A stretch of 48,538 bases of DNA, taken from a virus. Taxonomy: Duplodnaviria > Heunggongvirae > Uroviricota > Caudoviricetes. The notes beneath the pieces were generated by a model that did not search any database, was not told the origin of the DNA, and was given only the letters and a program-made list of their open reading frames with translations. This document shows, one piece after another, positions 1 to 48,538 of the stretch. Within the stretch, counting starts at the first letter, position 1, and each line of letters begins with the position of its first letter. Both the position numbers and the translations under genes were made by a program. The DNA lies in IMG/VR virus record IMGVR_UViG_2740892445_000002; one strand, written 5' to 3'.

Positions 1-675
1 TTATTCCTGTGCCCAGCCAACCTTATATGCCAGTATCTCATCCGCACTGGTCAGCTTTTCCAGCTCTTTCTTCATCATGCGCTGGCGAACGTGGATTTCC
101 ATCCCTTTCTGAAACATCGCCTTTTCTGCCGCAGCACTGAGCGCGATCAAAGCCTCCGCTGTCATCGGCACGTCATTATTTTCTGCATCTGTCCAGAAAA
201 ATCCCTCCGGCAGTATTCCCGCTTTTGCTGCTGCCACCGACGGCTCAAGACGAACCTGAGTCACCTTGCCGTAGTCCCACTTCCGTCCATTGTACTCAAA
301 CACATACTCCGCATTTTCCATGGCACTTCGCCAGGCATTTATTTCTGCCCCCTTCTGTTCACGTGCTCTGTCAGCCGTCAGCAGGTCGGTGATTTTTTCC
401 CCGTCAAATCCCCAGCGTCCGCTCAGGTCAATTTTCAGGCTTTCCGGTGCGTCCGGCACTTCAGCCACACTCTGGTTCACCGGCCACAACAACTTAATGT
501 CCTTACCATATCCCGTAATCACACCACGGCTGTCATACACCACCTTCAGCGTGTCTTCCGCAAACCTGGAATGGCATTCATACCAGTCCTGACCATCCTC
601 AGATTTCAGGTATATCGCACCCGCCACATCCGGCTCTGCCGGTGTGTAATACGAAAAATTTCTGACATGCATCAT
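1..675 (-). CDS. tfa: tail fibre assembly protein (Tfa-like chaperone)
   Basis: 224 aa ORF starting MMHVRNFSYYTPAEP..., N-terminal region resembles the TfaE/Tfa family; sits immediately downstream of the side tail fibre gene. Confidence 0.75.
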   Translation of the reverse strand: MMHVRNFSYYTPAEPDVAGAIYLKSEDGQDWYECHSRFAEDTLKVVYDSRGVITGYGKDIKLLWPVNQSVAEVPDAPESLKIDLSGRWGFDGEKITDLLTADRAREQKGAEINAWRSAMENAEYVFEYNGRKWDYGKVTQVRLEPSVAAAKAGILPEGFFWTDAENNDVPMTAEALIALSAAAEKAMFQKGMEIHVRQRMMKKELEKLTSADEILAYKVGWAQE

Positions 676-896
676 TTTCCCGTGCCCTCTTCCGATACCG
701 GCACCCAGACCGGCATTTTTTCCGTACCGACTCCCCGCTTCATGCCCGCCGGTGCAGCATCCGCTGCAAAAACTTTATACACGGCATAGTCCACCTCTAT
801 ACCATCCACAGGCCAGTTTCCGGTAGTCTCGTAAACGGCACGCAGGGAGGCCGGATAAAACATATTCGCGGACGGTGAAAAAATATAACGCTCCAT
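672..896 (-). CDS. small hypothetical protein between tail fibre and tfa
   Basis: 74 aa ORF, start overlaps stop of next gene (ATGA coupling); no recognisable family. Confidence 0.4.
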   Translation of the reverse strand: MERYIFSPSANMFYPASLRAVYETTGNWPVDGIEVDYAVYKVFAADAAPAGMKRGVGTEKMPVWVPVSEEGTGK

Positions 897-905
897 AATC
901 CCTCC

Positions 906-2312
906 TCAGTATCCGGTCGCTTCCCAGAAAAACTTACCGGAGGTTCCTCTGACAGTCCTCAGTGTCACCGACTGCAATGACGGTGAGGACAGAGTGTATC
1001 CAGGAATTTTCCCGGGCTCCCCCACCGGAGAAACCTGAACATTCAGCACTGCTGAAGGAAAAACCACCGGAAAACGGATGGAGTGCAGTGATAACGCCTG
1101 ACCATCGGATTCACTTATCACAAGCGTACCCCATTGTCGCATCCGTCCGGTAGCCTCATCACGTTCCCAGCCATTGACAGCCAGACTCGCCGTCGTGGGT
1201 TTATTCCTGGTACCGTAATCCACCCGCCAGTGGTATTTCCGGGTATCGCCATAAACCGTACAGGTACAGACCGTGCCATTAATAAACCCCGTTGCACCGT
1301 ATTCACCAATGGTGACCCGTACAATGGCGGCGTCATATGTTCCCATCACTTCAATGGTACAGCCGCCCAGATTGAGTTTCCCCGGTCCGACATCAGTGAT
1401 GGCCTTATTCATCGCCGCTGGCAGTGATGCCTTCATTATCCAGCAGGTATGGTCAAATGCCCCCTGCTCTTTCAGCCAGGCAACAAACTCTTCTGTCGTC
1501 CACTCACCTGCTCCGGTTGAAATGTCACGCCCGTATGCTCTGGGCACACCAAGCTCACGGATGAAAGCTTCCCTGTCTGTAATATCTTCAAGGCTGCCTG
1601 ATTTTCCCTGAGGCCCGGCAGGCCCCTGTGGTCCCGGATCTCCCTTTGGCCCTGGAGGGCCACCCGGATCTCCTTTCTCTCCCTTTTCACCCCGTTCGCC
1701 TCTGGGCCCTGTGTCCCCCCTGTCACCTTTTGGTCCCACAGGACCGGCTTTACCCTCAGGTCCTGTGGCTCCGGTATCCCCTTTGGGGCCCGGAACACCC
1801 TGTGCCCCTGTTGCACCACGCTCACCCTGTGGCCCGGTTGCACCTGTCTCACCTTTCGGTCCCTGTACCCCCTGCGGTCCCGGGTCACCTTTATCACCCT
1901 TCGGCCCCCTGGCATTCTCTGCCCGTTTTTTGGCCTCCTCTGCACTGGCTGCGGAGGCTTCAGCACGCTTCAGTATTTCCGCAGCCACCGCTTCCAGCTC
2001 AGCGAGGGCTTTCGGATAATATGGCGCATCCTCAAAGTCCATCAGGAATTTATTCAGTGTTCCCGGTGCAGAGTCCGCCTTCACCAGAATGTCACCGACG
2101 TATGACGGCATACGCCCTTCTGTGTTCAGGGTCACACGGTACAGCCCCGGTTCAACATCCATACTGTAGCTGCCTGTCTCCCCCGGCTGCCCGTATGCCA
2201 CCGTGGTGACAATCACCGTTTCTGTGGTGCGTCGCGCTTTCAGTTCTATTGTGCATCCCGGTACCGGCTTCCCCGCGCCGTCCTTCAGCACACCCGATAT
2301 TCTGACTGCCAT
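906..2312 (-). CDS. stf: side tail fibre protein with collagen-like Gly-X-Y repeats
   Basis: N-terminus [17 protein letters not shown]... matches lambda Stf N-terminus; central run of about 35 G-X-Y triplets ([13 protein letters not shown]...). Confidence 0.85.
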
Positions 2313-2325
2313 AGATTTTCCCCAT

Positions 2326-2359
2326 AAAAAAACCGCAGTGCCGGTTTCCCGGTCTGCGG
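2326..2359 (-). terminator. intrinsic terminator-like hairpin plus U-run just upstream of stf start
   Basis: Minus-strand read CCGCAGACCGGGAAACCGGCACUGCGG followed by UUUUUUU, about 10 nt before the stf ATG. Confidence 0.55.
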
Positions 2360-2688
2360 TAAAAATCGTGGTTTACAGGATTAAAAAGGTGCTATCCGGA
2401 ACCGGAATTCACACAGTGAACTGTGGGTGATCCAGATAATGAGCACTACCGTGATACAAATCACGGTGGTTTTTAACGGTTTTTGCGACACAGAACTTGC
2501 TCCTTATTACGGAGAGGCGCTAACCTGCCACTTGCTTAAGGTAGACGGTTCAGGGCCTCGGGTTAACATTGAAGTTGACTCGGGGCCTTTTCACATCAGG
2601 CCTTCAGGTGTTCCCTCCGGCCATCAGCCAAAGGCACCCGCGCATACTGTACGGTTTTATATCCTTCCGGCAATTCCGGTCATCATGT

Positions 2689-5600
2689 TCACGAAATACT
2701 GATACCCGCCGTGGATTTTTTCATGACCACAACCAGTAAATCACTGATGTATGTTGTCGGCGTCCAGTGGTTCACCCCGTTCGACCACACATTAAACGTC
2801 AGGGTCACATGACCCCGTCCTGCCGGCATATCAATGACGGACGAAAACACCCGGGTGACATCCGTTGCCGGCTCATGAAAAATTACCCTTCCGTTCATCT
2901 GCACCTGTAACTGACACGTGGAATACCATGTTGAAGTGTGATCTTTGCTGGACTGGTGCTCATGTCTCGCCCCCCGGAACAGTACCGGTGGAATGATGAT
3001 CTGCCTGTCGAAGCCCTGGTCATCATAAACGGTGACCGTTATAGTGCCACTGGCATAACTGTTATTCCGTGGGAAAGCTTTCCCCACTGTTTTGACCAGG
3101 TCACCTTCAATCTGGTTTGCAGACAGTTTTCCCAGAATCCGGCAGTTCTGGTTAATGGTCACATTATTGAGCGTGCCAGAGTTCGCATTAATATTTCCGC
3201 TGATATCCGCATTACGGGCCGTCAGCCTGCCTTCCGGCGTCAGGGAGAACACAGGGGGATTGCCGGACGAGGTGATGCTCACCGCAAACAACCGCTTCAG
3301 GAATACGTCGTTCATGAACAACTGATTCCCCTGCGCCACAAACAGCGGCGTGGTGTTGCCGTTCTCCGGGTTAATCATCGCGATACGGTCAGCCTGCAGC
3401 AGAATATTGCTCAGGGTCTGGCCATCAACATCCTCAATCCCCGCACCAATACCAGCAACATACGGAATACCGTTTTTCGTTTTCTGCACCTTCAGCATGT
3501 ACAGTGCGCTCAGGCTGTCATCCGTCTCCTTCTGCACACGCTGTATCTGCTGTATGGTGACACTCTGGTCTTCCAGGATTTTATTGACCGTCTGTGTGAT
3601 TTCATTGCGGGTTTCTGTGATGGTGGTCTTCATCTCCGCCATCTCATCATCAAGCTGACTGTTATCAATCAGCTCCCACATCCCCTGTGCCAGATGTGTC
3701 TTCCCGATTTCTCCTTTGAAAAAGTCCAGATAACCTTCCGCATCATTGCTCGCCCGTCCGGTTGCTTCAACAAAAACGGATTTACCCACCAGGTTGACGC
3801 TGCGCACATAAAACCAGAAATCTGTCCCTGGCTTAATGTGCGAGCCGGAGACGCTCCACTGGCTGCCGGTCCCCAGATAACGGGCGGACGTTTCCACCTG
3901 TGCCGTGTTCGTGATGCGTTTTTCTGAGAACCAGAATTCAAACTGTACCGTCGGATCATACAACGCAAGACGCGGCACTGCTGTTATCTGGAAATAGCCG
4001 GGGGTCAGTTCAATGGTGGCAGGTGCTGCCGGTGCGTTAATCCGGAACGTGGTGGTGGCAGGCTCCCCCAGCTGGCCATAGCTGTTTATCGCCCTGACCG
4101 TCAGGGTGTATTCCCCCAGCGGCAGGCCACTGAAACGGTGCTCCGTGTCGGCGGTGATGGCGCTGGTCACCAGACGGCTGTTTTCACCGGTTCCGCTGGT
4201 CAGGCGCAGACTGAAGCGCACGCCCTTCACCACCCTCGGCGTGTCCCATTTCGCCGCCGCCAGATACTGACCGTCAGACGCGCTTACCTCCACCGTGAGA
4301 TGCTGTACTGCCGGAGGTGTGACACTGTTCAGCGAACCGGACAACGGCTCAAAGGTGGCACCATTATCCACGATGGCCTCCTTCTCCGGCACATGCTGCA
4401 CCGCCGTGATGGCGAAGGTACCGTCCGCATTTTCGCGGATCGCCACACACCGAAACAGACGGCGGCGCAGTCCCGGCAATGCCAGCCCCCAGATACTGTG
4501 TTCCACCACCCCGTCAGGCAGTGTACTGATCTGTATCCTGTCAGGTGATGGCTGCCCGGTAACATCCACACTCACCGGTTTACCGCTGCCGTTTATCAGA
4601 TTCACCGTGGATGTGCCCTTTTCCGGGAGGGTGACTTCACGGTCAAGCGTCAGGGTCCGGCTGGCGTTGTCGACGGACAGGATCCGCCCGCCGATCACGG
4701 TACCGGCATACGCATTATCACTGATTTCAATGATATCGCCCGGCGTGTGACGCAGTCCCTCCGCCCCCACACTGAAATCCACTGTCTGTGTTTCCAGCAG
4801 TTCGGTCTTTATCACCCACAGGCCTGCCCGGTGAGCCTGACCACGGCTGGTACAGCCGAACGCATCCATCTTCAGAAGATTGCGTCCGTAGCGCAGTATG
4901 GCATCCGGATCCTCCACCAGTTCAGTCGATGTCTGCCAGCCATTCTGCGGATCGGTGTAATTCACCTCAACTGCCGTGTGTCTGTCCTTGAGGGCACTGA
5001 AGCTGTAATGAAAACTTACCCCATCCTCCCCCGTCACCACATTACCGGCGGTATAAGTCCAGACAACATCCGATGGTCTGTCCTGAACAAACGTCAGCGT
5101 CTGTCCGTTCCATACCGGCATACAGCGCATTGCAGAGCAGAAATCCCCCAGCACGTCCCACGCCTTACGCTGTTGTGACAGGTACGCATTAAAGGTCATA
5201 CGGGGTTCTGTACCACCAAAGCCATCCGGAACCGGCTGGTCACAGTACTGTCCGAGGGCATAGAGCGCCCACTTGTCCACATCCGCGGCCCCGAGGCGCT
5301 TTCCCATACCATAACGTGGATGCGTCAGCATATCCCACAGACACCAGGCCGGGTTGTTGCTGTATGCCGGTTTCAGAGTCCCGTCCCAGATACCGCTGTA
5401 TGTACGTTTTTCCGGGTCATAGTTTGACGGCACCTGGATGATGCGCCCGCGGATATGGTAGTTCACCGCCATCTGCTGCCCACCGAACTGCTCCGCATCC
5501 ACCTGCAGCCCCACTATGGCTGTGTTCGGGTAGCTCTGTTTCACATCGATGATTTCGGTGTATGACGACCAGAGCGTTCTGTTCTGCAGCTGGTCCGTGG

Positions 5601-6165
5601 TACTGTCCGCCGTCTCCCTGACTATCCGGATATTAAAGGGACGCTCAGGGAGGTTACCGATTATCACCGACGTCAGGTACTGCGAGGTGGTCTTACCGTT
5701 AATGGTGATATCCTTCTCTGTCACCCAGTGCCCGCTACGCTCAAGCTGAATCAGCAACCGGACAGAAGAGGGATTACGGTCACCCTTTGAGGTCGTCTCC
5801 ACCAGTGACTGAACCCCGAAGGTGACCCGCAGACGGTCAATGTTCGCTGACGTGATGGTGCGCGTCACTGGCTTCGCCTTCGTCACCTCCACGCCCAGTG
5901 CGGTTTCCGCACCAGAAGACTCAAAGCCTTCCGGCGGCGTCTGCTCCTGCTCCCCTGCACGCCAGACGGCTGTCACGCCATGTATCACGGGATTACCGTC
6001 CATATCCGTCAGCGGGGTTTTGTTCACCAGAATACTCTGCAGTCCCTTCACCGGACCTTCAACCGGCCCTTCACCAATGGCATCAATCACGCTCATCATC
6101 TGCGTGGACTTCAGGTTATCCTTCGCCTCACGCGGTGTGTGCCCCTTGCCGCCCCCCTTACCCAT
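2689..6165 (-). CDS. J: host specificity protein J (central tail fibre)
   Basis: 1158 aa; N-terminus [22 protein letters not shown]... and extended colinear similarity to lambda gpJ as I recall it. Confidence 0.95.
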
Positions 6166-6206
6166 TGCGTCACCCTTTAGTGTCTGATATCAGTATCTGT
6201 TTATGT

Positions 6207-6238
6207 ACAAAAACAACAGGCACCCCAGAGGGTGCCTG
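6207..6238 (-). terminator. intrinsic terminator-like hairpin in I-J intergenic insert
   Basis: Minus-strand CAGGCACCC-UCUG-GGGUGCCUG followed by UUGUUUUUGU. Confidence 0.5.
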
Positions 6239-6369
6239 TCTGCTGAGTGAATAAAATTCCTGAATTTCTTCACACTTCCGGCAATTACCTGTAGCCACCA
6301 TAATTACGCTGCGTTACTGTTTTCCTGCCTGAAAAATAACTCCATAACGTTAATCTTCATCGTTTATTT

Positions 6370-6403
6370 CCCGCAGCTCCGCTAACTCTGCGGGATTTTT
6401 TTA
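6370..6403 (+). terminator. plus-strand terminator-like hairpin in I-J intergenic insert
   Basis: CCCGCAG-ctccgctaact-CTGCGGG followed by ATTTTTTT on plus strand. Confidence 0.4.
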
Positions 6404-6406
6404 TTT

Positions 6407-7045
6407 TCATCCCCGCCCGATAACCACCACCTTACCGTCTCCGCCTTCATCACGGGTGCTGATGTCCTGGGATATCCGTCGCGACCCCACAAGCATCTCA
6501 CCATAAGGCACCGGCATCGGGTTACCCTGGGCAATCATGTTGTCCAGTGAGGAGAAATACGTGTTCCGTTTACCATTATCTGTTGTCGTGGCAGACGGTG
6601 TTTTCGCCCTGGGGGTGAGCATCTGCGTGATACCCCCCACCATCATGGCCACCCCAAGATTACCGATGACAGCACCAATACCGGTCCAGCTGAATACATA
6701 TCCCACAACAGCCAGAACAGCACCGGCCACCACCTGAAGAACACCGCCGTTTTTTGCCCCCTCCGTCCGGGGCACCAGATGGATAACATTCCCGTCATTC
6801 AACGGCTCACATACTCTGGAATGAAGCTCCTGTTCAGATACATCCCTGCCCGCAATGCGTAACTGATACCATCCCTCATACAGTTTCTGCCGGAATCCCG
6901 GCACCTGCAGCGACAGGGCACGGATGGCCTCCGCAGCCGTGTTCACATACAGGCTGATGCGGCGACCAAATCGTTGTAAATCCCCGTGAAGGCAGATACG
7001 GACCAGTGGCGGTGACGCCAGACAGAATGCGTTCGTCGTTGCCAT
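6407..7045 (-). CDS. I: tail assembly protein I
   Basis: 212 aa, ...ICLHGDLQRFGRRI... and C-terminal GK(R)NTYFSSLDNMIAQGN motif as in lambda gpI. Confidence 0.9.
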   Translation of the reverse strand: MATTNAFCLASPPLVRICLHGDLQRFGRRISLYVNTAAEAIRALSLQVPGFRQKLYEGWYQLRIAGRDVSEQELHSRVCEPLNDGNVIHLVPRTEGAKNGGVLQVVAGAVLAVVGYVFSWTGIGAVIGNLGVAMMVGGITQMLTPRAKTPSATTTDNGKRNTYFSSLDNMIAQGNPMPVPYGEMLVGSRRISQDISTRDEGGDGKVVVIGRG

Positions 7046-7695
7046 TTTTCAGAATACCTCTCCCGTTTACTCAGTTGTTCAGGTATATGGTGAAGCAGTT
7101 CACCATTGCCACAGTAAATGGCAGCATGATTGGGTACCGATGAACCAAAACAGCACAGCAGAATGTCTCCCGCCTGTGCACCGGACAGGGATACCCGGTA
7201 AAAGCCGTTTTCCGCCAGATTGTCCAGGTACAGGTTCTGACCGTTGCGCCACCAGTCATCCTCACGCGCAAAATCCGGCAGCGTTATCCCCGCCAGATGG
7301 TATGCATCCCGGAACAGGGTGTAACAGTCCGTCACACCGTGTTCAAAACGCCGTCCGGTGAGGTGCGGAACGCAGCGGAAATGATGAATTTCGCCCCGGC
7401 AGACCAGCCACCAGGGAATTGCACTTTTTACCTGCAGCCGTCGGTCCGCCTCGCTCAGCCAGGGCAGACCGCCGGGATGACTGTGGACCAGCGCCACAAT
7501 CTCCCCCTGCATATCCGCCCGCAACCAGTCTTCCGGCGCAATACGAAAATACGCCTCCGGCTCTGCAGAAATATTCACGCACGGCTGATACTGCTCCCCC
7601 TCCGGCGTTCTCACCACGAAGCCGCACGACTCCGCTGGCGCACACCGCCGTGCATGCGCCAGAATGGCTGATTCAGTCTGTTCCATGATAATCAC
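6943..7695 (-). CDS. K: tail assembly protein K (MPN/JAB plus NlpC/P60-like)
   Basis: N-terminus ...QTESAILAHARRCAPAESCGF..., HSHPGG motif; overlaps I start by about 100 nt. Confidence 0.85.
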   Translation of the reverse strand: MIIMEQTESAILAHARRCAPAESCGFVVRTPEGEQYQPCVNISAEPEAYFRIAPEDWLRADMQGEIVALVHSHPGGLPWLSEADRRLQVKSAIPWWLVCRGEIHHFRCVPHLTGRRFEHGVTDCYTLFRDAYHLAGITLPDFAREDDWWRNGQNLYLDNLAENGFYRVSLSGAQAGDILLCCFGSSVPNHAAIYCGNGELLHHIPEQLSKRERYSEKWQRRTHSVWRHRHWSVSAFTGIYNDLVAASACM

Positions 7696-8390
7696 TGTGA
7701 AAGTTTATTAATGGAAAGGAAAAAACCGCCGTTTGCCACATTCCCGCGCATTTCACAACCGCGCAGGCACTTGCTGCATTTGTCTTTCCTGATATCCGTG
7801 GTGGGTTTGTCGAACTCGTCAGCCACTGCCGGGCCGTTATACCCACATTCCTCTCCACGGTAATCCCACGGACAGGTATTGGCCAGCATGATACGACCGG
7901 GAAACAGCGCCCCGTCCGTCTCTGCCGGTGTCGCCAGGATAAAGGTCGCCTTTTCGCAGGTCAGCGCTGACAACTGCTCCACCACCCAGCGATCTGTCAA
8001 CTCCTGCTCAGGGTCTGCCTCCGGGTTTCCCGCAACAAAATTCACGGCATCGAGAAAACGGGCGTACACCCGGCGGCGAACCACCGTGCCCCCGACCAGA
8101 CTCTGCAAATCCTCCGCCATGCCGGTGACCAGTCCGAACAGATTCGAGACAATCAGCGACGGTCGCGCACTGCTGCCCTTGCCGTTCATCTCAAAGCCGC
8201 TGCCCTCTATCGGGTATGCCTGATACTGACGCCCCTGCCAGGTGACAGGCTCGCCCTTTTCATTGATTTCACCGCAGAAAAAATAGCGTTCGCCTCCCTG
8301 CGCCTTCAGGTCGATTTCCCACAGCACCACGCGGGCGGACTGCGCTGATTTTACTGCCTCGTTCAGACTCTCCTCATGAATATCCTGCAT
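7692..8390 (-). CDS. L: minor tail protein L
   Basis: Start placed at internal Met (MQDIHEESLNEA...) matching lambda gpL N-terminus; the longer ORF (to 8459) would read through a terminator hairpin. Confidence 0.9.
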   Translation of the reverse strand: MQDIHEESLNEAVKSAQSARVVLWEIDLKAQGGERYFFCGEINEKGEPVTWQGRQYQAYPIEGSGFEMNGKGSSARPSLIVSNLFGLVTGMAEDLQSLVGGTVVRRRVYARFLDAVNFVAGNPEADPEQELTDRWVVEQLSALTCEKATFILATPAETDGALFPGRIMLANTCPWDYRGEECGYNGPAVADEFDKPTTDIRKDKCSKCLRGCEMRGNVANGGFFLSINKLSQ

Positions 8391-8404
8391 ATGTATCCGC
8401 CCAT

Positions 8405-8428
8405 AAAAAAGGGGCGCAGACGCGCCCC
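8405..8428 (-). terminator. intrinsic terminator downstream of porin moron
   Basis: Minus-strand GGGGCGCG-UCU-GCGCCCC followed by UUUUUU. Confidence 0.7.
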
Positions 8429-8595
8429 GAACAATACGTTCAGTTTTAAATAAAACCAATAAAGGTAATAACAGAAAATTAAATCAGCATATGCATGGCA
8501 ATTGCTGATGCAGTGACCAATGAAAACTATGTTTTCATTGATACAGACCGCCTGTAAGGGCAGACGGTCTGTATTTATTAACTTATCAGCAATAA

Positions 8596-9759
8596 TCAGA
8601 ACTGATAAGTCATCCCAACAGCAACGATATTATCTGTCGCAATACCGGCTTTCTGGGTAAATTCGCTTTCATCAATCAGGTTAATTTTATAATCAACATA
8701 AGTGGACATATTTTTGTTAAAGTAATAAGTCGCACCGACATCAATATATTTAACCAGATCCTGGTCGCCATGGTTCACACCACCAACCATAACATCCTGT
8801 CCGCGGGACTGCAGATAAGCCAGAGATGGACGCAGGCCAAAATCGAACTGATACTGAGCAACCATTTCAAGGTTTTGTGCTTTATCCGCAACCCCGGTAT
8901 CACCAAAAGTGGTCATATTCTGGGTTTCGGAATAAATTGCAGCCAGATACAGATTGTTTGCATCATATTTAAGGCCAGTCCCCCACATCTCAGCATACTT
9001 ACCTTTTGCAACGCTGCCGGAATCAACGGACACTTCTTTTTCCGTCACATCCCCCGTTAAAGGATCTTTGACTTCAATAGTTTTGCTACCATTCAGGCCA
9101 TTAACCTGCTTACCTGTACGATCTGACTTAGTATACGCTGCCACAAAACCAAAACCATCAAACTCATAGCTGGCAGAGAAACCATATCCATCACCATTAG
9201 ACTTCTGGAGGTCATCTCGCTCATTTTTTCCCTGATACTGGGCTGCAAAGTTAAGACCATCCACCAGTCCGAAGAAATCTGTATTGCGGTAAGTCAGCAC
9301 TCCGGAAGTACGAGCAGTCATGAAGTTATCAGTCTGCGTCCAGCCATCGCCACCAAATTCTGGCAGAACGTCTGTATACGAACCGACATCATAAGCGATA
9401 CCATAATTACGCCCGTAATCAATGCTACCTAAATCAGCGAATTTCAAACCGGCAAATGCCAGACGGGTTTTATTGCCTGCCGTCCCTTCAGACTCGGCCT
9501 TATTACCTGAAAACTGATATTCCCAGTGACCAAAACCTGTCAGTTGATCATTGATCTGAGTCTCACCTTTAAAACCAAGACGTGCATAGGTCTTATCGCC
9601 ATCATCACCTTTATCGTCTGAGAAGTAATGGAGAGCAGTTACACGACCATAAAGATCCAGCTTATTACCATCTTTATTATAAACTTCTGCTGCCTGAGCC
9701 CCCGCAGCAAACATCACTGCCACTGCAACAGCAGAAAGTGCCACTGTCATTTTTTTCAT
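8596..9759 (-). CDS. OmpC/OmpF/PhoE-family general porin (phage moron)
   Basis: 387 aa; signal peptide then [17 protein letters not shown]..., C-terminal YVDYKINL...VGMTYQF porin signature; inserted between tail genes M and L with AT-rich upstream region. Confidence 0.9.
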
Positions 9760-9992
9760 TTATTTAGTCCTTTTTAATCTTTTAACCGAACTGTTCACAA
9801 CAGAAACTGTCATAAACATTATTTAAAATATTTAAAATAGCTGCCCATTCAATATTCAAAATGTAAGAGAATGTAAAAAAAAGATCCAGGCAACACTTTA
9901 TAATAAGAAATGAGACAAATAAATATATAAAATAGCAATTTATTATTTTAATTATTTTCACTACTTTTATTTATTTTATTATTTTATCCACT

Positions 9993-10322
9993 TCAGCTTA
10001 CTACCTGTTTAAACTCAGCACTAAATTCCACACGCAGCATATTTATCCTGGAGGTCCATTTAGCACACGTCACCTTTATCTGCCTGTACGTATAAGGCGG
10101 CGTCCACAGAAACGCCTTCCAACCCCCGTGCTCTGCCAGAAAATCTTCCAGCCGTCTGGCATCATCACGGGACACAGACAGCGAAACGTTGTAGATTTTC
10201 AGATCCGCATTCAGCCCGGCAGGCGCACGCTGGGAATACCCGTCCCCAAAACGCACTTCCATAACCGACGGCTCAGAGGTCACTTCCATTCCCGGCTTCA
10301 CTTTCCAGCGAAATGTTTTCAA
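9993..10322 (-). CDS. M: minor tail protein M
   Basis: 109 aa, MKTFRWKVKPGM... as in lambda gpM. Confidence 0.9.
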   Translation of the reverse strand: MKTFRWKVKPGMEVTSEPSVMEVRFGDGYSQRAPAGLNADLKIYNVSLSVSRDDARRLEDFLAEHGGWKAFLWTPPYTYRQIKVTCAKWTSRINMLRVEFSAEFKQVVS

Positions 10323-12901
10323 CGCCCACCTCCGGAGAACATACCGCCATCACGCATCTGTGCCTGGATCTCATCACGGGCTCCCTTACGGGCCATGTCA
10401 TAAACCAGCACCAGTGCCTGCGGACCGATACTGCCATTCGTGGCATCATTCTGAATCACCACATTGTTGTTCTGATTAAAACTGATACCATCTGCCCGCC
10501 GCATCTGAGCCTGACTTCCGGAACCACCCACATAACCGCCATCCGCATACCCCCGCATCAGGCGGTACAGGTTGCCGACACCAATCCGGCTGGTTGCCTC
10601 CTTCGTGAACACAAACTCACCACGGTGAACAATCCCCGCAGGCTCATATTTTCCGCCAGTGCCGGTGAATCCACCGGTCGCAAAATGAAAGTTTGCTGCC
10701 GCAGCCTGAATGGCTGTCCCCGTGGAAGCTGACGCGCCAGCACCACCAATGGCTCCCCCGATGGCGCTGCCGATACTCCCGACAATCCCCACCATGGCCT
10801 GTTTAATCAGGATTTCCGTCATCATGGACAGCACCGAACGGGTGAAACTGCGCCAGTTCTGTTCACTGCCGGTCAGCATTGCCGCCATATTCTGTGCAAT
10901 ACCATCAAAGGTCTGCGTTGCAGCACTTTTAACCTGCGAAAAACTGTCCGTCGCACTTTCAACCCACTCACCCCAGCCAGACTTAAACCCGGCCAGCCAG
11001 TCACTGCGCAGCATATCTTCATCCGCCCATGTCTGCTTCAGTGCCCCGGTGACCTGTGCCAGCGCCTGCGGATTATCGCGGTACACGTCACGAAGACGCT
11101 GCTCTTCAGACTCACGCTGCGCCTGACGATCAGTGAGACCGCGGGCTTTTGCGCTGATGGCCGCCTGCTTCGCGCTCTGCTGCTCTTCAAACCGCGCTGC
11201 CTGCTGTGCCAGCTCATTCAGCCGTTTCTGGTATTCAACCTTGTCGCCCAGGTCAGCCAGCTGGCGTTTGTACTCCAGCGTCTCTTTCTCATGGGCCAGC
11301 AGGGATTTTTCCTGCTCAGATAACTGCCGTTTCGTGGCGGCCTCTTTCAGGACCGCATACTGATTTTCCGCTTTCCATAAATCCCGGCGCTGCTGGCTGA
11401 TTTTCTCATTCGTACCACTGTGTTTTTCCAGCGTCCGGAGCTCGGTATCAAGCGCCAGCAGGGCAGCATGCGCCTGGTCTTCCTGACGCTCACCGGCTGA
11501 CACTTTTACACCTGACGACTTCGGCTTTTTCAGCGTCGCTTCATAATCCTTTTTCGCAGCCGCCATCAGCGTGTTGTAATCTGCCTGCAGGATTTTCCCG
11601 TCTTTCAGTGCCTTCTTCAGTTCCTTCTGGCGGGCGGTATATTTATCCAGCGGCGTCTGCAGGCGTTCATATGCCTTCTGCACCTCTTCGGTGTACTTCA
11701 GCCGTGAGGCCTCTGATTCAGCCCGATCCCGTGCCGCCATTTCGCTGGCTTTTTCCAGGTCTGCCTGCAGTGTCGCCGCTGAAAGACCGAGGCGGGCGTT
11801 TTCGCGGTCGTCCCATGCGCCGCGCAGATTAGAAAGATACGCTGACGTTTTTCCGCGCCGGTTACTGCGACTCTGATACCATTGCCATTTTTTATCCGCC
11901 TCATCGAATGCCTGCTGTGCCTTATTCAGCATTTCTGCAGATGACTCAGGACGCCCGATATCCAGCACTGCATCCCACATGGATTTAAACGCACTGCCGA
12001 CTTTATCCGCCCAGGTCTCCAGCGTTCCCATATTCGCTTTCAGGCGGCGGGTCTGCTCATCAAACCCTTTTGTGGCGGCCTCGTTTGCGGCCTGCAATGC
12101 CCCGGCCTCATCACCGGAACGCTGCAGTTGCGCAACATACGCAATCTGCTCTGCCGTCACGTTACGGAACTGGCGCGCCATCGCCATCAGCCCCGACGTC
12201 GGGTCGGTGGTCAGTTTTCCGAAAGCCTCTGCAATCTTGTCCACTTCCACACCGGATGCAGAAGCAAAACGCGCCACACTCTGATTAATGGCATCAAACT
12301 GTTCACCACCACGCACACCGGCATTCACCAGTGCTGCCAGTGACTCACTCGCCTGATTAAACGTCAGCCCTGCTGCCTGTCCTGCTCTGGAGAGAGTCAG
12401 CATGCGATCTGCGGTCAGCCCGGACTGATTACCGGAAAGAACCAGGGTTTTATTAAACGCTGAAAGCGTGGAGTCCCCCTGGTACCAGGCATACGCCAGC
12501 GCCCCGGTTGCTGCAACGAGTGATGTGATCCCGACAGCAGGCAGCGTGACGGCACCAGCAAGGCTCCGGAACATGGGGATCAGCCCACCGAAGGAGTCCT
12601 TCACCTGTCCGCCCTGCTGCAGCAGGATCAACCACGGACTCTGACCACCGGCAAGCTGCGTGGCGATATCCGTGAACTGTGCGGGCAGGGTACGCATGGC
12701 TGCTTTATACTGCCCGACGGAAATCCCGGCTTTTTGTGCGGCCAGCGCCTGACGGTTCAGACTCTGCTCAACGGCACCGGCGGTTTTTCTGGCGTCGGTA
12801 TCCAGTCCTGAAAAATGACGCCTTACCCGGCTCATCTGCTCATCGAAACGGGCCGCATCCAGACTCAGGTCAATAACAAGATCACCAACCGGCTGGGACA
12901 T
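10319..12901 (-). CDS. H: tail tape measure protein H
   Basis: 860 aa, long coiled-coil middle, Gly-rich C-terminal part; position and size match lambda gpH. Confidence 0.95.
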   Translation of the reverse strand: MSQPVGDLVIDLSLDAARFDEQMSRVRRHFSGLDTDARKTAGAVEQSLNRQALAAQKAGISVGQYKAAMRTLPAQFTDIATQLAGGQSPWLILLQQGGQVKDSFGGLIPMFRSLAGAVTLPAVGITSLVAATGALAYAWYQGDSTLSAFNKTLVLSGNQSGLTADRMLTLSRAGQAAGLTFNQASESLAALVNAGVRGGEQFDAINQSVARFASASGVEVDKIAEAFGKLTTDPTSGLMAMARQFRNVTAEQIAYVAQLQRSGDEAGALQAANEAATKGFDEQTRRLKANMGTLETWADKVGSAFKSMWDAVLDIGRPESSAEMLNKAQQAFDEADKKWQWYQSRSNRRGKTSAYLSNLRGAWDDRENARLGLSAATLQADLEKASEMAARDRAESEASRLKYTEEVQKAYERLQTPLDKYTARQKELKKALKDGKILQADYNTLMAAAKKDYEATLKKPKSSGVKVSAGERQEDQAHAALLALDTELRTLEKHSGTNEKISQQRRDLWKAENQYAVLKEAATKRQLSEQEKSLLAHEKETLEYKRQLADLGDKVEYQKRLNELAQQAARFEEQQSAKQAAISAKARGLTDRQAQRESEEQRLRDVYRDNPQALAQVTGALKQTWADEDMLRSDWLAGFKSGWGEWVESATDSFSQVKSAATQTFDGIAQNMAAMLTGSEQNWRSFTRSVLSMMTEILIKQAMVGIVGSIGSAIGGAIGGAGASASTGTAIQAAAANFHFATGGFTGTGGKYEPAGIVHRGEFVFTKEATSRIGVGNLYRLMRGYADGGYVGGSGSQAQMRRADGISFNQNNNVVIQNDATNGSIGPQALVLVYDMARKGARDEIQAQMRDGGMFSGGGR

Positions 12902-13295
12902 ATCTCACACCTCCTGAAATCCCCGCTGAAGCCATCATTAATGCAACATCATCCTCGCTGACATCCACCACATCTGCAGAAGGTGAAATATCGCCCCCTC
13001 CCTCCCCACCGAACCGGACGCCTCCGGCAAGTCCTGCCGCTTTCTGCATCAGCATGTCTTCCTCATCCGGCATCTCCGTCTGCTCTTCCTCTCGCCGGGG
13101 AGCCAGCAGACTGAAATCCGAGGGATGCATATCCGGATCGCAAAAAAACAGGCTGAGTACGGCGTACATCAGCCCGGAAAAATGCATATCCAGTTGGGTA
13201 TCCTGAAAATAATGCGTGCGGTAAAAATGTCGCCAGTCGGCATATTCGGTGGATGTCATCCCGGCAAGCATGGCGCGCCAGTCAGGCCTCCCCAT
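12882..13295 (-). CDS. T: T frame of the G-T tail assembly chaperone (expressed by -1 frameshift from G)
   Basis: ORF lies in -1 frame relative to G by track coordinates and is open across the end of G. Confidence 0.8.
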   Translation of the reverse strand: MGRPDWRAMLAGMTSTEYADWRHFYRTHYFQDTQLDMHFSGLMYAVLSLFFCDPDMHPSDFSLLAPRREEEQTEMPDEEDMLMQKAAGLAGGVRFGGEGGGDISPSADVVDVSEDDVALMMASAGISGGVRYVPAGW

Positions 13296-13321
13296 CTCAC
13301 GCGCCAGTCTGAGGGCAAAAT

Positions 13322-13753
13322 TCAGCTCGCCGTCGAAAACTTTCCCGCAGAAAAATCATCATCAGTAAGCACGTTATTTTTCGCCACTTCGGTGATATCA
13401 GTATCCGTATGAACAGGCTCGCTCATCCCGGACAGATGCAACACCACATCTTCCGCCCGGGCAATGGCATCGGCAGGCCAGGTGGTGAGCACTTCCTGCT
13501 CGATCTGCATCACGGCCTCATTCATGGACGGCATCTGCGTTTTCTGTGGATGGTTATGCCACAGGGACATCGCCACCAGAAACGCGCCGGTTCTGACGAG
13601 ATCTTCCACGCTCACCTGCAGGTTACCGCTGGCTTCAGCCTGTTCTGCACGCCGTTTCAGCAGGGCAAGATGCTCAATACGCTGCAGCGCAGACAGCTCA
13701 GAAAGCGTGACGGACACACCGTTATATTCAAATTGTTCTGTTTTCAGAAACAT
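13322..13753 (-). CDS. G: tail assembly chaperone G
   Basis: 143 aa, MFLKTEQFEYNGVSVTLSELSALQRIEHLA... like lambda gpG; ends just after a GGGAAAG slippery heptamer. Confidence 0.9.
   Translation of the reverse strand: MFLKTEQFEYNGVSVTLSELSALQRIEHLALLKRRAEQAEASGNLQVSVEDLVRTGAFLVAMSLWHNHPQKTQMPSMNEAVMQIEQEVLTTWPADAIARAEDVVLHLSGMSEPVHTDTDITEVAKNNVLTDDDFSAGKFSTAS
13339..13346 (-). promoter_or_regulatory. programmed -1 ribosomal frameshift slippery site G GGA AAG (G to G-T fusion)
   Basis: Heptamer GGGAAAG in G frame about 6 codons before G stop; coordinates approximate to 1-2 nt. Confidence 0.7.
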
Positions 13754-13772
13754 GCTTTATCACTCCCTCAGC

Positions 13773-14522
13773 TTAACCCGCTGCGCCATCCGTGACGGTA
13801 ATTTCCGCCACTGCCGCAAACTCACCATTGCCGGTGACAACAGGGATCTGCGCTTTACCCGCCGCAACACCTTTCACCGTGATTGTGTTACCCTTCACGG
13901 TAATGGTGGCGAAATTCTGATTTGCCGACGTGGCACGGAAGGTTTTATCCGTCACCCCTTCCGGCTGAACGGCCACGGTCAGGGTGATACTCTGACCTTT
14001 TGCCACATTGCCCGTTGGTGGCGTCACAGTAATCCCCGTGACCGGTGTGATGTCACCCCGATCCTCCGCCAGCGAAGGACGACCGATATTGGTGATCTTC
14101 ACGGTACGGGTGATCACCTCTTTGGCGGTCACCGCTTTACCAATGGCACTCACCCAGCCACGGAACACATCCACCGTGCCATTCGGGAAGCGGATTTTGT
14201 AAGCCCGGGTCTCGCTGCTGTCAAACCAGGCTATCAAATCACGCTGTCCTTGCTCACCCGGTTTCCAGGCCAGCGTAAAACTGGTGTCACCCGCGGATTT
14301 CTGTCCCTGCCCGGTGGATACCCAGTCGGCATCCTCATCATCCAGATAGTTATCGTCGTAGGATTCCGCCGTCATCTCGCCGGGGGTCAGATCCTTTATT
14401 TTTGCCAGACGCGTCCACTCATCATCTGACAACGGGTTTGCATAAGCATCACCCTTGCCGGTGTAAACCCAGAGCGTGGTGCCGGAACCTTTTACCGGCG
14501 CCAGGGGATTTGGTGTTGCCAT
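13773..14522 (-). CDS. V: major tail protein V (with C-terminal Ig-like domain)
   Basis: 249 aa, ...[12 protein letters not shown]... and [14 protein letters not shown] motifs as in lambda gpV. Confidence 0.95.
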
Positions 14523-14529
14523 ATCGTCC

Positions 14530-14925
14530 TCACATTTCGTAGGTAATGGAATAAGTCAGATCAGCAGAACTCCACAATGCCATATCGTCATCACGACGAT
14601 ACTCATAGCCCTGCGTAACCATCGTGGTAATCATGCCTGCCAGTGCAGGGATCGCCGCCATCGCCGGGTAAATCCGGCTTTCCATCCACTGATCAAGCTC
14701 TGAATCCGGTACCTGTGCCGGTAAAAACACCTCAATATGCAGTGTGGCCCGCCAGGTATCTGCATCCAGCTCTTCACCGGTATACTCTGCATCCGTCAGA
14801 TAAACCGCGACCGCCGGAAAATCCTCTTCGTCAAAAACAACGGGGCGACCATCAAACAGCGTCGCCCCGTGTTCATGCTGCTCGAGTGCATCCAGCACTG
14901 CGGCACGAATATCAGTATGTTTCAT
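14530..14925 (-). CDS. U: tail terminator protein U
   Basis: 131 aa, [15 protein letters not shown]... ending ...[13 protein letters not shown]. Confidence 0.9.
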
Positions 14926-15500
14926 CGTTTTATCGCAATCCTCAGTTGTTGTTTCAGCGCGTATGACAGTTCTTCTGGCAGGCGTTCACGCCGGATACGT
15001 TCAATATTCTGTTTAAATGCTGTGGTCAGCGGCACCGCCATCGGGATTTTTACCACATCAATGGGGTAACGGTTTTTCCCGGCCACACGCTGCATGACAT
15101 GCCACCGGCCATTTTTCAGTTGCTGAATAAACGCGCCGGGAATGCGACGGTTACCCACCACAAGCACACTGCCGCCACCTTTCAGGGATGAACGCTGCCC
15201 CTTTTTACGTCGCCTGCGTCGGGACAGGACAACCCGCGCATTACCCAGCCTGATTACGGGCAAATCCCCCCGGTTAACTTTGATTCTGACCTGAGGATTT
15301 TTAACCGTGGCCCTTTTCAGCCTGGCCCTTTCCTTTACCAGTTTCCGGCGTACCTTTGTCTCACGGGCAACCTGTGACGCCGACTGATTTATTGCCGTTG
15401 TGGCCACACTGTTAATGGCCATTGCTGAAGCAGCAGGAATGGCGTTTTTACGAAACCGGCTCAGATTGTCAATAGCCTGATCAAGCCCTTTTATCACCAT
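14922..15500 (-). CDS. Z: tail completion protein Z
   Basis: 192 aa, basic RRRRRKKGQRSSLKGGGS stretch typical of lambda gpZ. Confidence 0.9.
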   Translation of the reverse strand: MVIKGLDQAIDNLSRFRKNAIPAASAMAINSVATTAINQSASQVARETKVRRKLVKERARLKRATVKNPQVRIKVNRGDLPVIRLGNARVVLSRRRRRKKGQRSSLKGGGSVLVVGNRRIPGAFIQQLKNGRWHVMQRVAGKNRYPIDVVKIPMAVPLTTAFKQNIERIRRERLPEELSYALKQQLRIAIKR

Positions 15501-15514
15501 AATTCACCCTGCGT

Positions 15515-15868
15515 TTATCGTCGCCGGTTAACAGCCGGTGGTTCCCCACGGTTGAGCCAGAGATAACAACTGCCCCCGTCATCCGGAGATACACGATCCA
15601 CCCAGAACATCTCGCCGTTAATGGTCAGCGTGTCACCACGCCGCACAGCACGAACCGTATCCGTCCGCACAAATAATGACGGGCTGCTTCCTTCAATACG
15701 GACCCCGCCACCTGCAAACCCCAGCGACTCCGGATCGTCAAAAACCCCCTGAACTTCGCCGCCACGTTGTGCACCGGATGTGAACTGCGCACGGATCCCC
15801 ATCACTTCAACGATCGTACTGTCCACCCCGGCGAGGGCAGCATCAAAGGCATTCTGAAAATCACGCAT
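15515..15868 (-). CDS. FII: head-tail joining protein FII
   Basis: 117 aa, C-terminal ...FWVDRVSPDDGGSCYLWL..PPAVNRRR as in lambda gpFII. Confidence 0.9.
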   Translation of the reverse strand: MRDFQNAFDAALAGVDSTIVEVMGIRAQFTSGAQRGGEVQGVFDDPESLGFAGGGVRIEGSSPSLFVRTDTVRAVRRGDTLTINGEMFWVDRVSPDDGGSCYLWLNRGEPPAVNRRR

Positions 15869-16244
15869 ACTCAGCCGTTCCGTGCTGTATCATGGCCGTT
15901 GCCAGTGATGATGGCACCAGAACACACATACCCCGTAACGCCAGCTCAACGGGACGACCTGTCTCCGGGCAATACCCCATCACTTGCAGGCACTTCCGTA
16001 CCCGGACGGCTTTAACATCATCCGGAGCATCAGTGTTGTTCAACTGCTCACCATCGTCTGTGTAATTTTGATCAGACCCGCTCTCATCAGAGTGCATAAT
16101 GCCTTCCGGTGAAACAGCAAGCTCCTCTTCCCACTCAGACACACGTTGAGCAATATCCGCTGCACTCCCCGACATATCCACCTCGCGCCCCAGCAGGCCA
16201 GCCAGTTCACGAAGACGTTTCTGATTTTCTTCTTTTGTTGCCAT
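15861..16244 (-). CDS. FI: DNA packaging protein FI
   Basis: Position between E and FII, acidic linker region; start set at internal Met MATKEENQKRLREL.... Confidence 0.75.
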   Translation of the reverse strand: MATKEENQKRLRELAGLLGREVDMSGSAADIAQRVSEWEEELAVSPEGIMHSDESGSDQNYTDDGEQLNNTDAPDDVKAVRVRKCLQVMGYCPETGRPVELALRGMCVLVPSSLATAMIQHGTAEYA

Positions 16245-16295
16245 CTCAGCCCCCTGTGAAAAAAGACACGGGGGCATATCGCCCCCACTCACGGA

Positions 16296-17324
16296 TTATT
16301 TCACCTGTACCACCACAAACTCATCCGGATCCGGCAGCACCATCAGCGGAGCGGACTGCGTCATGGTGAATTCACGGGCCGGATCGCCAACGGTCAGCCA
16401 GTGTTTCGGATAACGGGAAGAGGCCACCACACCTTCGGACAACGCCTGCGCATCCTGAATGGCACCATAGCAACGGATGCCATCAGCAACCGTATTTCCC
16501 AGGACCAGCGTGCCCTCCGGCAGATAACGTTTTTCGGTACCGTCCTCTGCCACATAAGACGTTTTCGCCACCACAATGGCCAGATCACCGTAATACCCTT
16601 TGAAAGACACCACCGACCCCAAGTCTTTCACTGCCGTTTCGAGTTGTGAATTTGAGCCGCGACGGGTATCCAGTTTTTCGCGGAACAGCTTAAAGCCATT
16701 CAGCAGACGCCAGACCGTACCGTCCATAATGGCGATATTCACAAGGCCGCTGGCCTGATCGCAGTAGAGGTCAATATCATGCGTCGGATCAAACGTATCA
16801 CGGTCCTGCTCAGACCATTTTTTACCGTCAGCCTGCTCAATGTTATTTCCTTCAGAGCGCCCGAAATCCACCTCGACAGTATCAAACAGCTCCCCTTCCA
16901 TGGTGTATTTGCCATACAGCACGGCATTCACCGCCTGCATTTCTTCCACCTGGACAATGGCGTGCTCTTCCTGTTTGAGGTTATCGGTGATGATACGCAG
17001 ACGACGGTAGGTCGGGTCGTTCAGCTGCGCCGGATCTTCACCGGGAAGGCGCTCCACCGCCTGCTGGTAATTAAATTCGTGTTTCGGCTTGACGTAGCCC
17101 GGACGCAACACGCGGGTTTCACCACCACGATGACGCAGCACTTTTCCTTCAACAACCGGGGAGACATAGGCTGCCACCGGCGTTTTTCCGGTAATTTTGT
17201 CCAGCATCACCTCTTCGGTGTGGAAATTCACCGTACGGCGGAAAAACAGTTCCAGAAACAGCGCACGAAATTTAACTTTTTGTTCGGTATAACCGAGTAA
17301 CTGGCGGGTCGTAAACAATCCCAT
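16296..17324 (-). CDS. E: major capsid protein E
   Basis: 342 aa, ...PGYVKPKHE..., ...KLDTRRGSNS.LETAVKDLG..., C-terminal ...TGDPAREFTM.QSAPLM.L.DPDEFV as in lambda gpE. Confidence 0.95.
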   Translation of the reverse strand: MGLFTTRQLLGYTEQKVKFRALFLELFFRRTVNFHTEEVMLDKITGKTPVAAYVSPVVEGKVLRHRGGETRVLRPGYVKPKHEFNYQQAVERLPGEDPAQLNDPTYRRLRIITDNLKQEEHAIVQVEEMQAVNAVLYGKYTMEGELFDTVEVDFGRSEGNNIEQADGKKWSEQDRDTFDPTHDIDLYCDQASGLVNIAIMDGTVWRLLNGFKLFREKLDTRRGSNSQLETAVKDLGSVVSFKGYYGDLAIVVAKTSYVAEDGTEKRYLPEGTLVLGNTVADGIRCYGAIQDAQALSEGVVASSRYPKHWLTVGDPAREFTMTQSAPLMVLPDPDEFVVVQVK

Positions 17325-17381
17325 AAATCAGTTCCTTTCATTCAGAAATCAGTCAGGCCAACGCAGTGGCCTGATAACGTG

Positions 17382-17729
17382 TTACGGCAGCGCCGCGTGA
17401 CTCAGGGCTGTGCCGACAAAGGCATTGGCCTTTTTGTGTTCATCCACACTTTCAGGCCAGCGGATTGCCTCCGTCGCAAAGGTCCCCGACTTGTAATACG
17501 TCAGCGCCGTCTCTGTGCCTTCAAGCGGCAGTACCAGTATGCCAACCGCACTACCGGCTTTCTGTCCGTCCCAGACCACCAGTTTCCCGCTGGCTTCATC
17601 CAGCATCAGGGGTGTCAGTGCCGGTGTTGCCTGAGAAATCCCGCTGCTGCCTGTGACGGTATGAGCCGGATCATTACCGGCAAAAATACGTACTTCCGCA
17701 CGTTGTTCAGTGATGGTTTTCGTCACCAT
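17382..17729 (-). CDS. D: head decoration protein D
   Basis: 115 aa, ...DPAHT..., ...TPLMLD..., ...YKSGTF... motifs. Confidence 0.9.
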   Translation of the reverse strand: MVTKTITEQRAEVRIFAGNDPAHTVTGSSGISQATPALTPLMLDEASGKLVVWDGQKAGSAVGILVLPLEGTETALTYYKSGTFATEAIRWPESVDEHKKANAFVGTALSHAALP

Positions 17730-17765
17730 ATTGTAAAAACCTCATATTGATGGTCAGCACTGACT

Positions 17766-19271
17766 TCATGGCATGGCCATGAGCATTTTCACGTCCGCAT
17801 CACCGTCTGCCGACGTCTGTGACACGCCCCCCTGTACCGCTGCCGGTGAATGGTTCGCCATGAAATGTTCAAACAGGGCGGTTGTTGATGCAGAAACCGG
17901 CTCTGCCTTACCTGATCCCGCAGCCAGCACAGCCCGGGCGCTCTCCACAGTCATTCCCGGGCAGGCCGCCAGTTTTTCAGCCTGCACCTCAGCCCCTTTT
18001 GCCTCATCCAGAGCCATGATCTGATCACGGAGTGAGAGGCCGGCATCCGCCTGCGGTGAAGCAGCCAGGATCGGGCGGGCTTTTTCCACCGTCATCTCCG
18101 GCATCGCCGCCAGCGTTGCCGCCAGTTGTTCACGACCTTTCGCCTCTTCACACGCCATAATGCGATCGGCTTCACTCTGCTCGGATGCCACCGGCTGCTG
18201 TGGTGCTGCCGCGGCCAGAATCGCCCGGGCCTGTTCAACGCTCATGCCCTGTTGTCCTGCCAGCACCGTGGCAAGCTGTTCACGTCCTTTCGCTTCCTGA
18301 CTCGTCAGGATCCCCATCACTCGCTGGTTCTCCTGCGCGGCAGCTTCCGTTGCGGTTAATTGCGGCATAGTGCCTCCTGTATCATGTGTGTTCAGCGCCG
18401 CAGCCATCACACTGATGGCATCCGACGCATTGATTAATTCATCCGCCAGCCCGGCCTCAATACCGGACTGACCTTCAAAAACGGCAGCCTCTGTCCCCGT
18501 GACCGCATCCACAGACAGCCCGGTATACATCGCCACTTTTTCGGCAAACATACGGTGTGCCGCATCAATGCGCTGCTGCATGTCCTGACGCACCTCTGCC
18601 GGTAAGGCTTCAAACTGATTGCCATCCACCTTGTGCGCCCCGGCATAAATCAGCGTGATATCCACTCCGGCCTGCGCCAGATGACCGGCATAGCTGACAT
18701 GGCTCATCATCACGCCAATAGAGCCGATACGGGATGTCTGGGTAACCAGCCGTCGGGAACAGGCCGACGCCAGCAGCATGGCCGCAGAACAGGCCGTGTC
18801 ATTACACAGTGCCCAGACCGGCTTCTGCTGCCGGAGGCGGTAAATCATGTCAGCGCAGTCAAACGCGCCGGCGGCCTGCCCGCCCGGACTGTCAATGTCC
18901 AGCAGTACGCCCCGCACCTGGCTATCCGCCATTGCCTGCTGAAGACAGGCGACAATACCGTCATAGCCTGTCATTCCGGAAAATGGCCGCATACCACCCA
19001 GCCGGTGCACCAGCGTGCCGGTCACCGGCAGTACAGCAATACCGTTCACCACCCTGTAAACACGGGCCGGTCGTTTACCTCCGGCCATGTACTCGTCCGT
19101 TTCAGCCAGCATTCCGGGAGCATCAAACTGTACCTGCTGTTGTGGTACCGAAAGACTTGCTGCCCCCATCTCGCGCCCGAGCGCGCAAAAGAAAACCCGC
19201 GCATAGGCGGGCTCCAGAAGCAGCGGTTCATTGAATGCTGCGGCAATAATGTGTGAAAGATTACGTCTCAC
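17766..19271 (-). CDS. C: prohead protease/scaffold C (S49 ClpP-like peptidase with nested scaffold region)
   Basis: 501 aa; peptidase S49-like N-terminal half, C-terminal repeated EAKGREQLA / EAKGAEVQAEKLA scaffold-type repeats. Confidence 0.9.
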   Translation of the reverse strand: MRRNLSHIIAAAFNEPLLLEPAYARVFFCALGREMGAASLSVPQQQVQFDAPGMLAETDEYMAGGKRPARVYRVVNGIAVLPVTGTLVHRLGGMRPFSGMTGYDGIVACLQQAMADSQVRGVLLDIDSPGGQAAGAFDCADMIYRLRQQKPVWALCNDTACSAAMLLASACSRRLVTQTSRIGSIGVMMSHVSYAGHLAQAGVDITLIYAGAHKVDGNQFEALPAEVRQDMQQRIDAAHRMFAEKVAMYTGLSVDAVTGTEAAVFEGQSGIEAGLADELINASDAISVMAAALNTHDTGGTMPQLTATEAAAQENQRVMGILTSQEAKGREQLATVLAGQQGMSVEQARAILAAAAPQQPVASEQSEADRIMACEEAKGREQLAATLAAMPEMTVEKARPILAASPQADAGLSLRDQIMALDEAKGAEVQAEKLAACPGMTVESARAVLAAGSGKAEPVSASTTALFEHFMANHSPAAVQGGVSQTSADGDADVKMLMAMP

Positions 19272-20853
19272 GTGGTGTTGTCTCCTCTTCCGGCCTGCGA
19301 CTCTCCGCTATCTGCTGCTGATACGCCTGCGCTATCCACACCGGACGTGAGAGTCCGGCTTTTTGCCGCTCTGCAGATTCCCTGACCTGCTGGCGGAAAA
19401 TGTCCTGATAATCCTCGCCCATTAGCGCCAGCTCTTTCTCATACGTGCTCAGTCCGGCCTCAATGCGCATCACTGATTCCTGGACTTCCTTGAGCCCGTC
19501 AATGGCCATTCTTCCTGCACCAATCCACTCTGCCCGTGACCAGGCTGATCGCGCCTGATAAAAATCAAAACGTGCCCGTGGCGGATGAATAATCCCCCGA
19601 AGAAGTGCCTCTTCCAGCCAGCAGGAAAACATCTGCGTGGCCAGCCGGGCCGCAATAAATTTTCGCCGCCCCATAAAATAGCGCCACGACTCATTGGCGG
19701 AGGCGCGGGCACTTGAGTAACTGACCTTCGAGTAATCACGGGACAACTGTTCGTAGGAAACCCCAAGACCGGCGGCGATATACCGCAGCAGCGCCTGTTC
19801 AAGCGCAGAAAATCCATTGTCTGAATCCTGCGCTGTCTGTAGTTTCAGATCATCCCCGGGGAAAAGGTGCGGAATTTTGACACCGCCCAGCGTCACGCTA
19901 TTCGTGTCATACCAGGTGGAGAACTTCTCCAGAATATTCATAAGCGGATTATCCTTCTGCCCCTGCGGCGCACCAGCGATATATTCAAAGGCCTTTTCGG
20001 TATCAAGGTCACTTTCAATCGTCGCTGCATACATGGCTTTGACAATGGCCGACTGAAGCTGTGTTGCCTGCAGGGAATCGAGCATCTTCAGCCGTTCCAT
20101 GACGCTGTAAAACTGATTGGCCCCACGGGTCTGCCCGTCCTCCACCGGCTCGAAAATATGCAGCATGGCCGGACGCCCGGTGGGAAGTTCACGCGGGATC
20201 CGTTCCCATCGTCCACTACCAGAGAACGGAAAATCATCCTCACAGATATGGTACGCGACGGCACGGCCATATCGATCGACCTCCACACCGGCCCGCAGAA
20301 AACGGTTCCCCATACCGTGTCCAGGCGTGTCCACCCGTTTCGGACTCACGGCTTTAAAACGCGTACGGAATAACTGCGTGGTTTCCGTATCCCAGACCGG
20401 CTGCACAAAGATTTCGCCGTTAAACGCATGAACGCCCACACCTTCACGGATAAATTCCGTGAACGTGCGTTTTCCTTCCACGTCGATCTCGCCAAACATC
20501 CCTTCGGCGTATTCCGACCAGGCCGCCTCCACCTCATCGACAAAGCTTTTTGCTGCGGTCTCCCGCATCCCCAGCCAGCGCCAGTTCGGACGGTAGCTGA
20601 TCAGAAACATATGCCCGACAATGTGATCCTTATGCAGAGCCACCGCATTAGCCGCTATTCCGTTATTGCGCACCAGATCATCTGCCCGGGCATTCCCCAG
20701 ACGCAACGCGGGCAGCAGGGCCGCATCGGCACTCTGCGCCGGTGGCAACCACTCAGCCATTTGCCCGCCAAATCCTGCACCGCCCCCGTTGTAGCTGAGA
20801 CTCTCACGAAGCGGAACGCCGTTCACATCAATCAGGACAGGCGTTCGTTTCAT
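19261..20853 (-). CDS. B: portal protein B
   Basis: About 530 aa, ...LGNARADDLVRNNG..., ...FEPVEDGQTRGAN.FYSVME..., ...LRYIAAGLGVSYEQLSR... as in lambda gpB. Confidence 0.9.
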   Translation of the reverse strand: MKRTPVLIDVNGVPLRESLSYNGGGAGFGGQMAEWLPPAQSADAALLPALRLGNARADDLVRNNGIAANAVALHKDHIVGHMFLISYRPNWRWLGMRETAAKSFVDEVEAAWSEYAEGMFGEIDVEGKRTFTEFIREGVGVHAFNGEIFVQPVWDTETTQLFRTRFKAVSPKRVDTPGHGMGNRFLRAGVEVDRYGRAVAYHICEDDFPFSGSGRWERIPRELPTGRPAMLHIFEPVEDGQTRGANQFYSVMERLKMLDSLQATQLQSAIVKAMYAATIESDLDTEKAFEYIAGAPQGQKDNPLMNILEKFSTWYDTNSVTLGGVKIPHLFPGDDLKLQTAQDSDNGFSALEQALLRYIAAGLGVSYEQLSRDYSKVSYSSARASANESWRYFMGRRKFIAARLATQMFSCWLEEALLRGIIHPPRARFDFYQARSAWSRAEWIGAGRMAIDGLKEVQESVMRIEAGLSTYEKELALMGEDYQDIFRQQVRESAERQKAGLSRPVWIAQAYQQQIAESRRPEEETTPRET

Positions 20854-21056
20854 AACCTCACTCCCAGCGGACGACGGCGACACCGGGTTGTCCCCAGTAC
20901 CGACTCCGCATCATTAATCGCCCGGTTAAGCTCATCCAGAGAAGCCGCCGTATATTCAATTCTGCGACCATCTTTCTGGACAGACACCACCCGTTTACCG
21001 GTTAATAAATCAAGGCGCGCCTGACGCAGCGCCTGCAGTTCAGCGACTGTAACCAT
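20850..21056 (-). CDS. W: head-tail joining protein W
   Basis: 68 aa, ...LLTGKRV..VQKDGRR.E.TA.S... like lambda gpW. Confidence 0.85.
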   Translation of the reverse strand: MVTVAELQALRQARLDLLTGKRVVSVQKDGRRIEYTAASLDELNRAINDAESVLGTTRCRRRPLGVRL

Positions 21057-22968
21057 TCACTCCTCCGGACAGCTTCGCTGCCAGTTCTTTAAGGGTTGGC
21101 CGGGTCGTCTCTTCTTCCCGGGATTTTGCCAGTACAGCCAGATCAAGCTGCCAGCGTTGCACGGACACACGTAATGCCGCGTAGGCATACACCAGGCAGT
21201 CCAGCGCTTCGTTACGCCGCTTTTTGTTATCCCACAGCAGACGCATCTTTCCTTTTTCCCACTTCTCCACAAGCTCCTCCGCGACCAGTTGCTGCGCCTC
21301 TGTCTGCGAAAAAATCTCCGGATCATCAGGAAAACGGATGGCATATGACGTGGCTTCATCCGCAGGCATGGGATCGGCTTTCATACGGGCATAGAGAATT
21401 TCTTTTGCGGTGTCCGTCCCCACTTCACACAGATACACGCCCCGCTGATTGCGGGTTTTTGGCATGGTGATCACCGGCTTGCCATAGACAGATGCGCCTT
21501 TTACCGGCAGCACCCGGAAAACACCGTGTTTTTTTGACCTCTGATAAACGATTTCGCCATCGATCCCCCCGGTGTCCCAGCAGACACGGGAAATGGTTAT
21601 TTCGGTACCGTCTGCATGGCGGTATTTTTTGTTGATCGCCGCATCCACACGTAACAGCGTCTCTTCCTCATCAGGACGCCCCATAATGATGATTTTATCC
21701 ACCAGAAAGGCTTCCTCTCCCGGAGCCCATCCCCAGACATACATCTCAAAACGGTTTCGCTGCGAGTCAATACCCGCCGTCAGATAAACCACCCGGGCAG
21801 GCACCGCCGCCGTGTAATGAACAACCTTATCCATCAGTACCTGGTGATCGAGTTTTTCGCCCACGGCCTCTTCCCAGGTCTCGCCCAGCGTGGTGTTCAC
21901 AAAGGTTTTCAGGCCGTTGGGATCTTTCAGTGCATCCAGCCAGTCATAGACAATCTGTACCCAGGTGGTGAACGGACTGTACGCCGTCCAGATATGGAAC
22001 GTGATGGAGCGCGGCGGCGGAATTTCATTACCCGCAGCGCTGAAAAACGTCAGACCGTCACGGGTCCACATGCCCGTGTTTTCACAGATCCACCGCCCGT
22101 TGCTCTGGTCAAGTTCAGACTGACGGATCACGCAACCATTATGTTCACAGAGGTAGAAAACACTTTCGGGTCTGTCCTTCTCCCATTTAAGGCCAAAAGG
22201 CGTGGACTCATCGCCAAATTTCAGATACTGCTCCTCCCCACAGTGCGGGCAGGGCACATAAAAACGCATGAAATGTGCCGACTCGTTAGCGGCTTTTTCG
22301 ATCTGGCAGGTGCCTTTGATTTTAGGCGTCGAGCCGCGAATGGATTTTGGCCATACAGAGCCCTCAATACGTTTATCCCCCAGCAGGGTTGGCGAACCCT
22401 CTTTTTCGACATCCGGCTCGAACGAGGAAAGCTCGTCATAACAGACCACATCCACGGATTTTTCACGGTAGTTTTTGGCGGCAGCACCACCCAGGCACCA
22501 GAAGCCCACACCCGATGAAAAGCGTTTCAGCGTGAGAGTATTATCACGATGTTTACGACCCAGCCATGGGGAAAGGTCTTTCAGGCATGGCACGTCCCGA
22601 ATCGTCGCCTCCACATGAGACTTCATAAAATCTTCAGCGGCAGAATCCGTAGGCTGAAAAAGCAGACTGTTTCGGGATTTATGCTCAATAAAATACCCGA
22701 TCACCCCCAGCAACATCTTTGTATAGCCAACACGGGCAGATTTAATCAGATTAACAGTGCGGCTCTGATCATTCCCCATACTGTTCATGATGGCGATCTG
22801 GAATGGCAGCGTTTTCCATTCGCCGTCACCGTATGAGGATTCTTTAGGCAGATAATAATTTTGATCAGCCCATTCAACTGCCGTCATCGGTACAACCCTG
22901 ACCAGAGGCTGCAGCGCAACCGAAACGGCAGCCATCATATTATTCAGTTGTTGCTCTGATATATTCAT
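21040..22968 (-). CDS. A: terminase large subunit A
   Basis: Start set at MNISEQQ...; ...TAVEWADQNYYLPKES..., ...KSARVGYTKMLLGV..., ...KRRNEALDCLVYA... as in lambda gpA. Confidence 0.95.
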   Translation of the reverse strand: MNISEQQLNNMMAAVSVALQPLVRVVPMTAVEWADQNYYLPKESSYGDGEWKTLPFQIAIMNSMGNDQSRTVNLIKSARVGYTKMLLGVIGYFIEHKSRNSLLFQPTDSAAEDFMKSHVEATIRDVPCLKDLSPWLGRKHRDNTLTLKRFSSGVGFWCLGGAAAKNYREKSVDVVCYDELSSFEPDVEKEGSPTLLGDKRIEGSVWPKSIRGSTPKIKGTCQIEKAANESAHFMRFYVPCPHCGEEQYLKFGDESTPFGLKWEKDRPESVFYLCEHNGCVIRQSELDQSNGRWICENTGMWTRDGLTFFSAAGNEIPPPRSITFHIWTAYSPFTTWVQIVYDWLDALKDPNGLKTFVNTTLGETWEEAVGEKLDHQVLMDKVVHYTAAVPARVVYLTAGIDSQRNRFEMYVWGWAPGEEAFLVDKIIIMGRPDEEETLLRVDAAINKKYRHADGTEITISRVCWDTGGIDGEIVYQRSKKHGVFRVLPVKGASVYGKPVITMPKTRNQRGVYLCEVGTDTAKEILYARMKADPMPADEATSYAIRFPDDPEIFSQTEAQQLVAEELVEKWEKGKMRLLWDNKKRRNEALDCLVYAYAALRVSVQRWQLDLAVLAKSREEETTRPTLKELAAKLSGGVNGYSR

Positions 22969-23449
22969 CAAGTAAATCCGGTAATTTATCCCCTGCCCGC
23001 GCACACTGATTTGCGCCCTTTGCAATAAGGGTTTTCAGATGTTCAATATGACGTGGCGTTAAATCCGGGAACTGTCGCTGCATGGATAAAGGGATGGAAT
23101 CAAGCGTACTGGATAACGCCATTGCCAGCTTACTGAGGGCAAAAATACAGAATCCGGTGTCGATCAGTTTTCCTTTTGACACCTCATTTTTTAGCTGTTG
23201 TGTAACGGCCTGTTCTGCTGTCAGTTCCCATCTGGCAATAAGCAATTTCTCTTCATAATCTTCTTCCGGCTCACCATCAGACACATCGTTTTTACTTCTC
23301 CTCAGATACGATATGTAAAAATCACGCCAGGCATCCAGATCCAGTTGCCCTCGCTTATTCGAGACCGGAGCACCCGGTAATTTCTGCAATCTGCGAAGCT
23401 GGCGATCGGTCAGACTTAAATGCCTGGCAACTTCAGTCTGCGTAGCCAC
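22940..23449 (-). CDS. Nu1: terminase small subunit (Nu1-like)
   Basis: 169 aa directly upstream of A and downstream of cos; C-terminal half Nu1-like, N-terminal HTH divergent. Confidence 0.8.
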   Translation of the reverse strand: MATQTEVARHLSLTDRQLRRLQKLPGAPVSNKRGQLDLDAWRDFYISYLRRSKNDVSDGEPEEDYEEKLLIARWELTAEQAVTQQLKNEVSKGKLIDTGFCIFALSKLAMALSSTLDSIPLSMQRQFPDLTPRHIEHLKTLIAKGANQCARAGDKLPDLLDEYIRATTE

Positions 23450-23489
23450 TCCTCACCTCGCAAAAACTCTCACCTCACAATCACGACAA

Positions 23490-23680
23490 AACCGGTCATG
23501 TCCGGTTCACATGCTCATTTTTTGCGCATGTCCGGTTCACAGAAGACCTGTTTTTATATTTTTCATATAGTTAACTTGCAGAGAAACCGGACATGGATCC
23601 CGGAAAATTTTCATAAATAGTGAAAACGCGCGAGGTCGCCGCCCCGTAGCCTGCCGGATCGCCGGAAAGGACCCACAAAA
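23490..23680 (-). other. lambda-type cos site (cosQ-cosN-cosB)
   Basis: Minus strand reads ...GGGTCCTTTCCGGCGATCCGGCAGGCTACGGGGCGGCGACCTCGCGCGTTTTCACTATTTATGAAAATTTTCCGGG, nearly the lambda cos junction as I recall it, including the 12-nt GGGCGGCGACCT end (about 23633-23644); three ATGTCCGGTT repeats (two direct, one inverted) in the cosB position. Confidence 0.75.
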
Positions 23681-23843
23681 TGATAATAATTATCATCTAC
23701 ATGTCACAACGTGCATCTACGCCATCAAACCACGTCAAATAATCAATTATGACGCAGGTATCGTATTAATTGATCTGCATCAACTTAACGTAAAAACAAC
23801 TTCAGACAATACAAATCAACGACACTGAATACGGGGCAACCTC

Positions 23844-24038
23844 ATGTCAACTAAGAATAGAACCCGCAGAACAACAACCCGCAACATCCGCTTTCCTAAC
23901 CAAATGATTGAACAAATCAACATCGCTCTTGATCAAAAAGGGTCCGGGAATTTCTCAGCCTGGGTCATTGAAGCCTGCCGTCGGAGACTAACGTCAGAAA
24001 AGAGAGCATATACATCAATCCAAAGTGATGATGAATGA
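23844..24038 (+). CDS. small ribbon-helix-helix-like protein (YlcI/DUF3950-like)
   Basis: 64 aa, MSTKNRTRRTTTRNIRFPNQMIEQINIALDQKGSGNFSAWVIEACRRRL...; resembles small prophage proteins of the DLP12 ylcI type. Confidence 0.5.
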   Translation: MSTKNRTRRTTTRNIRFPNQMIEQINIALDQKGSGNFSAWVIEACRRRLTSEKRAYTSIQSDDE

Positions 24039-24170
24039 ACATCCCGGTTTCTTCCACCATCGCACCGGAAAAGCGACTATGAGGGTAACCCTGCGTCTGT
24101 CAGCACAGTAAAACCCGGTATGCATCGCTTTTGATTATCTCCGCACACTCGTGCAGAGGAGTATCCCGTA

Positions 24171-24356
24171 ATGGCTGCGGTCTCTGTTAATGCGGGAACA
24201 CGGCGACAATACAGCGCCAGTTATGGGTATGAAAATCCTCACCAGCGCAAAGCTATATCAACCTGTAGTGATGCAAAATTACCCGTAGCAAAAGGTATCT
24301 CCGCACATATGCAAGAACACAGCCTTAAAAACTCAGATGAAATAATGATTTGTTAA
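24171..24356 (+). CDS. hypothetical small protein
   Basis: 61 aa ORF with GAGGAG Shine-Dalgarno 9 nt upstream; no family recognised. Confidence 0.3.
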   Translation: MAAVSVNAGTRRQYSASYGYENPHQRKAISTCSDAKLPVAKGISAHMQEHSLKNSDEIMIC

Positions 24357-24403
24357 GATTTATATTATATGTTCGACATGGTACAACACTTAAGGGATGA
24401 AAT

Positions 24404-24946
24404 ATGAACAGATACTCTAAACTTCAAATTCAATTACATTGGCTGACTCTCGTATTAATAGCTATAGCCTGTGCTGCAATGGAACTTCGAGGTTTGTTTC
24501 CTAAAGGGTCTTCCTCCTATTTGCTTATGAGAGAAACACATTACAATGCTGGTATATTTATTCTTCTACTGATGATAATAAGAGTAATTATCAATAATAA
24601 ATATATAACACCAGCTATTACGCCGCCCCCACCTGCATGGCAAATGATATCAGCCAAATTCATGCAAACCCTGTTATACATATCTTTTTTGGTGTTACCA
24701 GTATCAGGACTTGCAATCATGGTTTTTGGAGGTAAAGCATGGAGCCTTCTGGGGATTGATATTCCCACTTTCGCTAACACCGACGGAGAAGTAAAATCCG
24801 TAGCCAAAACTATTCATGAATCACTTGCAAATATTGGTTATTTATTAATCACACTCCATGCTGGCGCTGCATTAATTCATCATTATATTCAGAAGGACAA
24901 TACACTTGTCAGAATGCTCCCTGAGCACCAGCATGATAAAAAGTGA
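24404..24946 (+). CDS. cytochrome b561 family protein (moron in bor position)
   Basis: 180 aa, four predicted transmembrane helices, conserved His positions typical of the CybB/b561 family. Confidence 0.8.
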   Translation: MNRYSKLQIQLHWLTLVLIAIACAAMELRGLFPKGSSSYLLMRETHYNAGIFILLLMIIRVIINNKYITPAITPPPPAWQMISAKFMQTLLYISFLVLPVSGLAIMVFGGKAWSLLGIDIPTFANTDGEVKSVAKTIHESLANIGYLLITLHAGAALIHHYIQKDNTLVRMLPEHQHDKK

Positions 24947-24966
24947 GGAAGAGAAGAATCATCACT

Positions 24967-24992
24967 CTGACAGGTATTTTATAATACCTGTC
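24967..24992. terminator. palindromic hairpin between convergent cytochrome b561 and Rz genes
   Basis: TGACAGGTA-ttttataa-TACCTGTCA perfect 9-bp inverted repeat. Confidence 0.5.
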
Positions 24993-25020
24993 ACACTCTG
25001 TACCTCAGTTTCAGTGACTA

Positions 25021-25527
25021 TTAATACGTCTCTGTCAGATAACTTGAATCTCTGACTGAATTATAAATGCGTTCACATGTCAATCCAGCGCGGTAATTTT
25101 CGTCAGCGCGTTTAGCATAATATCCAGCTTCTTCTGCAAGGCTTCCGAGCATGTCGGCGAGCATTGCGACGTTGCTTTCGATTGTTTTGCTTCTGACGGT
25201 AGCGGCAATATTTGCGGTATGCTCTGCCGCTTCCAGTCTGACGGTAAGCTTTGTTGCTTTTTCCCGCAACTGACTAACAGTGGCAGATAAACCAGCAGCA
25301 GTAGCATTGGCTTTGACAGCTTTCTCTTGTGCATCTTTGACAGCCTCATCACGGGCAACAATACGCCCCTGTTCAATCATCCTGACAGCAATCTGCGTAT
25401 TAACAATCTGCGACGACTCTTCACTGTCCCGCTCAGCCCATTTCGTTTGCCATTCTCTTTCACACCAGACATTTCCAGCAATAAATGAGCCAATTGACAG
25501 CAATACAATGGCCACAAGCTTAATCAA
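25021..25527 (-). CDS. Rz: i-spanin (Rz-like)
   Basis: 168 aa, N-terminal TM helix then coiled coil; start overlaps endolysin stop (ATGA). Confidence 0.8.
   Translation of the reverse strand: MIKLVAIVLLSIGSFIAGNVWCEREWQTKWAERDSEESSQIVNTQIAVRMIEQGRIVARDEAVKDAQEKAVKANATAAGLSATVSQLREKATKLTVRLEAAEHTANIAATVRSKTIESNVAMLADMLGSLAEEAGYYAKRADENYRAGLTCERIYNSVRDSSYLTETY
25080..25307 (-). CDS. Rz1: o-spanin lipoprotein (Rz1-like) embedded in Rz in +1 frame
   Basis: Internal Met then MLLLLVYLPLLVSCGKK lipobox; fully nested within Rz. Confidence 0.6.
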   Translation of the reverse strand: MLLLLVYLPLLVSCGKKQQSLPSDWKRQSIPQILPLPSEAKQSKATSQCSPTCSEALQKKLDIMLNALTKITALD

Positions 25528-26057
25528 TTATCTATCCCCCAGCACGTCAGCATGCTTTCCTGGTCACGCCGTGATACCTGACCAGAGCAGTTGTTTGAGC
25601 GAATACGGCAGTCTTTGCCACCATCCTTAATCCACCAGCGAATCGCCTCGCAGGCACCTTTACGATCACCGGCATTAAGCCGCTTATAAAACGTCGACGG
25701 GAAACACTTACCTGGGCCAATGTTGTACGGACAGAACGACGCGATACCTGCTTTCTGCGGTTCAGTCAGCGGTACCTGGATATTTTCCTCCACCCACGCC
25801 AGCGCCTTATTGCGCTCGATGGCGTTCACCTGCTCGCATTTTGTCTTCGTCAGTTTCATGCCAGGAACGACAGGCTTACCGTCCACCATTGTGGCACCAC
25901 GGCAGATGGTCCAGATACCCGTACCATCACGGTATGCTGTTATGTGGTTGCCTTCCTTTTCATCCAGAAACTGGTCGAGAATTTCAGGCGCAGAAGCCCC
26001 TGCGGCAATCAGCGCCAGAACGGCAGCCGACAGGCCGTATCTGATTTTTGTGTTCAT
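25524..26057 (-). CDS. R: SAR-type endolysin (GH24 lysozyme R)
   Basis: 177 aa; N-terminal Gly/Ala-rich signal-anchor segment, catalytic E...D...T region (EKEGNHITAYRDGTGIWT). Confidence 0.9.
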   Translation of the reverse strand: MNTKIRYGLSAAVLALIAAGASAPEILDQFLDEKEGNHITAYRDGTGIWTICRGATMVDGKPVVPGMKLTKTKCEQVNAIERNKALAWVEENIQVPLTEPQKAGIASFCPYNIGPGKCFPSTFYKRLNAGDRKGACEAIRWWIKDGGKDCRIRSNNCSGQVSRRDQESMLTCWGIDN

Positions 26058-26174
26058 GGGGATTTATCGTTTTTTAATCTCTTGATATGTTAAGTATATA
26101 ATCCAACACTCATGGCAGGTCTCATAAACATATCCCTTGAGACACAACAGATAACAACAAATGAGGCCTTATAA

Positions 26175-26489
26175 ATGAACAGTAAAGAAAGTTTGCGCAG
26201 AAGATTTTTACAACTAATGACAGAAAACGTTAAATCAGAGTTACTTCTTCAGATGGCGGACAATAACGAAGTAACGAGCAGCATTCTTGCAGACCCTTAC
26301 GGTAAACTCTCACATAAAACGCTTGATATTATTACCACAACATTAACACCACTGATGCTTCAACGGCTGAAACATAATATCAACGCATGGGTTAATGAAG
26401 AATTAAGTCCTCCCTGCTTATGGGATTCTCGTTACGCATGTCAGCAAAAAATGCGAATTTTCAACTTACTATCACCAAAGCTCAGGTAG
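26175..26489 (+). CDS. hypothetical protein, YdfR-like (DUF1327-type), opposite strand between holin and endolysin
   Basis: 104 aa, AT-rich gene with GAGG Shine-Dalgarno 8 nt upstream; position matches ydfR of Qin. Confidence 0.55.
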   Translation: MNSKESLRRRFLQLMTENVKSELLLQMADNNEVTSSILADPYGKLSHKTLDIITTTLTPLMLQRLKHNINAWVNEELSPPCLWDSRYACQQKMRIFNLLSPKLR

Positions 26490-26744
26490 CCATAAAATCC
26501 TGCCCTTCATGGCATACAGGATATCAATGGAATCACAATGACCGCCTCTTGCACAGCTGTGTCCCTGACACCCCGACAACTCAAATTTTCAGTATCTTCT
26601 GCTATCTAAAGAGAAAGCATACAAAGTCAAGGACCTTTCATCACATCCTGTTATTGATTGCCTGTTACCTTTGCATACCTCAGGGAACGTTTTTTCAGTT
26701 AGAAATATTCATTTTACAACCAGTTCGTATTTTTTATTCATCGA

Positions 26745-26960
26745 CTACTCTCCCCGCGCCGCCTTACGACGGTCCTCTTTAATCTTGAAGTACAGGTTCG
26801 TCAGGTACGTTAACAGACCAAACAGCAGACTCCCCAGCACGCCTATTGCCGCCCACTGAGACGGGGATACCCTGTCCAGCAACTGCAGGAACCAGTATCC
26901 CGTCCCCACCGCAGACGTGGTGTATGACACACCTGTTGTGATTTTTTCCATCTGGTACAT
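26745..26960 (-). CDS. S: class II holin (phage 21 S-like pinholin) with dual-start motif
   Basis: 71 aa, ...[45 protein letters not shown] as in S21; Met1 and Met4 dual starts. Confidence 0.9.
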
Positions 26961-27037
26961 ATCCCCGCCTCCCGTTCACCGGAAGCGCACGATAATAAAA
27001 GACCACCGCAATATGCTGGTGGCCTGTGCGTCATGTA

Positions 27038-27343
27038 TCACAGCATGGTTGCTGGCTCCGGCTGCAGAACATCATTTGGTTGTTCCTCACCACCGGTTTG
27101 TGCCTCAGGTCGTTCGCTGCTGTTTTCCACCGGAGAATCTGCTGTATTCTCACCATCCCCTGCCTGTGGCGCAGATGCCCCCTCAGCAGGTCCGATAAGC
27201 TCATCCAGAATCGCTTCCACATCCGCATCAATCTGAGCCTCAAACGTTTTACGGATAGACGCTTTCAGCGTCCCGCGGACTTCTTCAGTGCGCAGCGCTG
27301 ACTTCACTGCATCAGCAGTGACCAGTTTTTTCATTTCTGTCAT
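27038..27343 (-). CDS. hypothetical acidic protein upstream of holin
   Basis: About 101 aa from internal Met (MTEMKKLVTADAV...), acidic C-terminus. Confidence 0.45.
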   Translation of the reverse strand: MTEMKKLVTADAVKSALRTEEVRGTLKASIRKTFEAQIDADVEAILDELIGPAEGASAPQAGDGENTADSPVENSSERPEAQTGGEEQPNDVLQPEPATML

Positions 27344-27368
27344 GGTTTTTTCTCGCTGTAAGATGTGA

Positions 27369-27545
27369 TTACGGGAGGGACGTGGACTTTGGCTCTGCTG
27401 ACTGACCGGCACTGATTTTTTCAGCCGCCATGGCATCAATCTTTTTACAGATGTAGTTTCGGATGATTTTATAACCGCCACTAACCAGATACAGTGCACA
27501 CACAGCCGTACAGAAATACAGCTGTATTTGCTGAATAAATGACAT
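27369..27545 (-). CDS. possible small membrane protein (58 aa)
   Basis: Hand-found ORF MSFIQQIQLYFCTAVCALYLVSGGYKII... below the track length cutoff; weak RBS. Confidence 0.25.
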   Translation of the reverse strand: MSFIQQIQLYFCTAVCALYLVSGGYKIIRNYICKKIDAMAAEKISAGQSAEPKSTSLP

Positions 27546-27707
27546 ATACCCTTACCTTTAATATTGACTGGAGAAACAGTTTTAAGGTAAAAAATTACTG
27601 AGTTAATGGTTATCTCTTATTGCAAGCATTGTATCCCTTTATGGGTTGTGAATATCACCCGCCAGTCAACAAATGGCTCTTTGACCGGCGGGATTTTTTT
27701 ATCCTGC

Positions 27708-29642
27708 TTACGCGTTATTCACTTCCACCACAATGCTGTCAATCAGCACCGGGTATGTTGCACCATTAGTGATATCGGTCACACGCAACTTGTCTGCCGT
27801 AAAAATTCCGACAGTGGACTGCGACAGCATGAACGGCGTCCCGTCCTTACCATCAATGACCGGCGTCACCTCAATACTGTTGTTACCGGCGAAACGGAAG
27901 CCCAACGTATGCCATTCGTTATTAAATGCACCGAATGACCCCAGTTTCATGTTTTGCGCCGTATCGCCCTTGTGGTACATCACGTTAAGGTCTGTCGCAT
28001 CGCTCTGAACGTAAAAAGATGCCAGCAGGTTATGACCAGCATTACCTTCCAGGGTAACCCCTTGTGGCAGGGCAGAAACCGGCCAGTACAGCGCCAGTGC
28101 GTACTGATTAGCCGTAAGCGCGCCATCAAGTTTAAAACGACAACTGACAAGGCCGCCTTTGCCCAGCAGGTCGGCACCATTACCGGCATCATGTTCCAGG
28201 TACCAGGAGGATTTTCCCGTCGCTTTGGTAAGCTTCATCGCCTTACCTCCACTGGCTCCGGCATCATCCACAACAGCGGCACTACCTCCGCCAGCCCCCC
28301 AGCCCTGTGGAGTCAGTTGTCCTTCCGAATCGCTGGCCCTGTATGCAAACAGTGTTGTCATCCCGGTAGTTTCACCCGGTGATGTTGATGGAGTGTCAGG
28401 TGATGGCTTCTCATCCGGTGGTGTCACGGCCTGCCCGCCCAGCAGTTCAGCCGTGCGCCCTGCATGGAGCAGAATAGAGGAGGCCAGACGGTCAGAAATG
28501 ATGCCCCTGCGTGCCCATGAACTGAAATGGCTGTCACGCTGTGTCGAGACAAAACTGCCCTGGGTACGGGATGCCGCACCGTAATACCCGACAGCCACAA
28601 TATCCGGATCTTCCGTCGGAGCATTCGTTGGCGTGTTCTGTCCATTCTCATCCGTCAGGAACGGTACAAAGAAAATATTCTGAGTTTCCTTGCCTTTGTA
28701 GCCACCGTATACCGCCTCATATTTATCGGTGCCAGCGTTTTTCCAGTAATATGTCGTATCACCACAAATCCACGGCACCGTGCCAGCATTTCCACTCACA
28801 CACTGCACAGCAAGCGGAGACAGGTCAGTTCTGAACTGCTGAACCATGGTCGTGAATAAACCATTATGCTGCTGACTTCCCGATGCAAGGTCTGCTTCTC
28901 CCTGCATCCAGACCACTGCCAGAAGTTTGTTTTTCGGGTTCTTCGCCAGCGCCGCTCTGGTACGGCTTACCAGGTCCTGATACAGAGGTTTACCGACTCC
29001 CCAGCGTGAAGAATCAGCGGAAGCACCGCTGGCCTCACTGAATGAACCGTCCGGCCCGGTGGTGAATGCTGACCCGCCACGGCAACAGGGCACCAGAAGT
29101 ATCCCGGCATTCTGCGGGATATAAGGCAGCAGTTTTTTGGCAATATGCAGCCCCTGACTCACACAACCATACTGCCCCTTGTTCAGGTCAGCTTTTGGGT
29201 GGTTTATCCCGCTCATGTCCTGCACATCATGCAGGCAGTGGTCTGCCGGAATGATGTCATTGTATTTACACGGCGTACCACCTGGCGTGACCGTGCTGCG
29301 GCGTGCCAGTTGCTTAATCCGTGGATCCGGGCGGTCAAATGAATCCGGTAACGGAAGCCCTTCACCATAGGCCATGCCATTTGACTGCCCCGCCAGAACA
29401 ACAACAAAGTAATATTCTGGCTCACTGACTGTGCTCATTACCGTACCGCTGTCACCCGACGGCTTCACCACAACAGGCGTGGTGACATCACCCTCCGCTG
29501 CAATCGCCTGCATCAGGGTATAAGGCGTAATAGCAACCGGACTGCCAAACGGCTGCCAGCCTTCCTTCAGTTTTTGTGACAGTCGCTCCGCAAGCTCTGA
29601 CGGTGAAGCCGCCCTGACCACACCATAATGCTTAAATGTCAT
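27708..29642 (-). CDS. nanS-p: prophage sialate O-acetylesterase (NanS-p-like, SGNH hydrolase)
   Basis: Start set at Met35 behind GGGAGGAG Shine-Dalgarno; protein resembles the NanS-p esterases found downstream of stx in Stx phages. Confidence 0.8.
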   Translation of the reverse strand: MTFKHYGVVRAASPSELAERLSQKLKEGWQPFGSPVAITPYTLMQAIAAEGDVTTPVVVKPSGDSGTVMSTVSEPEYYFVVVLAGQSNGMAYGEGLPLPDSFDRPDPRIKQLARRSTVTPGGTPCKYNDIIPADHCLHDVQDMSGINHPKADLNKGQYGCVSQGLHIAKKLLPYIPQNAGILLVPCCRGGSAFTTGPDGSFSEASGASADSSRWGVGKPLYQDLVSRTRAALAKNPKNKLLAVVWMQGEADLASGSQQHNGLFTTMVQQFRTDLSPLAVQCVSGNAGTVPWICGDTTYYWKNAGTDKYEAVYGGYKGKETQNIFFVPFLTDENGQNTPTNAPTEDPDIVAVGYYGAASRTQGSFVSTQRDSHFSSWARRGIISDRLASSILLHAGRTAELLGGQAVTPPDEKPSPDTPSTSPGETTGMTTLFAYRASDSEGQLTPQGWGAGGGSAAVVDDAGASGGKAMKLTKATGKSSWYLEHDAGNGADLLGKGGLVSCRFKLDGALTANQYALALYWPVSALPQGVTLEGNAGHNLLASFYVQSDATDLNVMYHKGDTAQNMKLGSFGAFNNEWHTLGFRFAGNNSIEVTPVIDGKDGTPFMLSQSTVGIFTADKLRVTDITNGATYPVLIDSIVVEVNNA

Positions 29643-29814
29643 TGCTCCTCCCGGACGGGATAATGTGTTAACTAAGATGAGAGAGCAGGTGACAGCCCCG
29701 GCCGCATGAAAGTTCTGAGAGGGAAGTGCTGCCTGCTGCTCCATTGCACAGATTAATTACTGTCTGGTAGTATTCAGTGGCTGATTAGAATACTTCACAT
29801 TTTGTTATTTTGTG

Positions 29815-29846
29815 CAGCCCGTTACCATTCGTAGCGGGCTTTTTTT
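29815..29846 (+). terminator. plus-strand hairpin plus T-run upstream of nanS-p
   Basis: AGCCCG-ttaccattcgta-CGGGCT followed by TTTTTTT. Confidence 0.4.
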
Positions 29847-29851
29847 GTCCA

Positions 29852-29876
29852 TAAAAAAGCCCCTCCGGAGAGGGGC
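29852..29876 (-). terminator. intrinsic terminator after repeat unit 1
   Basis: Minus-strand GCCCCUC-UCCG-GAGGGGC followed by UUUUUUAU. Confidence 0.6.
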
Positions 29877-29898
29877 ATACTAGCTATATATCCATTTA

Positions 29899-30026
29899 TC
29901 ATTGGCTGCGTGGTGCCGGGTGCCTCCCGGTGAGCTCAGTCTGGTGTCACTGAGCCCGCACATTCTCGATCCAAGTTATCGTCGGAGATAATACCTGATA
30001 CACCAGACGCCCCTCCGCACAGGGGG
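29899..30026 (-). repeat. tRNA-like cloverleaf repeat unit 1 (candidate structured ncRNA)
   Basis: Conserved blocks GGTGCCGGGTGCCTCCCGGTG and CCCCTCCGCACAGGGGGATTCACCA; terminal stem CGTGGTG/CACCACG; variable interior. Confidence 0.5.
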
Positions 30027-30263
30027 ATTCACCACGCGCAGAGAAGGATACTGAACACTATTTTCTCCAGGCAATATGCAATAACATGAAGTGTGAGATG
30101 ACTTACAATTATAAAAAACAGCCTACAGAATACTCCTAAATAAAGCCATATCAAAATGAGTAACACAAAAAGGAACCAGGCAAAAATTTACGAGCAGGTA
30201 TTATCCAGCAACAGTTCAGACGCCATAACTTATTGCCGATAGCTACCATCAATAATTTCTTTC

Positions 30264-30289
30264 ATAAAAAAGCCCCTCTGAAGAGGGGC
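30264..30289 (-). terminator. intrinsic terminator after repeat unit 2
   Basis: Minus-strand GCCCCUC-UUCA-GAGGGGC followed by UUUUUUAU. Confidence 0.6.
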
Positions 30290-30316
30290 TGACATACGCA
30301 TTTGCTTTCATCATCA

Positions 30317-30439
30317 ATATGGCGCCGGGTGCCTCCCGGTGCTCCATAACTGATTAATATGGAACGCGGTTTCATTCAGTTGCATTCATGAATAACACTC
30401 TAATCAGTCCGCCCCGCCGCTTAGGGGGATTCGCCATAT
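30317..30439 (-). repeat. tRNA-like cloverleaf repeat unit 2 (candidate structured ncRNA)
   Basis: Same blocks with compensatory changes (GGCGCC... / ...GATTCGCCA); terminal stem ATATGGCG/CGCCATAT; interior closed by ACTGATTA/TAATCAGT. Confidence 0.5.
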
Positions 30440-30574
30440 AAATTGAAAGTACTGAACACATCTGTCACAAACAATATGCAATTGTATGAATTGTGAGATT
30501 ATTATCAATAACACAAAATTACAGCTCTAGTACATAAACAGCAGATTAAACAAGAACAACAAAAGTATTGAATT

Positions 30575-30697
30575 GCACGGTGCCGGGTGCCTCCCGGTGA
30601 ATTCTGCAATGACCAGACAGAATCCGCAACTTGCTACTAACGCTAATGCGACCAAGCCTCAGTCATTATGCCCCTCCGCACAGGGGGATTCACCATG
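30575..30697 (-). repeat. tRNA-like cloverleaf repeat unit 3 (candidate structured ncRNA)
   Basis: Same conserved blocks; terminal stem GCACGGTG/CACCATGC (one mismatch); interior closed by AATGAC/GTCATT. Confidence 0.5.
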
Positions 30698-30827
30698 CGC
30701 TAAAAAAATACAAAACGTCACGTCACTCTGACAATACGAAGCACCATAAAATGTGAGTTATTTATCAATTCTTAATTCTGGTTACAGGAATATTCCGAAT
30801 CAAATCTTTAAAAAAAGAAATTCAAAT

Positions 30828-30930
30828 GCATGGTGCCGGGTGCCTCCCGGTGAACAGACCGTCCGTGATACCAGTAGGCAACACAGGAAATTAATGGTAT
30901 CACCCCACCGCACAGGGGGATTCACCATGC
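30828..30930 (-). repeat. tRNA-like cloverleaf repeat unit 4 (candidate structured ncRNA)
   Basis: Same conserved blocks; terminal stem GCATGGTG/CACCATGC; interior closed by GTGATACCA/TGGTATCAC. Confidence 0.5.
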
Positions 30931-31320
30931 AGGCGTTTTCTTAGCAAACTAACTGCGCGCCCGGCAACTCCCAACCACATAAAACGTGGAGTTTGTAGCA
31001 TTTATGCACATAACTCACAGGGGTTATCTTAAAAAAAGCTGACCATGCTTCCCCGGCAACGCAATAACTTTATTCCCTGAAGTGGCATCCCCCGTATTGT
31101 CGGCAGGCTCAAAAAGGAGCCAGTCATCTGAGGATGACTGGAAAAAGGAAAGATAAAAAATTATTCATCATACAACCTTCGTTGCAGGGGAGAATCCTGC
31201 GGTGCAGCAACATACAAAAACATAAGCCAACTAACAATATGCAGGCATAGCATTTTCGGATTTTGTTATATGGCACGGTAACTGAATGCTTACCTGATAT
31301 ACAGTCCGGTATAAAGTTGC

Positions 31321-31342
31321 AAAAAACCGCCAGTTAAGGCGG
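31321..31342 (-). terminator. intrinsic terminator downstream of tRNA genes
   Basis: Minus-strand CCGCC-UUAACU-GGCGG followed by UUUUUU. Confidence 0.55.
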
Positions 31343-31582
31343 CATTCAAACAGACAACAGGATTTTTTCGTAATTTTAACAACTTCGGGGTGGCGCATCG
31401 TCAGCCCCTGTCAGGAAGTACCAGAACTCCCACCAACAATATCCCCCCATTCAGCGTTATCAAACACAGCACAGAAACTATCAATGTTTGCTGTTACAGT
31501 TAGGGAAAAAACGATAAATACGCCACAGGCTCTTTTTGCTGTGAAGTAAAAACTGATCTGAAAGACTGCTCATCATTTATTT

Positions 31583-31660
31583 TGCTGGACCGTCACCGGG
31601 GACTCGAACCCCGCATTTTCAACATAAAAAGGTTGATGCTCTTTCCTGATGAGCTAGTGA
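31583..31660 (-). tRNA. tRNA-like gene with 8-nt anticodon loop CUUUUUAU (Lys-UUU-like; possible variant or pseudogene)
   Basis: Acceptor stem CCGTCAC/GTGACGG, D arm GCTC-ATCAGGAAA-GAGC, T arm CGGGG-TTCGAGT-CCCCG, encoded CCA; anticodon loop one nt too long. Confidence 0.55.
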
Positions 31661-31662
31661 CG

Positions 31663-31737
31663 GCATGGTTGCCTTGCTGGATTTGAACCAGCGACCTGGC
31701 GATTATGAGTCTCTCGCTCTCACCACTGAGCTAAAGG
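31663..31737 (-). tRNA. tRNA-like gene with CAU anticodon (Met/Ile2-like), imperfect acceptor and anticodon stems; possible pseudogene
   Basis: D arm GCTC-AGTGGTGA-GAGC, anticodon loop CTCATAA, T arm GCTGG-TTCAAAT-CCAGC, CCA; only 4 of 7 acceptor pairs form by my reading. Confidence 0.45.
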
Positions 31738-31780
31738 GCCGGGAACAGAATAATAATGGTGCGTAATTAATTCTGCAATC

Positions 31781-32839
31781 TCATCCCTTCTGGCTGACTA
31801 AATCCTGAACTTCCCTGACCGTCTGCTCAAAACGCTCAGTCTCCAGCTCAACGCCAATCGCACGACGCCCCAGTGCCAGCGCCGCTTTGACTGTCGAACC
31901 CGACCCCATGAAGAAATCCGCAACCAGGTCACCCGGACGACTACTCGCTCTGATTATCTGCTGCAGCATTTCTGCCGGTTTTTCGCACGGATGTTTCCCG
32001 GGATAGAACTGCACCGGTTTATGCGTCCACACATCGGTATATGGCACCTGCGCCGTCACGCCAAAATACCGCCGCAGATGCTTATATTCACACTGCAGTT
32101 CCGCATACTGCCGGTTCAGTGAGGTATACGCGGCAACCAGCTGGTGGTGTGGCTTTTCCAGTTCACCGCACTGATGTTTCTCTTCTGCCACCCTGGCAAA
32201 CAGCGCCTGCAATTTCAGATAATCGCGTTCATTCGGTAACTGCCACTGACTGGTACTGAACCAGTGCGACACCATATTTTTCTTGCCCGTGGCCTCTGCA
32301 ATCTGTTTTGCCGTTATCCCCAGGGCTGCACGCGCATCACGAAAGTAAGAAATCAGCGGGGCCATCACATGCTGTTTCAGTTCCCTGCCCTTCGCACCAT
32401 AGCCATCATCTTTCGGAAGGTACGGCCCCTGATAATGTTCCGCAAACAGAATGCGCTCTGTGGCCGGGAAATACGCACGCAGGCTTTCCTTGTTGCACCC
32501 GTTCCAGCGTCCGGATGGCTTCGCCCAGATGATATGGTTCAGCACATTAAAGCGTTCACGCATCATGATTTCGATGTCGGATGCCAGGCGATGCCCACAG
32601 AACAGGTAAATGCTTCCCTCGGGCTTTAATACCCGCCAGAAGTGCGCCAGACACTGGTCCAGCCACTTCAGGTAATCATCATCGCCATTCCACTGGTTAT
32701 CCCAGCCATTGGGTTTTACTTTAAAGTACGGCGGGTCCGTGACTATCAGATCGACAGAGTTTTCAGGTAAGGTCTGGATAAATTCCAGGCAGTCAGCGTT
32801 GATTAACTCACAACTGGATATTTTTACAGTGTTAAGCAT
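31781..32839 (-). CDS. DNA N6-adenine methyltransferase (orphan, beta-class)
   Basis: 352 aa with DPPY motif (IVTDPPYFKV) followed later by FxGxG-like FFMGSGST; no adjacent restriction gene. Confidence 0.85.
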   Translation of the reverse strand: MLNTVKISSCELINADCLEFIQTLPENSVDLIVTDPPYFKVKPNGWDNQWNGDDDYLKWLDQCLAHFWRVLKPEGSIYLFCGHRLASDIEIMMRERFNVLNHIIWAKPSGRWNGCNKESLRAYFPATERILFAEHYQGPYLPKDDGYGAKGRELKQHVMAPLISYFRDARAALGITAKQIAEATGKKNMVSHWFSTSQWQLPNERDYLKLQALFARVAEEKHQCGELEKPHHQLVAAYTSLNRQYAELQCEYKHLRRYFGVTAQVPYTDVWTHKPVQFYPGKHPCEKPAEMLQQIIRASSRPGDLVADFFMGSGSTVKAALALGRRAIGVELETERFEQTVREVQDLVSQKG

Positions 32840-32988
32840 GGATCATTAAGCCTGTCTCTGATAGGCTCATTCTGCTTTTGCGCAAAGCAGTGGGCCTGAG
32901 GTTTGCTTGTGATCCCGATGCATGAGCAGATGGCTGGTGAGTGCCTCTAACACCACCAGCCGCCCATTTACCACAAATAAAAAAGCCT

Positions 32989-33186
32989 TCAGGACTGAAG
33001 GCGTCTGTAACAACCGAACTGATAGTCTGCCAGACCCGCCATAACAAGCTGGGTCAGTATTAACTGGCAGCGCTCGCGTGAAAGGTAAGTATTCTGCGCA
33101 ATCTCCCCGACTGTCGCCGGTTCGGTGACACTTAATTCATTAAACACCACTCTGGCGGTTTCGGTCATATCCTGCTGTTTTAGCAT
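32989..33186 (-). CDS. small protein (about 65 aa), first ORF after tR'
   Basis: Internal Met MLKQQDMTETARVV... preceded by AAAGGGAAAAAG; longer ORF would begin inside the terminator region. Confidence 0.45.
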   Translation of the reverse strand: MLKQQDMTETARVVFNELSVTEPATVGEIAQNTYLSRERCQLILTQLVMAGLADYQFGCYRRLQS

Positions 33187-33308
33187 GTCTTTTTCCCTTT
33201 TCCGGTTAACGTGACACACCAATAACTCTTGTCGAAAAAGCCAGCAAGCTGAAAGACCGGTATTCACCACCACCAGCGCGTTTAACGTACTGGACCGATT
33301 TCAGTCAT

Positions 33309-33330
33309 AAAAAACCCGCCAGGCGGCGGG
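33309..33330 (-). terminator. tR'-like intrinsic terminator downstream of late promoter
   Basis: Minus-strand CCCGCC-GCCU-GGCGGG followed by UUUUUUAU. Confidence 0.65.
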
Positions 33331-33379
33331 GTGTAAAAACTCTTCTAACGTCAGGCATAAAACGCCCATTGTTAGAGCA

Positions 33380-33407
33380 AAATTACCACAGATTCCGGAA
33401 AAATCAA
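33380..33407 (-). promoter_or_regulatory. late promoter pR'-like (TTGATT-16-TAATTT) immediately downstream of Q
   Basis: Sigma70-like hexamers with 16-nt spacer between Q stop and tR'-like terminator; coordinates approximate. Confidence 0.55.
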
Positions 33408-33412
33408 CAACC

Positions 33413-34234
33413 CTATCGCGTTACCCTCTTCAACTGCCACTCTGCCCATGCCTCTGCAATATCAAACCGGACCACCAGCGTGTCATAGAATTGCTTAACT
33501 GTTTTTTCCCATGAAGCGCGTGTTATCTGATTTGTCACCTCACATATGGCATCAAATGCCTCCGTTGAAGGTAATCTTTCATAGCCACGCCCACCACAAC
33601 GCTGACAGTTTCTGAAAACCGGCATACCTCGTTTTTCAGACTCTTCACGATGAATGGCAACACCGCGCCCACGGCAATCTTTACAGGCAGTGGAGACCTC
33701 CCCCTTTCCACCACACTCCGGACAGGCAACTTTTACCACCTCCCTGACTTTTTTCCATTCCTCCCAGTAAGACGGATACACGCCTTTTGTACACTTTGCC
33801 CATACTGGCGGCTTACCATCCGGATACTGAATCTTGTTTGTAAAAATCTCGCTTTCAATAAATTTTTTTCCGTGACAGCATGGGCACTGTTTTTTGCTCG
33901 CCGCGCTCCGGGCATAATCCTCAAACGCATACGAAGCCATAATGCGCATCACTACCGGTTTTATTTCTGCCGGAAGTTTTCTTAACGCTGCCACGCGATC
34001 ACACCGACTGAGAGCGTATTCTGCCAGCAGTTCTGTTGCCCGCTCCCTGTCATTCATACTGATGCCCATTTTCCCAAGGAACGCAGAAAACCCCATCTCA
34101 GCCCGATTCTGTGTCATGCCCTGCGCTGCCATCACATCAGTGATACTCAGCGCATCTTTTGACGTTGAGGCCGATGCATCCGTCAGACCCGGTGATTTTG
34201 GGGAATAGTATTTTGGTAAATCTTCCAGTTTCAT
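33413..34234 (-). CDS. Q: late-gene antitermination protein Q (zinc-finger Q family of lambdoid prophages)
   Basis: 273 aa, four CxxC motifs (CPCCHGKK, CPECGGKG, CKDCRGRG, CQRCGGRG); located directly upstream of pR'/tR'. Confidence 0.8.
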   Translation of the reverse strand: MKLEDLPKYYSPKSPGLTDASASTSKDALSITDVMAAQGMTQNRAEMGFSAFLGKMGISMNDRERATELLAEYALSRCDRVAALRKLPAEIKPVVMRIMASYAFEDYARSAASKKQCPCCHGKKFIESEIFTNKIQYPDGKPPVWAKCTKGVYPSYWEEWKKVREVVKVACPECGGKGEVSTACKDCRGRGVAIHREESEKRGMPVFRNCQRCGGRGYERLPSTEAFDAICEVTNQITRASWEKTVKQFYDTLVVRFDIAEAWAEWQLKRVTR

Positions 34235-34605
34235 TCTTTTGCCTGCCCGCCATGCGTTATTTCGTAAATTTTCACACCAAGCCGTCCGCCTGGAACAGGC
34301 AGACCGCGCACAATATTAATTTCATCAAACTGCTCGTCGTCGATAAGTAGTCCTGCATGCGTCAGCGCATCCAGTAGCGCTTTCAGAATGTTGTCCAGGT
34401 CACGACTGCGCTTATCCGGTGGCTCTGCAATAATTTTTATTGTCAGCCTTCCGGGCAGGCTTAATTTCAACCGCTGCTGGCGAACAATAAGCGCTACTGC
34501 CCGGCGATAGCGCTTTCCCTCCTCAGATATAAAATATGTGCTGCCACGGCGTCGCCAGTAAGTGTTCACCGTCGGCGGGTAAGGTAAAACCAAATCTATG
34601 AGCAT
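34231..34605 (-). CDS. rusA: Holliday junction resolvase RusA
   Basis: 124 aa, ...PPTVNTYWRRRG..., ...RDLDN.LKALLDALT.AG...DD.QF... RusA motifs. Confidence 0.9.
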   Translation of the reverse strand: MLIDLVLPYPPTVNTYWRRRGSTYFISEEGKRYRRAVALIVRQQRLKLSLPGRLTIKIIAEPPDKRSRDLDNILKALLDALTHAGLLIDDEQFDEINIVRGLPVPGGRLGVKIYEITHGGQAKE

Positions 34606-34617
34606 CAGTCACCTCTT

Positions 34618-35667
34618 TTACCCGAGCACGCCAGTCGCAAAGGCGTGATCAAGAAAACGAAAAATTAACTCAACCTGGGACCCGTACTTTTTCTCAAACT
34701 CCAGCGGGTCAGCATGAAGTTCGTTGTGGTGCTCCCGGCACAACGGTAGCGTGAAAATATCGTGGGATTTTGTCCCCATTCCGCCCTGACCATGACCAAT
34801 CAGGTGATGCGGATCGTCGGCTGGCTTACCACAACACACGCACGGCTGTGTCTTTACCCAGCGCGTGTATTTCTCATTTACCCAACGGCGACGTTTAGGC
34901 CGCTTCATGAACGATTCAGGAGACTCCGGATCAACGGCTATACTGACCACCGCTTTTTTCTGTGGTGGATTTTGTTGCTGGTGGACGTGAAGTGGCAGCG
35001 CAATATTTTTTGTGCGCTGCTTCAGTATGCTGGTGGCGGTCTGCGCTCCCGGAATGATGTCACTCTCACGATATACGGAGCGGATTTTTTCCACCGGTAA
35101 TCCCAGCGAACGACGCAATACAGACTCAGGAAGCGCATCAGCCACCTGATTGCAGACCGCCCACCAGGATAATTCAGCCAGCGATAATTCACGTTCCTGT
35201 GCGCCATTCATTGCATGCCGAATGACGTCAATCATCCAGGCAACCAGATTCTGTTGAGCAAGTTGCTCCAGTGAATCAGATGTCTGCTCCCGCAGGTGGT
35301 TGTCGCAGTGCCAGCACAACACCATCGCGCCGGTACCGTAACGGTGAATGACGGTTTCGCTGTGATGATAATCGCCGTGTGGCCACTGGCAGGATTTCAC
35401 GTGACGTAATAACCAGTCAGACAGTACACCAGCGCCACCCGCAGCACGGATCACCCGCTCATCGCTGAAAAATGGCAGTAATGATTTATCTTCCGCCAGC
35501 GGCTGGCGAACGGCAGGTACACCCCCAGACGGCAGAGCACGCATGCTTTTCGGTTCCGGCTCCACCAGCACCCTGCCGCAATGAAAAACAGGCAGTGATT
35601 CGCGTCCGGGCTTAAGGACCACCAGGCCAAGTTCCGGCACCAGAACAGGTCGAAGTAATACCCGCAC
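34618..35667 (-). CDS. DUF968-type prophage protein with C-terminal HNH-like zinc motif (YdfU-like)
   Basis: 349 aa; C-terminal ...CVCCGKPADDPHHLIGHG...CREHHNELH... Confidence 0.65.
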   Translation of the reverse strand: MRVLLRPVLVPELGLVVLKPGRESLPVFHCGRVLVEPEPKSMRALPSGGVPAVRQPLAEDKSLLPFFSDERVIRAAGGAGVLSDWLLRHVKSCQWPHGDYHHSETVIHRYGTGAMVLCWHCDNHLREQTSDSLEQLAQQNLVAWMIDVIRHAMNGAQERELSLAELSWWAVCNQVADALPESVLRRSLGLPVEKIRSVYRESDIIPGAQTATSILKQRTKNIALPLHVHQQQNPPQKKAVVSIAVDPESPESFMKRPKRRRWVNEKYTRWVKTQPCVCCGKPADDPHHLIGHGQGGMGTKSHDIFTLPLCREHHNELHADPLEFEKKYGSQVELIFRFLDHAFATGVLG

Positions 35668-35668
35668 G

Positions 35669-35959
35669 TTACCTCCAGATACGTTGCTGGAATGTGCGGG
35701 ACGGACGCGGTGGATGTTCGGAATAAGGGAGCCTGACAGAGATTATCCAGTGACGATAATCGAGGCTGATGGCTTTCTTAACCTCGTATCCGCGCCTGCG
35801 GTAACACTGAATCAGCCATTCGGCCTGTTCTTCAGTGCATGGGGGATGCTGGTACCAGTCGGTTTTAAATACGTGCGAATGCCGCCCCCGCTTAATGGCC
35901 GGGACGGCTTCAGAATTGTGGGATTTTATACGTTGCGCCATCGGGTTCTCCGGTGACAC
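35669..35959 (-). CDS. hypothetical protein
   Basis: 96 aa ORF, start overlaps upstream gene stop; no family recognised. Confidence 0.4.
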   Translation of the reverse strand: MSPENPMAQRIKSHNSEAVPAIKRGRHSHVFKTDWYQHPPCTEEQAEWLIQCYRRRGYEVKKAISLDYRHWIISVRLPYSEHPPRPSRTFQQRIWR

Positions 35960-36107
35960 AGCAGGTGCCAGTTGTTCAGGCTGGCGTGCGAATTGTAAAC
36001 CAGAATGTCAAGAAAAAACAAAACCCGCAGAAGCGGGTTAAGTGCGGGTGCGTTGAGGATGCCTGACACATCAGAGGTGGCGAGGGATTTCTCCCTCGCC
36101 GGGTCTC

Positions 36108-36263
36108 TTACTTCTCAGATTCGTAAGCTGTGAAGACAGCGACCTCCGTCTGGCCGGTTCGGATTCGTACCTCGCAGAGGTCTTTCCTCGTTACCAGTAC
36201 CGTTACAACGACGGTAATACAGATGACGATCAGGGCGATTAGCATCGCCTTTTGCTGCTTCAT
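36108..36263 (-). CDS. hokD: Hok-family type I toxin (HokD/RelF-like)
   Basis: 51 aa MKQQKAMLIALIVICITVVVTVLVTRKDLCEVRIRTGQTEVAVFTAYESEK, near-identical to my recollection of HokD. Confidence 0.9.
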   Translation of the reverse strand: MKQQKAMLIALIVICITVVVTVLVTRKDLCEVRIRTGQTEVAVFTAYESEK

Positions 36264-36440
36264 AGCCTGCTGCTCCTTGCCTTTCGGCGCGTAAGAGGCT
36301 AATCTAAGTGTGCAAGTCATAGATATGGCCTCAGATTAATGTTAAGCGTCCTGCAAGACGCATAATGTTAACTGGGGCTTTTCTCTGTCTGCCTTACGTC
36401 GGCATGCCCGAGGCAGACAGCCTCAAGCACCCGCAGCAAT
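36264..36440. promoter_or_regulatory. hok mRNA leader / mok start / antisense Sok region
   Basis: Minus-strand leader GGGUGCUUGAGGCUGUCUGCCUC... resembles hok mRNA 5' end; in-frame upstream start MTCTLRL... Confidence 0.45.
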
Positions 36441-36513
36441 TCTACTTAACTCTCGCTTTACCGCAAACCGTTTTACCCGATATGGGAATGCCCATATCGC
36501 AATGAATTCAGTT

Positions 36514-36612
36514 TCACATCCGATCCATCAAAAACACAACCAGGCAGTAAACGCCCACAACAGAAATAACGGCCAGCGCGCCTTCCATTGCCAGTGAAAT
36601 ATCATCCGACAT
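36514..36612 (-). CDS. small hydrophobic peptide (32 aa)
   Basis: MSDDISLAMEGALAVISVVGVYCLVVFLMDRM behind AAGGAGGG Shine-Dalgarno; below track cutoff, found by hand. Confidence 0.35.
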   Translation of the reverse strand: MSDDISLAMEGALAVISVVGVYCLVVFLMDRM

Positions 36613-36647
36613 ATTCCCTCCTTTGGTGTTAATCCCGGCGAACGTTT

Positions 36648-36731
36648 TTACCCCCACCGACAAATAACATATACTAAAAAAGCGATAGCCATAGCAACGC
36701 CTGTAATTGCAAATGCTTCAGGCCAGTTCAT
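36648..36731 (-). CDS. small hydrophobic peptide (27 aa)
   Basis: MNWPEAFAITGVAMAIAFLVYVICRWG; ATG overlaps stop of upstream 189-aa gene (ATGA). Confidence 0.3.
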   Translation of the reverse strand: MNWPEAFAITGVAMAIAFLVYVICRWG

Positions 36732-37297
36732 TGGCGCACTTTCTGCGGCGGTTCAGGTAGAAGCATCCGATTGATTACATCGCATTCAGGGATGCTGATA
36801 TCATCACCAAGCCATCCTTGACCTTCAGACCAGCATTGCACGTAATACCCGTATTCTGTGTTCACTACGCACCACTGCCCGTCATCCGGCATTCGCTCAC
36901 TACAGCTTATCCAACCATCCGGAGTTACCGGATGGTTGGTTGACGTTTCCGAGATTTCCCGAAAATTATTGGTTGACGAACCCTTATGTTCCCGAAAGTT
37001 TCCAGCCTGAAGCATGGCGGCGCGGTGACACCAGATAATCCAGCCAAGCGCCATATCCCATGCCATGTATTCTCTATCGCCATTTTTTGCTCTGCGGCGA
37101 TCTACAGATTCTCCGAAACGCTTCTCCATAAATAATTCATAGGCTGCTCGTTCATCCGATACTGCTGCCAGTGATGCCAGTGCAATCCGTGCCAGCTCTT
37201 CCGCTTCTTCTGCTGGAAGCACAACGTTGCTACCAGGTCCGTATGTTTCGCGCCACTGCTTGATTGTCAGTAGTCGCTCTTTGGTAATAGTGATCAT
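36728..37297 (-). CDS. DUF551-like prophage protein
   Basis: 189 aa; C-terminal Trp/Cys-rich WISCSERMPDDGQWCVVNTEYGYYVQCW... Confidence 0.55.
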   Translation of the reverse strand: MITITKERLLTIKQWRETYGPGSNVVLPAEEAEELARIALASLAAVSDERAAYELFMEKRFGESVDRRRAKNGDREYMAWDMALGWIIWCHRAAMLQAGNFREHKGSSTNNFREISETSTNHPVTPDGWISCSERMPDDGQWCVVNTEYGYYVQCWSEGQGWLGDDISIPECDVINRMLLPEPPQKVRQ

Positions 37298-37809
37298 GCC
37301 GCGTTTCCTTCTTTCTTATTAACAATTACACCGTCATATATTTCATTAAGGTGCCCTCTCAACTCCATGCGCCTTAATGCAGATAACATGTAATCGCATT
37401 CAACCTGCTTATTTCCGGTAAATGGCTTATCGTCAGGATTACCCCAACAGCAATTACCCTTGGGCCACCCATATACTTTCCGTACTCTTCCATTAACAAC
37501 GTGAAGTAATCCCCAGCCAGGTGGTAAATCCTCAATTGAAATAATTCCCGGCTCACTAATAAAGAATCGCCAGTCCCCCATGCCAAGAGAGGGATTTTTA
37601 CGGAAACGCTTTTTTCTATCTGCCAACAAGTCAGCACGAGAACACTTCGCCTCTATCAGGCATGATGCTGAATTTCTGAATCCCATAGCATCTGGTTGTT
37701 CTCCAGTACTGGTTACAGCAACAAAGCGGTCATGAAAGCAAACCTTGAACCCGTTGCGCTTAAGGAACCTGTAGGCAATCTGACAGAGTTCGCGGTGTGT
37801 TAACGCCAT
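37294..37809 (-). CDS. hypothetical protein with PD-(D/E)xK nuclease-like motif
   Basis: 171 aa; ...EQPDAMGF...CLIEAKCS... (PD then E-x-K 12 residues later). Confidence 0.45.
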   Translation of the reverse strand: MALTHRELCQIAYRFLKRNGFKVCFHDRFVAVTSTGEQPDAMGFRNSASCLIEAKCSRADLLADRKKRFRKNPSLGMGDWRFFISEPGIISIEDLPPGWGLLHVVNGRVRKVYGWPKGNCCWGNPDDKPFTGNKQVECDYMLSALRRMELRGHLNEIYDGVIVNKKEGNAA

Positions 37810-37810
37810 C

Positions 37811-38170
37811 TCATTCTCCTTTGATGCGAATGTTTACAACCTGACAAGCCTCTTTGAGTACCCAGTCAACAGCATCTTTCCATGCACCTGTTTCGACTGG
37901 TGGATTCTCACGCTTTACCTGTTCATAAAAGCGCACGGCTTTAACTAGTCCTTCTGATGTCACCGGGGCTGGCGGGGCCGTGAATAACGCCTGAATTTCA
38001 TAGTTCGGTCTGTCGTTACAATCTTCTTTTGTCTGGACATATTTCCAGTCACCAGCCCACTGCTTCCCCTGAAAGTCTGTAACGCCTTTTTTCACGTAGC
38101 GATATCGCCATGCCACTGGTTTTGCCTGCCCTGCCTTTTCATGCCCTTCCTGATAATTAATCTCGCTCAT
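37811..38170 (-). CDS. hypothetical protein
   Basis: 119 aa, start overlaps stop of upstream small ORF. Confidence 0.45.
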   Translation of the reverse strand: MSEINYQEGHEKAGQAKPVAWRYRYVKKGVTDFQGKQWAGDWKYVQTKEDCNDRPNYEIQALFTAPPAPVTSEGLVKAVRFYEQVKRENPPVETGAWKDAVDWVLKEACQVVNIRIKGE

Positions 38171-38343
38171 TCATCGCCCCACTCATCACAATATGCTTCG
38201 ACCGGAGTTTTCCCTGCTTCATAATCATCACGCCATGCTTCAGCATCAGCGGCACTTCCACCGCGTAACTCTGCATAATCCATTAACAGTTCATGCCATT
38301 CTTCAAAACTGGCGTTATATTTAGTTGAACCAAAATCAGCCAT
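38171..38343 (-). CDS. small hypothetical protein (57 aa)
   Basis: Hand-found ORF MADFGSTKYNASFEEWHELLMDYAEL..., coupled to both neighbours. Confidence 0.35.
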
Positions 38344-38518
38344 TTTGTCCTTCCTCTTCGTCTTTTATTTCGTGGTATGAGTAATTGCAGTAGTTAAAGA
38401 AAATTTCTTTTGCTTCGTCATGAATTTCATCAGGTGTTGCGTCATCATCTACTTCGAATACATCCTCAAAATCTCCACCAGCTATTCCCGTTTCAATAAT
38501 TATTTTGAATTTTCGCAT
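38336..38518 (-). CDS. small acidic hypothetical protein
   Basis: 60 aa, highly acidic. Confidence 0.4.
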   Translation of the reverse strand: MRKFKIIIETGIAGGDFEDVFEVDDDATPDEIHDEAKEIFFNYCNYSYHEIKDEEEGQNG

Positions 38519-38611
38519 TTCACTACCGCCATTTCGAACGGCCTCCTGATGTTCTGAGGGTGCAGAAATCCCTCCGGTTAAGGATTAAATTTTTAACAGT
38601 GCTAAATTTAA

Positions 38612-38968
38612 TTATTCAGTTCTTGATTTTGCCGCCCTGCGTATCCGCGCTTTCGCGTTACGCTCAATCTGAATTAGCTTTTCTATATTTCTCCGCCTTT
38701 CCCGTTCCTCCTGGCGCAAGAGCCTTACATCATCTGCCAGTCTGGTTTCTCTTTTCGCCACAGAGAGCATCCAGTCAAATGGCTCCACAACTGCACCGCA
38801 GATTTTACAGCGGACCTGACGCTCTTTTTCGTCAACCCGGACAGAGGCGTGATGACAATATGGTCTTTCCGATGGCTCATAAAGAAAATTAACCTGATTA
38901 CGTGGGTCATCCTCTTTTACCGGAAATAAAACAATATTACTTAACTCATCTTCTGGTTTTATTTCCAT
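38612..38968 (-). CDS. hypothetical zinc-ribbon protein
   Basis: Start at internal Met behind AAAGGAGAGG; C..HH...C..C motif (CHHASVRVDEKERQVRCKICG). Confidence 0.5.
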   Translation of the reverse strand: MEIKPEDELSNIVLFPVKEDDPRNQVNFLYEPSERPYCHHASVRVDEKERQVRCKICGAVVEPFDWMLSVAKRETRLADDVRLLRQEERERRRNIEKLIQIERNAKARIRRAAKSRTE

Positions 38969-39025
38969 GCTCCTCTCCTTTGATGCGAATGCCAGCGGCA
39001 ATTGAAGCCTGATAGCTAATTTCAC

Positions 39026-39451
39026 TCACAGCACCACCTCCTGAAAATTCCCCTGATAAAACGCCAGCACGCGCTGCATAACTTCGCTCTTCCGGCACTC
39101 GCTACAGATTATGTTCTGACGCCTGTCATAACGACGTATTTCTCCGTCTGGTAACGACCAGATAAGGTCCGGATCAACCACAGGTGTTTTTTTCTTCAGC
39201 TTTGCCCTTGAGAGTTTTTTGCGGGCGTTTTGCCAGTCCTTACGAGCCTGTTCAGACGGGAATAACCCGTAACCAGAGTTGTATACATCACCACTGGCAA
39301 CCAGCTCTCTGGCGAGAACGCTCATCAGATATCTTGTCGCACCTGTCTTGGCTTCCAGTTGCCGTAACGTCTCGCGCCCACTCCGGCGTACTAGCTCAAC
39401 AACCTGCCCTTTAATTTTTTCTCGCTCTTCTTGTGTAAAAACTTTTGCCAC
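39026..39451 (-). CDS. hypothetical protein with C-terminal CxxC
   Basis: 141 aa ORF in early operon. Confidence 0.45.
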   Translation of the reverse strand: MAKVFTQEEREKIKGQVVELVRRSGRETLRQLEAKTGATRYLMSVLARELVASGDVYNSGYGLFPSEQARKDWQNARKKLSRAKLKKKTPVVDPDLIWSLPDGEIRRYDRRQNIICSECRKSEVMQRVLAFYQGNFQEVVL

Positions 39452-39491
39452 AAGCCCTCCTGAAAATTACCTCATGACCTGAAATAAACAC

Positions 39492-40577
39492 TTACCCCCT
39501 GAAGCCTGGCGGAATTTCGGTATCCGGTTCAGAAACATGATTCACACAACGCTGGTTGTTCGTGCCGCTTACCGGGAGCAACCAGGGGTTTTCAAAATTC
39601 CGATCCGGTCCAAAAAACGTCGTCGCTCGCTGAACAAATTCCGTTCCCGTTTTCCCGGTAGTCGCCAGGTATCTTGCGTAACGCCTCACGCCATCCAGCA
39701 TGGCCTCTGGTGGCACCCCCTCGCGTAATCTGGCCTTCCAGGCACTGAAAGCGGATTTCTTCGGGTTTGCCCCGGCACGCAACGGGTATTCCCGCCAGAC
39801 CTGTTCGAACACATCCGGATAATCCACTCGTCCCACAGGCTGCCCGGTGTTTTCCGGGACTACCTGATCGGCTTCCCGCTGAATGGCGGAATCGGCTTCA
39901 GGCTGCTGCAGTTGGTGTGATTGTTCCGGCCTTGCGGTCATCGCCTGCTGCACAGCGCCCGAATCGGCTTCCGGTGTCGTGCCTGCTGGCTGACCAAGAT
40001 TGACGTTCTGAACATCCCCTGCCTGGTTCGTGGCGATTTTTTCGCCATGAAGCATAGTATTTTTATCCTGCTCCTGTTCTTTCTCCTGTTCCTGTTCTTG
40101 GCTTAGAAGCCCCTTTAAAGCCTCTTCGAAGCCCCTTGCTGAATTCCGGCGATTATTCCGCCTCACATCCAGATGGAAATCCGTTTTATATCTGTCGTAA
40201 AAGGCTGACAGAAAGGCGTTTTCAGGTAATGATGCATACTCATTCCTGACACCTGCACAACGGTTATCTCCAGGCTTCAACGTTTCCCCAACCTGCCAGG
40301 CTGCCATTTCATGGACCCAGACCATCTCGGCATCATGGTCATAGCTACAAAAACCAGCTTCAACAGCCCTTTTAAGCCCCTTCGAAGCCCCTTCCGGACC
40401 AAGCCCGGTTTCATGAGCAAGGTACAAAACTGGCAGGTAATACAAACCCAACATATTTGCGTGAGGGGATGTCATCAGGTAAAAAGCAACAACTTGCGCT
40501 TCTGCACCCGCCTTTCTAAGTTCTCTCCCCGTTTCTCCCAGCCAGAATCGCGGGGAAACTTTTGCATAATCACGCAT
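39492..40577 (-). CDS. putative replication protein (YdaU/DUF1376-like)
   Basis: Start set at MRDYAKVSPRFW... behind GACGAGGTG; N-terminal region resembles Rac YdaU-type proteins. Confidence 0.55.
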   Translation of the reverse strand: MRDYAKVSPRFWLGETGRELRKAGAEAQVVAFYLMTSPHANMLGLYYLPVLYLAHETGLGPEGASKGLKRAVEAGFCSYDHDAEMVWVHEMAAWQVGETLKPGDNRCAGVRNEYASLPENAFLSAFYDRYKTDFHLDVRRNNRRNSARGFEEALKGLLSQEQEQEKEQEQDKNTMLHGEKIATNQAGDVQNVNLGQPAGTTPEADSGAVQQAMTARPEQSHQLQQPEADSAIQREADQVVPENTGQPVGRVDYPDVFEQVWREYPLRAGANPKKSAFSAWKARLREGVPPEAMLDGVRRYARYLATTGKTGTEFVQRATTFFGPDRNFENPWLLPVSGTNNQRCVNHVSEPDTEIPPGFRG

Positions 40578-40603
40578 GTTCACCTCGTCTGGAGCCAAAC
40601 CTT

Positions 40604-40647
40604 CCTCTGGTTATAATCTGTGATTCACTAATCAACAGAACCAGAGG
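40604..40647. promoter_or_regulatory. 9-bp perfect inverted repeat flanking a TATAAT hexamer upstream of the plus-strand gene
   Basis: CCTCTGGTT-26 nt-AACCAGAGG with TATAAT at about 40612-40617 and GAGGAGG Shine-Dalgarno at about 40643. Confidence 0.45.
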
Positions 40648-40656
40648 AGGTTCGAA

Positions 40657-41052
40657 ATGGATTTTGCAACTATCACAAGTAGCGTTGTGTTGAGTGCGTG
40701 TGTTGCTGGCGTGGTTTCGCTGGTTAATGGTGCCTGGCAACGCAAATCGGAACGAACCATTGAAGCGCAACGCCGGGCTGCTGAAGCCAGAGCAAAAATA
40801 AGAGAAATGGCTCTCACCCTCGCATTGAAAGAATGGGAGCTCCACCAAACCATATCGAAGGCAAAGGGGTATGGTGTCAGCGGCCCAGAAGTTTACGTCT
40901 TTCGATACTTTCGTATGCTCAACCTGATGGAGGAAGACAAATTCACGATTGAAAATCTCAGACTGATCCAGTACGACTCCATGTGTGCTGTTGCAGCAAT
41001 TCAGGCAGAGATCGAGCGATATCGGGAGAAAAACGGCCTCCCGATGCCATAA
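40657..41052 (+). CDS. membrane-anchored hypothetical protein (opposite strand to early operon)
   Basis: 131 aa, N-terminal TM helix (FATITSSVVLSACVAGVVSLV) then helical domain; strong Shine-Dalgarno. Confidence 0.55.
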   Translation: MDFATITSSVVLSACVAGVVSLVNGAWQRKSERTIEAQRRAAEARAKIREMALTLALKEWELHQTISKAKGYGVSGPEVYVFRYFRMLNLMEEDKFTIENLRLIQYDSMCAVAAIQAEIERYREKNGLPMP

Positions 41053-41056
41053 ACAA

Positions 41057-41278
41057 TCAGCGTTTTTCATCTTTCCAAATCCTCATATCAGGCTTGCGCC
41101 CAATGAACCGACGAAGACAATTTAAAGTCCATCGGGTGAAGTAATCCCTGAAACCAAAGAGATACCAGGTGAACAGATTCACGATAAAATGTCCGGCCAG
41201 AGCCCCACCAATACCACAGGCAAGAACAGTAAAAAAATCAGGTAGATTCACAGCCCCCTCCGTCATTGTTAACGCCAT
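41057..41278 (-). CDS. small membrane protein
   Basis: 73 aa with hydrophobic segments (FFTVLACGIGGALAGHFIVNLFTWYLFGF). Confidence 0.4.
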   Translation of the reverse strand: MALTMTEGAVNLPDFFTVLACGIGGALAGHFIVNLFTWYLFGFRDYFTRWTLNCLRRFIGRKPDMRIWKDEKR

Positions 41279-41286
41279 CCGTGCTT

Positions 41287-41712
41287 TTAGTGCATCACCA
41301 CGGCATTTCCTGCAGGGCCACCACGGTTCATCTGATTGAAACCGGCAATCGCCACTGCGACAAAATCATCAGCGTCTCTCACCAGTCGTTCCCGCGTCTC
41401 CACCAGCTCCCGAAAATAGGCTGAACTGTGGCTGCGCATTCGGGCCACCAGCAAAGGTGGCATTGCCTTTTCGATCGCTGGTAACAACGCCTGAATTTTT
41501 TCAACAGCATCAGGGGTGTCTTTCTCTACCCAGCGGAAAATTTTCTGGGTATTACGAGCTAGGGCTTCCGGATGGCTGTCGCCGTACAGTTCCGGAAATG
41601 TCATTCCCAGTTCAAAATACGCTTTGGTAATCTTCGCAGTTGGTACTTTCTCGCCATCCGGATGCGCCCAGGCATTCATCGCCATGCGGATGTGCTCATG
41701 GCTGATTTTCAT
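41287..41712 (-). CDS. YdaT-like protein (CII-position regulator of Rac-type switch)
   Basis: 141 aa starting MKISHEHI..., immediately downstream of the Cro-like gene. Confidence 0.55.
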   Translation of the reverse strand: MKISHEHIRMAMNAWAHPDGEKVPTAKITKAYFELGMTFPELYGDSHPEALARNTQKIFRWVEKDTPDAVEKIQALLPAIEKAMPPLLVARMRSHSSAYFRELVETRERLVRDADDFVAVAIAGFNQMNRGGPAGNAVVMH

Positions 41713-42019
41713 GAATCATTTGCCTCTTGATATTTCGGGTATGCTCGTTTTCGTCATTTGGTTGCTTCATCAACATATTCAGCGAATAGCATGACGAGCG
41801 TCGTAAGTATGACCAGTCAACATCAGGACGAAGTTCTTCGCACAGAACACCACCTCTTGTTGCACGTTCAATTGCTGGACATCGCTCAGCAGGCAACTGA
41901 CGTACACCTTTGATCCATTGATTTACGCTTGGAGGTGATACACCTAAAAGCCTAGCCATTGCAGATTGCCCACCGACAACAGCACACGCTCGTTTGAATG
42001 AATAGTTCTCTTTTTTCAT
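41696..42019 (-). CDS. Cro-like HTH regulator (YdaS/DicC-like)
   Basis: 107 aa, HTH ...QSAMARLLGVSPPSVNQWIKG...; divergent from repressor gene across operator repeats. Confidence 0.7.
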   Translation of the reverse strand: MKKENYSFKRACAVVGGQSAMARLLGVSPPSVNQWIKGVRQLPAERCPAIERATRGGVLCEELRPDVDWSYLRRSSCYSLNMLMKQPNDENEHTRNIKRQMIHENQP

Positions 42020-42040
42020 CGAATGAACTCCAAAAAAACA

Positions 42041-42125
42041 CGAAACAATATTAGGCGACGCCTAATACAAATGTCAATAGGCGTCGCCTAATACAAATGA
42101 AGTAGGGATTGCCTAATGCAATGAG
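42041..42125. promoter_or_regulatory. operator region (OR-like) with repeated palindrome TTAGGCG-N-CGCCTAA
   Basis: Two full copies (about 42051-42065 and 42077-42091) each followed by TACAAATG, plus a degenerate third. Confidence 0.7.
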
Positions 42126-42144
42126 CATAGGAGAGTATTAAGCA

Positions 42145-42621
42145 ATGCTTAGTGGTAAAGACTTAGGCCGAGCGATAGAGCAGGCCATTAACAAAAAAAT
42201 TGCATCAGGATCCGTCAAATCAAAGGCGGAGGTAGCGCGTCACTTCAAAGTCCAACCACCATCAATCTATGATTGGATTAAGAAAGGTTCGATAAGTAAA
42301 GATAAACTTCCAGAGCTATGGCGTTTCTTTTCTGATGTGGTTGGCCCAGAGCATTGGGGGCTTAACGAATACCCCATACCAACCTCCCTCATTTCAGATA
42401 CAAAAAGTGAACTTTTAGACATAAACAGCCTTTATCAAGCCGCCTCTGATGAAAAAAGAGCCATTGTGGCTTTTCTCTTATCAGAAAATGCCACGGAACC
42501 TAGTTGGGTTGATCATGACGTTCGCGCCTACATTTCCACAATGGAGATGAAGGTAGGTAAGTATTTGAAAGATCAAGAATCAGAACGGAAAAGCCAGAAC
42601 ATCACCAAAACGGGAACTTAA
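42145..42621 (+). CDS. CI-like prophage repressor (RacR/DicA-like HTH, no peptidase domain evident)
   Basis: 158 aa with N-terminal HTH-like region; divergent arrangement with Cro-like gene. Confidence 0.7.
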   Translation: MLSGKDLGRAIEQAINKKIASGSVKSKAEVARHFKVQPPSIYDWIKKGSISKDKLPELWRFFSDVVGPEHWGLNEYPIPTSLISDTKSELLDINSLYQAASDEKRAIVAFLLSENATEPSWVDHDVRAYISTMEMKVGKYLKDQESERKSQNITKTGT

Positions 42622-42714
42622 ACTTATATGGTCTGATGGGAATTTCCTAGAGCCCGTTATCTAGCCCCCCATCACCTCTTCCACATATCATCGCCTATTA
42701 GGTTTGCGTCAAAA

Positions 42715-42760
42715 ACATTAGGCGCAGCCTATTGACAATTAATTAGGCATTACCTATAGT
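42715..42760 (+). promoter_or_regulatory. pL-like promoter TTGACA-17-TATAGT overlapped by operator half-sites
   Basis: Near-consensus sigma70 hexamers; TTAGGCG-like half-sites at about 42717-42734. Confidence 0.6.
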
Positions 42761-42940
42761 TCTCCCATACCAACCCACCCCGCCCACAGAACACCGGGCA
42801 ATACTTCGAGTTACCCGGCAGTGATTAGGGGTTAAGTAGCCAGCCCGAGGCGTATGAACATGACGGCGGGAACACTTTGTATAACAGCGCAGCAGGTTTT
42901 TAGTTCCGCTACCCCGGCGTTAAGGGGAAATGAGGTCAAC

Positions 42941-43093
42941 ATGGATACGCTCAATCTTAGCAACAACGAATCTCTGGTATGCGGTGTGTTCCCTAACCAG
43001 GACGGCACCTTCACCGCGATGACGTATACCAAAAGTAAAACGTTTAAAACCGCAGCTGGCGCGCATCGCTGGTTAGCAAGAAACACTGACTGA
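42941..43093 (+). CDS. small protein, YdfA-like
   Basis: About 50 aa from internal Met (MDTLNLSNNESLVCGVFPNQDGTF...), first gene after pL-like promoter. Confidence 0.4.
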   Translation: MDTLNLSNNESLVCGVFPNQDGTFTAMTYTKSKTFKTAAGAHRWLARNTD

Positions 43094-43464
43094 TGAGGTT
43101 GACGATGGAATTTAAATATTTACCGCCTTCAATCCAGGAGATTGCAGCACACACACTTCGTCATCGTCTGAACGAACTTGAATTGGAATCGGTAACAAAA
43201 AAAGACACTGATAATATGGCTCGTAATGTGCGCGATGCGTTTACTGGGCTGTTTTCAGATACAGCTTTAAATATCCATGGCACAGAGGATACAGCAAAAC
43301 AATTTGCAGAAAAAGAAGTGGAAGATCTCAGTTCAAAGAGCCAGAAACAGCCAAACAACCATGAAATTAACGAACTGCTTCTGGCAACAGGCTTCATAAA
43401 TATTAACGAATATGAACGCCGTAAAAAAATGTTATCTGATCAATCCATCAAGATATCTTTTTAG
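43093..43464 (+). CDS. hypothetical protein
   Basis: 123 aa ORF in pL-like operon. Confidence 0.45.
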   Translation: MRLTMEFKYLPPSIQEIAAHTLRHRLNELELESVTKKDTDNMARNVRDAFTGLFSDTALNIHGTEDTAKQFAEKEVEDLSSKSQKQPNNHEINELLLATGFININEYERRKKMLSDQSIKISF

Positions 43465-43626
43465 CATCAGCGTTTCTACGTTATTAAAACCATCAGATTT
43501 TAACATAGCTTCGATTCGCTGATTTAAATTGCCAACTAACTGTTGATACTGAGTAGATGGAAGCATGTGTACCAGCTCCTTGAGAACACAATAACATGCA
43601 CCAAGTTTTAACTCCTGCTCTGACAT
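43432..43626 (-). CDS. small hypothetical protein (about 64 aa) antisense-oriented within the leftward operon
   Basis: Internal Met MSEQELKLGACYCVLKEL... behind GGAGGA Shine-Dalgarno. Confidence 0.4.
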   Translation of the reverse strand: MSEQELKLGACYCVLKELVHMLPSTQYQQLVGNLNQRIEAMLKSDGFNNVETLMLKRYLDGLIR

Positions 43627-43962
43627 TTTATCCTCCATTGAGGTTACTGGTTGAGAATGGAGACCTCTCGTGACAGCGTGTGGTCGTGCGCCGGACACGG
43701 ATAAGAATCCGACACTGACAGTTTACTGAAAGGATATATCCCTGAAAAGTCAGGGCATAACACGAAAGCGCACGGCGAGATTCCTTTGCATATAAGGCTT
43801 GTCGTTAAATTTCTTCAACCGCGCGTTTCCGGTTGTGGCAATCCGCGAAATAGCGCGGCGGTAAGTATGGCGGGGCTATTCCTTCCCCCGTTGAGGACAC
43901 CGGGTTGTCAGGTTGACCATACGCTTAAGTGACACCCCAGCCACAACAACCTCTGTTATCAC

Positions 43963-44002
43963 TTTTCTGGTGATTCGGCGGAAATGGATATCCGCTCTTT
44001 TT
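43963..44002 (+). ncRNA. dicF: DicF-like small RNA
   Basis: UUUCUGGUGA 5' seed then GGCGGA-AAUGGAUA-UCCGC hairpin and U-run; downstream TTTTTAAAGTGAATTTTGTGATG..GGTGAATGCGGC matches the dicF-dicB spacer as I recall it. Confidence 0.65.
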
Positions 44003-44179
44003 AAAGTGAATTTTGTGATGCGGTGAATGCGGCCATGCGCACGCAGAACAGTTAAAACAAGCGGTCTTTTACTCGCGTAACAGACATCAACTAACAATCC
44101 GGCGTTAATTGTTAACTGGTTAACGTCACCTGGAGGCACCAGGCACGGCATCACAAAATTCATTGTTGAGGACGCGATA

Positions 44180-44368
44180 ATGGAAACGTTATTACCAAAC
44201 GTTAATACGTCTGAAGGTTGTTTTGATATTGGTGTTCTGCTCAGTAATAAAGCGTTTACTGAGGATGCCATTAATATGCGGAAATATGAGCCTTATCTGC
44301 TCAATGATAATTCCATTCTTTCCCGAATTGCCCTTATTAAACTTGGTATTTTCGGAGAACGTCAATGA
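44180..44368 (+). CDS. dicB: cell division inhibitor DicB
   Basis: 62 aa, METLLPNVNTSEGCFDIGVLLSNKAFTEDAIN... like Qin DicB. Confidence 0.85.
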   Translation: METLLPNVNTSEGCFDIGVLLSNKAFTEDAINMRKYEPYLLNDNSILSRIALIKLGIFGERQ

Positions 44369-44553
44369 CTTCAGCATTTGCACTGGTGATGACGGTTTTT
44401 CTTATAACGGGTGAATCACAGAATGTGATTACCGGAATTTATGCCAGTAAAGAATCCTGCCTCCAGGCAAGAGACGAGCAAAAAATTTCTGGTGAATGCC
44501 TCCCGGTAAAAAAAGTATCGCTGTACCTGAATAACGAAACACCGGCTGGATAA
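44365..44553 (+). CDS. YdfD-like small membrane protein
   Basis: 62 aa, N-terminal hydrophobic segment; ATGA-coupled to dicB as ydfD is in Qin. Confidence 0.55.
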   Translation: MTSAFALVMTVFLITGESQNVITGIYASKESCLQARDEQKISGECLPVKKVSLYLNNETPAG

Positions 44554-44648
44554 CCCTCCAGCCATATTAACGCCATACCAACGGATTAAAAATGCCAGCA
44601 ATGGCAGGGATTCGTTCACCCTGAAATCTGTAATGAGGTTAAAACACA

Positions 44649-47120
44649 ATGAGTAAAATCTTTATTTGCGCGGCTATTCCTGATGAACAGGCCATAAAAG
44701 AAGATAGCGCTGTTGCGGTGGCCACTGCCATTGAAGCCGGTGATGAGCGTCGCGCACGCGCAAAATTTCACTGGCAATTTCTGGAGCAATTCCCGGCAGC
44801 TCAGGACTGCGCTTATAAATTTATTGTCTGTGAGGATAAACCCGGCATACCCCGCCCTGCCCTCGATTCCTGGGATACCGAATATATGCAGGAAAACCGC
44901 TGGGATGAGGCGTCTGCTTCCTTTGTCCCGGTCGAGACTGAATCCGATCCGATGAACGTCACCTTTGACAAGCTGGCCCCTGAAGTACAGAACGCCGTCA
45001 TGGTTAAGTTCGACACATGTGAAAACATCACTGTTGATATGGTGATTAGCGCACAGGAATTGTTGCAGGAAGACATGGCAACATTCGACGGCCATATCGT
45101 TGAAGCGTTGATGAAAATGCCAGAAGTTAACGCCATGTATCCGGAGCTTAAGCTGCATGCCATCGGGTGGGTTAAGCATAAATGCAAGCCTGCTGCTAAA
45201 TGGCCCGAAATTCAGGCAGAGATGCGCATCTGGAAAAAACGTCGCGAAGGTGAACGCAAGGAAACCGGGAAATACACATCTGTCGTTGATATCGCCCGTT
45301 CCAGAGTAAACCAACAGAACACTGAAAACTCTGCTGAAAAAACCGGGGCTGTCACTGTTGCCGTTCGCCGAGAATACAAACAGACATGGAAAACACTCGA
45401 CAATGAGCTGGCCTGCGCCCTCTGGCCCGGTGATGTGAATGCGGGAAATATTGACGGTACCATCCATCGCTGGGCGACAAATGAGGTTATCGACAAGGAT
45501 CGCGAAGACTGGAAGCGTATCTCAGCATCAATGCGCAAACAGCCCGAAGCACTTGGCTATGACCGTCAGACTATTTTTGGCCTTGTCCGTGAACGTCCGA
45601 TCGACATTCACAAAGATCCCGTTGCACTGAACAAATATATCAGCGAATACCTGACAACAAAGGGCGTGTTTGAGCATGAAGAAACAGACCAGAGCTCTGC
45701 TGATGCTCTCCAGCCGTCAGCAGCACAAACTGCTCCAGTGGAGACGGCAGAATCCGATACTCAAAAAAATGAAATCCTGGTGGAAGCTGAACCATCTGTA
45801 GAGCGTGAAGGACCATTTTATTTCGTCTTTACCGATAAGGGCGAGGAAAAATACGGCAGGGCAAACAAACTTTCTGGTCTGGACAAGGCGCTGGCTGCCG
45901 GCGCTACCGAAATCTCAAAAGAGGAATATTTTGCCCGAAAAAATGGCACATATACGGGCTTACCGCAAAATGTAGATACCGCTGAAGATTCCGTACAACC
46001 AGAGCCGGTAAAAGTTACCGCTGACGAAGTAAACAAAATTATGCAGGCAGCCAATATCAGCCAGCCTGACGCCGATAAATTGCTTGCTGCATCACGTGGT
46101 GAATTTGTTGAAGGGATTAGCGACCCTAATGATCCGAAATGGGTGAAAGGGATCCAGAGTCGCAACGCTGAGGACCAGAATCAGCCCGGCGTGAAACAAA
46201 ATGAGCCAGAAGCGGAACAAAACAGCCCGGATACGCAACAAAACGGGTCAGAAGAGCAACAACCAGAACCAGCAGTGCAACAGGAAGTGGAGAAAGTTTG
46301 CACCGCATGCGGTCAGACCGGTGGCGGCAACTGTCCTGACTGTGGTGCGGTGATGGGCGACGCAACCTACCAGGAAACATTCGATGGAGAGAGCCTGGTT
46401 GAAGTTCAGGAAAATGCTCCGGAGGAAATGGAAGGCACTGAAGATCCGCACAAGGAGAACACTGACAGCGATCAGTATCACGCCAGCGATAATAAAACTG
46501 GCGAGACAGCAAATCCCTTAATTAAGGTGAACGGTCATCGTGAAATCACATCCACCAGCAGGTTGTGGCACCATCTGATGATTGACCTTGAAACAATGGG
46601 AAAAAATCCTGATGCGCCAATAAACGCTATAGCCGGTAAGTTTTTTGATCCGGCAACCGGAGAGATGGGGCCAGAATTCAGCAAAACTATCGATCTGGAA
46701 ACCGCAGGCGGGGTCATCGAACGGGACACCATTAAGTGGTGGCTGAAACAGTCACGCGAAGCACAATCCGCCATTCTGACCGATGAAATCCCGTTGGATG
46801 ATGCACTGCTGCAATTCCGGGAATTTATCGACGAAAACTCCGGTGAATTTTTTGTTCAGGTCTGGGGTAACGGTGCAACTTTCGACAACGTGATTTTACG
46901 CCGTTCATATGAACGGCAGGGGATCCCCTGCCCGTGGCGTTACACCAATGATCGCGATGTAAGAACGATGGTTGCTCTGGGACTGGTGATGGATTTCGAC
47001 GCAAGAACGACTATTCCATTCGAAGGTGAACACCATAACGCCCTGCACGATACGCGTTACCAGGCAAAATACGTTTCAGCCATCTGGCAAAAACTGATCC
47101 CGAGTCAGGCTGATTTTTAA
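44649..47120 (+). CDS. large protein with C-terminal DEDDh 3'-5' exonuclease domain
   Basis: 823 aa; C-terminal motifs IDLETMG (Exo I), GNGATFDNVIL (Exo II), HNALHDTRYQAKY (Exo III); central CxxC...CxxC. Confidence 0.75.
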   Translation: MSKIFICAAIPDEQAIKEDSAVAVATAIEAGDERRARAKFHWQFLEQFPAAQDCAYKFIVCEDKPGIPRPALDSWDTEYMQENRWDEASASFVPVETESDPMNVTFDKLAPEVQNAVMVKFDTCENITVDMVISAQELLQEDMATFDGHIVEALMKMPEVNAMYPELKLHAIGWVKHKCKPAAKWPEIQAEMRIWKKRREGERKETGKYTSVVDIARSRVNQQNTENSAEKTGAVTVAVRREYKQTWKTLDNELACALWPGDVNAGNIDGTIHRWATNEVIDKDREDWKRISASMRKQPEALGYDRQTIFGLVRERPIDIHKDPVALNKYISEYLTTKGVFEHEETDQSSADALQPSAAQTAPVETAESDTQKNEILVEAEPSVEREGPFYFVFTDKGEEKYGRANKLSGLDKALAAGATEISKEEYFARKNGTYTGLPQNVDTAEDSVQPEPVKVTADEVNKIMQAANISQPDADKLLAASRGEFVEGISDPNDPKWVKGIQSRNAEDQNQPGVKQNEPEAEQNSPDTQQNGSEEQQPEPAVQQEVEKVCTACGQTGGGNCPDCGAVMGDATYQETFDGESLVEVQENAPEEMEGTEDPHKENTDSDQYHASDNKTGETANPLIKVNGHREITSTSRLWHHLMIDLETMGKNPDAPINAIAGKFFDPATGEMGPEFSKTIDLETAGGVIERDTIKWWLKQSREAQSAILTDEIPLDDALLQFREFIDENSGEFFVQVWGNGATFDNVILRRSYERQGIPCPWRYTNDRDVRTMVALGLVMDFDARTTIPFEGEHHNALHDTRYQAKYVSAIWQKLIPSQADF

Positions 47121-47172
47121 TGTTCAACCGTCGCCAGTTGTAGTTGCTATTCTGCAACTGGCGCATTCCGGA

Positions 47173-47451
47173 GTGATGGCCATGAGCGAACAGTACCTGA
47201 TAACGCTCGACGAGTGGAAACCTAAACGGTTCAGTCTCCCAATAACAAACACTACCCTGGTGAAATACGGAAAAATGGGATACATCGTTCCAAGGCCACA
47301 AAAAATCCGTGGGCGTTGGCTGATAGATCGCCGAGCAGTATTTGTGGGTCCTGGTGAAACAGGAATTGCGCCGGAAATTCATACTGACGATGATGACGCA
47401 CTGAAGGAGATTTTAACTCATGTCACCGAGGCCACGAAAAAACAGCACTGA
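47173..47451 (+). CDS. xis: excisionase-like protein
   Basis: 92 aa basic protein immediately upstream of and overlapping integrase. Confidence 0.55.
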   Translation: MMAMSEQYLITLDEWKPKRFSLPITNTTLVKYGKMGYIVPRPQKIRGRWLIDRRAVFVGPGETGIAPEIHTDDDDALKEILTHVTEATKKQH

Positions 47452-48538
47452 CATAGCATGTCTTTACGAAAAGTTTGATCGCAGAACTGGCAAGGTTTAC
47501 TACCAGTATAAAAATCCAGTGACTGGAAAATTTCACGGACTCGGAACAGACAAAGGCAAGGCAGAAAAAATCGCTTCCACGGCTAATCAACGAATAGCTG
47601 CAGCAGAAGCGGAATATTTCATGCGCAAAATTGATGAAAGTCCATCAGCAACAAAACGTCGGGGTATCAGATTAAAAGCATGGGTTGATCGATATCTGAA
47701 AATACAGGACTCACGACTGAAAAATGGAGATATTGCAGCTACAACCCACAAAGAAAAGGCGCGAATGGCTGCATACCTGGTTTCCCGCCTGGGAAATCAC
47801 CCATTGATAGACCTGGAAGTAAGAGACTTTGCATTAATACTGGATGAATGGCTGGATAAAGACATGGTCAGCACAGCGAGAGTAAATCGCGGATTATGGG
47901 TTGATATTTATAAAGAAGCACAACATGCAGGGGAAGTTCCTCCTGGATGGAATCCTCCGGAGGCTACCCGTAAACCGATCCCTAAAGTAACCAGAGCCAG
48001 GCTCGCCCTAGAAGACTGGCAAAAAATTTACAACGCAACGCCGGAAAAACACTTTATCCGTAACGCAATGCTTCTTGCGATTGTCACTGGTCAGCGCCGT
48101 GATGACATTTGCCACATGCGTTTTTCAGATGTGTGGAACGAACACTTGCATATCACCCAGGGAAAAACCGGAATGCGTCTGGCGTTACCGCTTACACTAC
48201 GCTGTGATGCCATTGGGATAACGTTAAAAGACGTTATTGATGGATGCCGAGACAGAATATTAAGTCCATATCTAATCCATAGTCGGCACCAGAAACAACC
48301 AAAGCCGATGAGTAAAGACAACCTGAGCGACTACTTTGCCAAAGCGCGGGATCTGGCTGGAATAATTCCACCAGCAGGAAAAACACCGCCCACATTTCAT
48401 GAACAACGCTCTCTATCTGAACGGCTGTACCGTGCACAGGGTATCGATACAAAAACCTTACTAGGACATAAAGTCCAGGCAACCACCGATCGCTATAACG
48501 ATACCCGAGGTCAGGAATGGGTTAAGTTGGTTATTTGA
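47420..48538 (+). CDS. int: tyrosine site-specific integrase
   Basis: 372 aa; C-terminal ...HEQRSLSERLY...LLGHK....TDRY... with catalytic-type R, H-x-x-R and Y positions. Confidence 0.9.
   Translation: MSPRPRKNSTDIACLYEKFDRRTGKVYYQYKNPVTGKFHGLGTDKGKAEKIASTANQRIAAAEAEYFMRKIDESPSATKRRGIRLKAWVDRYLKIQDSRLKNGDIAATTHKEKARMAAYLVSRLGNHPLIDLEVRDFALILDEWLDKDMVSTARVNRGLWVDIYKEAQHAGEVPPGWNPPEATRKPIPKVTRARLALEDWQKIYNATPEKHFIRNAMLLAIVTGQRRDDICHMRFSDVWNEHLHITQGKTGMRLALPLTLRCDAIGITLKDVIDGCRDRILSPYLIHSRHQKQPKPMSKDNLSDYFAKARDLAGIIPPAGKTPPTFHEQRSLSERLYRAQGIDTKTLLGHKVQATTDRYNDTRGQEWVKLVI

Follow-up and report, generated by a model that had tools for sequence, protein, structure and literature searches.

We found that the stretch of DNA analysed here very probably represents a single ~49.4-kb lambdoid (lambda-like siphovirus) mosaic prophage, inserted into an E. 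coli chromosome at the 3' end of potB. The window, meaning the whole stretch, covers 48,538 of ~49,372 bp (98%) of this prophage. Homology comparisons confirmed all three module types that a sequence-only reading had recognized in one element: lambda virion genes, a Rac/Qin-type early region and a Stx-phage-type late region without stx (Table 1). Gene content, synteny, identities, att junctions and single-element status could be observed directly; nothing contradicts a single mosaic prophage, and the uncertainties concern function.

Table 1. Features of the window, in order of position
Feature	Position	Strand	Content or basis
Side tail fibre cluster	1-2312	-	DUF4376 protein 1-675; tail-fibre-assembly-like ORF 672-896; tail fibre 906-2312; M18 PGAP names, Pfam
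36-aa Hok/Gef-like ORF	2381-2491	-	J-stf gap; weak PF01848 match
Tail tip genes J, I, K, L	2689-8459	-	Lambda order; Lambda_tail_I, Phage_tail_L, NLPC_P60, GpJ (Pfam)
OmpC/OmpN-like porin gene (moron)	8596-9759	-	Pfam Porin_1/Porin_4
M, H, T, G, V, U, Z, FII, FI, E, D, C, B, W, A, Nu1	9993-23449	-	tblastn to lambda
cos site	23600-23894	-	94.2% identity to lambda cos region over 295 bp
Opposite-strand morons	23844-24946	+	YnfO/YlcI-like 23844-24038 (95% aa to Qin YnfO); 61-aa ORF; cytochrome b561-like membrane protein 24404-24946; M18 PGAP names, phrog_31729
Lysis cassette	25021-26960	-	Holin, lysozyme, Rz-like spanin
Rz-like DUF2514 spanin	25021-25527	-	53% aa to Qin RzpQ; embedded Rz1-like lipoprotein ORF (lipobox)
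Lysozyme	25524-26057	-	Pfam Phage_lysozyme; 89% aa to Qin RrrQ, 88% to Stx2_EH1910
Opposite-strand ORF	26175-26489	+	Between holin and lysozyme
Class II holin	26745-26960	-	Pfam Phage_holin_2_1; 80% aa to Qin EssQ, 100% to Stx2_EH1910
DUF826	27038-27343	-	Pfam DUF826; M18 PGAP names mapped onto window
DUF1378	27369-27545	-	M18 PGAP names mapped onto window
NanS-p-type sialate O-acetylesterase gene	27708-29744	-	678 aa; DUF1737, SASA, DUF6645
Four tandem STnc100-family sRNA genes	29847-30960	-	30960-30782, 30727-30530, 30465-30260, 30067-29847
625-bp spacer	30961-31585	-	No Rfam/ORF assignment; terminator-like hairpins 31343-31326, 31141-31120
Two tRNA genes	31586-31741	-	ARAGORN; Rfam tRNA 47.6 and 47.3 bits
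argN-related tRNA	31663-31586	-	8-nt anticodon loop CUUUUUAU
tRNA(CAT), Ile2-type	31741-31667	-	Damaged acceptor stem
N6/N4 DNA methyltransferase	31781-32839	-	Pfam N6_N4_Mtase; 91% aa to Stx2_EH1910 methylase
Q and downstream leader	32840-34234	-	198-nt ORF 32989-33186; terminator-like hairpins 33330-33315, 33002-32985
Q antiterminator	33413-34234	-	Pfam Antiterm, two stretches
RusA	34231-34605	-	Pfam RusA
DUF968/YdfU	34618-35667	-	Pfam DUF968; 82% aa to Qin YdfU; small ORF in same block
hokD/sok type I toxin-antitoxin	hok ORF 36108-36320, sok RNA 36258-36432	-	Pfam HOK_GEF; Rfam sok 114.8 bits
Nin-like block, small genes	36728-39451	-	DUF551, DUF7167, DUF977 (Pfam); unnamed PHROG families
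Replication initiator/DnaD-like helicase loader	39492-40598	-	phrog_1701, E = 2e-144, full length
Immunity region	41287-42621		YdaT, YdaS/Cro-like, operator-like repeats, RacR-type repressor
YdaT	41287-41712	-	Pfam YdaT_toxin; 31% aa to K-12 YdaT
YdaS/Cro-like	41696-42019	-	Pfam YdaS_toxin, P22_Cro; 85% aa to K-12 YdaS
Three palindromic operator-like repeats TAGGCGnCGCCTAA	42051-42117		Between YdaS and RacR
RacR-type repressor	42145-42621	+	93% aa to K-12 RacR
Early-left operon	42854-47120	+	DUF1391/YdfA-like, 123-aa ORF, DicB, YdfD, YdfE-type exonuclease
DicB	44180-44368	+	Pfam DicB; 65% aa to Qin DicB
DUF1482/YdfD	44365-44553	+	Pfam DUF1482; 47% aa to Qin YdfD
823-aa YdfE-type exonuclease	44649-47120	+	Rv2179c-like domain, YdfE_N, YdfE_C
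Excisionase	47173-47451	+	phrog_629
Tyrosine integrase	47420-48538	+	Pfam Arm-DNA-bind_1, Phage_integrase; 35% aa to lambda Int

One prophage at the potB/potC junction

Contig JUKA01000001.1 (GCA_000804365.1) matches exactly the 12.3 kb and 11.1 kb at the two ends of the window, the parts that were compared, and in this source contig potB and potC directly bound the 49.4 kb. The insertion point lies within the last 26 nt of potB, immediately before potC, a published insertion site for prophages and Stx phages (PMC8065619, PMC10925052). As the sequence-only reading had anticipated, the left junction falls outside the window and the right attachment site is not visible within it: attL (...CTGAACAAGAAGG/CAACCGAAATAG) sits 678 bp to the left and attR (...ATGAACAAAAAGG/TGGAACTCGAATGATCGG) 156 bp to the right. 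The window's left end is the stop of the minus-strand ORF 1-675, and its right end is exactly the int stop codon. Aligned with the empty K-12 site (attB, CTGAATAAGAAGG/TGGAACTCGAATGA, in the final 26 nt of potB), where potB and potC are adjacent and overlap by 4 bp, attL and attR describe a single insertion that reconstitutes the host attB. The shared att core is only 12 bp long, and attL and attR are mismatched at one position. At the junctions, the PotB C-terminus changes from VELE to ATEIDD, supplied by the phage end, and the potC ATG is kept together with host sequence starting 12 nt before it. The same potB flank was found in six other lysogens, and the same potC flank in E. coli M18 and M1, which carry related prophages.

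The sequence-only reading had named its own refutation: modules that prove to be separate neighbours with att sites of their own. The corresponding rival is a run of two or more tandem or compound prophages. A compound one is described at potC in some O157:H7 strains (PMC10925052), and an abrupt change in similarity to M18 at position 34406 could at first sight resemble an element boundary. This break, however, lies inside rusA, mid-operon, and the gene order across the element is the canonical order of one lambdoid genome. Furthermore, the integrase/excisionase pair, cos/terminase, immunity region and lysis cassette each occur just once, no internal copy of the att core was found in the window, and potB and potC directly flank the 49.4 kb. 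We therefore consider separate elements extremely unlikely and conclude that all the modules belong to a single element.

The M18 prophage is 99.95% identical to positions 1-34406 of the window and thereafter matches in patches of 84-94%, a breakpoint that we read, at the sequence level, as direct evidence of modular exchange. The mosaic is the normal product of such exchange among lambdoid phages.

A lambda-type virion module

By tblastn, all genes from Nu1 through J align colinearly with lambda homologues at approximately full coverage, with amino acid identities of 45-89% (FI 29%), bearing out the earlier assignment of lambda virion genes. In the tail tip, identities to the lambda counterparts are 65% for J, 59% for I, 85% for K and 75% for L. 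The cosN 12-mer at 23633-23644 is exactly AGGTCGCCGCCC, and a slippery heptamer, GGGAAAG, is found at 13346 between G and T, where a simulated -1 shift yields a 290-aa G-T fusion. The tail fibre combines phage_tail_N with collagen repeats, and its cluster resembles the N-terminal part of lambda orf-401/Stf (52% amino acid identity). Packaging, head and tail genes in lambda order with cos, a divergent repressor/cro-like pair, Q upstream of the lysis genes, and int-xis beside att together mark the element as lambdoid.

The porin gene sits between tail genes M and L, where local GC is ~39%. Its product is 58% identical to K-12 OmpN and, across 42 phage records, reaches at most 68.5% amino acid identity to a porin.

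A Qin-like early region with Rac-type immunity

The early region had been described as Rac/Qin-type, and the comparisons resolved which genes match which prophage: RacR, YdaS and YdaT match Rac, and YdfA, DicB, YdfD, YdfE, YdfU and HokD match Qin. In layout, the early region is essentially intact and Qin-like, and it carries Rac-type immunity genes. The RacR and YdaS/YdaT operon markers of Rac are present; RecE/RecT and insertion at ttcA are not, the site being potB. The dicB-ydfD-ydfE left operon, ydfA, ydfU, hokD and essQ-rrrQ-rzpQ follow the Qin order at 47-90% amino acid identity (84% for the DUF1391 protein YdfA, 88% for HokD, and 90% for YdfE over the part surviving in Qin), and the other Qin markers, DicA/DicC immunity and DicF, are missing (a search of 42000-44700 gave no DicF match at E <= 1). 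An N-like antiterminator was not recognized in the element.

The large exonuclease is of the YdfE type, with a Rv2179c-like 3'-5' exonuclease domain, and is not RecE; no RecT homologue was found in the element.

RacR matched no Pfam family above the curated cutoff, giving only a sub-threshold HTH_17 hit, and had no S24 peptidase match, which makes classical RecA-mediated induction doubtful. A repressor without a self-cleavage domain is also what might be seen in a mosaic that has become a defective, domesticated remnant like Rac or Qin, no longer phage-forming and kept for its cargo (sRNAs, NanS-p, porin, Hok/Sok and DicB). Pointing in the same direction, the early region is of a type known mainly from cryptic prophages, the Ile2-type tRNA is damaged, and the M18 annotation lists the YkgJ-like ORF of the left end as a pseudogene. 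In addition, when positions 25000-34400 were searched against a 50,697-record phage collection, no isolated phage matched more than 39% of their length. Yet all lambda virion genes are full length relative to lambda and cosN is exact; the intact features further include the G-T frameshift signal, the Rz/Rz1 pair, int and xis, and the replication initiator is full length. Copies of the virion and late genes that are 99.7-99.95% identical occur in strains from mouse and human sources, which fits recent mobility, although common descent may also account for it. A defective remnant is possible but, in our view, doubtful.

A Stx-phage-type late region without stx

The late region of the mosaic prophage follows the synteny of Stx phages (Q, methylase, tRNAs, slot, nanS-p, holin, endolysin). 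Positions 31586-34935 share 89.7% DNA identity and gene order with the Stx2a phage Stx2_EH1910, and both sides of the slot are colinear with it at 68-90% DNA identity. As the earlier description of a stx-less region implied, no Stx2A or Stx2B homologue was detected in the window by tblastn (best E = 0.4), and the stxA and stxB genes that define a Stx-converting phage are missing from their position between Q/tRNAs and the lysis genes. Q is of the QuuQ-like type: identity is 92% with quuQ of Stx2_EH1910 but falls to 39% with Qin YdfT and 31% with lambda Q; by analogy with lambda and Stx phages, PR' and tR' are expected in the leader downstream. The nanS-p call likewise held: the predicted esterase, encoded upstream of the lysis genes, has a DUF1737 N-terminus (E = 5e-14), SASA (3e-13) and DUF6645 (4e-66), in keeping with the NanS-p plan of DUF1737, SASA esterase domain and C-terminal lectin-like domain, and is 68% identical to yjhS of Stx2_EH1910 at the syntenic position. 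Neu5,9Ac2 esterase activity of NanS-p homologues is reported in a review (PMC8065619).

The sequence-only reading had placed a non-coding repeat array in the slot instead of a toxin. The array is real, but it is not anonymous DNA: by covariance-model score all four units belong to the known sRNA family STnc100 (Rfam RF02076; 77, 101.5, 99.6 and 132.9 bits against a gathering score of 47), each over the full model length. Alignment revealed conserved blocks around a variable core (~60 nt) and a shared conserved upstream element, and only the last two units (copies C and D) have an intrinsic terminator. Across 29600-33500, terminator-like hairpins are enriched (14 versus 4.4 ± 2.0 expected). The absence of stx was upheld, but toxin replacement was not: because Stx2 phages also carry one STnc100 beside stx2B, the four-copy array is an expansion of the slot's resident feature. 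Stx2a phages have one copy just after stx2B (PMC12370729), the non-Stx prophage L029 has one, and sampled relatives outside this lineage have one or none.

Deletion of stx2AB from a former Stx2-converting phage, as opposed to a lineage that never bore the toxin, would fit the ~90% DNA identity to Stx2_EH1910 on both sides of the slot and the 82% identity of the last STnc100 copy to the copy after stx2B. However, no residual stx sequence was found in the window, and the slot is not simply shorter (1.9 kb versus 2.3 kb): 625 bp of it are unrelated, with no homology to the Stx2_EH1910 slot, and STnc100 is present in three additional copies. An argO-like tRNA is lacking, the anticodon arm of the argN-like tRNA differs, and a toxin-free slot is shared by other non-Stx prophages (L029). 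We regard past loss of stx2AB as unlikely.

The tRNA genes reported earlier were recovered as two adjacent genes. The argN-related one is derived from the argN-like tRNA of Stx phages; alignments and folding show a clean cloverleaf and an encoded CCA end, with a compensatory acceptor-stem change relative to its 7-nt-loop relatives. Its anticodon is UUUU, in the loop C-U-UUUU-A-U. Quadruplet-reading (+1 frameshift suppressor) tRNAs have such an 8-nt anticodon loop. If charged and used, this would be a natural phage-borne tRNA reading AAAA or perturbing frame at A-runs during late expression, and the four STnc100 genes, with their common scaffold and differing cores, could be a diversified sRNA cassette in the toxin position. 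That the late operon goes beyond passive cargo in these ways is a speculative idea to which we give little credence.

Proposed origin and operation

A lambda-family tyrosine integrase very probably inserted the element into the 3' end of potB, just upstream of potC. Homologous and illegitimate exchange among lambdoid phages very probably built the mosaic genome, joining a lambda-type cos/head/tail module to a Qin-like early region with Rac-type immunity and a Stx2-phage-type late-regulation and lysis module.

We infer regulation, inducibility and sRNA function as follows. By analogy, RacR, facing the YdaS/YdaT operon across three operators, would keep the early operons off in the lysogen, and upon derepression the rightward operon would express the replication initiator, the Nin-like genes, RusA and Q. 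As in lambda and Stx phages, Q would then allow RNA polymerase to read from PR' past the terminator stack, producing a late transcript that presumably spans the methylase, tRNAs, STnc100 genes, nanS-p, holin, lysozyme, spanins, cos and virion genes. The slot between the tRNAs and nanS-p contains four tandem STnc100-family genes and no toxin, where Stx2 phages have stx2AB and one STnc100. Because they share an upstream element and two have their own terminators, the STnc100 genes could in addition be transcribed while the prophage is repressed and act as base-pairing regulators.

Comparison with known systems

The closest relatives are the potB/potC prophages of E. coli M18, M1/M3 and CI5 (NZ_CP010219.1, NZ_CP010180.1, NZ_CP010183.1, NZ_CP011018.1), which share the insertion site and have virion and late regions 99.7-99.95% identical to those of the window, with the porin, all four STnc100 copies and the 8-nt-loop tRNA included. 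Among the differences, Int is ~94.5% identical in DNA. M18 differs in its early region, with another repressor/replication set (helix-turn-helix protein, DnaC-like ATPase and DUF1627), whereas M1 has RacR/YdaS/YdaT in common with the window but covers only 80% of its right half.

Lambda (NC_001416) shares cos, the Nu1-J order, the G-T frameshift, Int/Xis beside att and the overall lambdoid map. In contrast, its genes for immunity, replication, recombination, Q and lysis show distant similarity or none (Q 31%, Int 35%), it does not have the porin gene between M and L, and its J-stf gap holds lom, which is replaced here by the hok-like ORF.

Rac, cryptic in E. coli K-12, has RacR, YdaS and YdaT in the same divergent arrangement, but this prophage is without RecE/RecT, KilR, SieB and YdaU/YdaV, has another integrase and occupies potB rather than ttcA. 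Qin, also cryptic in K-12, shares the order ynfO, rzpQ, rrrQ, essQ, Q, ydfU, hokD, cro-like gene and divergent repressor, ydfA, dicB, ydfD, ydfE, int, most of these at 47-95% amino acid identity. Unlike the element described here, Qin is truncated, without virion genes and with ydfE and intQ as pseudogenes, and it encodes DicA/DicC immunity and DicF where RacR/YdaS/YdaT are found here.

In the comparison, which covered the genome outside the virion module, Stx2_EH1910 (LC567834.1) has the same order of ydfU, rusA, quuQ, small ORF, methylase, tRNAs, slot, yjhS/nanS-p, DUF1378/DUF826, holin and endolysin, with 89.7% DNA identity over 3.4 kb and an STnc100 in the slot. It differs in carrying stx2AB, iraM and the argO-like tRNA, and its NanS-p is only 68% identical. 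Finally, STnc100/PasD (RF02076) has been described beside an esterase gene in lambdoid prophages, as here, with multiple PasA/PasD copies lying far apart and not as tandem duplicates (Zhu, Shabalina and Storz, bioRxiv 10.64898/2026.05.13.724894), whereas this prophage carries a tandem array of four within 1.1 kb.

Prophage borders and insertion site

We found that the protein encoded by int had an exact match on a single public contig, JUKA01000001.1 of GCA_000804365.1. Comparison with this contig covered window positions 1-12312, where the locus was recovered through the tail-fibre protein and 12,312 bases were identical, and positions 37420-48538, which were identical to 11,119 contig bases ending at the int stop codon. 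Because identity was exact at both ends, the window is a cut-out of that contig, bounded by the stop codons of a minus-strand ORF and of int. As the sequence-only reading had held, the prophage junctions lie outside these limits: the prophage extends 678 bp further on the left and 156 bp further on the right, for a total of ~49,372 bp. The left stretch contains a YkgJ-like CxxCxxCC ORF, a pseudogene in the annotation of E. coli M18, which carries a related prophage.

The contig continues with potB, potA, pepT, roxA, phoQP and purB to the left of the prophage, and with potC, potD, ymfA/ycfZ-like genes, cobB, nagK, lolEDC and mfd to the right. In K-12, potB overlaps potC by 4 bp, and alignment of the junctions with this site placed attB (CTGAATAAGAAGG/TGGAACTCGAATGA; slashes mark the junction) within the final 26 nt of potB. 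Accordingly aligned, attL reads ...CGTCTGCTGAACAAGAAGG/CAACCGAAATAGATGATTAG... and attR reads ...CCGCCTTATGAACAAAAAGG/TGGAACTCGAATGATCGG..., with a common core of ~12 bp (TGAACAARAAGG) that carries one mismatch between copies. The predicted attP is ...CCTTATGAACAAAAAGG/CAACCGAAATAGATG..., and the restored attB is predicted to be ...CTGAAYAAGAAGG/TGGAACTCGAATGA.... The phage end alters the C-terminus of PotB from ...NKKVELE to ...NKKATEIDD, while at potC the start codon and the host sequence beginning 12 nt before it are retained. This potB flank was also present in six other lysogens and this potC flank in M18 and M1 (M1 being a further strain with a related prophage), and potC is a documented insertion site of Stx and non-Stx prophages (review PMC8065619; PMC10925052). 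Insertion parts potCD from potAB by 49 kb, with int co-oriented with potC, and in the 156-bp phage arm a simple scan of the potC strand detected no promoter. The separation might alter spermidine uptake in lysogens.

A single mosaic element

The window contains one integrase/excisionase pair, one terminase and cos, one immunity region and one lysis cassette; its genes follow the order expected of one lambdoid genome, and a search of both strands found no copy of the att core inside it. The element is therefore single, as had been proposed from the sequence. Separate adjacent elements, each with its own att sites, are ruled out by the lone int, the lack of an internal att core and the direct potB and potC flanks. 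Comparisons with lambda, the K-12 cryptic prophage Qin and the Stx2a-converting phage Stx2_EH1910 (LC567834.1) also bore out the three joined module types of the earlier reading, namely lambda virion genes, a Rac/Qin early region and an stx-less Stx-type late region. We conclude that this is an ordinary, fully delimited mosaic lambdoid prophage of a well-known kind.

Features of the prophage, with window coordinates and, for virion genes, amino acid identity to lambda
Feature	Position	Strand	Description
Minus-strand ORF	1-675	-	stop codon at window limit
Tail-fibre protein	906-2312		
Hok/Gef-like ORF	2381-2491	-	36 aa, GTG start
Porin, OmpC/OmpN-like	8596-9759	-	387 aa; between M and L; 39% GC patch
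AT-rich 9-nt repeats	9939-9993		upstream of porin gene
cosN 12-mer	23633-23644		exact match to lambda
Cytochrome b561-like protein	24404-24946	+	180 aa, phrog_31729
STnc100 copy 4	30067-29847	-	
STnc100 copy 3	30465-30260	-	
STnc100 copy 2	30727-30530	-	
STnc100 copy 1	30960-30782	-	
Spacer	30961-31585	-	625 bp
Terminator-like hairpin	31141-31120		in spacer
Terminator-like hairpin	31343-31326		in spacer
8-nt-loop tRNA	31663-31586	-	78 nt; anticodon loop CUUUUUAU; ARAGORN, four-base anticodon tttt
tRNA(CAT), Ile2-type	31741-31667	-	2-nt deletion in 3' acceptor strand
hokD/sok	36108-36432		
TAGGCGnCGCCTAA palindromes	42051-42117		three, in racR-ydaS gap
STnc100-like match	44009-44157	+	22 bits, E = 0.054
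int	47420-48538		
Nu1			45%, half length
A			66%
W			53%
B			61%
C			53%
D			57%
E			62%
FI			29%
FII			70%
Z			89%
U			80%
V			77%
G			69%
T			70%
H			78%
M			78%
L			75%
K			85%
I			59%
J			65%

Lambda-type virion module

Genes of the structural half were identified by tblastn against lambda together with precomputed Pfam hits. Nu1 through J were all matched in lambda (NC_001416; tblastn of window proteins), in lambda order and at approximately full length. The cos region was 94% identical to that of lambda over 295 bp, and the G-T slippery heptamer GGGAAAG was found at the lambda-equivalent position, where a simulated -1 shift produced a 290-aa fusion.

One foreign gene, that of the porin, interrupts this module. 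The porin shares 58% identity with K-12 OmpN and no more than 68.5% with porins of 42 sequenced phages; such a moron may be unusually placed in the tail operon. The gap between J and stf, which is the lom position in lambda, holds the Hok/Gef-like ORF. Its upstream leader is prone to fold back, and Rfam gave no sok match there; this would be a second hok-like locus beside hokD/sok. The cytochrome b561-like membrane protein is encoded between cos and the lysis genes and transcribed against the direction of the late operon.

Rac-type immunity in a Qin-like early region

Pfam and tblastn identified a RacR-type repressor (93% to K-12 RacR) facing YdaS (85%) and YdaT (31%) over a 125-bp gap. A domain search of the repressor matched HTH_17 only, below threshold, and left the S24 peptidase unmatched. 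The palindromes in the racR-ydaS gap, spaced 24-28 bp apart, are candidate RacR operators in a layout like that of lambda OR1-3.

The leftward operon encodes a DUF1391 YdfA-like protein (84% to Qin YdfA), DicB (65%), YdfD/DUF1482 (47%) and an 823-aa exonuclease with YdfE_N, YdfE_C and Rv2179c-like 3'-5' exonuclease domains, the full-length form of the Qin ydfE pseudogene; xis and int close the operon. Assignment of this exonuclease as RecE was rejected on its Rv2179c-like and YdfE_N/YdfE_C domains, the RecE region matching at just 38% identity over 43%, and no RecT was found in the early region. The rightward operon carries a DnaD-like replication initiator (phrog_1701, E = 2e-144), DUF977, a small Nin-like gene block, hokD/sok (sok at 114.8 bits in Rfam), YdfU/DUF968 (82% to Qin) and RusA. 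A permissive Rfam search of the early-left region for DicF and other known sRNAs returned only the STnc100-like match and an IS009-like match of 20 bits, both far below gathering; the former directly precedes dicB, in the place taken by DicF in Qin, and is probably due to chance. On the K-12 map, Qin is colinear with the window from cos to int, and this stretch amounts to an intact Qin-like phage with Rac immunity.

An STnc100 array in the stx2 slot

Between the late tRNAs and nanS-p, where Stx2 phages carry stx2AB, the sequence-only reading had described a non-coding repeat array in place of a toxin. The array and its position held, as did the lack of stx: tblastn with Stx2A and Stx2B found no homologue of either in the window, ruling out a hidden stx remnant. 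What had been called repeats proved to be four full-length matches to STnc100 (Rfam RF02076) on the late-transcription strand, scoring 77-133 bits against a gathering threshold of 47. Two blocks, ATGGTGAATCCCCCTGTGCGGAGGGGC and CACCGGGAGGCACCCGGCACC, are invariant among the four copies, and an upstream element is conserved; the ~60-nt cores vary, and a GCCCCTC...GAGGGGCTTTTTT terminator is present in the last two only.

In Stx2_EH1910 and in an O157:H7 Stx2a prophage, stx2B is followed by a single STnc100 copy, as reported previously (PMC12370729), and one copy is likewise present in a non-Stx prophage. Among 5426 complete E. coli genomes the full array occurred in 17, and single-unit matches were present in 1161. 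The prophage of E. coli A39 (NZ_CP028737.1; positions 700-1560 of the extracted locus) has three copies and a frameshifted nanS-p; with three copies there and four here, the array is variable in copy number within the lineage. In a survey of the STnc100 family and its PasD relatives, multiple PasA/PasD copies were dispersed, without tandem arrangement (bioRxiv 10.64898/2026.05.13.724894), and the tandem array therefore organizes a known sRNA in an uncommon way. The adjoining spacer, with its two terminator-like hairpins, contained no Rfam family at E <= 1, no ORF of at least 60 aa and no counterpart in the Stx2a slot, and may encode further unclassified sRNAs.

Two aberrant late-operon tRNAs

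The tRNA with the 8-nt anticodon loop folded into a clean cloverleaf with an encoded CCA end. Its homologues are the argN-like tRNA of Stx2 phages and a 77-nt, normal-loop tRNA-Lys(UUU) of other prophages; a compensatory change, C:G to T:A, distinguishes its acceptor stem from that of the tRNA-Lys. Few natural tRNAs have an enlarged anticodon loop (PMC5009743). The 8-nt-loop form occurred in only 6 of the 5426 complete E. coli genomes, and an exact-stem, free-loop pattern found none in IMG/VR or GTDB species representatives. This tRNA could either decode quadruplets (+1) or be a gene in decay. A search for ORF pairs that +1 decoding at AAAA would join gave 5 sites, each in an overlap of an ordinary kind, such as Nu1/A, xis/int or K/I; this number was no higher than for control quadruplets, and a need of the prophage for +1 decoding at AAAA is therefore unsupported.

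In tRNA(CAT), the 3' acceptor reads AAGG--CAACCA where Stx2a and other prophages have AAGGGCCACCA. With no more than 4 base pairs left in the acceptor stem, this tRNA is probably defective and non-functional. The window also lacks the third tRNA of Stx phages, which is argO-like.

Modular exchange and a working model

Over window 1-34406 the M18 prophage was 99.95% identical, with 17 differing positions; beyond a point inside rusA it matched only in patches of 84-94% and had other repressor and replication genes. The M1 prophage has the same immunity type and lacks ~20% of the right half of the window. Differences between close relatives thus consist in the replacement of whole modules, as predicted by the lambdoid mosaic model.

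Drawing on lambda and Stx-phage biology, we propose that RacR would repress the divergent early promoters and that derepression would lead to replication and synthesis of Q. Q-dependent read-through of the terminator-rich leader would then allow expression of the methylase, tRNAs, sRNAs, NanS-p, lysis and virion genes, with packaging at cos. All essential-looking genes are intact, so the prophage is probably functional; the same intact genes weigh against its being a domesticated remnant, a less probable though still credible account.

Comparison with Stx2-converting phages

Stx2-converting phages were the best matches to window 25000-34400 among 50,697 phage records. In Stx2_EH1910 the order is ydfU, rusA, quuQ, a 198-nt ORF, DNA methylase, tRNA(CAT) and two tRNA-Arg genes, followed by stx2A, stx2B, iraM, yjhS, DUF1378, DUF826, holin and endolysin. 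Against this phage, window 31586-34935 was 89.7% identical and 25531-29642 was 68-92% identical; at the protein level, identities were 92% for Q, 91% for the methylase, 100% for the holin, 88% for the lysozyme and 68% for the esterase, which has the DUF1737, SASA and DUF6645 architecture of the NanS-p type. An Rz1-like lipoprotein ORF is embedded within the Rz gene, and 29600-33500 contains 14 terminator-like sites, versus 4.4 expected.

A non-toxigenic Stx2-phage relative is hereby delimited at the known Stx-phage site potB/potC, with its att sites, insertion point, module borders and cargo, and can serve in telling Stx from non-Stx prophages in assemblies and in STnc100/PasD sRNA studies. 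The slot spans 1.9 kb here, compared with 2.3 kb in the Stx2a phage, where it holds the argO-like tRNA, stx2AB, one STnc100 and iraM; these findings show the stx slot to be a general cargo slot, in which a resident STnc100 sRNA can expand into an array.

What the first reader, a model, noticed from the sequence alone, without database searches (positions are those of the whole stretch)
2313..2688. 376-bp non-coding gap between J and stf ending in a terminator at the stf start
The position occupied by lom in lambda is an ORF-free segment ending in a hairpin plus U-run only about 10 nt before the stf start codon, so transcripts from J would terminate before the tail-fibre gene unless antiterminated. 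The segment could be a long 3' UTR, an sRNA or a lom remnant.
Basis: seen in the sequence. Interest (0 to 1): 0.4.

Follow-up and report, generated by a model that had tools for sequence, protein, structure and literature searches.

The report
Decayed hok/sok toxin-antitoxin cassette before stf
The "non-coding gap" between the tail genes J and stf of this lambda-like prophage is a broken copy of a well-known small toxin/antisense-RNA addiction module (hok/sok); the hairpin seen just before stf ends that module, as a similar hairpin ends lom in phage lambda, so the finding is real but ordinary.

Summary
The 376-nt gap (2313-2688) is real. J and stf lie on the minus strand. A GC-rich hairpin plus U7 (2360-2326) ends 13 nt before the stf ATG.

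The gap is not empty and is not a lom remnant. It is a hok/sok-family type I toxin-antitoxin cassette inserted as a moron in the lom slot. Evidence:
- The hok-leader model (Rfam RF01794) matches full length at 2478-2639(-), E 7.8e-6, below the curated cut-off.
- A 36-codon GTG ORF (2381-2491, -) passes the Pfam Hok/Gef cut-off but covers only the N-terminal part of the domain.
- An antisense terminator hairpin sits where Sok should end.

Relatives in 124-172 of 5,426 complete E. coli genomes (by query) and 38 viral contigs mostly carry an intact 46-aa Hok at the same place.

The window copy has ATG changed to GTG and a 104-nt deletion between near-repeats CCGGATAGC and CCGGATGGC. The deletion removes 13 C-terminal codons, a 3' hairpin and half of the element that pairs with the mRNA 5' end. 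Sister alleles carry further lesions, so this is most likely a decaying pseudo-toxin.

The terminator is conserved in every relative that reaches that position. Lambda has an equivalent hairpin 14 nt before its stf homologue. The prophage encodes a Q antiterminator. Low novelty.

The parts
2646..2673 (-). Putative hok promoter: -35 TTGCCG (2673-2668), 16-nt spacer, -10 TACAGT (2651-2646), start near G2639
   Evidence: Read from the sequence. The geometry matches K-12 hokC (TATAAT-agcggc-GGGTGC). It is conserved in relatives, and a variant keeps promoter-like hexamers (TTTACG / TACATT in L004). It falls below the scanner's 9-of-12 rule. No expression data.
2326..2639 (-). Truncated hok-type mRNA, about 314 nt (intact relatives about 416 nt)
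   Evidence: The 5' end is position 1 of the Rfam RF01794 match. The 3' end is the T-run after the terminator hairpin. Lengths.
2478..2639 (-). hok leader (tac-type 5' hairpin 2606-2639, complement of the Sok terminator, Sok-target hairpin about 2524-2554 with loop CUUAAGCAA, anti-SD/SD hairpin)
   Evidence: Rfam RF01794, full-length match 1-157, 34.9 bits, E 7.8e-6 (cut-off 59). An intact relative scores 51.1 bits. The Sok-target hairpin covaries among 27 relatives: score 0.562 against 0.273 in shuffles, 0 of 500.
2381..2491 (-). Remnant hok ORF, 36 codons: SD AAGGAG 2505-2500, GTG start 2491-2489, stop 2383-2381. Sequence VSQKPLKTTVICITVVLIIWITHSSLCEFRFRIAPF
   Evidence: Pfam PF01848 27.8 bits, profile positions 8-30 of 42 only. 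PHROG 251, 53.5 bits. Intact relatives: 46 aa, ATG start, 43.5 bits, profile 8-42 of 42.
2390..2391 (-). Junction of the 104-nt deletion, between near-repeats CCGGATAGC (hok codons 31-33) and CCGGATGGC (inside the fbi-type element)
   Evidence: Alignments with intact loci. The contiguous junction is present in 7 of 5,426 complete E. coli genomes.
2326..2360 (-). Intrinsic-terminator-type hairpin (7 + 4 bp, GAAA loop) plus U7. It ends the hok transcript and lies 13 nt before the stf ATG
   Evidence: Present in every related locus that reaches that position. Lambda has an analogous hairpin.
2313..2325 (-). stf ribosome-binding region (AUGGGGAAAAUCU)
   Evidence: Sequence. Conserved in relatives, and aligns with lambda upstream of orf-401.
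2534..2596 (+). Inferred Sok-type antisense RNA, about 63 nt, with a 16-bp terminator hairpin 2552-2589 plus UUUU
   Evidence: The hairpin fold. The ends were mapped through the Rfam model from the annotated K-12 sokC, which covers model positions about 44-106. No expression data.
2497..2526 (+). Candidate sok promoter: -35 TTGCTC (2497-2502), 18-nt spacer, -10 TAACCT (2521-2526)
   Evidence: Inference by position relative to K-12 sokC. Weak consensus match (6 of 12). An alternative is TTGCGA (2483-2488) / TATTAC (2505-2510). Nothing reaches the scanner's threshold.
33413..34234 (-). Q-type late antiterminator gene, in the same orientation as J and stf
   Evidence: Pfam PF03589, 173.4 bits. 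Annotated 'antitermination protein' in the 99.95% identical M18 prophage.

Best explanation
The gap is a hok/sok-family type I toxin-antitoxin cassette. It sits as an independently transcribed moron in the slot between J and stf, where lambda carries lom. In this copy the toxin half is broken.

Intact relatives (inferred from sequence, fold and homology). A promoter just after the J stop makes a roughly 416-nt hok mRNA. Its first 21 nt pair with a 3' element, so the two ends close on each other as in the tac-fbi pairing of R1 hok. This should keep the message inert until its 3' end is trimmed. A roughly 60-nt antisense Sok RNA is made from the opposite strand. It targets a hairpin in the leader and blocks or destroys the message. 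The toxin is a 46-aa membrane peptide with its own strong Shine-Dalgarno and no overlapping mok frame.

This window (shown by alignment). The start codon is GTG instead of ATG. One 104-nt deletion between two 9-nt near-repeats removed the last 13 codons and stop of hok, the hairpin after it, and the 5' half of the end-pairing element. What remains is the promoter, the leader, the sok gene and a 36-codon ORF. Most likely no working toxin is made and the cassette is decaying (inferred).

The hairpin plus U7 in front of stf is the slot's terminator. In a lysogen it would stop transcripts from the cassette promoter before they enter stf. During lytic growth, Q-modified polymerase from the late promoter would read through it, as it must through the other terminators of the late operon (inferred from the lambda paradigm).
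For: Identity of the cassette:
- The Rfam hok-leader model matches full length at E 7.8e-6.
- The ORF passes the Pfam Hok/Gef cut-off and matches PHROG 251 'MokW-like host killing'.
- The same ORF is named Hok/Gef in RefSeq and NCBI.
- A perfect 16-bp hairpin plus UUUU lies on the antisense strand, where K-12 sokC ends in model coordinates.

Relatives:
- 124-172 of 5,426 complete E. coli genomes, depending on the query, and 38 IMG/VR contigs hold the cassette directly upstream of stf. Most have an ATG-started 46-aa Hok covering the whole Pfam domain.

Lesions:
- The 104-nt deletion and the GTG start are shown by alignment.

Loss of end pairing:
- In an intact relative, nt 1-21 form a -34.8 kcal/mol duplex with nt 333-355. 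None of 1000 shuffles reaches this (mean -20.3), and it is the best site in the whole mRNA.
- In the window the best site is -18.8.
- Minimum-energy and consensus folds agree.

Decay:
- Every sampled GTG-lineage allele carries at least one further lesion: a 20-nt leader deletion in L005, M1 and M3; the 104-nt deletion; that deletion plus a 10-nt frameshift in NCTC9112, LZSFT34, L020, L027 and L031; that deletion plus an IS truncation in A39.
- The truncated protein is on 33 contigs. Each of several intact variants is on about 1000 contigs or more.

Moron character:
- GC is 49.2% against 56-57% in J and stf.
- Morons carry their own promoter and terminator (PMC8065619, PMC3851460).

Terminator and read-through:
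-; Q read-through of downstream terminators (PMC8065619).
Against: - There are no transcript data. Both promoters are weak consensus matches, and the scanner reports none.
- The Rfam score (34.9 bits) is below the curated cut-off of 59. Even intact relatives score only 51.1.
- The family lacks mok, which classical hok loci use.
- A 36-aa peptide that keeps the transmembrane helix and the LCE motif could still be toxic. Several type I toxins are shorter (my own knowledge). Non-functionality is therefore inferred, not shown.
- The terminator may belong to the stf boundary rather than to hok, because lambda has one after lom at the same distance from stf.
Confidence: 0.8

Rival explanations
1. 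The truncated cassette is still a working, attenuated toxin-antitoxin pair. The 36-aa peptide is toxic. The mRNA has lost its end-pairing lock and is always open, so it is held in check only by Sok and by the weak GTG start.
For: The ORF keeps its strong SD, the transmembrane segment and the LCE motif, and still passes the Pfam cut-off. The 5' end now folds into the local hairpin that in R1 accompanies the active message. The sok region is untouched by the deletion. The allele persists unchanged in M18, M3, M1 and CI5.
Against: The conserved C-terminal (periplasmic) half of the domain, including the second cysteine, is gone. Closely related alleles add a frameshift at codon 5 or lose the whole 5' half to an IS, which argues against selection on the ORF. 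The allele is rare next to the intact form.
Confidence: 0.1
2. The remnant is kept as an antitoxin-only module. Sok RNA from the broken copy neutralises hok mRNAs of the same subtype on co-resident or incoming prophages (anti-addiction or cross-immunity).
For: The sok gene, its terminator and candidate promoter are intact. Mouse strains M1 and M3 carry this allele together with a second GTG-lineage copy that still has a full-length Hok ORF and a Sok-target region differing by only 2 nt. Genomes carry up to 5 copies of the cassette.
Against: In M18 this is the only copy of the subfamily (1 place). The other hok/sok locus in the window (36108-36432) has a quite different leader: 107 matches over a 193-column global alignment. 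A39 has lost the sok half altogether. There are no expression or genetic data.
Confidence: 0.07
3. One reading: a non-coding J-stf spacer (long 3' UTR of J, or a lom remnant) whose main purpose is a terminator that gates tail-fibre expression.
For: Hairpin plus U7 lies 13 nt before stf. Lambda has the same layout. Q is present.
Against: The spacer is homologous over nearly its whole length to an autonomous hok/sok cassette with its own promoter-like site, ORF and antisense terminator. Lom shows no similarity at E <= 10. In L004 the same cassette and terminator follow a different upstream gene, so the cassette travels with stf, not with J.
Confidence: 0.03

Closest known systems
hok/sok (parB) of plasmid R1 and the chromosomal hokC-mokC-sokC locus of E. 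coli K-12
   Same: A small Hok/Gef membrane toxin (Pfam PF01848). The same leader architecture, with a full-length match to Rfam RF01794. An antisense RNA that ends in a hairpin plus U-run inside the leader. In intact relatives, pairing of the mRNA 5' end with a 3' element. The promoter-to-start geometry matches hokC. General mechanism as summarised in PMC8621323.
   Different: The toxin is shorter (46 aa intact, 36 aa here, against 50-52 aa). There is no overlapping mok frame: an in-frame TAG lies 10 codons upstream and the upstream small ORFs are not conserved. Scores fall below the Rfam and NCBIfam curated cut-offs. The window copy lacks the toxin C-terminus and half of the end-pairing element.
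hokW-sokW of Sakai prophage Sp5 (PMC8621323)
   Same: A hok/sok-type type I toxin-antitoxin pair carried by a lambdoid prophage. The toxin falls in the same PHROG (251, 'MokW-like host killing').
   Different: HokW is 51 aa and experimentally toxic, with a 71-nt complementary sokW. It is a different subfamily, and the paper text I searched does not mention tail genes. The window copy is truncated and untested.
The second hok/sok locus in this same window (36108-36432, minus strand)
   Same: Same family and same prophage.
   Different: It is canonical and apparently intact: Rfam 114.8 bits (above the cut-off), a 70-aa Mok/Hok frame, Pfam 81.2 bits covering 1-42 of 42. It lies upstream of Q, not in the tail region.
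The lom moron of phage lambda, with the hairpin plus T-run that follows it
   Same: The same slot between J and the stf homologue. In both, a hairpin plus T-run lies 13-14 nt before the stf start, followed by a GGGG Shine-Dalgarno. The T-run to stf start aligns at 73%. The gene is independent of the late operon, as morons are (PMC8065619).
   Different: The cargo is unrelated: an Ail/Lom outer-membrane protein in lambda, a type I toxin-antitoxin pair here. No Lom similarity remains.
Degenerate chromosomal hok loci of E. coli K-12 (Pedersen and Gerdes 1999; recalled from memory, not checked here)
   Same: hok/sok loci that have been inactivated by IS elements, point mutations or rearrangements while their RNA elements remain recognisable.
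   Different: Here the inactivation is a repeat-mediated internal deletion plus a start-codon change, in a prophage tail-gene slot.

Membership tests
hok/sok type I toxin-antitoxin family | Small ORF of the Hok/Gef family (Pfam PF01848) | tested here: met
   27.8 bits against a cut-off of 22, E 1.9e-6. PHROG 251, 53.5 bits. NCBIfam Hok models score only 26 bits, far below their cut-offs of 73 and 89.
hok/sok type I toxin-antitoxin family | Complete toxin, including the conserved C-terminal (periplasmic) part | tested here: not met
   The match covers profile positions 8-30 of 42. Intact relatives cover 8-42. Thirteen codons are replaced by Pro-Phe-stop.
hok/sok type I toxin-antitoxin family | hok mRNA leader with the family's conserved secondary structure (Rfam RF01794) | tested here: inconclusive
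   Full-length match 1-157, E 7.8e-6, but 34.9 bits against a gathering score of 59. An intact relative scores 51.1 bits. The canonical locus in the same window scores 114.8 bits.
hok/sok type I toxin-antitoxin family | Cis-encoded antisense RNA (Sok) with its own promoter and terminator, overlapping the leader | tested here: inconclusive
   A 16-bp hairpin plus UUUU lies on the antisense strand at the homologous position. The promoter hexamers are weak and the scanner finds none. No transcript data.
hok/sok type I toxin-antitoxin family | Antisense target hairpin in the leader, kept by compensatory change | tested here: met
   Tested on 27 relatives. 95.8% of cells are paired against 81.7% in shuffles. 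The covariation score is 0.562 against 0.273 (0 of 500 shuffles reach it), and slid controls are at most 0.20. The window has the CUAC/GUGG plus CCUG/CAGG version, read by eye. It is not part of the minimum-energy fold of the whole remnant.
hok/sok type I toxin-antitoxin family | Pairing of the mRNA 5' end with a 3' element (tac-fbi end pairing) | tested here: not met
   Window: the best partner gives -18.8 kcal/mol, within the shuffle range, and the 5' end folds locally. Intact relatives: -34.8 kcal/mol, reached by 0 of 1000 shuffles. The deletion removed the UCAGCC half of the partner.
hok/sok type I toxin-antitoxin family | Overlapping mok reading frame that couples hok translation | tested here: not met
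   No ORF overlaps the hok start in the window or in intact relatives. This holds for the whole subfamily, not only the window.
hok/sok type I toxin-antitoxin family | Toxicity of the peptide and rescue by the antisense RNA | not testable with these tools
   Needs expression experiments.
Phage moron | An extra gene within the late operon with its own promoter and terminator and a deviating base composition | tested here: met
   A promoter-like site at 2673-2646 and a terminator at 2360-2326. GC is 49.2% against 56-57% in the flanks. The slot holds lom in lambda and this cassette in E. coli prophages. Promoter activity was not tested.
Intrinsic (Rho-independent) terminator | GC-rich hairpin directly followed by a U-run, on the transcribed strand | tested here: met
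   A stem of 7 + 4 bp, a GAAA loop and U7. z = -3.4. Conserved in all relatives that reach it. The other strand has no U-run after the hairpin. Termination efficiency was not tested.
lom (Ail/Lom family) remnant | Residual protein or DNA similarity to lambda lom | tested here: not met
   tblastn of lambda Lom finds no hit in 2200-2800 at E <= 10 and none in the window at E <= 1e-3. blastn aligns only the T-run and stf start.

The most novel reading that the evidence does not exclude
The broken copy is not mere debris. It is a retained antitoxin-only (Sok) module, part of a wider pattern in which tail-slot hok/sok cassettes of co-resident lambdoid prophages diversify their Sok-target hairpin, either to avoid or to exploit cross-neutralisation. 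The hairpin is by far the most variable part of the locus, and it varies by compensatory change.
Probability: 0.1. Interest if true: 0.4.

Novelty: new member of a known kind. Interest (0 to 1): 0.18.

Why it matters
It corrects an annotation-level misreading. The J-stf spacer of this prophage family is a cargo slot holding a type I toxin-antitoxin cassette, not a regulatory spacer or a lom relic. The window shows a clear example of how such a toxin gene dies: one repeat-mediated deletion takes out the toxin tail and the mRNA lock together. It also shows that a terminator immediately upstream of stf is normal lambdoid architecture, passed by Q-modified polymerase. The practical value is modest: better annotation of a diverged, mok-less Hok subfamily that falls below the Rfam and NCBIfam thresholds.

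Tried and rejected
- lom remnant. Rejected: no protein or DNA similarity.
- Curated RNA family at gathering threshold in the gap. None; only the sub-threshold sok hit. The other E-value hits (mir-540, snoRNA, isrG, Toga CRE) are chance matches to hairpins at E >= 1.
- Plus-strand ORFs in the gap (91, 75 and 56 aa). They are antisense to hok and are broken up in relatives, so they were rejected as genes.
- mok frame. Looked for in the window and in an intact relative; absent.
- The simple promoter/terminator scanner found nothing in the gap. The terminator has a bulged stem and the promoter hexamers are weak.
A DNA pattern was used instead.
- Two scans of the species-representative genomes with conserved 20-23-mers found nothing. 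At this DNA identity the cassette was seen only in strain-specific E. coli prophages.
- Literature searches found no description of a hok/sok cassette between J and stf. The Pas-sRNA preprint was not relevant.
- Cross-pairing of the remnant's Sok with the window's other hok leader. There is no extended complementarity.

Full report
**Observation**

J (1158 aa, 2689..6165) and the stf-like gene (468 aa, 906..2312; Pfam phage_tail_N, collagen repeats, gp53-like C-terminus) both lie on the minus strand. They leave exactly 2313..2688 unassigned.

Read on the minus strand, the gap ends with a bulged hairpin: ACCGCAG-a-CCGG-GAAA-CCGG-ca-CTGCGGT (2360-2332). Seven T follow (2332-2326), then 13 nt containing GGGG(A), then the stf ATG. 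The region folds at -23.8 kcal/mol, z = -3.4, and 0 of 200 shuffles fold as well. The observed layout is therefore real. The 'about 10 nt' is 13 nt.

**What the gap contains**

Four lines of evidence point to a hok/sok cassette:
- A permissive Rfam scan gave one meaningful hit. The 'sok' family RF01794 is in fact a model of the hok mRNA leader. It matched over its whole length (1-157) at 2478-2639 on the minus strand, at 34.9 bits and E 7.8e-6, below the gathering score of 59.
- Directly downstream lies a 36-codon ORF (2381..2491, minus strand) with AAGGAG 8 nt before a GTG start. Its product, VSQKPLKTTVICITVVLIIWITHSSLCEFRFRIAPF, passes the Pfam Hok/Gef cut-off (27.8 against 22 bits) but covers only profile positions 8-30 of 42. 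It also matches PHROG 251 'MokW-like host killing'.
- On the opposite strand, a perfect 16-bp hairpin followed by UUUU (2552-2593) sits inside the leader.
- Mapping the annotated K-12 sokC RNA through the same Rfam model (positions about 44-106) places a Sok-type RNA at about 2534-2596 on the plus strand. A weak candidate promoter is TTGCTC-18-TAACCT.

A promoter-like site follows the J stop: TTGCCG-16-TACAGT, with the start near G2639. It has the same geometry as the hokC promoter. Neither promoter reaches the scanner's threshold. Both are inferences.

**Relatives**

The gap sequence occurs in 124 of 5,426 complete E. coli genomes (172 when a longer relative is used as query) and in 38 IMG/VR contigs. 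It always lies immediately upstream of an stf-type gene. In the loci inspected J is usually the upstream gene, and there RefSeq mostly annotates a 'Hok/Gef family protein'.

Most copies encode a 46-aa protein, MSQKPLKTTVICITVVLIIWITHSSLCEFRFRIAGAEIAAFLQCKQ. It starts with ATG and covers the complete Pfam domain (43.5 bits, 8-42 of 42). Two conserved 20-23-mers were absent from the species-representative genome set. The cassette is therefore strain-level prophage cargo.

**Lesions in the window**

Alignment shows two differences from the intact form:
- ATG is changed to GTG.
- A 104-nt deletion has end points in the near-repeats CCGGATAGC (hok codons 31-33) and CCGGATGGC.

The deletion removes the last 13 codons and stop of hok, the GGGGGA...TCCCCC hairpin behind it, and the 5' half of a 3' element.

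In intact relatives the first 21 nt of the mRNA form a -34.8 kcal/mol duplex with nt 333-355. This is the best site in the whole message, and 0 of 1000 shuffles reach it (mean -20.3). Both the minimum-energy folds and the RNAalifold consensus of 27 distinct sequences close the molecule in this way. This corresponds to the end pairing (tac-fbi) that keeps R1 hok mRNA inert until 3' trimming (my own knowledge of the R1 system). PMC8621323 summarises the 3' processing and the more active truncated mRNA.

In the window this partner is gone. The best site gives -18.8 kcal/mol, and the 5' end folds into a local hairpin.

One caveat: the 5' element shows no variation in my sample because it was the search pattern. 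The end pairing is therefore supported by energy, not by covariation.

**Evidence for decay**

- The contiguous deletion junction occurs in 7 complete genomes.
- All of them have the GTG start, and several carry additional damage. NCTC9112 and LZSFT34 (and IMG/VR loci L020, L027, L031) have a 10-nt frameshift deletion at codon 5. A39 has lost the promoter, leader and sok to an IS element.
- The only GTG-lineage allele with a full ORF (L005, identical in M1 and M3) has a 20-nt deletion in the leader.
- The exact 36-aa protein is recorded on 33 contigs. Each of several 46-aa variants is on about 1000 contigs or more.
- Disrupted alleles also occur in the ATG lineage: L026 and L021 have frameshifts, and L012 has its SD changed to AAGGGG.

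I infer that the window's toxin is dead or dying. Residual toxicity of a 36-aa membrane peptide cannot be excluded without an experiment.

**The terminator**

The hairpin plus U-run is present in every related locus that reaches that position, with changes only in its bulge. In intact copies it lies about 30 nt after the end-pairing element, which makes it the 3' end of the hok transcript.

Lambda has the same layout. After lom comes AGCCCGCCGGAACCGGTGGGC-TTTTTT, then 14 nt including GGGG, then the orf-401 (stf) ATG. The T-run to stf start aligns with the window at 73%. By eye the two hairpins share a CCGG-(G)AA(A)-CCGG core.

The terminator is thus a constant of the cargo slot, whichever cargo sits in it. 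Other facts fit:
- In L004 the cassette and terminator follow a different upstream gene, so they travel with stf.
- The prophage encodes Q (PF03589, 173 bits) in the same orientation.
- The late operon contains other strong terminator-like hairpins, for example 6240-6215 before J and 8428-8411.
- Q-modified polymerase reads through downstream terminators (PMC8065619).

**Not lom**

tblastn with lambda Lom gives nothing in the gap at E <= 10, and nothing in the window at E <= 1e-3. The gap's GC is 49.2% against 56-57% in J and stf. That fits a moron with its own promoter and terminator (PMC8065619, PMC3851460).

**Comparison and membership**

The cassette works like hok/sok, and by Pfam its ORF is a Hok/Gef member. 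The subfamily differs in three ways:
- The toxin is 46 aa.
- There is no mok frame.
- Scores fall below the Rfam and NCBIfam cut-offs.

The window copy fails two defining features that its relatives meet: a complete toxin and 5'-3' end pairing. The same window also holds a canonical, apparently intact hok/sok locus at 36108-36432 (Rfam 114.8 bits; a 70-aa Mok/Hok frame; Pfam 81.2 bits). I found no paper describing a hok/sok cassette in the J-stf slot. hokW-sokW of Sp5 is the nearest studied prophage example (PMC8621323).

**Context**

Window positions 1-34406 are 99.95% identical to a prophage of E. coli M18 integrated next to potC. The early region differs.

**Verdict**

The feature is a decayed member of a known family in a known kind of slot. 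Interest is low. The one mildly interesting thread is the hypervariable, covarying Sok-target hairpin among relatives, together with the possibility that broken copies survive as antitoxin donors. I rate that possibility at about 10%.

Noticed in passing
window 36108-36432 (minus strand): A second, canonical and apparently intact hok/sok locus. Rfam RF01794 scores 114.8 bits at 36258-36432. A 70-aa Mok/Hok frame lies at 36108-36320 (HokC/HokD-like; Pfam 81.2 bits over the whole domain). It lies upstream of the Q gene.
   Followed up: partly
relatives: alignment A2 columns 92-117 (equivalent to window about 2524-2554, minus strand): The Sok-target hairpin is by far the most variable part of the cassette: pairwise diversity 0.267 against 0.012 in the hok coding region. 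At least seven stem variants are kept by compensatory changes. In 3 of 5 genomes with two copies, the two copies carry different variants. This suggests diversification of Sok/hok recognition.
   Followed up: partly
E. coli M1 and M3 (NZ_CP010180, NZ_CP010183); IMG/VR locus L005: These mouse strains carry two GTG-lineage cassettes in two prophages. One is identical to the window's deleted allele. The other has a full-length Hok ORF but a 20-nt deletion in the mRNA leader.
   Followed up: partly
window 29847-30960 (minus strand): Four tandem copies of the sRNA family STnc100 (RF02076; 77-133 bits against a cut-off of 47) lie downstream of two tRNA genes (31589-31737), in the region between Q and the lysis genes.
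   Followed up: no
window about 8596-9759 (minus strand), with a hairpin at 8428-8411: The 99.95% identical M18 prophage annotates an OmpC-type porin gene inside the tail gene cluster, between tail genes. It is followed by a 7-GC-pair hairpin plus TTTTTT. This is another moron-like insertion in the late operon.
   Followed up: no
window about 24404-24946 (plus strand): A cytochrome b-type gene (per the M18 annotation) is encoded opposite to the late genes, between the lysis and terminase regions.
   Followed up: no
window 6215-6240 (minus strand): A strong 11-bp terminator-like hairpin lies just upstream of the J start, inside the late operon.
   Followed up: no
protein cluster of the 36-aa ORF (P0003): Another truncated form, a 27-aa 'Hok/Gef family protein', is recorded on 440 contigs. 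Shortened versions of this toxin may be common.
   Followed up: no
IMG/VR loci L026, L021, L012: ATG-lineage copies also show inactivating changes: one extra G gives a frameshift at codon 35, a 1-nt deletion occurs at codon 4, and the SD is changed from AAGGAG to AAGGGG.
   Followed up: partly

What the first reader, a model, noticed from the sequence alone, without database searches (positions are those of the whole stretch)
6166..6406. 240-bp insert with facing terminator-like hairpins between tail genes I and J
In lambda I and J are almost contiguous as I recall. Here they are separated by a segment with a strong minus-strand terminator (6207-6238) and a plus-strand hairpin plus T-run (6370-6403) flanking about 130 bp with only tiny ORFs. 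A terminator just upstream of J would require antitermination for J expression, or the segment encodes a small RNA.
Basis: seen in the sequence. Interest (0 to 1): 0.4.

Follow-up and report, generated by a model that had tools for sequence, protein, structure and literature searches.

The report
Prophage small-RNA gene between tail genes
The gap between tail genes I and J of this lambda-like prophage holds an unannotated copy of a known Hfq-dependent small regulatory RNA gene (called EcOnc22-24 in EHEC and PasB in EPEC), read backwards relative to the tail genes, next to a terminator-like hairpin just upstream of J, where lambda also has a hairpin.

Summary
I (7045..6407) and J (6165..2689) lie on the minus strand, separated by 241 bp. 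That gap holds two strong, conserved hairpins. One is terminator-like on the minus strand (stem 6215-6240, then GUUGUUUUUG). The other is a plus-strand intrinsic terminator (6369-6395 plus U7).

The plus-strand hairpin ends a small-RNA gene transcribed antisense to the tail operon. The predicted RNA (6311-6402) is 92% identical to EcOnc22 of E. coli O157 Sakai prophage Sp15. EcOnc22 is a ~85-nt RNA seen by Northern blot, bound by Hfq and destabilised without Hfq. The window RNA also belongs to the same cassette family as PasB of EPEC E2348/69 (83 nt, Hfq-dependent, 37 RIL-seq partners). PasB sits at the same I-J junction.

The cassette has a conserved upstream block, a variable 24-nt spacer, a TATAAT-like -10, a variable RNA body, and a conserved AAUCUUCAU motif plus terminator. 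It occurs in 1282 of 5426 complete E. coli genomes, in the rows shown never under an annotated feature, and in arrays of up to four copies.

The minus-strand hairpin appears to belong to the native I-J spacer, because lambda's 60-nt spacer has one at the same place. Late, Q-modified polymerase presumably reads through it.

Targets of the RNA are unknown. It is a new member of a known kind and of modest interest.

The parts
6407..7045 (-). Tail assembly gene I. Its stop codon is 5 nt from the end of the sRNA U-tract on the other strand.
   Evidence: ORF list; Pfam PF06805 Lambda_tail_I, E 1e-17.
2689..6165 (-). Tail tip / host specificity gene J.
   Evidence: ORF list; Pfam Ig_J, FNIII-A_GpJ, Ig_GpJ_C and other gpJ domains.
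6205..6240 (-). Sense-strand intrinsic-terminator-like hairpin (stem 6215-6240, loop of 4) followed on the minus strand by GUUGUUUUUG. Its U-tract ends about 40 nt upstream of the J start codon.
   Evidence: Terminator scan. Fold gives -21.8 kcal/mol, z -3.8. Present in 78 of 128 related I-J gaps. One compensatory C-G to T-A change appears in many variants. It occurs only once per gap, next to J, even when several cassettes are present. Lambda has a hairpin at the analogous place.
6249..6278 (+). Conserved upstream block of the sRNA promoter (GAATAAAATTCCTGAATTTCTTCACACTTC). It contains TCTGA-N6-TCACA-like half-sites centred about -44.5. This is the best-conserved stretch of the gap outside the sRNA's 3' end, which the search pattern fixed.
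   Evidence: Alignments. The block is repeated in front of every cassette in tandem arrays. Its core variants are listed. Its function as a regulator-binding or UP-like element is inferred.
6299..6304 (+). -10 hexamer CATAAT of the sRNA promoter.
   Evidence: A TATAAT-like hexamer sits at a fixed offset from the block in 50 of 57 unique cassettes: TATAAT 19, AATAAT 18, TATCAT 8, CATAAT 3, GATAAT 2. The 24-nt spacer upstream of it is hypervariable. No good -35 exists, and the simple promoter scan finds nothing.
6311..6402 (+). Predicted primary transcript of the small RNA (EcOnc22/PasB family), about 92 nt. The abundant species may begin near 6326, giving about 77 nt.
   Evidence: 92% identity (85 of 92) to Sakai EcOnc22. 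The site complementary to the Northern probe is at 6337-6364, 28 of 28 bases. The CLASH fragment GCCTGAAAAATAACTCCATAACGTTAATCTTCA is identical at 6327-6359. The window RNA aligns with PasB at 64 of 75 positions, and the annotated PasB 5' end corresponds to window ~6326. The start at 6311 is inferred from the -10 hexamer.
6350..6360 (+). Conserved single-stranded motif UUAAUCUUCAU just 5' of the terminator. It is a candidate Hfq-binding or seed element.
   Evidence: Nearly invariant across the subtypes that carry this terminator, although AATCTTC was part of the search pattern used to collect most of them. It lies inside the Hfq CRAC peak once coordinates are converted. Its role is inferred.
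6369..6402 (+). Rho-independent terminator of the sRNA: 8-bp stem UCCCGCAG/CUGCGGGA, an 11-nt variable loop, then U7.
   Evidence: -13.2 kcal/mol, z -3.6. The stem never varies while the loop varies. The PasB Northern probe covers the same terminator.

Best explanation
The I-J gap contains a self-contained small-RNA gene inserted backwards into the tail operon.

A promoter drives plus-strand transcription from about 6311. It consists of a conserved upstream block (6249-6278), a variable spacer and the -10 hexamer CATAAT (6299-6304). Transcription ends at the intrinsic terminator 6369-6402, which abuts the stop codon of I.

The product is a roughly 77-92-nt RNA. It is mostly unstructured and A/U-rich, with an AAAAAUAAC (A-R-N type) stretch, a conserved UUAAUCUUCAU motif and a U-tailed terminator hairpin. 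It belongs to the EcOnc22/23/24 (EHEC) = PasB (EPEC) family. Members of that family are made in lysogens, bind Hfq and depend on Hfq for stability.

By inference it acts as a trans-acting, Hfq-dependent base-pairing RNA on host and/or prophage transcripts. That would make it a lysogenic-conversion 'moron' rather than a tail-assembly function. Its targets are not known.

The second hairpin (6205-6240, minus strand) is not part of the RNA gene. It appears to belong to the native I-J spacer, since lambda has an analogue. It looks like a sense-strand intrinsic terminator that would stop ordinary polymerase before J, while Q-modified late polymerase reads through.

Shown here: the anatomy, the conservation, and the homology to validated RNAs. 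Inferred: the transcription start, expression of this particular copy, the trans-acting mode of action, and the termination and read-through behaviour of the sense hairpin.
For: Anatomy.

Homology to EcOnc22. The Sakai Sp15 I-J gap is 2902691-2902930 in NC_002695.2. Table S2 of Tree et al. 2014 lists EcOnc22 on the plus strand, ~85 nt, destabilised in delta-hfq, with EcOnc23 (Sp14) and EcOnc24 (Sp11) as homologues. The reverse complement of the Northern probe matches the plus strand just 5' of the terminator and matches window 6337-6364 exactly. A CLASH fragment fixes the shift between old and new Sakai coordinates at +135, which places the Hfq peak on the RNA body. Identity to the window RNA is 92%.

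Homology to PasB. Table S6 of Pearl Mizrahi et al. 2021 gives the coordinates and probe. That locus is the 240-nt I-J gap of prophage PP6, antisense to the tail genes, and it aligns with the window along the whole gap.

Family architecture and spread. The cassette is in 1282 of 5426 complete E. coli genomes, at 4417 places, with no annotated feature under the match in the rows shown ('none' also).

Tandem arrays of 2-4 cassettes, each with its own upstream block, -10 hexamer and U-tailed 3' hairpin, show that the block belongs to the plus-strand gene.

Lambda comparison.

Other sense-strand terminators are tolerated inside this late operon, for example after the porin gene.
Against: No expression data exist for this window's copy.

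The promoter has no recognisable -35, and the simple sigma-70 scan finds nothing in 5000-8000.

The 5' end is uncertain. The -10 hexamer predicts about 6311, but the PasB annotation and the EcOnc22 reads start at the equivalent of about 6326.

The terminator stem shows no covariation. It never varies, and part of it was in the search pattern.

The only target lead, yjbJ (ECs5028), rests on one or two RNase E-CLASH hybrid rows seen for each of EcOnc22 and EcOnc23. Its complementarity is not statistically exceptional.

The sense hairpin is missing from 50 of 128 related gaps. In 33 of them, the ~346-nt and 1602-nt classes, another, bidirectional hairpin stands in its place. The 15 gaps of the sodC class showed no minus-strand terminator in the one example scanned. 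It is therefore not essential for J.

The lambda hairpin does not pass the simple terminator scan.
Confidence: 0.8

Rival explanations
1. The plus-strand RNA works mainly in cis or as a true antisense. It is perfectly complementary to the I-J intercistronic part of the late tail mRNA of its own phage, and nearly so to that of co-resident relatives. It would pair with that mRNA during induction and change processing or J expression, for example by limiting tail production or interfering with competing prophages.
For: The gene is strictly antisense to the tail operon at this junction in every locus examined. Genomes that carry the cassette hold a median of 3 copies and up to 10, so cross-talk between prophages is possible. 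No convincing trans target is known.
Against: The RNA is made in uninduced cultures, when the late mRNA is absent. PasB has 37 RIL-seq partners elsewhere in the genome. The sodC gene occupies the same site in the same orientation, so the orientation may only reflect insulation from late transcription. Nothing tested here bears on J expression.
Confidence: 0.12
2. The minus-strand hairpin terminates a second, divergently transcribed small RNA of about 85-90 nt. It would start near the palindromic -10 region and contain the conserved block, so the gap would hold a divergent pair of sRNA genes.
For: The -10 region is partly palindromic. On the minus strand, the conserved block folds into a hairpin directly upstream of the terminator. 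In one variant the changed stem pair remains a G.U pair only on the minus strand.
Against: In tandem arrays every cassette carries the block, but the minus-strand hairpin occurs only once, next to J. No minus-strand Hfq peak is listed in the Sakai I-J gaps. No acceptable minus-strand promoter was found. Lambda has the hairpin without any cassette. The opposite single-side variant, with a G.U pair only on the plus strand, also exists.
Confidence: 0.08
3. The gap is only a transcriptional insulator: two back-to-back terminators separating I from J, with no functional RNA product.
For: Both hairpins look like terminators. Other sense-strand terminators occur inside the late operon.
Against: Homologous loci give a discrete, Hfq-bound, Hfq-stabilised RNA in two pathotypes. 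A conserved -10 hexamer and upstream block sit at fixed spacing. The plus-strand terminator faces away from any upstream plus-strand gene.
Confidence: 0.04
4. The gap encodes a small protein on the minus strand: the 43-aa ORF 6301..6170, or the 18-codon ORF that starts at the ATG complementary to 6358-6360.
For: These ORFs exist. Some phage records annotate 'hypothetical protein' ORFs here.
Against: The start codon of the 43-aa ORF is present in only 3 of 57 cassette variants and is ATT in Sakai. The ATG of the short ORF is ACG in several subtypes. Lengths vary by non-multiples of three. The ORFs annotated in different phages differ in position and frame.
Confidence: 0.02

Closest known systems
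EcOnc22 / EcOnc23 / EcOnc24 of E. coli O157:H7 Sakai (prophages Sp15, Sp14, Sp11; Tree et al. 2014, PMC4104026; review PMC7873438)
   Same: For EcOnc22 the place (I-J gap) and strand (antisense to the tail genes) are the same. The terminator is identical, and 85 of 92 bases match overall. The probe site and the CLASH fragment are identical over 28 and 33 bases. EcOnc22/23/24 gave a ~85-nt Northern band, an Hfq CRAC peak, and loss of stability without Hfq.
   Different: There are seven differences, all in the 5' leader and just before the terminator. The -10 hexamer is CATAAT instead of AATAAT. The host prophage is different and has no stx gene in the window. Nothing has been measured for this copy. 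Targets are listed as unknown as of 2021.
PasB of EPEC E2348/69 prophage PP6 (Pearl Mizrahi et al. 2021, PMC8550237; Zhu, Shabalina and Storz 2026 preprint)
   Same: Same junction, same orientation, a 240-nt gap with the same left hairpin, upstream block, -10 hexamer, AUCUUCAU motif and CCCGCAG/CUGCGGG terminator. PasB is 83 nt, Hfq-dependent, and has 37 RIL-seq interactions.
   Different: It is a different body subtype. The variable region has a 6-nt insertion and several substitutions. Identity is 64 of 75 aligned bases and 183 of 251 alignment columns over the gap.
AgvB / AsxR anti-sRNAs (prophage sRNAs downstream of PR')
   Same: These are prophage-borne, Hfq-binding sRNAs that form a family with a conserved 3' part and a variable 5' part. 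They contain A-R-N-type motifs and occur in several copies per genome.
   Different: They lie at a different locus (the late-promoter/lysis region, not the tail operon) and are shorter (51-60 nt). There is no sequence relationship: Rfam 15, which the Pas preprint cites as holding AgvB (RF02702) and AsxR (RF02703), gives no hit in the gap. A sponge function has not been shown for this family.
Phage morons in late operons, such as the prophage sodC genes of O157 (D'Orazio et al. 2008, PMC2569942)
   Same: Extra DNA with its own terminator and an inferred promoter of its own is inserted between conserved late genes. In 15 of 128 related loci the same I-J junction carries a Cu/Zn superoxide dismutase gene in the same antisense orientation, followed by a promoter-less copy of this sRNA body and terminator.
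   Different: The cargo here is a non-coding RNA rather than a protein.
The I-J spacer of phage lambda
   Same: A GC-rich sense-strand hairpin followed by a U-rich tract lies shortly upstream of the J start.
   Different: The lambda spacer is 60 nt, has no antisense gene, and has an unrelated hairpin sequence. The lambda hairpin fails the simple terminator scan.

Membership tests
EcOnc22-24 / PasB prophage sRNA family | Encoded in the gap between tail genes I and J, antisense to them | tested here: met
   Window. Sakai Sp15. EPEC PP6.
EcOnc22-24 / PasB prophage sRNA family | Sequence similarity to the experimentally detected RNAs, including the sites complementary to their Northern probes | tested here: met
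   85 of 92 bases match EcOnc22. The EcOnc22 probe site matches 28 of 28. 64 of 75 aligned bases match PasB, whose probe covers the shared terminator.
EcOnc22-24 / PasB prophage sRNA family | Rho-independent terminator (CCCGCAG, loop, CUGCGGG, then U6-8) at the 3' end | tested here: met
EcOnc22-24 / PasB prophage sRNA family | Own promoter: conserved upstream block, 24-nt spacer and TATAAT-like -10 | tested here: met
   Block at 6249-6278 and CATAAT at 6299-6304, at the family's fixed offset. Promoter activity itself was not tested.
EcOnc22-24 / PasB prophage sRNA family | Transcribed as a discrete RNA of about 83-85 nt in lysogens | not testable with these tools
   Known only for the Sakai and E2348/69 homologues.
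EcOnc22-24 / PasB prophage sRNA family | Binds Hfq and is destabilised without it | not testable with these tools
   Known only for the homologues. The window RNA has the U-tail and an A-R-N-like stretch.
Rho-independent terminator (sense-strand hairpin 6205-6240) | GC-rich stem-loop directly followed by a U-tract on the transcribed strand | tested here: met
   11-bp stem with 7 G-C pairs, tail GUUGUUUUUG. One compensatory pair change is seen across relatives.
Rho-independent terminator (sense-strand hairpin 6205-6240) | Actually releases unmodified RNA polymerase, and is read through by Q-modified polymerase | not testable with these tools
   Inferred from established knowledge of lambda Q antitermination.
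Phage moron | Extra DNA between genes that are adjacent in relatives, with its own promoter and terminator | tested here: met
   The lambda gap is 60 nt against 241 nt here. The terminator is established and the promoter is inferred. The same site holds sodC in other prophages.
AgvB / AsxR / GcvB or any Rfam family | Score at or above the family's gathering threshold | tested here: not met
   No gathering-level hit in the gap. The best sub-threshold hits are anti-hemB at 18.2 bits (threshold 49.5) and GcvB at 16.8 bits (threshold 42), both driven by the terminator.
CRP-activated class II promoter (a reading considered for the conserved block) | TGTGA-N6-TCACA site centred at -41.5 | tested here: not met
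   The right half-site is a perfect TCACA. The left half-site is TCTGA, or CCTGA in the window. The centre is about -44.5 relative to the predicted start. This was worked out by hand, without a weight matrix.

The most novel reading that the evidence does not exclude
The I-J junction of lambdoid prophages may be a dedicated landing site for a modular, fast-diversifying sRNA cassette. In this reading, one shared regulator-binding promoter block and one shared Hfq/terminator module frame a hypervariable targeting region. Cassettes can then be stacked up to four in a row or combined with sodC. A quarter of E. coli genomes would carry a co-regulated 'library' of phage-borne regulatory RNAs with different targets, and EcOnc22-24 and PasB would be two samples of it.
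Probability: 0.3. Interest if true: 0.5.

Novelty: new member of a known kind. Interest (0 to 1): 0.3.

Why it matters
The element is common. It is found in 24% of complete E. coli genomes, often in several copies, yet none of the matches listed lay under an annotated feature and it is absent from Rfam. Genome annotation and prophage comparisons therefore miss a real gene.

Linking PasB (EPEC) with EcOnc22-24 (EHEC) merges two separate experimental data sets on one family: Hfq CRAC and RNase E-CLASH in EHEC, and RIL-seq in EPEC. Recognising the common promoter block and the variable body gives concrete handles for finding the regulator and the targets.

For phage biology, the locus is a further example of regulatory cargo placed backwards inside the late operon, and of sense-strand terminators that only antiterminated polymerase should pass.

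None of this changes current understanding, because the RNA itself was already described.

Tried and rejected
AgvB. I first suspected AgvB because of a weak GcvB-like Rfam hit. AgvB and AsxR lie downstream of PR', not here, and the GcvB hit is far below threshold.

HnrS and EcOnc27. HnrS (EcOnc10-12) and EcOnc27 are other prophage sRNAs at other loci.

Table S2 coordinates. The coordinates of EcOnc22 in Table S2 seemed at first to fall on the left hairpin. The probe and a CLASH read showed that the paper used an older Sakai sequence version, shifted by 135 bp.

yjbJ as a target. The CLASH hybrids are real, but there are only one or two rows seen per sRNA. By RNAduplex energy, 55 of 3000 background segments were as good. 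By local alignment, a score of 26 falls in about the top 0.7%. The complementarity is therefore not exceptional.

Structure of the RNA body. RNAalifold supports only the terminator and shows no covariation.

Small ORFs. They are not conserved.

Readings of the conserved block. It is not a -35 element, because the spacing to the -10 is 24 nt. A sigma-54 reading fails because there is no GG-N10-GC. A CRP class II reading fails because the centre is at -44.5. A LexA reading gives only 11 of 16 matches, and the site lies outside the core promoter. All four were checked by hand and none is convincing.

Data and scans that gave little. Term-seq and dRNA-seq tables of Sy et al. 2020 are not held as text. 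The genome-contig scan gave mostly chance matches. Only Escherichia albertii was genuine, plus a 460-nt contig labelled Parendozoicomonas that matches the EcOnc22-type cassette and that I take to be contamination.

Porin gene idea. I considered that the sense hairpin might stop transcription coming from the upstream porin gene. That gene has its own terminator at 8428-8411.

Full report
**What is there.**
The window is a lambda-like prophage whose late genes run leftwards, on the minus strand. J is 6165..2689 and I is 7045..6407. Both are confirmed by Pfam. The gap between them is 6166-6406, 241 bp.

- One is terminator-like on the minus strand, the sense strand of the tail operon. Its 11-bp stem spans 6215-6240, its loop is 4 nt, and it is followed by GUUGUUUUUG. 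Its energy is -21.8 kcal/mol with z -3.8.
- The other is a plus-strand terminator. Its 8-bp stem pairs 6369-6376 with 6388-6395 and is followed by U7 at 6396-6402. Its energy is -13.2 kcal/mol with z -3.6.

Under a strict definition the whole window has 12 such sites against 1.45 +/- 1.3 in Markov simulations. Only three are on the plus strand, and two of the twelve sit in this 241-bp gap.

**Relatives.**
The gap is homologous, at 70-88% identity, to the I-J gap of 147 phage records, mostly Stx-converting phages. A 164-bp core of it is found at 4417 places in 1282 of 5426 complete E. coli genomes. The median is 3 copies per carrying genome and the maximum is 10. No annotated feature lay under the match in any row shown. 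Four genomes (M1, M3, M18, CI5) carry it at 100% identity. Outside E. coli, only Escherichia albertii gave genuine matches among species representatives. Rfam 15 has no family for it.

**Identity of the plus-strand element.**
Tree et al. 2014 list an Hfq-bound RNA, EcOnc22, on the plus strand of Sakai prophage Sp15. It is ~85 nt by Northern blot and destabilised in delta-hfq, with homologues EcOnc23 (Sp14) and EcOnc24 (Sp11). In the current Sakai sequence the Sp15 I-J gap is 2902691-2902930, with both genes on the minus strand.

The reverse complement of the published Northern probe matches the plus strand just 5' of the plus-strand terminator in Sakai. It matches window 6337-6364 at 28 of 28 bases. 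An RNase E-CLASH fragment assigned to EcOnc22, GCCTGAAAAATAACTCCATAACGTTAATCTTCA, is identical in the window. It also fixes a +135-bp shift between the paper's coordinates and the current record. After that correction the Hfq peak lies on the RNA body. The predicted window RNA (6311-6402) is 92% identical to the Sakai one. A 2021 review still lists its targets as unknown.

Independently, Pearl Mizrahi et al. 2021 described PasB in EPEC E2348/69. It is 83 nt, strongly Hfq-dependent, has 37 RIL-seq interactions, and is higher under non-activating conditions. Its coordinates fall in the 240-nt I-J gap of prophage PP6, antisense to the tail genes. That gap aligns with the window along its whole length, sharing the left hairpin, upstream block, -10 hexamer, AUCUUCAU motif and terminator.

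EcOnc22-24 and PasB are therefore members of one family. I found no statement of this in the papers I read.

**Architecture of the family.**
Aligning 20 and then 75 distinct gaps shows the following order on the plus strand:
- a conserved block, GAATAAAAWTTCTGAAWWTCTTCACATTT;
- a hypervariable 24-nt spacer;
- a TATAAT-like hexamer at a fixed offset, present in 50 of 57 unique cassettes;
- GCGTTAC and a U-run;
- a variable A-rich body;
- a conserved UUAAUCUUCAU motif;
- the terminator.

About ten body subtypes exist. RNAalifold supports only the terminator, so the 5' ~70 nt is unstructured in consensus.

In some prophages the gap holds two, three or four complete cassettes in tandem. Each has its own block and -10 hexamer, and each ends in a U-tailed hairpin. 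This shows that the block belongs to the plus-strand promoter and not to a minus-strand transcript.

The simple promoter scan finds nothing here, and there is no good -35. The promoter is therefore inferred, and may depend on an activator. What binds the block is unknown.

The start of the RNA is also uncertain. The -10 hexamer predicts about 6311. The PasB annotation and the EcOnc22 reads begin at the equivalent of about 6326, which would fit 5' processing or imprecise mapping.

**The sense-strand hairpin.**
It is present in 78 of 128 related gaps. In another 33, the ~346-nt and 1602-nt classes, a different, bidirectional hairpin stands at the same place. The one gap of the sodC class that was scanned showed no minus-strand terminator. 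One stem pair shows a compensatory C-G to T-A change across variants, and single-side intermediates occur in both directions.

The hairpin occurs once per gap, always next to J, however many cassettes are present. Lambda's own 60-nt I-J spacer has a GC-rich hairpin followed by UUUUGUCAUUU at the analogous place (-21 kcal/mol, z -2.8), although it fails the simple terminator scan.

I therefore read this hairpin as part of the native spacer. On that reading the RNA cassette, about 165 bp, was inserted between the I stop codon and the hairpin. Since lambda late transcription is Q-antiterminated (established knowledge), read-through in lytic growth is expected. Another sense-strand terminator inside this late operon, after a porin gene, shows that such sites are tolerated. 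Termination and read-through were not tested.

**Function.**
Shown for homologues: the RNA is made in uninduced cultures, binds Hfq, and needs Hfq for stability. Inferred for this copy: it is a trans-acting base-pairing RNA carried as lysogenic-conversion cargo.

The only specific lead for the EcOnc22 subtype is yjbJ, from CLASH hybrids with EcOnc22 and EcOnc23 that map inside the coding region. The reads are few, and the complementarity is not exceptional against background.

A cis-antisense role on the late I-J mRNA cannot be excluded. The same junction carries the known prophage sodC gene in the same orientation in 15 of 128 loci, which marks it as a general moron site.

**Verdict.**
The element is an unannotated member of a described sRNA family. 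New here are:
- the PasB = EcOnc22-24 link;
- the common promoter block;
- the tandem arrays;
- the lambda hairpin comparison.

These are useful but incremental, so interest is modest.

Noticed in passing
window 8596-9759 (-), terminator 8428-8411 (-): A full-length Gram-negative porin gene (Pfam Porin_1, E 4e-144) sits between tail genes M and L. It is followed by its own strong sense-strand terminator (GGGGCGCGTCTGCGCCCC plus T6) just before what is probably the real start of L. It looks like a protein moron inside the tail operon.
   Followed up: partly
window 2313-2688: The gap between J and the next tail-fibre gene also has facing hairpins. One is a plus-strand terminator-like hairpin at 2446-2469 followed by a T-run. 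The other, at about 2327-2362, reads as a hairpin plus T7 on the minus strand directly upstream of the fibre gene. No Rfam hit and no EcOnc22-type promoter block were found. It could be another antisense RNA gene.
   Followed up: no
window 29847-30960 (-), 29816-29840 (+), 31589-31737 (-), 36258-36432 (-): There are four tandem STnc100 matches (77-133 bits) with a convergent plus-strand terminator hairpin next to them, two tRNA genes just beyond, and a sok antitoxin RNA (115 bits). The STnc100 cluster resembles the sRNA 'dyads' described downstream of PR' in EHEC prophages.
   Followed up: no
L122 (reverse complement) 1380-2300; L121 (reverse complement) 6010-6740; also L053, L128, L130, L021, L045: These are expanded I-J gaps of 424-929 bp with 2-4 tandem sRNA cassettes. 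One body type is quite different and has another terminator (CTCCCGTCA...TACGGGAGATTTTTT).
   Followed up: partly
L058 and 14 other loci (I-J gap of about 854 bp): The gap carries a Cu/Zn superoxide dismutase gene (Sod_Cu, E 4e-32) antisense to the tail genes, with its own terminator. It is followed by an sRNA body and terminator that lack the promoter block. That RNA might be made by read-through or processing of the sodC transcript.
   Followed up: partly
L200 246-305 (lambda 15445-15504): Lambda's I-J spacer contains a GC-rich sense-strand hairpin with a U-rich tail (GAAACCGCC-UGCG-GGCGGUUUU-GUCAUUU). No feature other than the I and J coding sequences is annotated over this stretch in the lambda record used.
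   Followed up: partly
L016 (Stx2a_1447) 1-258: An IS66-family transposase gene replaces the 5' end of J immediately next to the left hairpin of the gap, so that prophage has a disrupted J.
   Followed up: no
window 906-2312 (-): The 468-aa protein encoded downstream of J has a long collagen-like Gly-X-Y repeat region ([28 protein letters not shown]...).
   Followed up: no
L155 (460-nt contig labelled Parendozoicomonas haliclonae): This contig is almost identical over the stretch shown to the EcOnc22-type cassette. I take it to be E. coli prophage contamination in that assembly.
   Followed up: no

Follow-up and report, generated by a model that had tools for sequence, protein, structure and literature searches.

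We report a self-contained moron that carries a host-type porin gene and sits precisely at the junction of tail genes M and L in a lambdoid prophage. The porin gene is followed by a structured 3' UTR that is related to the 3' UTRs of IpeX and P7 and is complementary to the leaders of host ompC and ompF to a statistically exceptional degree. We propose, with a probability of roughly 0.65, that this IpeX-family 3' UTR silences ompC and ompF, so that the host porins are replaced in lysogens. Expression of the cassette, processing of its RNA, repression of ompC and ompF and the biological benefit are what we infer from the DNA. Throughout, the window denotes the whole 48,538-nucleotide stretch that was analysed.

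A porin cassette is inserted between tail genes M and L

The insertion and the genes that bear on its transcription are the following.

9993 to 10322, minus strand: tail gene M, upstream flank (PF05939, E 1e-37)
8391 to 9992, minus strand: porin cassette (moron), M stop codon to L start codon
9760 to 9992, minus strand: AT-rich upstream regulatory region and 5' UTR (21% GC)
8596 to 9759, minus strand: porin CDS, 387 aa, stop codon included; residues 1-23 are the signal peptide
8405 to 8428, minus strand: intrinsic terminator from a terminator scan (7-bp all-G-C stem, 4-nt loop, U6)
7692 to 8390, minus strand: tail gene L, downstream flank (TIGR01600, E 3e-104)
33413 to 34234, minus strand: Q-type late antiterminator (Pfam Antiterm PF03589, E 1e-51)

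The stop codon of M and the start codon of L overlap in lambda (cTGATG). Comparison with lambda revealed that the same two codons are separated in the window by exactly 1602 bp on the minus strand. The flanking genes showed 77% (M, 109 aa) and 75% (L, 232 aa in both phages) identity to their lambda counterparts, and the GC content of the insertion was 40%, against 57% for L, 52% for M and 51% for the window. The insertion thus has several features of a moron, namely an extra gene between genes that are adjacent in lambda, its own intrinsic terminator and a deviant composition. The first-pass annotation had described a complete 387-aa general porin with an AT-rich upstream region and a downstream intrinsic terminator, interrupting an otherwise lambda-colinear tail order, and the present results agree with it on each of these points.

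By analogy with other morons, the cassette is presumed to be expressed from the repressed prophage. The Q-type antiterminator gene (labelled 'antitermination protein' by RefSeq in strain M18) lies upstream on the same strand as the moron, within the late transcription unit. Q-modified polymerase of lambda reads through terminators, and on this basis read-through of the moron terminator would be expected during late transcription. Over its C-terminal 250 aa, J showed 86% identity to the J proteins of long-tailed Stx phages (BP-4795 and others). J was considered as a pointer to OmpC as the phage's own receptor and set aside, as we name no receptor for these Stx phages.

The porin is an OmpC-subfamily paralogue

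The translated porin matched the full Pfam Porin_1 model (PF00267; positions 1-337 of 337, E 3.8e-144). It scored 508.1 bits with the NCBIfam OmpC subfamily model (NF007841, cutoff 484) and fell under the cutoffs of the PhoE (486 vs 599) and OmpF (475 vs 583) equivalogs. The mature PDB chains of OmpC, PhoE, OmpK36 and OmpF matched the porin at E 1e-131 to 1e-118. Residue 24, which follows AQA, aligned with residue 1 of these mature chains, and the signal peptide was assigned from this alignment. The loop-3 motif PEFGG (P133, E134, F135, G136 and G137) and the C-terminal F387 were invariant (alignment A2), and the product is probably a functional general porin. Since its identity to K-12 OmpC is merely 65%, we regard it as a paralogue within the OmpC subfamily and not as an orthologue of ompC; its identity to the nmpC/Lc-type porin of IpeX cassettes was 68%. 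RefSeq names such genes 'porin OmpC', a label that reveals neither that they come from prophages nor that an RNA module accompanies them.

The cassette recurs in E. coli prophages

Of 5426 complete E. coli genomes, 111 (about 2%) had the M-porin-L arrangement, many Shiga-toxin-producing strains among them, and it occurs as several sequence classes with UTR identities of 76-100%. Lysogens include E. coli M18, M1, M3 and CI5, and a class of the cassette with 90-93% identity is carried by STEC strains. A search of one genome per species returned no porin above 69% identity and no M-L family member outside E. coli. None of the INPHARED phages carried the window cassette; P7 nmpC alone was matched, at 76% across a portion of the CDS, and a query with the UTR returned no match there. 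In one decayed prophage (L010), the porin and its UTR were intact while L and H were broken, suggesting selection on the cassette itself.

The upstream region carries conserved blocks and a candidate OmpR-type box

Alignment of the upstream regions revealed blocks conserved across otherwise divergent family members. Sigma-70-like matches at 9951-9922 and 9847-9818 occurred at chance frequency (4 found vs 5.0 expected). One further element was located.

9855 to 9877, minus strand: candidate OmpR-type box TTTACATTCTCTTACATTTTGAA, identified by a 12-mer core match

The 12-mer TTACATTTTGAA, the core of the ompC C1 OmpR site TTTACATTTTGAAACATCTA, has a single copy in the window, which lies in this box (chance expectation 0.39 at one mismatch or fewer). 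The full 20-mer C1 site had no match in the window at up to three mismatches, so that the 12-mer core alone matches. The string TTTACATT(T/C)T was kept in all family upstream regions, with TTTACATTTTGAAACA carried by L009. We treat the box as a lead towards possible OmpR control. At the other end of the cassette, the terminator stem (8428-8411) is followed by T6 (8410-8405), leaves 14 nt to the start codon of L and was invariant across all family variants.

The 3' UTR has a conserved fold

The region between the porin and the terminator was resolved into the following elements.

8405 to 8595, minus strand: 3' UTR, predicted IpeX-like RNA, porin stop to terminator
8575 to 8590, minus strand: possible 'anti-seed' GCUGAUAAGUUAAUAA (RNA nt 9-24), present in the MFE and centroid structures
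8541 to 8574, minus strand: hairpin 1, 14-bp stem, 98% of cells paired, 3 compensatory pairs
8518 to 8540, minus strand: hairpin 2, 10-bp stem, 100% of cells paired, 4 compensatory pairs
8510 to 8517, minus strand: single-stranded linker GUCACUGC, invariant in 9 of 9 variants
8483 to 8509, minus strand: hairpin 3, 7-bp outer stem, 98% of cells paired, 1 compensatory pair, 2 G.U pairs
8429 to 8482, minus strand: AU-rich single-stranded 'seed' stretch, antisense match to the ompC leader

Counted from the stop-codon U at 8598, the 3' UTR is 194 nt long. Its folding energy was -70.2 kcal/mol, whereas dinucleotide shuffles gave -39.0 +/- 3.7 kcal/mol (z -8.6) and none of 200 did as well. In the fold, three hairpins are followed by the AU-rich single-stranded stretch and then by the terminator. 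A hairpin had previously been placed at about 8537-8570, and it corresponds to the first of these three. In the family alignment, which holds 9 distinct variants in about 4 classes and hence few independent lineages, 99.1% of cells were paired with 8 compensatory pairs, compared with 37-45% paired in slid controls. In an enlarged alignment fitted to the covariance model (A6), 96.3% of cells were paired and 22 of 38 pairs covaried; the counts were 12 of 14 for hairpin 1 and 8 of 10 for hairpin 2. The G.U wobbles pair on the porin-sense strand only. The fold is conserved, as supported by compensatory changes across prophage variants.

The linker forms part of a conserved 9-mer GGUCACUGC (8518-8510), the first G of which (8518) closes hairpin 2. 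The linker is the complement of GCAGUGGC, a string common to the ompC and ompF leaders, and may be functional. No small ORF of meaningful length was found on either strand of the 3' UTR. A search for a sigma-70-like promoter directly upstream of the UTR was also negative, a result consistent with processing from the porin transcript.

In the full-length prediction, seed bases paired with nt 1-26 with a probability of 0.65, and the probability that a seed base is unpaired rose, on average, from 0.25 in the full 3' UTR to 0.58 after removal of the first 24 nt. Since the seed is largely paired with the post-stop segment in the predicted fold, its activity may need processing. The anti-seed showed one compensatory pair between classes and three broken pairs in class B, and its pairing with the seed in unprocessed RNA is only weakly predicted.

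The seed is complementary to the ompC and ompF leaders

Two segments of the seed face the ompC leader in the predicted duplex.

8465 to 8458, minus strand: seed segment CCUUUAUU, opposite ompC -30 to -23
8475 to 8469, minus strand: seed segment CUGUUAU, opposite ompC -20 to -14

The seed was assessed by the rank of its antisense alignment score, by a hybridisation-plus-accessibility score and by seed-only duplexes compared with dinucleotide shuffles; the background for target scoring was 42 leaders. These measures replaced unrestricted RNAduplex and RNAcofold runs on full-length RNAs, which gave multi-site, GC-driven interactions and discriminated poorly. RNA nt 116-148 (8483-8451) were predicted to pair with ompC -37 to -4. 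The pairing amounts to about 33 bp over -40 to -5, a stretch that includes the MicC site and the Shine-Dalgarno sequence. The seed ranked first of 4848 window pieces against ompC -50 to +10 (score 51; mean 17.4, sd 3.5). Conversely, the ompC leader ranked first of 7642 host pieces against the seed, with the ompF leader in the top 5. The seed-ompC duplex reached -29.9 kcal/mol (0 of 1000 dinucleotide shuffles as good) and the seed-ompF duplex -27.5 kcal/mol (1 of 1000), values comparable to those of the validated controls MicC-ompC (-26.5 kcal/mol) and MicF-ompF (-25.7 kcal/mol). With accessibility included, the ompC interaction scored -10.5 kcal/mol, the best among 50 leaders. Pairing of the seed with the cassette's own leader was weak (-20.8 kcal/mol; 17 of 400 shuffles as good). 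The target itself hardly varies: from -82 to +10, ompC shows an identity of 99% or more in 5334 of 5371 E. coli genomes.

The same test was extended to related RNAs. K-12 IpeX formed 9 + 14 bp with ompC (0 of 1000 shuffles as good), and the P7 seed paired with ompF at -31.0 kcal/mol (0 of 400). Porin-leader complementarity was thus present in every family member with a shifted target preference (ompC for IpeX, ompF for P7 and both for the M-L family); by alignment score, the class B seeds did not stand out clearly from the genomic background. The core of the seed did not vary even between classes with a UTR identity as low as 76%. These computations conflict with the first IpeX study (Castillo-Keller et al. 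2006), the abstract of which reportedly describes no complementarity between ipeX and ompC.

The 3' region could instead act in cis only, its hairpins shielding the porin mRNA from 3' exonucleases and its terminator insulating the tail genes, with no trans-acting RNA involved. Stem-loops followed by a terminator are typical stabilisers of mRNA 3' ends, and the partial sequestration of the seed in the predicted full-length fold is in keeping with this account. A pure stabiliser, however, has no need of an invariant single-stranded stretch of 50 nt, nor does it explain why that stretch is the best ompC-leader antisense in 48.5 kb with a duplex energy in the range of MicC and MicF. Moreover, published work describes trans repression of both OmpC and OmpF by the homologous nmpC 3' UTR (PMC12197685, PMC5069750). 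We therefore consider a purely cis-acting role unlikely and favour silencing of ompC and ompF by the seed.

The 3' UTR is probably a divergent relative of IpeX

A covariance model of the window UTR family (R1), whose E-values are rough, detected the P7 nmpC 3' UTR at 57 bits and the K-12 DLP12 nmpC 3' UTR (the ipeX region, L001 2368-2515) at 38.1 bits. IpeX-type UTRs as a group scored 38-43 bits and an E. albertii sequence 44.6 bits, and the best unrelated match reached 13 bits, indicating that the window UTR belongs to the IpeX family, from which it has diverged, and occupies a site new for that family. Sequence-only searches were marginal. With the window-family HMM, nhmmer placed the K-12 ipeX region at the correct position without significance (E 0.18) and found the P7 UTR at E 1.2e-4; with the IpeX HMM, it likewise placed the window UTR correctly without significance (E 0.82) and found the P7 UTR at E 6.8e-10. 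The kinship of the window UTR with IpeX consequently depends on the covariance model and on the bridge that P7 provides. Rfam scans of the 3' region at permissive and gathering thresholds returned nothing relevant (best E 1.7-9); Rfam 15 holds no IpeX model, and the K-12 ipeX region is itself unmatched there. A literature search on the P7 nmpC 3' UTR found no published study. The suggestion of the first-pass annotation that an IpeX equivalent might lie here gained support from this similarity, from the common layout and from the shared complementarity to ompC and ompF.

The K-12 nmpC UTR measures 165 nt from stop codon to terminator, and IpeX is a 167-nt RNA processed out of the porin transcript (PMC12197685). 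Its regulation has been described as not depending on complementarity alone and as Hfq-independent for ompC (PMC12197685, PMC8313858). These reports leave room for a second account, by which the 3' UTR RNA lowers host porins without antisense pairing, for example by titrating Hfq or another factor. Such titration is said to have been the original proposal for IpeX. The U-rich tail and AU-rich stretches of the RNA could indeed bind Hfq. This account is nevertheless improbable in view of the extent of the complementarity to ompC (about 33 bp for the present RNA and 9 + 14 bp for K-12 IpeX, equalled in none of the shuffles) and of its presence with shifted preference throughout the family. Furthermore, a long duplex would by itself account for the Hfq independence.

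R1 also detected true micF upstream of ompC, weakly, in about 20 enterobacterial species (13-24 bits; K-12 micF 15.8 bits), which points to shared ancestry or convergence. The likeness to MicC and MicF might accordingly be a relic of a captured chromosomal porin locus with a micF-like sequence, the 3' region being non-functional now. The hairpins, however, are maintained by compensatory changes, the seed core has not changed between classes that are 76% identical, and the UTR has stayed intact even in the decayed prophage. In addition, chromosomal micF is divergent and lies upstream of ompC, so that simple capture fails to yield the downstream, co-oriented layout. A relic is thus the least probable of the accounts considered, and highly so.

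A bolder reading, to which we give slightly less than an even chance, is that the IpeX-family RNAs, that of DLP12 included, are antisense mimics of MicC and MicF that reside in the 3' UTRs of phage porin genes and have diversified seeds, the M-L seed being masked by the target-like anti-seed behind the stop codon until 5' processing of the porin mRNA turns the regulator on. If so, antisense mimicry would replace the 'novel, non-base-pairing mechanism' that has been attributed to IpeX since 2006, and a general porin-swap module of temperate phages would be defined.

Proposed role of the cassette

In the lysogen, the porin would be transcribed from its own AT-rich promoter region, perhaps under OmpR control, and its transcription would end at the intrinsic terminator right before L. 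The structured 3' UTR would then be freed by processing of the porin mRNA, or might act within it. Its MicC/MicF-like seed would pair with the ompC leader from -40 to -5, covering the MicC site and the Shine-Dalgarno sequence, and with the ompF leader from about -27 to +5. Translation of ompC and ompF would be blocked, and the phage porin would supplant the host porins in the outer membrane. A plausible benefit is an altered surface that excludes OmpC- and OmpF-dependent phages and colicins, together with altered permeability. During lytic growth, Q-modified RNA polymerase would pass the terminator, and production of L, K, I and J would continue.

Many phages and colicins use OmpC and OmpF as receptors, and beta-lactams enter mainly through these porins. 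If the proposal holds, temperate phages bear at more than one genomic site a two-part porin-swap cassette, consisting of a replacement porin and an RNA that silences OmpC and OmpF. Prophages with this cassette could then shift the susceptibility of the host to phages, its permeability to antibiotics and the antigenicity of its surface. The result also offers a concrete base-pairing model for IpeX, the mechanism of which has so far been described as unclear.

Comparison with known systems

Like the classical lambdoid morons (lom and bor of lambda, Lc of PA-2), the cassette adds an outer-membrane protein gene amid conserved late genes, has its own terminator and a deviant GC content, and is presumed to be expressed in the prophage. 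It differs from them in its site at the M/L junction and in the regulatory RNA module beside the protein.

The closest described counterpart is IpeX, the 3' UTR RNA of nmpC in the cryptic prophage DLP12 and of lc in phage PA-2. Both RNAs extend from the stop codon of a phage porin to a terminator; both comprise three hairpins, an AU-rich single-stranded stretch and a G-C-rich terminator; and both seeds read CUGUUAU..UUACC(C)UUUAUU and are complementary to the same ompC leader site. The window RNA is longer than IpeX (165-167 nt), with about 27 nt extra between seed and terminator, and it has a different hairpin 3 and the invariant linker. The IpeX porin lies between Q and the lysis genes, whereas the window porin lies in the tail operon, and the window seed is strong against ompF as well, which the K-12 IpeX seed is not. 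The nmpC 3' UTR of the phage-plasmid P7 shares the layout and is the closest relative outside the family. In contrast to the window, P7 is P1-like, its nmpC adjoins ssb and lysis genes, and its seed favours ompF.

MicC and MicF resemble the window RNA in their overlapping predicted target sites and comparable duplex energies. We take the MicC site to be ompC -30 to -15 and the MicF site to lie around the Shine-Dalgarno sequence and AUG of ompF. The seeds are also alike (MicC, GUUAUAUGCCUUUAUUG; MicF, UUUAUUUAUUACCGUCAUU; window, CUGUUAUUACCUUUAUUGG), and the Rfam models of MicC and MicF gave no match in 7500-10500 at E up to 10. In K-12, MicC and MicF are each encoded by a gene of their own, divergent from ompN and ompC, respectively, and they lack the three-hairpin 5' domain, whereas the window RNA is a co-oriented 3' UTR downstream of a porin CDS. 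The window RNA would thus be MicC/MicF-like in action without being a member of either family, and, unlike MicC and MicF, a single RNA is predicted to act on both ompC and ompF.

A porin gene between tail genes M and L

The window is a lambdoid prophage with its late genes on the minus strand, in the order J, I, K, L, 387-aa ORF, M, H. The stop codon of M overlaps the start codon of L in lambda (cTGATG); here M ends ...GCTGA and 1602 bp (8391-9992) follow before the L ATG.

Features of the late region and the cassette (window coordinates)
2689-6165, minus strand: late gene J
7692-8390, minus strand: L (Phage_tail_L match)
8428-8405, minus strand: intrinsic terminator, 7 G-C pairs, 4-nt loop and U6, 14 nt before the L start
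8482-8429, minus strand: AU-rich single-stranded stretch of ~54 nt, 5' of the terminator
8509-8483, minus strand: hairpin 3
8518-8510, minus strand: invariant linker GGUCACUGC between hairpins 2 and 3
8540-8518, minus strand: hairpin 2
8574-8541, minus strand: hairpin 1, 14-bp stem
5' end of the UTR RNA, minus strand: AU-rich leader
8596-9759, minus strand: 387-aa porin ORF (Pfam Porin_1)
9993-10322, minus strand: M (Phage_min_tail match)
10319-12901, minus strand: H
33413-34234, same strand, upstream: Q-type antiterminator (PF03589, E 1e-51)

The 387-aa protein covered the Pfam Porin_1 model end to end (E 3.8e-144) and was assigned by NCBIfam to the OmpC subfamily (508 bits against a cutoff of 484), without reaching the equivalog cutoffs for PhoE or OmpF. 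The porin is judged intact, because residue 1 of the mature OmpC, PhoE and OmpF chains (PDB) aligns to its residue 24 and both the loop-3 PEFGG and the C-terminal Phe are conserved. The GC content was 40% in the insertion and 21% in its upstream 233 bp, compared with 51% in the window. The cassette is thus a porin moron inserted where M meets L, and the first-pass annotation was right about the extent of the insertion, the complete general porin, the AT-rich upstream region and the downstream intrinsic terminator.

The upstream region varies between sequence classes while keeping conserved blocks, one of which, TTTACATT(T/C)T..ACA, resembles the OmpR C1 site of ompC; its 12-mer core has a single match in the window (9866-9855), which is not statistically compelling alone. 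A Q-type antiterminator lets late transcription pass terminators in lambda, and Q-dependent late transcription would by analogy pass the moron terminator, so that L, K, I and J are expressed. No consensus promoter was found directly upstream of the UTR. This would fit an RNA processed out of the porin transcript, the route reported for IpeX, an RNA from the nmpC 3' region of DLP12 (PMC12197685).

Structure of the porin 3' UTR

Beginning with the stop codon and ending with the U-tract, the RNA is 194 nt long and folds at -70.2 kcal/mol, compared with -39.0 ± 3.7 for shuffled sequences (z -8.6). We aligned 9 distinct UTR variants and scored 4 helices, with partners slid by 1-3 columns as control. 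Standard pairs occupied 99.1% of cells (controls 37-45%), with compensatory changes at 8 pairs in a family of few independent lineages, and RNAalifold independently predicted the same helices. Several helix positions switch between A-U or G-C and G.U. Such switches make sense only in the porin-sense strand, which places the action of the structure at the level of RNA. The structured 3' region anticipated after the porin stop is borne out by folding energy and compensatory changes, and the hairpin placed at about 8537-8570 corresponds to the 14-bp stem-loop at 8541-8574.

The AU-rich stretch at 8482-8429, hereafter the seed, is predicted to pair with a target-like segment at 8590-8575, just 3' of the stop codon. 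Removing the first 24 nt raised its predicted unpaired probability from 0.25 to 0.58. This helix has little backing from covariation, and masking of the seed by the segment is possible in the folding model.

Complementarity to the ompC and ompF leaders

The window seed contains CUGUUAUUACCUUUAUUGG; its counterparts are CUGUUAUAUAUUACCCUUUAUU in IpeX and UUUAUUUAUUACCGUCAUU in MicF, and the MicC 5' end reads GUUAUAUGCCUUUAUUG. We scored the ompC leader (-50..+10) for antisense matches against all 60-nt window pieces on both strands (n=4848). The seed stretch ranked 1/4848 with a score of 51 (mean 17.4, sd 3.5). The next scores were 44 and 40; with a distribution this heavy-tailed, what counts is the first rank together with the location in a pre-specified region. 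The predicted duplex comprises ~33 pairs over ompC -40..-5, spanning the MicC site and the Shine-Dalgarno sequence. When 7642 host DNA pieces from K-12 and M18 were scored against the seed, the leader of ompC came first and that of ompF was among the top five.

Duplex energies compared with dinucleotide shuffles
Window seed with ompC: -29.9 kcal/mol, 0/1000 shuffles as good
Window seed with ompF: -27.5 kcal/mol, 1/1000 shuffles as good
MicC with ompC (control): -26.5 kcal/mol, 1/1000 shuffles as good
MicF with ompF (control): -25.7 kcal/mol, 0/1000 shuffles as good
MicC with ompF (cross-pair): -16.0 kcal/mol, 514/1000 shuffles as good
MicF with ompC (cross-pair): -13.2 kcal/mol, 46/1000 shuffles as good

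With accessibility included, the window RNA reached -10.5 kcal/mol with ompC, which came out ahead of all other leaders in a set of 50 (z -3.2 relative to a background of 42 arbitrary ones from K-12), compared with -12.7 for IpeX-ompC and -15.5 for MicF-ompF. Members of class B, one of the sequence classes of the M-L family, matched both ompC and ompF more weakly. In 5334 of 5371 E. coli genomes the ompC leader was at least 99% identical, which means that the target is fixed in the host population. These results predict, at the level of modelled pairing, that the window 3' UTR RNA is a combined MicC/MicF mimic directed against host ompC and ompF. The linker GGUCACUGC (8510-8518, minus strand) is complementary to GCAGUGGC, a motif common to the ompC (-50..-43) and ompF leaders, and judged by sequence could be a second contact site.

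In K-12, the single-stranded stretch of IpeX (L001, the DLP12 nmpC/ipeX locus, 2390-2432, minus strand) pairs with ompC -32..-2 through 9 bp on one side of an internal loop and 14-15 bp on the other (-26.7 kcal/mol, 0/1000 shuffles). This extensive complementarity seems at odds with Castillo-Keller et al. 2006, who reportedly described an IpeX-type module downstream of lc in PA-2 and are said to have reported no ipeX-ompC complementarity.

Distribution of the cassette

Three E. coli strains from mice, M18, M1 and M3, carried the region at 100% identity; in M18 the prophage lies between potB and potC. Close variants occurred in human, canine and rodent isolates. The 3' UTR was present in 111/5426 complete E. 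coli genomes, always chromosomal, in identity classes of 100, 97, 93, 90, 79 and 76%; many carriers were Shiga-toxin-producing strains. At all loci inspected the porin lay between M and L. In E. coli DETEC-P1056 (L010, 2428-3805), porin and 3' UTR are intact in a decayed prophage with L frameshifted and the tape-measure gene fragmented by IS66, which suggests selection on the cassette itself. That cassette looks domesticated, comparable to nmpC in DLP12.

None of the INPHARED sequenced phages carried the cassette, and no porin in the one-genome-per-species set exceeded 69% identity. A scan with the porin alignment found relatives encoded on 467 viral contigs, the best 80 of which formed two groups: the M-L family (85-100% amino acid identity) and an NmpC/Lc type (68%) whose downstream sequence is essentially K-12 ipeX.

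Other features of the prophage

A second moron-like insertion is a cytochrome b561 gene (24404-24946, plus strand; PF01292, E 6e-25), which runs opposite to the late genes and sits between those for terminase and lysis. An insertion of ~690 bp (26058-26744) separates the holin and lysozyme genes; its 90-aa plus-strand ORF had no Pfam match. The window's best antisense score to the ompF leader, 57 (mean 21.2, sd 4.3), fell within this insertion at about 26100-26150 (minus strand) and may well be chance. Four tandem copies of the sRNA family STnc100 (Rfam RF02076; 133, 100, 102 and 77 bits) occupy 29847-30960 (minus strand), in a ~2 kb ORF-free stretch of the late region between tRNA genes and a DUF6645 gene. 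Two phage tRNA genes at 31586-31741 (minus strand) were called by ARAGORN as tRNA-Met (CAT) and one with an odd 4-base anticodon, and are named tRNA-Ile and tRNA-Lys by RefSeq (strain M18). A sok antitoxin RNA (36258-36432, minus strand; RF01794, 115 bits) adjoins the annotated hokD toxin gene, forming a hok/sok module within the prophage.

Relation to IpeX, P7 and MicF

IpeX is reported to be a 167-nt RNA of the cryptic prophage DLP12 (PMC12197685), and phage PA-2 is reported to have an IpeX-type module downstream of its lc gene (PMC8065619). From the K-12 nmpC stop codon to the terminator end we counted 165 nt. Like the window UTR, this region folds into a leader followed by three hairpins, a single-stranded stretch and the terminator (z -9.2), as does the nmpC 3' UTR of the phage-plasmid P7 (z -6.0). 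By sequence alone the link between window UTR and IpeX is partial: the window-family HMM matched the P7 UTR (E 1.2e-4) and K-12 ipeX marginally (E 0.18), and an IpeX HMM matched P7 (E 6.8e-10) and only the terminator of the window (E 0.82).

Rfam 15 holds no IpeX model. R1, our covariance model of the window-family UTRs (175 positions, 38 pairs), gave 57 bits for P7, 44.6 bits for the 3' UTR of an E. albertii porin and 38-43 bits for IpeX-type UTRs including K-12, against 13 bits for the top unrelated sequence. The R1-derived alignment was obtained by fitting to the model and is hence biased to it; in it, 96.3% of cells were paired (slid controls 38-47%) and compensatory changes affected 22/38 pairs (hairpin 1, 12/14; hairpin 2, 8/10). 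The earlier suggestion of an IpeX equivalent on the 3' side of the porin thus holds as relatedness, and we conclude that the window 3' UTR belongs to the IpeX family as a diverged member.

R1 also detected true micF genes weakly but consistently in ~20 enterobacterial species (13-24 bits; K-12 micF, 15.8 bits); in the species-representative loci L125-L203 these matches lay ~300-430 nt upstream of ompC-like genes on the opposite strand. This underscores the resemblance of the seed-terminator module to MicF. Related RNAs follow the window pattern with a different target bias: IpeX matches ompC and not ompF, and the best match of the P7 RNA is ompF (-31.0 kcal/mol, 0/400 shuffles); new in the window element are its insertion site, its divergent sequence and a seed predicted to have both targets.

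What the first reader, a model, noticed from the sequence alone, without database searches (positions are those of the whole stretch)
13322..13753. Programmed -1 frameshift G to G-T conserved
A GGGAAAG slippery heptamer lies a few codons before the G stop and the T ORF is open in the -1 frame across it, as in lambda. Hand-read line coordinates here disagreed with the ORF track by 1 nt; I trusted the track.
Basis: partly seen in the sequence, partly recalled or inferred. Interest (0 to 1): 0.3.

Follow-up and report, generated by a model that had tools for sequence, protein, structure and literature searches.

The report
Lambda-type G/G-T tail chaperone frameshift site
This is the well-known lambda-style "slippery" spot where a few ribosomes slip back one base at the end of tail gene G and make a longer G-T fusion protein needed for tail assembly; it is intact here, and ordinary for a lambda-like prophage.

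Summary
Coordinates 13322-13753 are gene G, a 143-aa tail assembly chaperone (Pfam PF06894), on the MINUS strand. The heptamer G GGA AAG lies at 13346-13340 (-) in exact X XXY YYZ phase. Five sense codons separate it from the G stop. The -1 frame is closed by three TGA codons just upstream (13364-13356). From there it stays open for 154 codons, from the heptamer to the stop at 12884-12882. That stretch encodes a gpT homologue (PF06223).

The predicted fusion is 290 aa, about 73% identical to lambda gpGT, and matches a 290-position PHROG profile end to end. The genes sit in lambda order, Z-U-V-G-T-H.

The heptamer alone is not above chance (8 copies in the window, 7.4 expected). Its position is: about 0.003 X XXA AAG sites are expected in a 10-codon overlap.

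The site is conserved:
- 83/83 loci (the window, lambda, PhiR5_1 and 80 close relatives) carry the same heptamer in phase.
- 59/59 usable loci from species-representative genomes carry an in-phase A AAR slip site at the same G|T junction, with a variable P-site codon.

No family-wide downstream RNA stimulator was found.

Verdict: already known biology and a correct call. Production of the fusion protein was not tested.

The parts
13322..13753 (-). Gene G: tail assembly chaperone gpG, 143 aa, product of standard (zero-frame) translation
   Evidence: ORF. Pfam PF06894 Phage_TAC_2, E 6.9e-52. phrog_42 / phrog_32165. About 69% identical to lambda G by tblastn.
13340..13346 (-). Slippery heptamer G GGA AAG (X XXY YYZ). 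GGA sits in the P site and AAG in the A site. After a -1 slip the tRNAs pair with GGG and AAA.
   Evidence: Same sequence, same phase and same 5-codon distance to the stop as in lambda. Present in phase in all 83 sequences scanned: the window, lambda, PhiR5_1 and 80 close relatives.
13322..13324 (-). G stop codon (TGA), bypassed by ribosomes that have shifted
13356..13364 (-). Three consecutive TGA codons in the -1 frame. They close that frame just upstream, so any productive shift must occur between 13355 and 13325.
   Evidence: Frame translations ('RAY***FFCGKVFDG'). Sequence.
12882..13346 (-). T reading frame (-1 relative to G), from GGG of the heptamer to its TGA stop: 154 codons. It encodes the gpT domain of the fusion (GKVFDGELNFALRLAREMGRPDWRAML...).
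   Evidence: PF06223 Phage_tail_T, E 3.4e-13. phrog_32165 positions 140-290 and phrog_39. Third-codon-position variability in this frame begins right after the heptamer.
12882..13753 (-). Whole G-T unit. The predicted frameshift product gpGT is 290 aa: G residues 1-136, then Gly-Lys decoded at the slip site, then the T domain.
   Evidence: Fusion built. 73% identity to lambda gpGT. The length equals the phrog_32165 profile length of 290.
12882..13295 (-). The 'T' CDS as annotated in public records, starting at an internal ATG (MGRPDW...). This is probably an annotation convention and not a real start.
   Evidence: RefSeq E. coli M18 and GenBank PhiR5_1 annotate T from this ATG, with no slippage join. 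The Met is Phe in most relatives, and the frame is conserved upstream of it.
13262..13332 (-). Predicted local RNA stem-loops starting 7 nt 3' of the heptamer. They are not supported as a conserved stimulator.
   Evidence: MFE -40.8 kcal/mol, z = -2.5. Some covariation in 9 sequences. It dissolves in 33 diverse sequences: RNAalifold -1.2 kcal/mol, and pairs with double changes 6 against 6.0 in shuffles.
13773..14522 (-). Gene V, major tail tube protein, immediately upstream of G
   Evidence: PF16461 Phage_TTP_12, E 3.8e-67, plus Big_2.
10319..12901 (-). Gene H, tape measure protein, 860 aa. Its ATG at 12901 overlaps the end of T by 20 nt and is preceded by GGAGGTG.
   Evidence: PF06791 TMP_2, E 3e-67, and PF09718 Tape_meas_lam_C. 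Sequence.

Best explanation
This is the G/G-T tail assembly chaperone pair of a lambda-like E. coli prophage, expressed by programmed -1 ribosomal frameshifting.

Most ribosomes translate G (13753..13322, minus strand) to its TGA and release the 143-aa gpG. A minority slip back one base when GGA is in the P site and AAG in the A site of G GGA AAG (13346..13340). tRNA-Gly re-pairs with GGG and tRNA-Lys(UUU) with AAA. The ribosome then reads GTT TTC GAC... in the -1 frame, passes the G stop, and finishes at 12884..12882. The product is a 290-aa gpGT fusion.

By homology with lambda, gpG and the G part of gpGT coat the tape measure protein H. The T part recruits the tail tube protein V. The low slip rate (about 4% in lambda, roughly 30:1 G:GT) sets the ratio needed for correct tail assembly, and neither protein ends up in the virion.

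Shown here: the sequence anatomy, the homologies, the synteny and the conservation of the site. Inferred by homology: that the shift happens, its rate, and the function of the proteins. No dedicated RNA stimulator appears to be required.
For: - Heptamer in exact X XXY YYZ phase, 5 codons before the G stop.
- The -1 frame opens only 3 codons upstream of the heptamer and then runs 154 codons.
- G = PF06894 and the -1 product = PF06223.
- G plus T together span phrog_32165, a 290-position profile of annotated fusions, and the predicted fusion is 290 aa.
- Gene order is Z-U-V-G-T-H.
- In the lambda alignment, TTTCTGCGGGAAAGT..TTCGACGG..GAGCTGA is conserved next to a divergent, indel-containing G 3' region.
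- 83/83 sequences scanned (the window, lambda, PhiR5_1 and 80 close relatives) keep the heptamer in phase.
- Distant phages keep an in-phase N NNA AAG at the homologous Gly/Lys-Lys junction: lambda G GGA AAG, Stx1_8100 A AAA AAG, and phi80, mEp237, mEp043, cdtI, 569R4 and Gifsy-2 G GAA AAG. The phi80 record annotates it as the slippery sequence.
- 59/59 usable loci from species-representative Enterobacterales genomes have an in-phase A AAR slip site there.
- Lys138 of the fusion is invariant.
- Codon-position variability shows -1-frame coding directly after the heptamer and before any ATG: 12/15 third positions vary, against 7/14 and 7/15 at positions 1 and 2.
- About 0.003 such sites are expected by chance in the overlap.
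- Literature: lambda uses GGGAAAG for G/GT at about 4%, sensitive to tRNA-Lys mnm5s2U34 modification (PMC3296357, Table 1 and text; PMC7618472). G_GGA_AAG is highly shift-prone in E. coli, the ratio is 30:1, and the G-T frameshift is widely conserved in long-tailed phages (PMC5009743).
Against: - There is no direct evidence of the fusion protein or of its abundance for this element.
- The bare heptamer is not enriched in the window (8 against 7.4 expected).
- Public records of the identical or near-identical sequence annotate G and T as two separate CDSs, with T starting at an internal ATG.
- A T TTT run just upstream lies inside the open -1 window and could in principle give minor alternative slippage.
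- It is unknown whether this prophage is inducible and makes tails.
Confidence: 0.93

Rival explanations
1. G and T are two independent genes. T is translated on its own from the internal ATG at 13295 (MGRPDW..., 137 aa), as public annotation has it, and no frameshift is needed.
For: RefSeq (E. coli M18, 100% identical DNA) and GenBank PhiR5_1 annotate T as a separate CDS from this ATG. The ORF finder lists it.
Against: - No Shine-Dalgarno at a workable distance: the sequence is ..GGCGCGTGAGATGGGG, with GAG abutting the ATG.
- The 15 codons between the heptamer and this ATG (VFDGELNFALRLARE) are conserved as protein in the -1 frame, with third-position variability.
- The Met is Phe (LAREFGRPDW) in phi80, mEp237, mEp043, cdtI, Gifsy-2 and most genome loci, so it cannot be the family's start.
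- In lambda, T-domain protein is produced as the frameshift fusion gpGT (Levin 1993, via PMC5009743 and PMC3296357).
Confidence: 0.04
2. A -1 shift occurs in the overlap but at another place. One candidate is P-site slippage of tRNA-Phe on the T TTT T run at 13355-13351, just after the -1 frame opens. Another is transcriptional slippage by RNA polymerase on a homopolymer run.
For: GAT TTT TCT gives a T5 run inside the open -1 window.
Against: - The T run is specific to this clade. Lambda has CCT GTT TCT there, whereas the A AAR site is universal.
- T TTT TCT does not allow A-site re-pairing.
- Runs of 3 A or 5 T are shorter than the runs of about 7-9 usually needed for productive transcriptional slippage (general knowledge, not tested).
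- In lambda the shift was mapped to the Gly-Lys dipeptide (PMC3296357).
Confidence: 0.02
3. The arrangement is a non-functional relic in a decaying prophage. The heptamer and frames persist only through recent common ancestry, and no G-T is made.
For: The element is a chromosomal prophage in E. coli M18, M1, M3 and CI5. One close relative has a -1 ORF of only 58 codons, which suggests decay can occur.
Against: All structural ORFs checked here (Z, U, V, G, T, H) are full length with strong family matches. The T frame is intact over 154 codons.
Confidence: 0.03

Closest known systems
Bacteriophage lambda G / G-T programmed -1 frameshift (Levin, Hendrix & Casjens 1993; Xu, Hendrix & Duda 2004, 2013, 2014)
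   Same: - Identical heptamer G GGA AAG, in the same phase and with the same 5 sense codons to the G stop.
- Same V-G-T-H gene order.
- G about 69% identical to lambda G, and the fusion about 73% identical to lambda gpGT.
- The first residues after the shift are identical (GKVFDGEL).

   Different: - G is 143 aa against 140 in lambda, and the fusion is 290 aa against 279.
- The G C-terminal linker is divergent, with indels.
- The -1 frame opens only 3 codons before the heptamer (13 in lambda), behind three tandem TGA codons.
- T ends 6 residues later (..GGVRYVPAGW) and overlaps H by 20 nt, whereas lambda has the short ATGGCTGA overlap.

phi80 / N15 / Gifsy-2-type G-T sites (G GAA AAG)
   Same: Homologous G and T, the same junction (Gly-Lys in the fusion), the same A-site A AAG, and a -1 direction.
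   Different: Their P-site codon is GAA. That is a non-canonical heptamer in which P-site re-pairing is imperfect. The window has the canonical GGA. Their T domains lack the second C-terminal LMxxAxGIxGGVRY repeat present in the window and in lambda.
E. coli dnaX gamma/tau -1 frameshift (A AAA AAG)
   Same: It uses the same shift-prone A-site A AAG, read by the single E. coli tRNA-Lys(UUU) (PMC5009743).
   Different: From my own knowledge, not tested here: dnaX is about 50% efficient because of an upstream Shine-Dalgarno-like element and a downstream hairpin. No SD-like element is seen upstream here, and no conserved downstream structure was found. That fits a low-efficiency site.

Membership tests
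Lambda-type tail assembly chaperone G/GT with programmed -1 frameshift | Two overlapping ORFs located between the major tail (tube) gene and the tape measure gene | tested here: met
   V (PF16461) at 14522..13773, G at 13753..13322, T frame at 13346..12882, H (PF06791, PF09718) at 12901..10319, all on the minus strand.
Lambda-type tail assembly chaperone G/GT with programmed -1 frameshift | The upstream ORF is a gpG-family chaperone | tested here: met
   PF06894 E 6.9e-52 over residues 1-119. phrog_42 E 1e-51.
Lambda-type tail assembly chaperone G/GT with programmed -1 frameshift | The downstream ORF is in the -1 frame, is homologous to gpT, and is coding from the slip site onward (no start of its own is required) | tested here: met
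   PF06223 E 3.4e-13. phrog_32165 positions 140-290, E 3.6e-96. The -1-frame codon-position signature starts right after the heptamer. The internal Met is not conserved.
Lambda-type tail assembly chaperone G/GT with programmed -1 frameshift | A slippery heptamer in X XXY YYZ phase inside the frame overlap, near the 3' end of G | tested here: met
   G GGA AAG at 13346..13340, at nt 408-414 of G, 5 codons before TGA. About 0.003 expected by chance in the overlap.
Lambda-type tail assembly chaperone G/GT with programmed -1 frameshift | The slip site is conserved at the homologous position in relatives | tested here: met
   83/83 sequences scanned: the window, lambda, PhiR5_1 and 80 close relatives. 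10/10 diverse phages. 59/59 usable species-representative genome loci.
Lambda-type tail assembly chaperone G/GT with programmed -1 frameshift | A G-T fusion protein is actually produced at a low, fixed ratio to G, and both are required for tail assembly but absent from virions | not testable with these tools
   Known for lambda only (PMC5009743, PMC3296357). It needs MS, western blot and genetics on this prophage.
Stimulator-dependent -1 PRF sites (dnaX, IS elements, viral pseudoknot sites) | A conserved 3' RNA structure 5-9 nt after the heptamer and/or an upstream SD-like element | tested here: not met
   The local fold has z = -2.5. Across 33 diverse homologues the RNAalifold consensus is -1.2 kcal/mol, and double-sided changes are no more frequent than in shuffles (6 against 6.0; 377/500). 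No GGAGG-like motif is present within 20 nt upstream.

The most novel reading that the evidence does not exclude
The prophage's own tRNA-Lys-like gene (31586..31663, minus strand) may tune decoding of the AAG A-site codon of the G-T slip site, and so set the G:GT ratio independently of the host tRNA-Lys pool and its modification state.

This tRNA is a homologue of the tRNA-Lys(UUU) that related phages carry downstream of Q. Here it has an 8-nt anticodon loop (anticodon read as UUUU) and a compensatory change in the acceptor stem. It may be co-expressed with the late genes.

Nothing here tests this. The tRNA may just as well be a decaying copy or an unrelated quadruplet reader.
Probability: 0.03. 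Interest if true: 0.55.

Novelty: already known. Interest (0 to 1): 0.08.

Why it matters
Scientifically it adds nothing new. The G-T frameshift is a textbook case of recoding and is known to be conserved in long-tailed phages.

It has two practical uses:
- It confirms that the window is a lambda-like prophage with an apparently intact tail-assembly module.
- It shows that the public annotation of the identical sequence (RefSeq E. coli M18; GenBank PhiR5_1) misses the fusion CDS and starts T at an internal ATG. The correct annotation is a ribosomal_slippage join giving a 290-aa gpGT.

The family survey gives a small by-product. The A-site A AAR is the invariant element of the site, while the P-site codon varies (GGA, GAA, AAA, GCA). 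No conserved 3' structure accompanies it.

Tried and rejected
1. Downstream stimulatory RNA structure.
- The 97 nt from the heptamer fold better than shuffles (z = -2.5).
- A 9-sequence alignment hinted at covariation in a stem starting 7-8 nt after the heptamer.
- With 33 sequences under 95% identical from many genera, the stem is unpaired in about a third of the sequences. RNAalifold finds essentially nothing (-1.2 kcal/mol). Pairs with double changes equal the shuffle mean.
- I rejected it as a family feature. The local pairing is explained by the conserved protein sequence (DWRAML, LAREMG). A clade-specific effect is not excluded.

2. Upstream SD-like enhancer: none is seen in the sequence.

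3. Solved structure for the fusion: no PDB sequence match at E <= 0.01.

4. Reading Xu et al. 2013 (PMC3762263): the paper is not held. Levin 1993 and Xu 2004/2013/2014 are therefore cited only through reviews. My recollection that Levin et al. found no requirement for a defined stimulator is unverified.

5. Heptamer enrichment in the whole window: not significant, so the argument rests on position and homology, not on count.

6. The other top-scoring heptamer plus long -1 ORF combinations in the window (for example 45272, 1931, 1787) lie in spurious ORFs nested in other frames of real genes. I discarded them.

Full report
**Observation**

The coordinates 13322..13753 coincide exactly with a 143-aa ORF on the minus strand, stop codon included. 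On the minus strand the end of this ORF reads ...GAT GAT GAT TTT TCT GCG GGA AAG TTT TCG ACG GCG AGC TGA. GGGAAAG occupies 13346..13340 and starts at a third codon position (nt 408 of the ORF). It is therefore in the canonical X XXY YYZ register, G GGA AAG. Five sense codons (F S T A S) separate it from the TGA at 13324..13322.

In the -1 frame the same stretch reads TGA TGA TGA TTT TTC TGC GGG AAA GTT TTC GAC GGC GAG CTG... That frame is closed by three stops at 13364..13356. It then stays open for 154 codons, counted from GGG, to the TGA at 12884..12882. Trusting the ORF track was correct.

**Is it more than chance?**

The heptamer by itself is not. There are 8 copies in the window against 7.37 expected from shuffles. 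The configuration is:
- In all stop-to-stop ORFs of 100 codons or more (26,226 codons, both strands) there are 136 in-phase canonical heptamers and only 7 of the X XXA AAG type.
- That gives about 0.05 and about 0.003 expected, respectively, in the 10-codon window where both frames are open.
- Among the in-phase heptamers that open a long -1 extension, this is the only one in a real gene and close to its stop. The others lie in ORFs nested in alternative frames of larger genes.

**What the genes are**

- The 143-aa product is a gpG-family tail assembly chaperone (PF06894, E 6.9e-52).
- The -1 product carries PF06223, minor tail protein T.
- In PHROGs, G matches positions 1-141 and the T part matches positions 140-290 of phrog_32165, a 290-position profile. 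The fusion I predict is 290 aa.
- The neighbours are Z (PF06763), U (PF06141) and V (tail tube, PF16461 plus Big_2) upstream, and H (tape measure, PF06791 plus PF09718) downstream. This is lambda's Z-U-V-G-T-H order.
- The window is a lambda-like element of E. coli. The G-T DNA is 100% identical in the chromosomes of strains M18, M1, M3 and CI5, 97% identical in phage PhiR5_1, and in the 60-80% identity band against lambda.

**Comparison with lambda and relatives**

In the three-way DNA alignment, the 3' third of G is divergent between the window and lambda, with indels. The block TTTCTGCGGGAAAGT-TTCGACGG-GAGCTGA is almost invariant. In lambda the heptamer is the same, in the same phase, and also 5 codons before the stop. 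Lambda's fusion is 279 aa, and the two fusions are 73% identical.

Close relatives and the window's own clade:
- All 83 sequences scanned carry exactly one in-phase canonical heptamer in G, and it is always GGGAAAG at this place. The 83 are the window, lambda, PhiR5_1 and 80 close relatives from IMG/VR.

More distant phages keep a slip site at the homologous junction but vary the P-site codon:
- A AAA AAG in Stx1_8100.
- G GAA AAG in phi80, mEp237, mEp043, cdtI, 569R4 and Gifsy-2.
- The phi80 record itself annotates this heptamer as 'slippery sequence for -1 translational frameshift' and joins G-T.
- The Gifsy-2 record calls T 'part of G+G' frameshift hybrid protein'.

A scan of one genome per species returned 73 loci across Enterobacterales. 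Of these, 59 had a usable G start:
- 39-40 have G GAA AAG, 16 have G GGA AAG and 1 has G GGA AAA.
- 2 (Ewingella, Kluyvera) have G GCA AAA followed directly by TAG.
- So 59/59 have an in-phase A AAR tetramer at the G|T junction, 0-5 codons before the G stop.

In the fusion alignment the Lys decoded at the slip site is invariant. The invariant element is thus the A-site A AAR, read by tRNA-Lys(UUU). The window has the fully canonical form.

**T is read from the slip site, not from its own start**

Public records of the same or nearly the same DNA annotate T as a separate CDS from the ATG at 13295 (MGRPDW...), with no slippage join. Three observations argue that this is an annotation convention:
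- The only purine-rich stretch, GAG, abuts the ATG.
- The 15 codons between the heptamer and the ATG are conserved as protein in the -1 frame. They vary mainly at -1-frame third positions: 12/15, against 7/14 and 7/15 at positions 1 and 2.
- The Met is replaced by Phe (LAREFGRPDW) in most relatives.

**Mechanism**

Established knowledge for lambda is as follows:
- GGGAAAG is the G/GT slippery sequence.
- About 96% of ribosomes stay in frame and about 4% shift.
- The rate rises when tRNA-Lys(UUU) lacks the 2-thio modification of U34, and this harms phage yield (PMC3296357; PMC7618472).
- G_GGA_AAG is one of the most shift-prone heptamers in E. coli.
- gpG and the G part of gpGT bind the tape measure protein and the T part binds the tail tube protein.
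- The ratio of about 30:1 is critical and neither protein is in the virion.
- The arrangement is widely conserved in long-tailed phages (PMC5009743; also PMC4493119 for TP901-1, which uses the same heptamer).

I infer the same for this element. Most ribosomes would make the 143-aa gpG. A few percent would slip at 13346..13340 and make the 290-aa gpGT.

I also asked whether an RNA stimulator accompanies the site:
- The 97 nt from the heptamer fold somewhat better than shuffles (-40.8 kcal/mol, z = -2.5), with a stem beginning 7 nt after the heptamer.
- Nine sequences gave a hint of covariation.
- In 33 sequences under 95% identical from many genera the stems are unpaired in about a third of cases. 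RNAalifold finds only -1.2 kcal/mol. Pairs with double-sided change equal the shuffle mean.
- No SD-like element precedes the heptamer.

The site therefore looks like a heptamer-only, low-efficiency signal. This is consistent with the low rate known for lambda. A clade-specific modulatory effect of the local stem is not excluded.

**Rivals**

- Independent initiation of T (about 0.04), rejected for the reasons given above.
- Slippage elsewhere in the 10-codon window, for example on the clade-specific T TTT T run, or transcriptional slippage (about 0.02). These elements are not conserved and the runs are short.
- A non-functional relic in a decaying prophage (about 0.03). All structural ORFs checked are intact.

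**Novelty and verdict**

This is an orthologue of the lambda G-T recoding site with the identical heptamer, so it counts as already-known biology. The only thing not shown is the protein itself. The practical value lies in correcting the annotation: a ribosomal_slippage join giving a 290-aa gpGT. Interest is low.

**In passing**

- The late region carries a tRNA-Lys-like gene with an 8-nt anticodon loop, next to a CAU-anticodon tRNA.
- There are four tandem STnc100 copies and a sok RNA.
- The lambda-type T domain has a duplicated C-terminal motif.
- Many 'lambda' loci turned up in assemblies of unrelated bacteria, which look like contamination.

Noticed in passing
window 31586..31663 (-): ARAGORN reports a tRNA with a four-base anticodon 'tttt'. 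Rfam tRNA scores 47.3 bits.

It is the homologue (~88-90% identity) of a phage-borne tRNA-Lys(UUU) found downstream of Q in PhiR47_1 and the PPompW/Stx2 phages.

Here the anticodon loop has 8 nt (CTTTTTAT between stems TCAAC/GTTGA) instead of 7 (CCTTTAA). The acceptor stem carries a compensatory pair change.

The same variant is present in E. coli M18, M1 and M3 (100%) and in CI5 (99.5%), where PGAP calls it tRNA-Lys. It could be a quadruplet reader, a modulator of Lys decoding, or a decaying gene.
   Followed up: partly
window 31667..31741 (-): The adjacent tRNA has a CAU anticodon. ARAGORN calls it tRNA-Met. RefSeq annotates the identical sequence as tRNA-Ile, that is, the lysidine-modified Ile2 type.
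   Followed up: no
window 29847..30960 (-): Four tandem copies of the Rfam sRNA family STnc100 (RF02076; 133, 102, 100 and 77 bits), downstream of the tRNAs in the late-gene leader region.
   Followed up: no
window 36258..36432 (-): A full-length match to the sok antitoxin RNA (RF01794, 115 bits). This implies a hok/sok-type toxin-antitoxin locus inside the prophage.
   Followed up: no
window 12882..12901 (-) and 12882..13100 (-): T ends 6 residues later than lambda T (..GGVRYVPAGW*) and overlaps the H start by 20 nt.

Lambda-type T domains (window, lambda, Stx1_8100) carry two copies of the C-terminal motif LMxxAxG(I/L)xGGVR(Y/F). The phi80, cdtI and Gifsy-2 types carry one.
   Followed up: partly
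L164 (E. coli M18, NZ_CP010219.1) 876..1289; L002 (PhiR5_1) 1961..2374: Public records of identical or near-identical DNA annotate T as a stand-alone CDS from the internal ATG, with no ribosomal-slippage join. The 290-aa gpGT is therefore missing from the protein sets.
   Followed up: yes
L155 (Ewingella americana) ~1599-1605; L156 (Kluyvera genomosp. 1) ~1596-1602: Variant G-T slip site G GCA AAA, followed immediately by the G stop TAG. The P-site codon cannot re-pair well, and a stop codon sits in the A site after the slip codon. L152 (Providencia) has G GGA AAA TAG.
   Followed up: partly
L093-L110, L128, L138, L144, L151 (genome-contig hits): Lambda-type G-T loci, in several cases with identical match statistics (71% identity to the query; lambda itself aligns at 73%), appear on low-coverage contigs (~1x) of assemblies labelled Neobacillus, Oceanobacillus, Kitasatospora, Shewanella, Pseudomonas, Chromatium, Leeuwenhoekiella and others. 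This most likely reflects lambda DNA contamination of those assemblies rather than real prophages.
   Followed up: no
one of L003-L082 (IMG/VR close relatives): One close relative has a -1 (T) ORF of only 58 codons after the heptamer, and one has 230 codons. Possible explanations are a truncated T and a T-H read-through or an assembly error. The loci were not identified individually.
   Followed up: no
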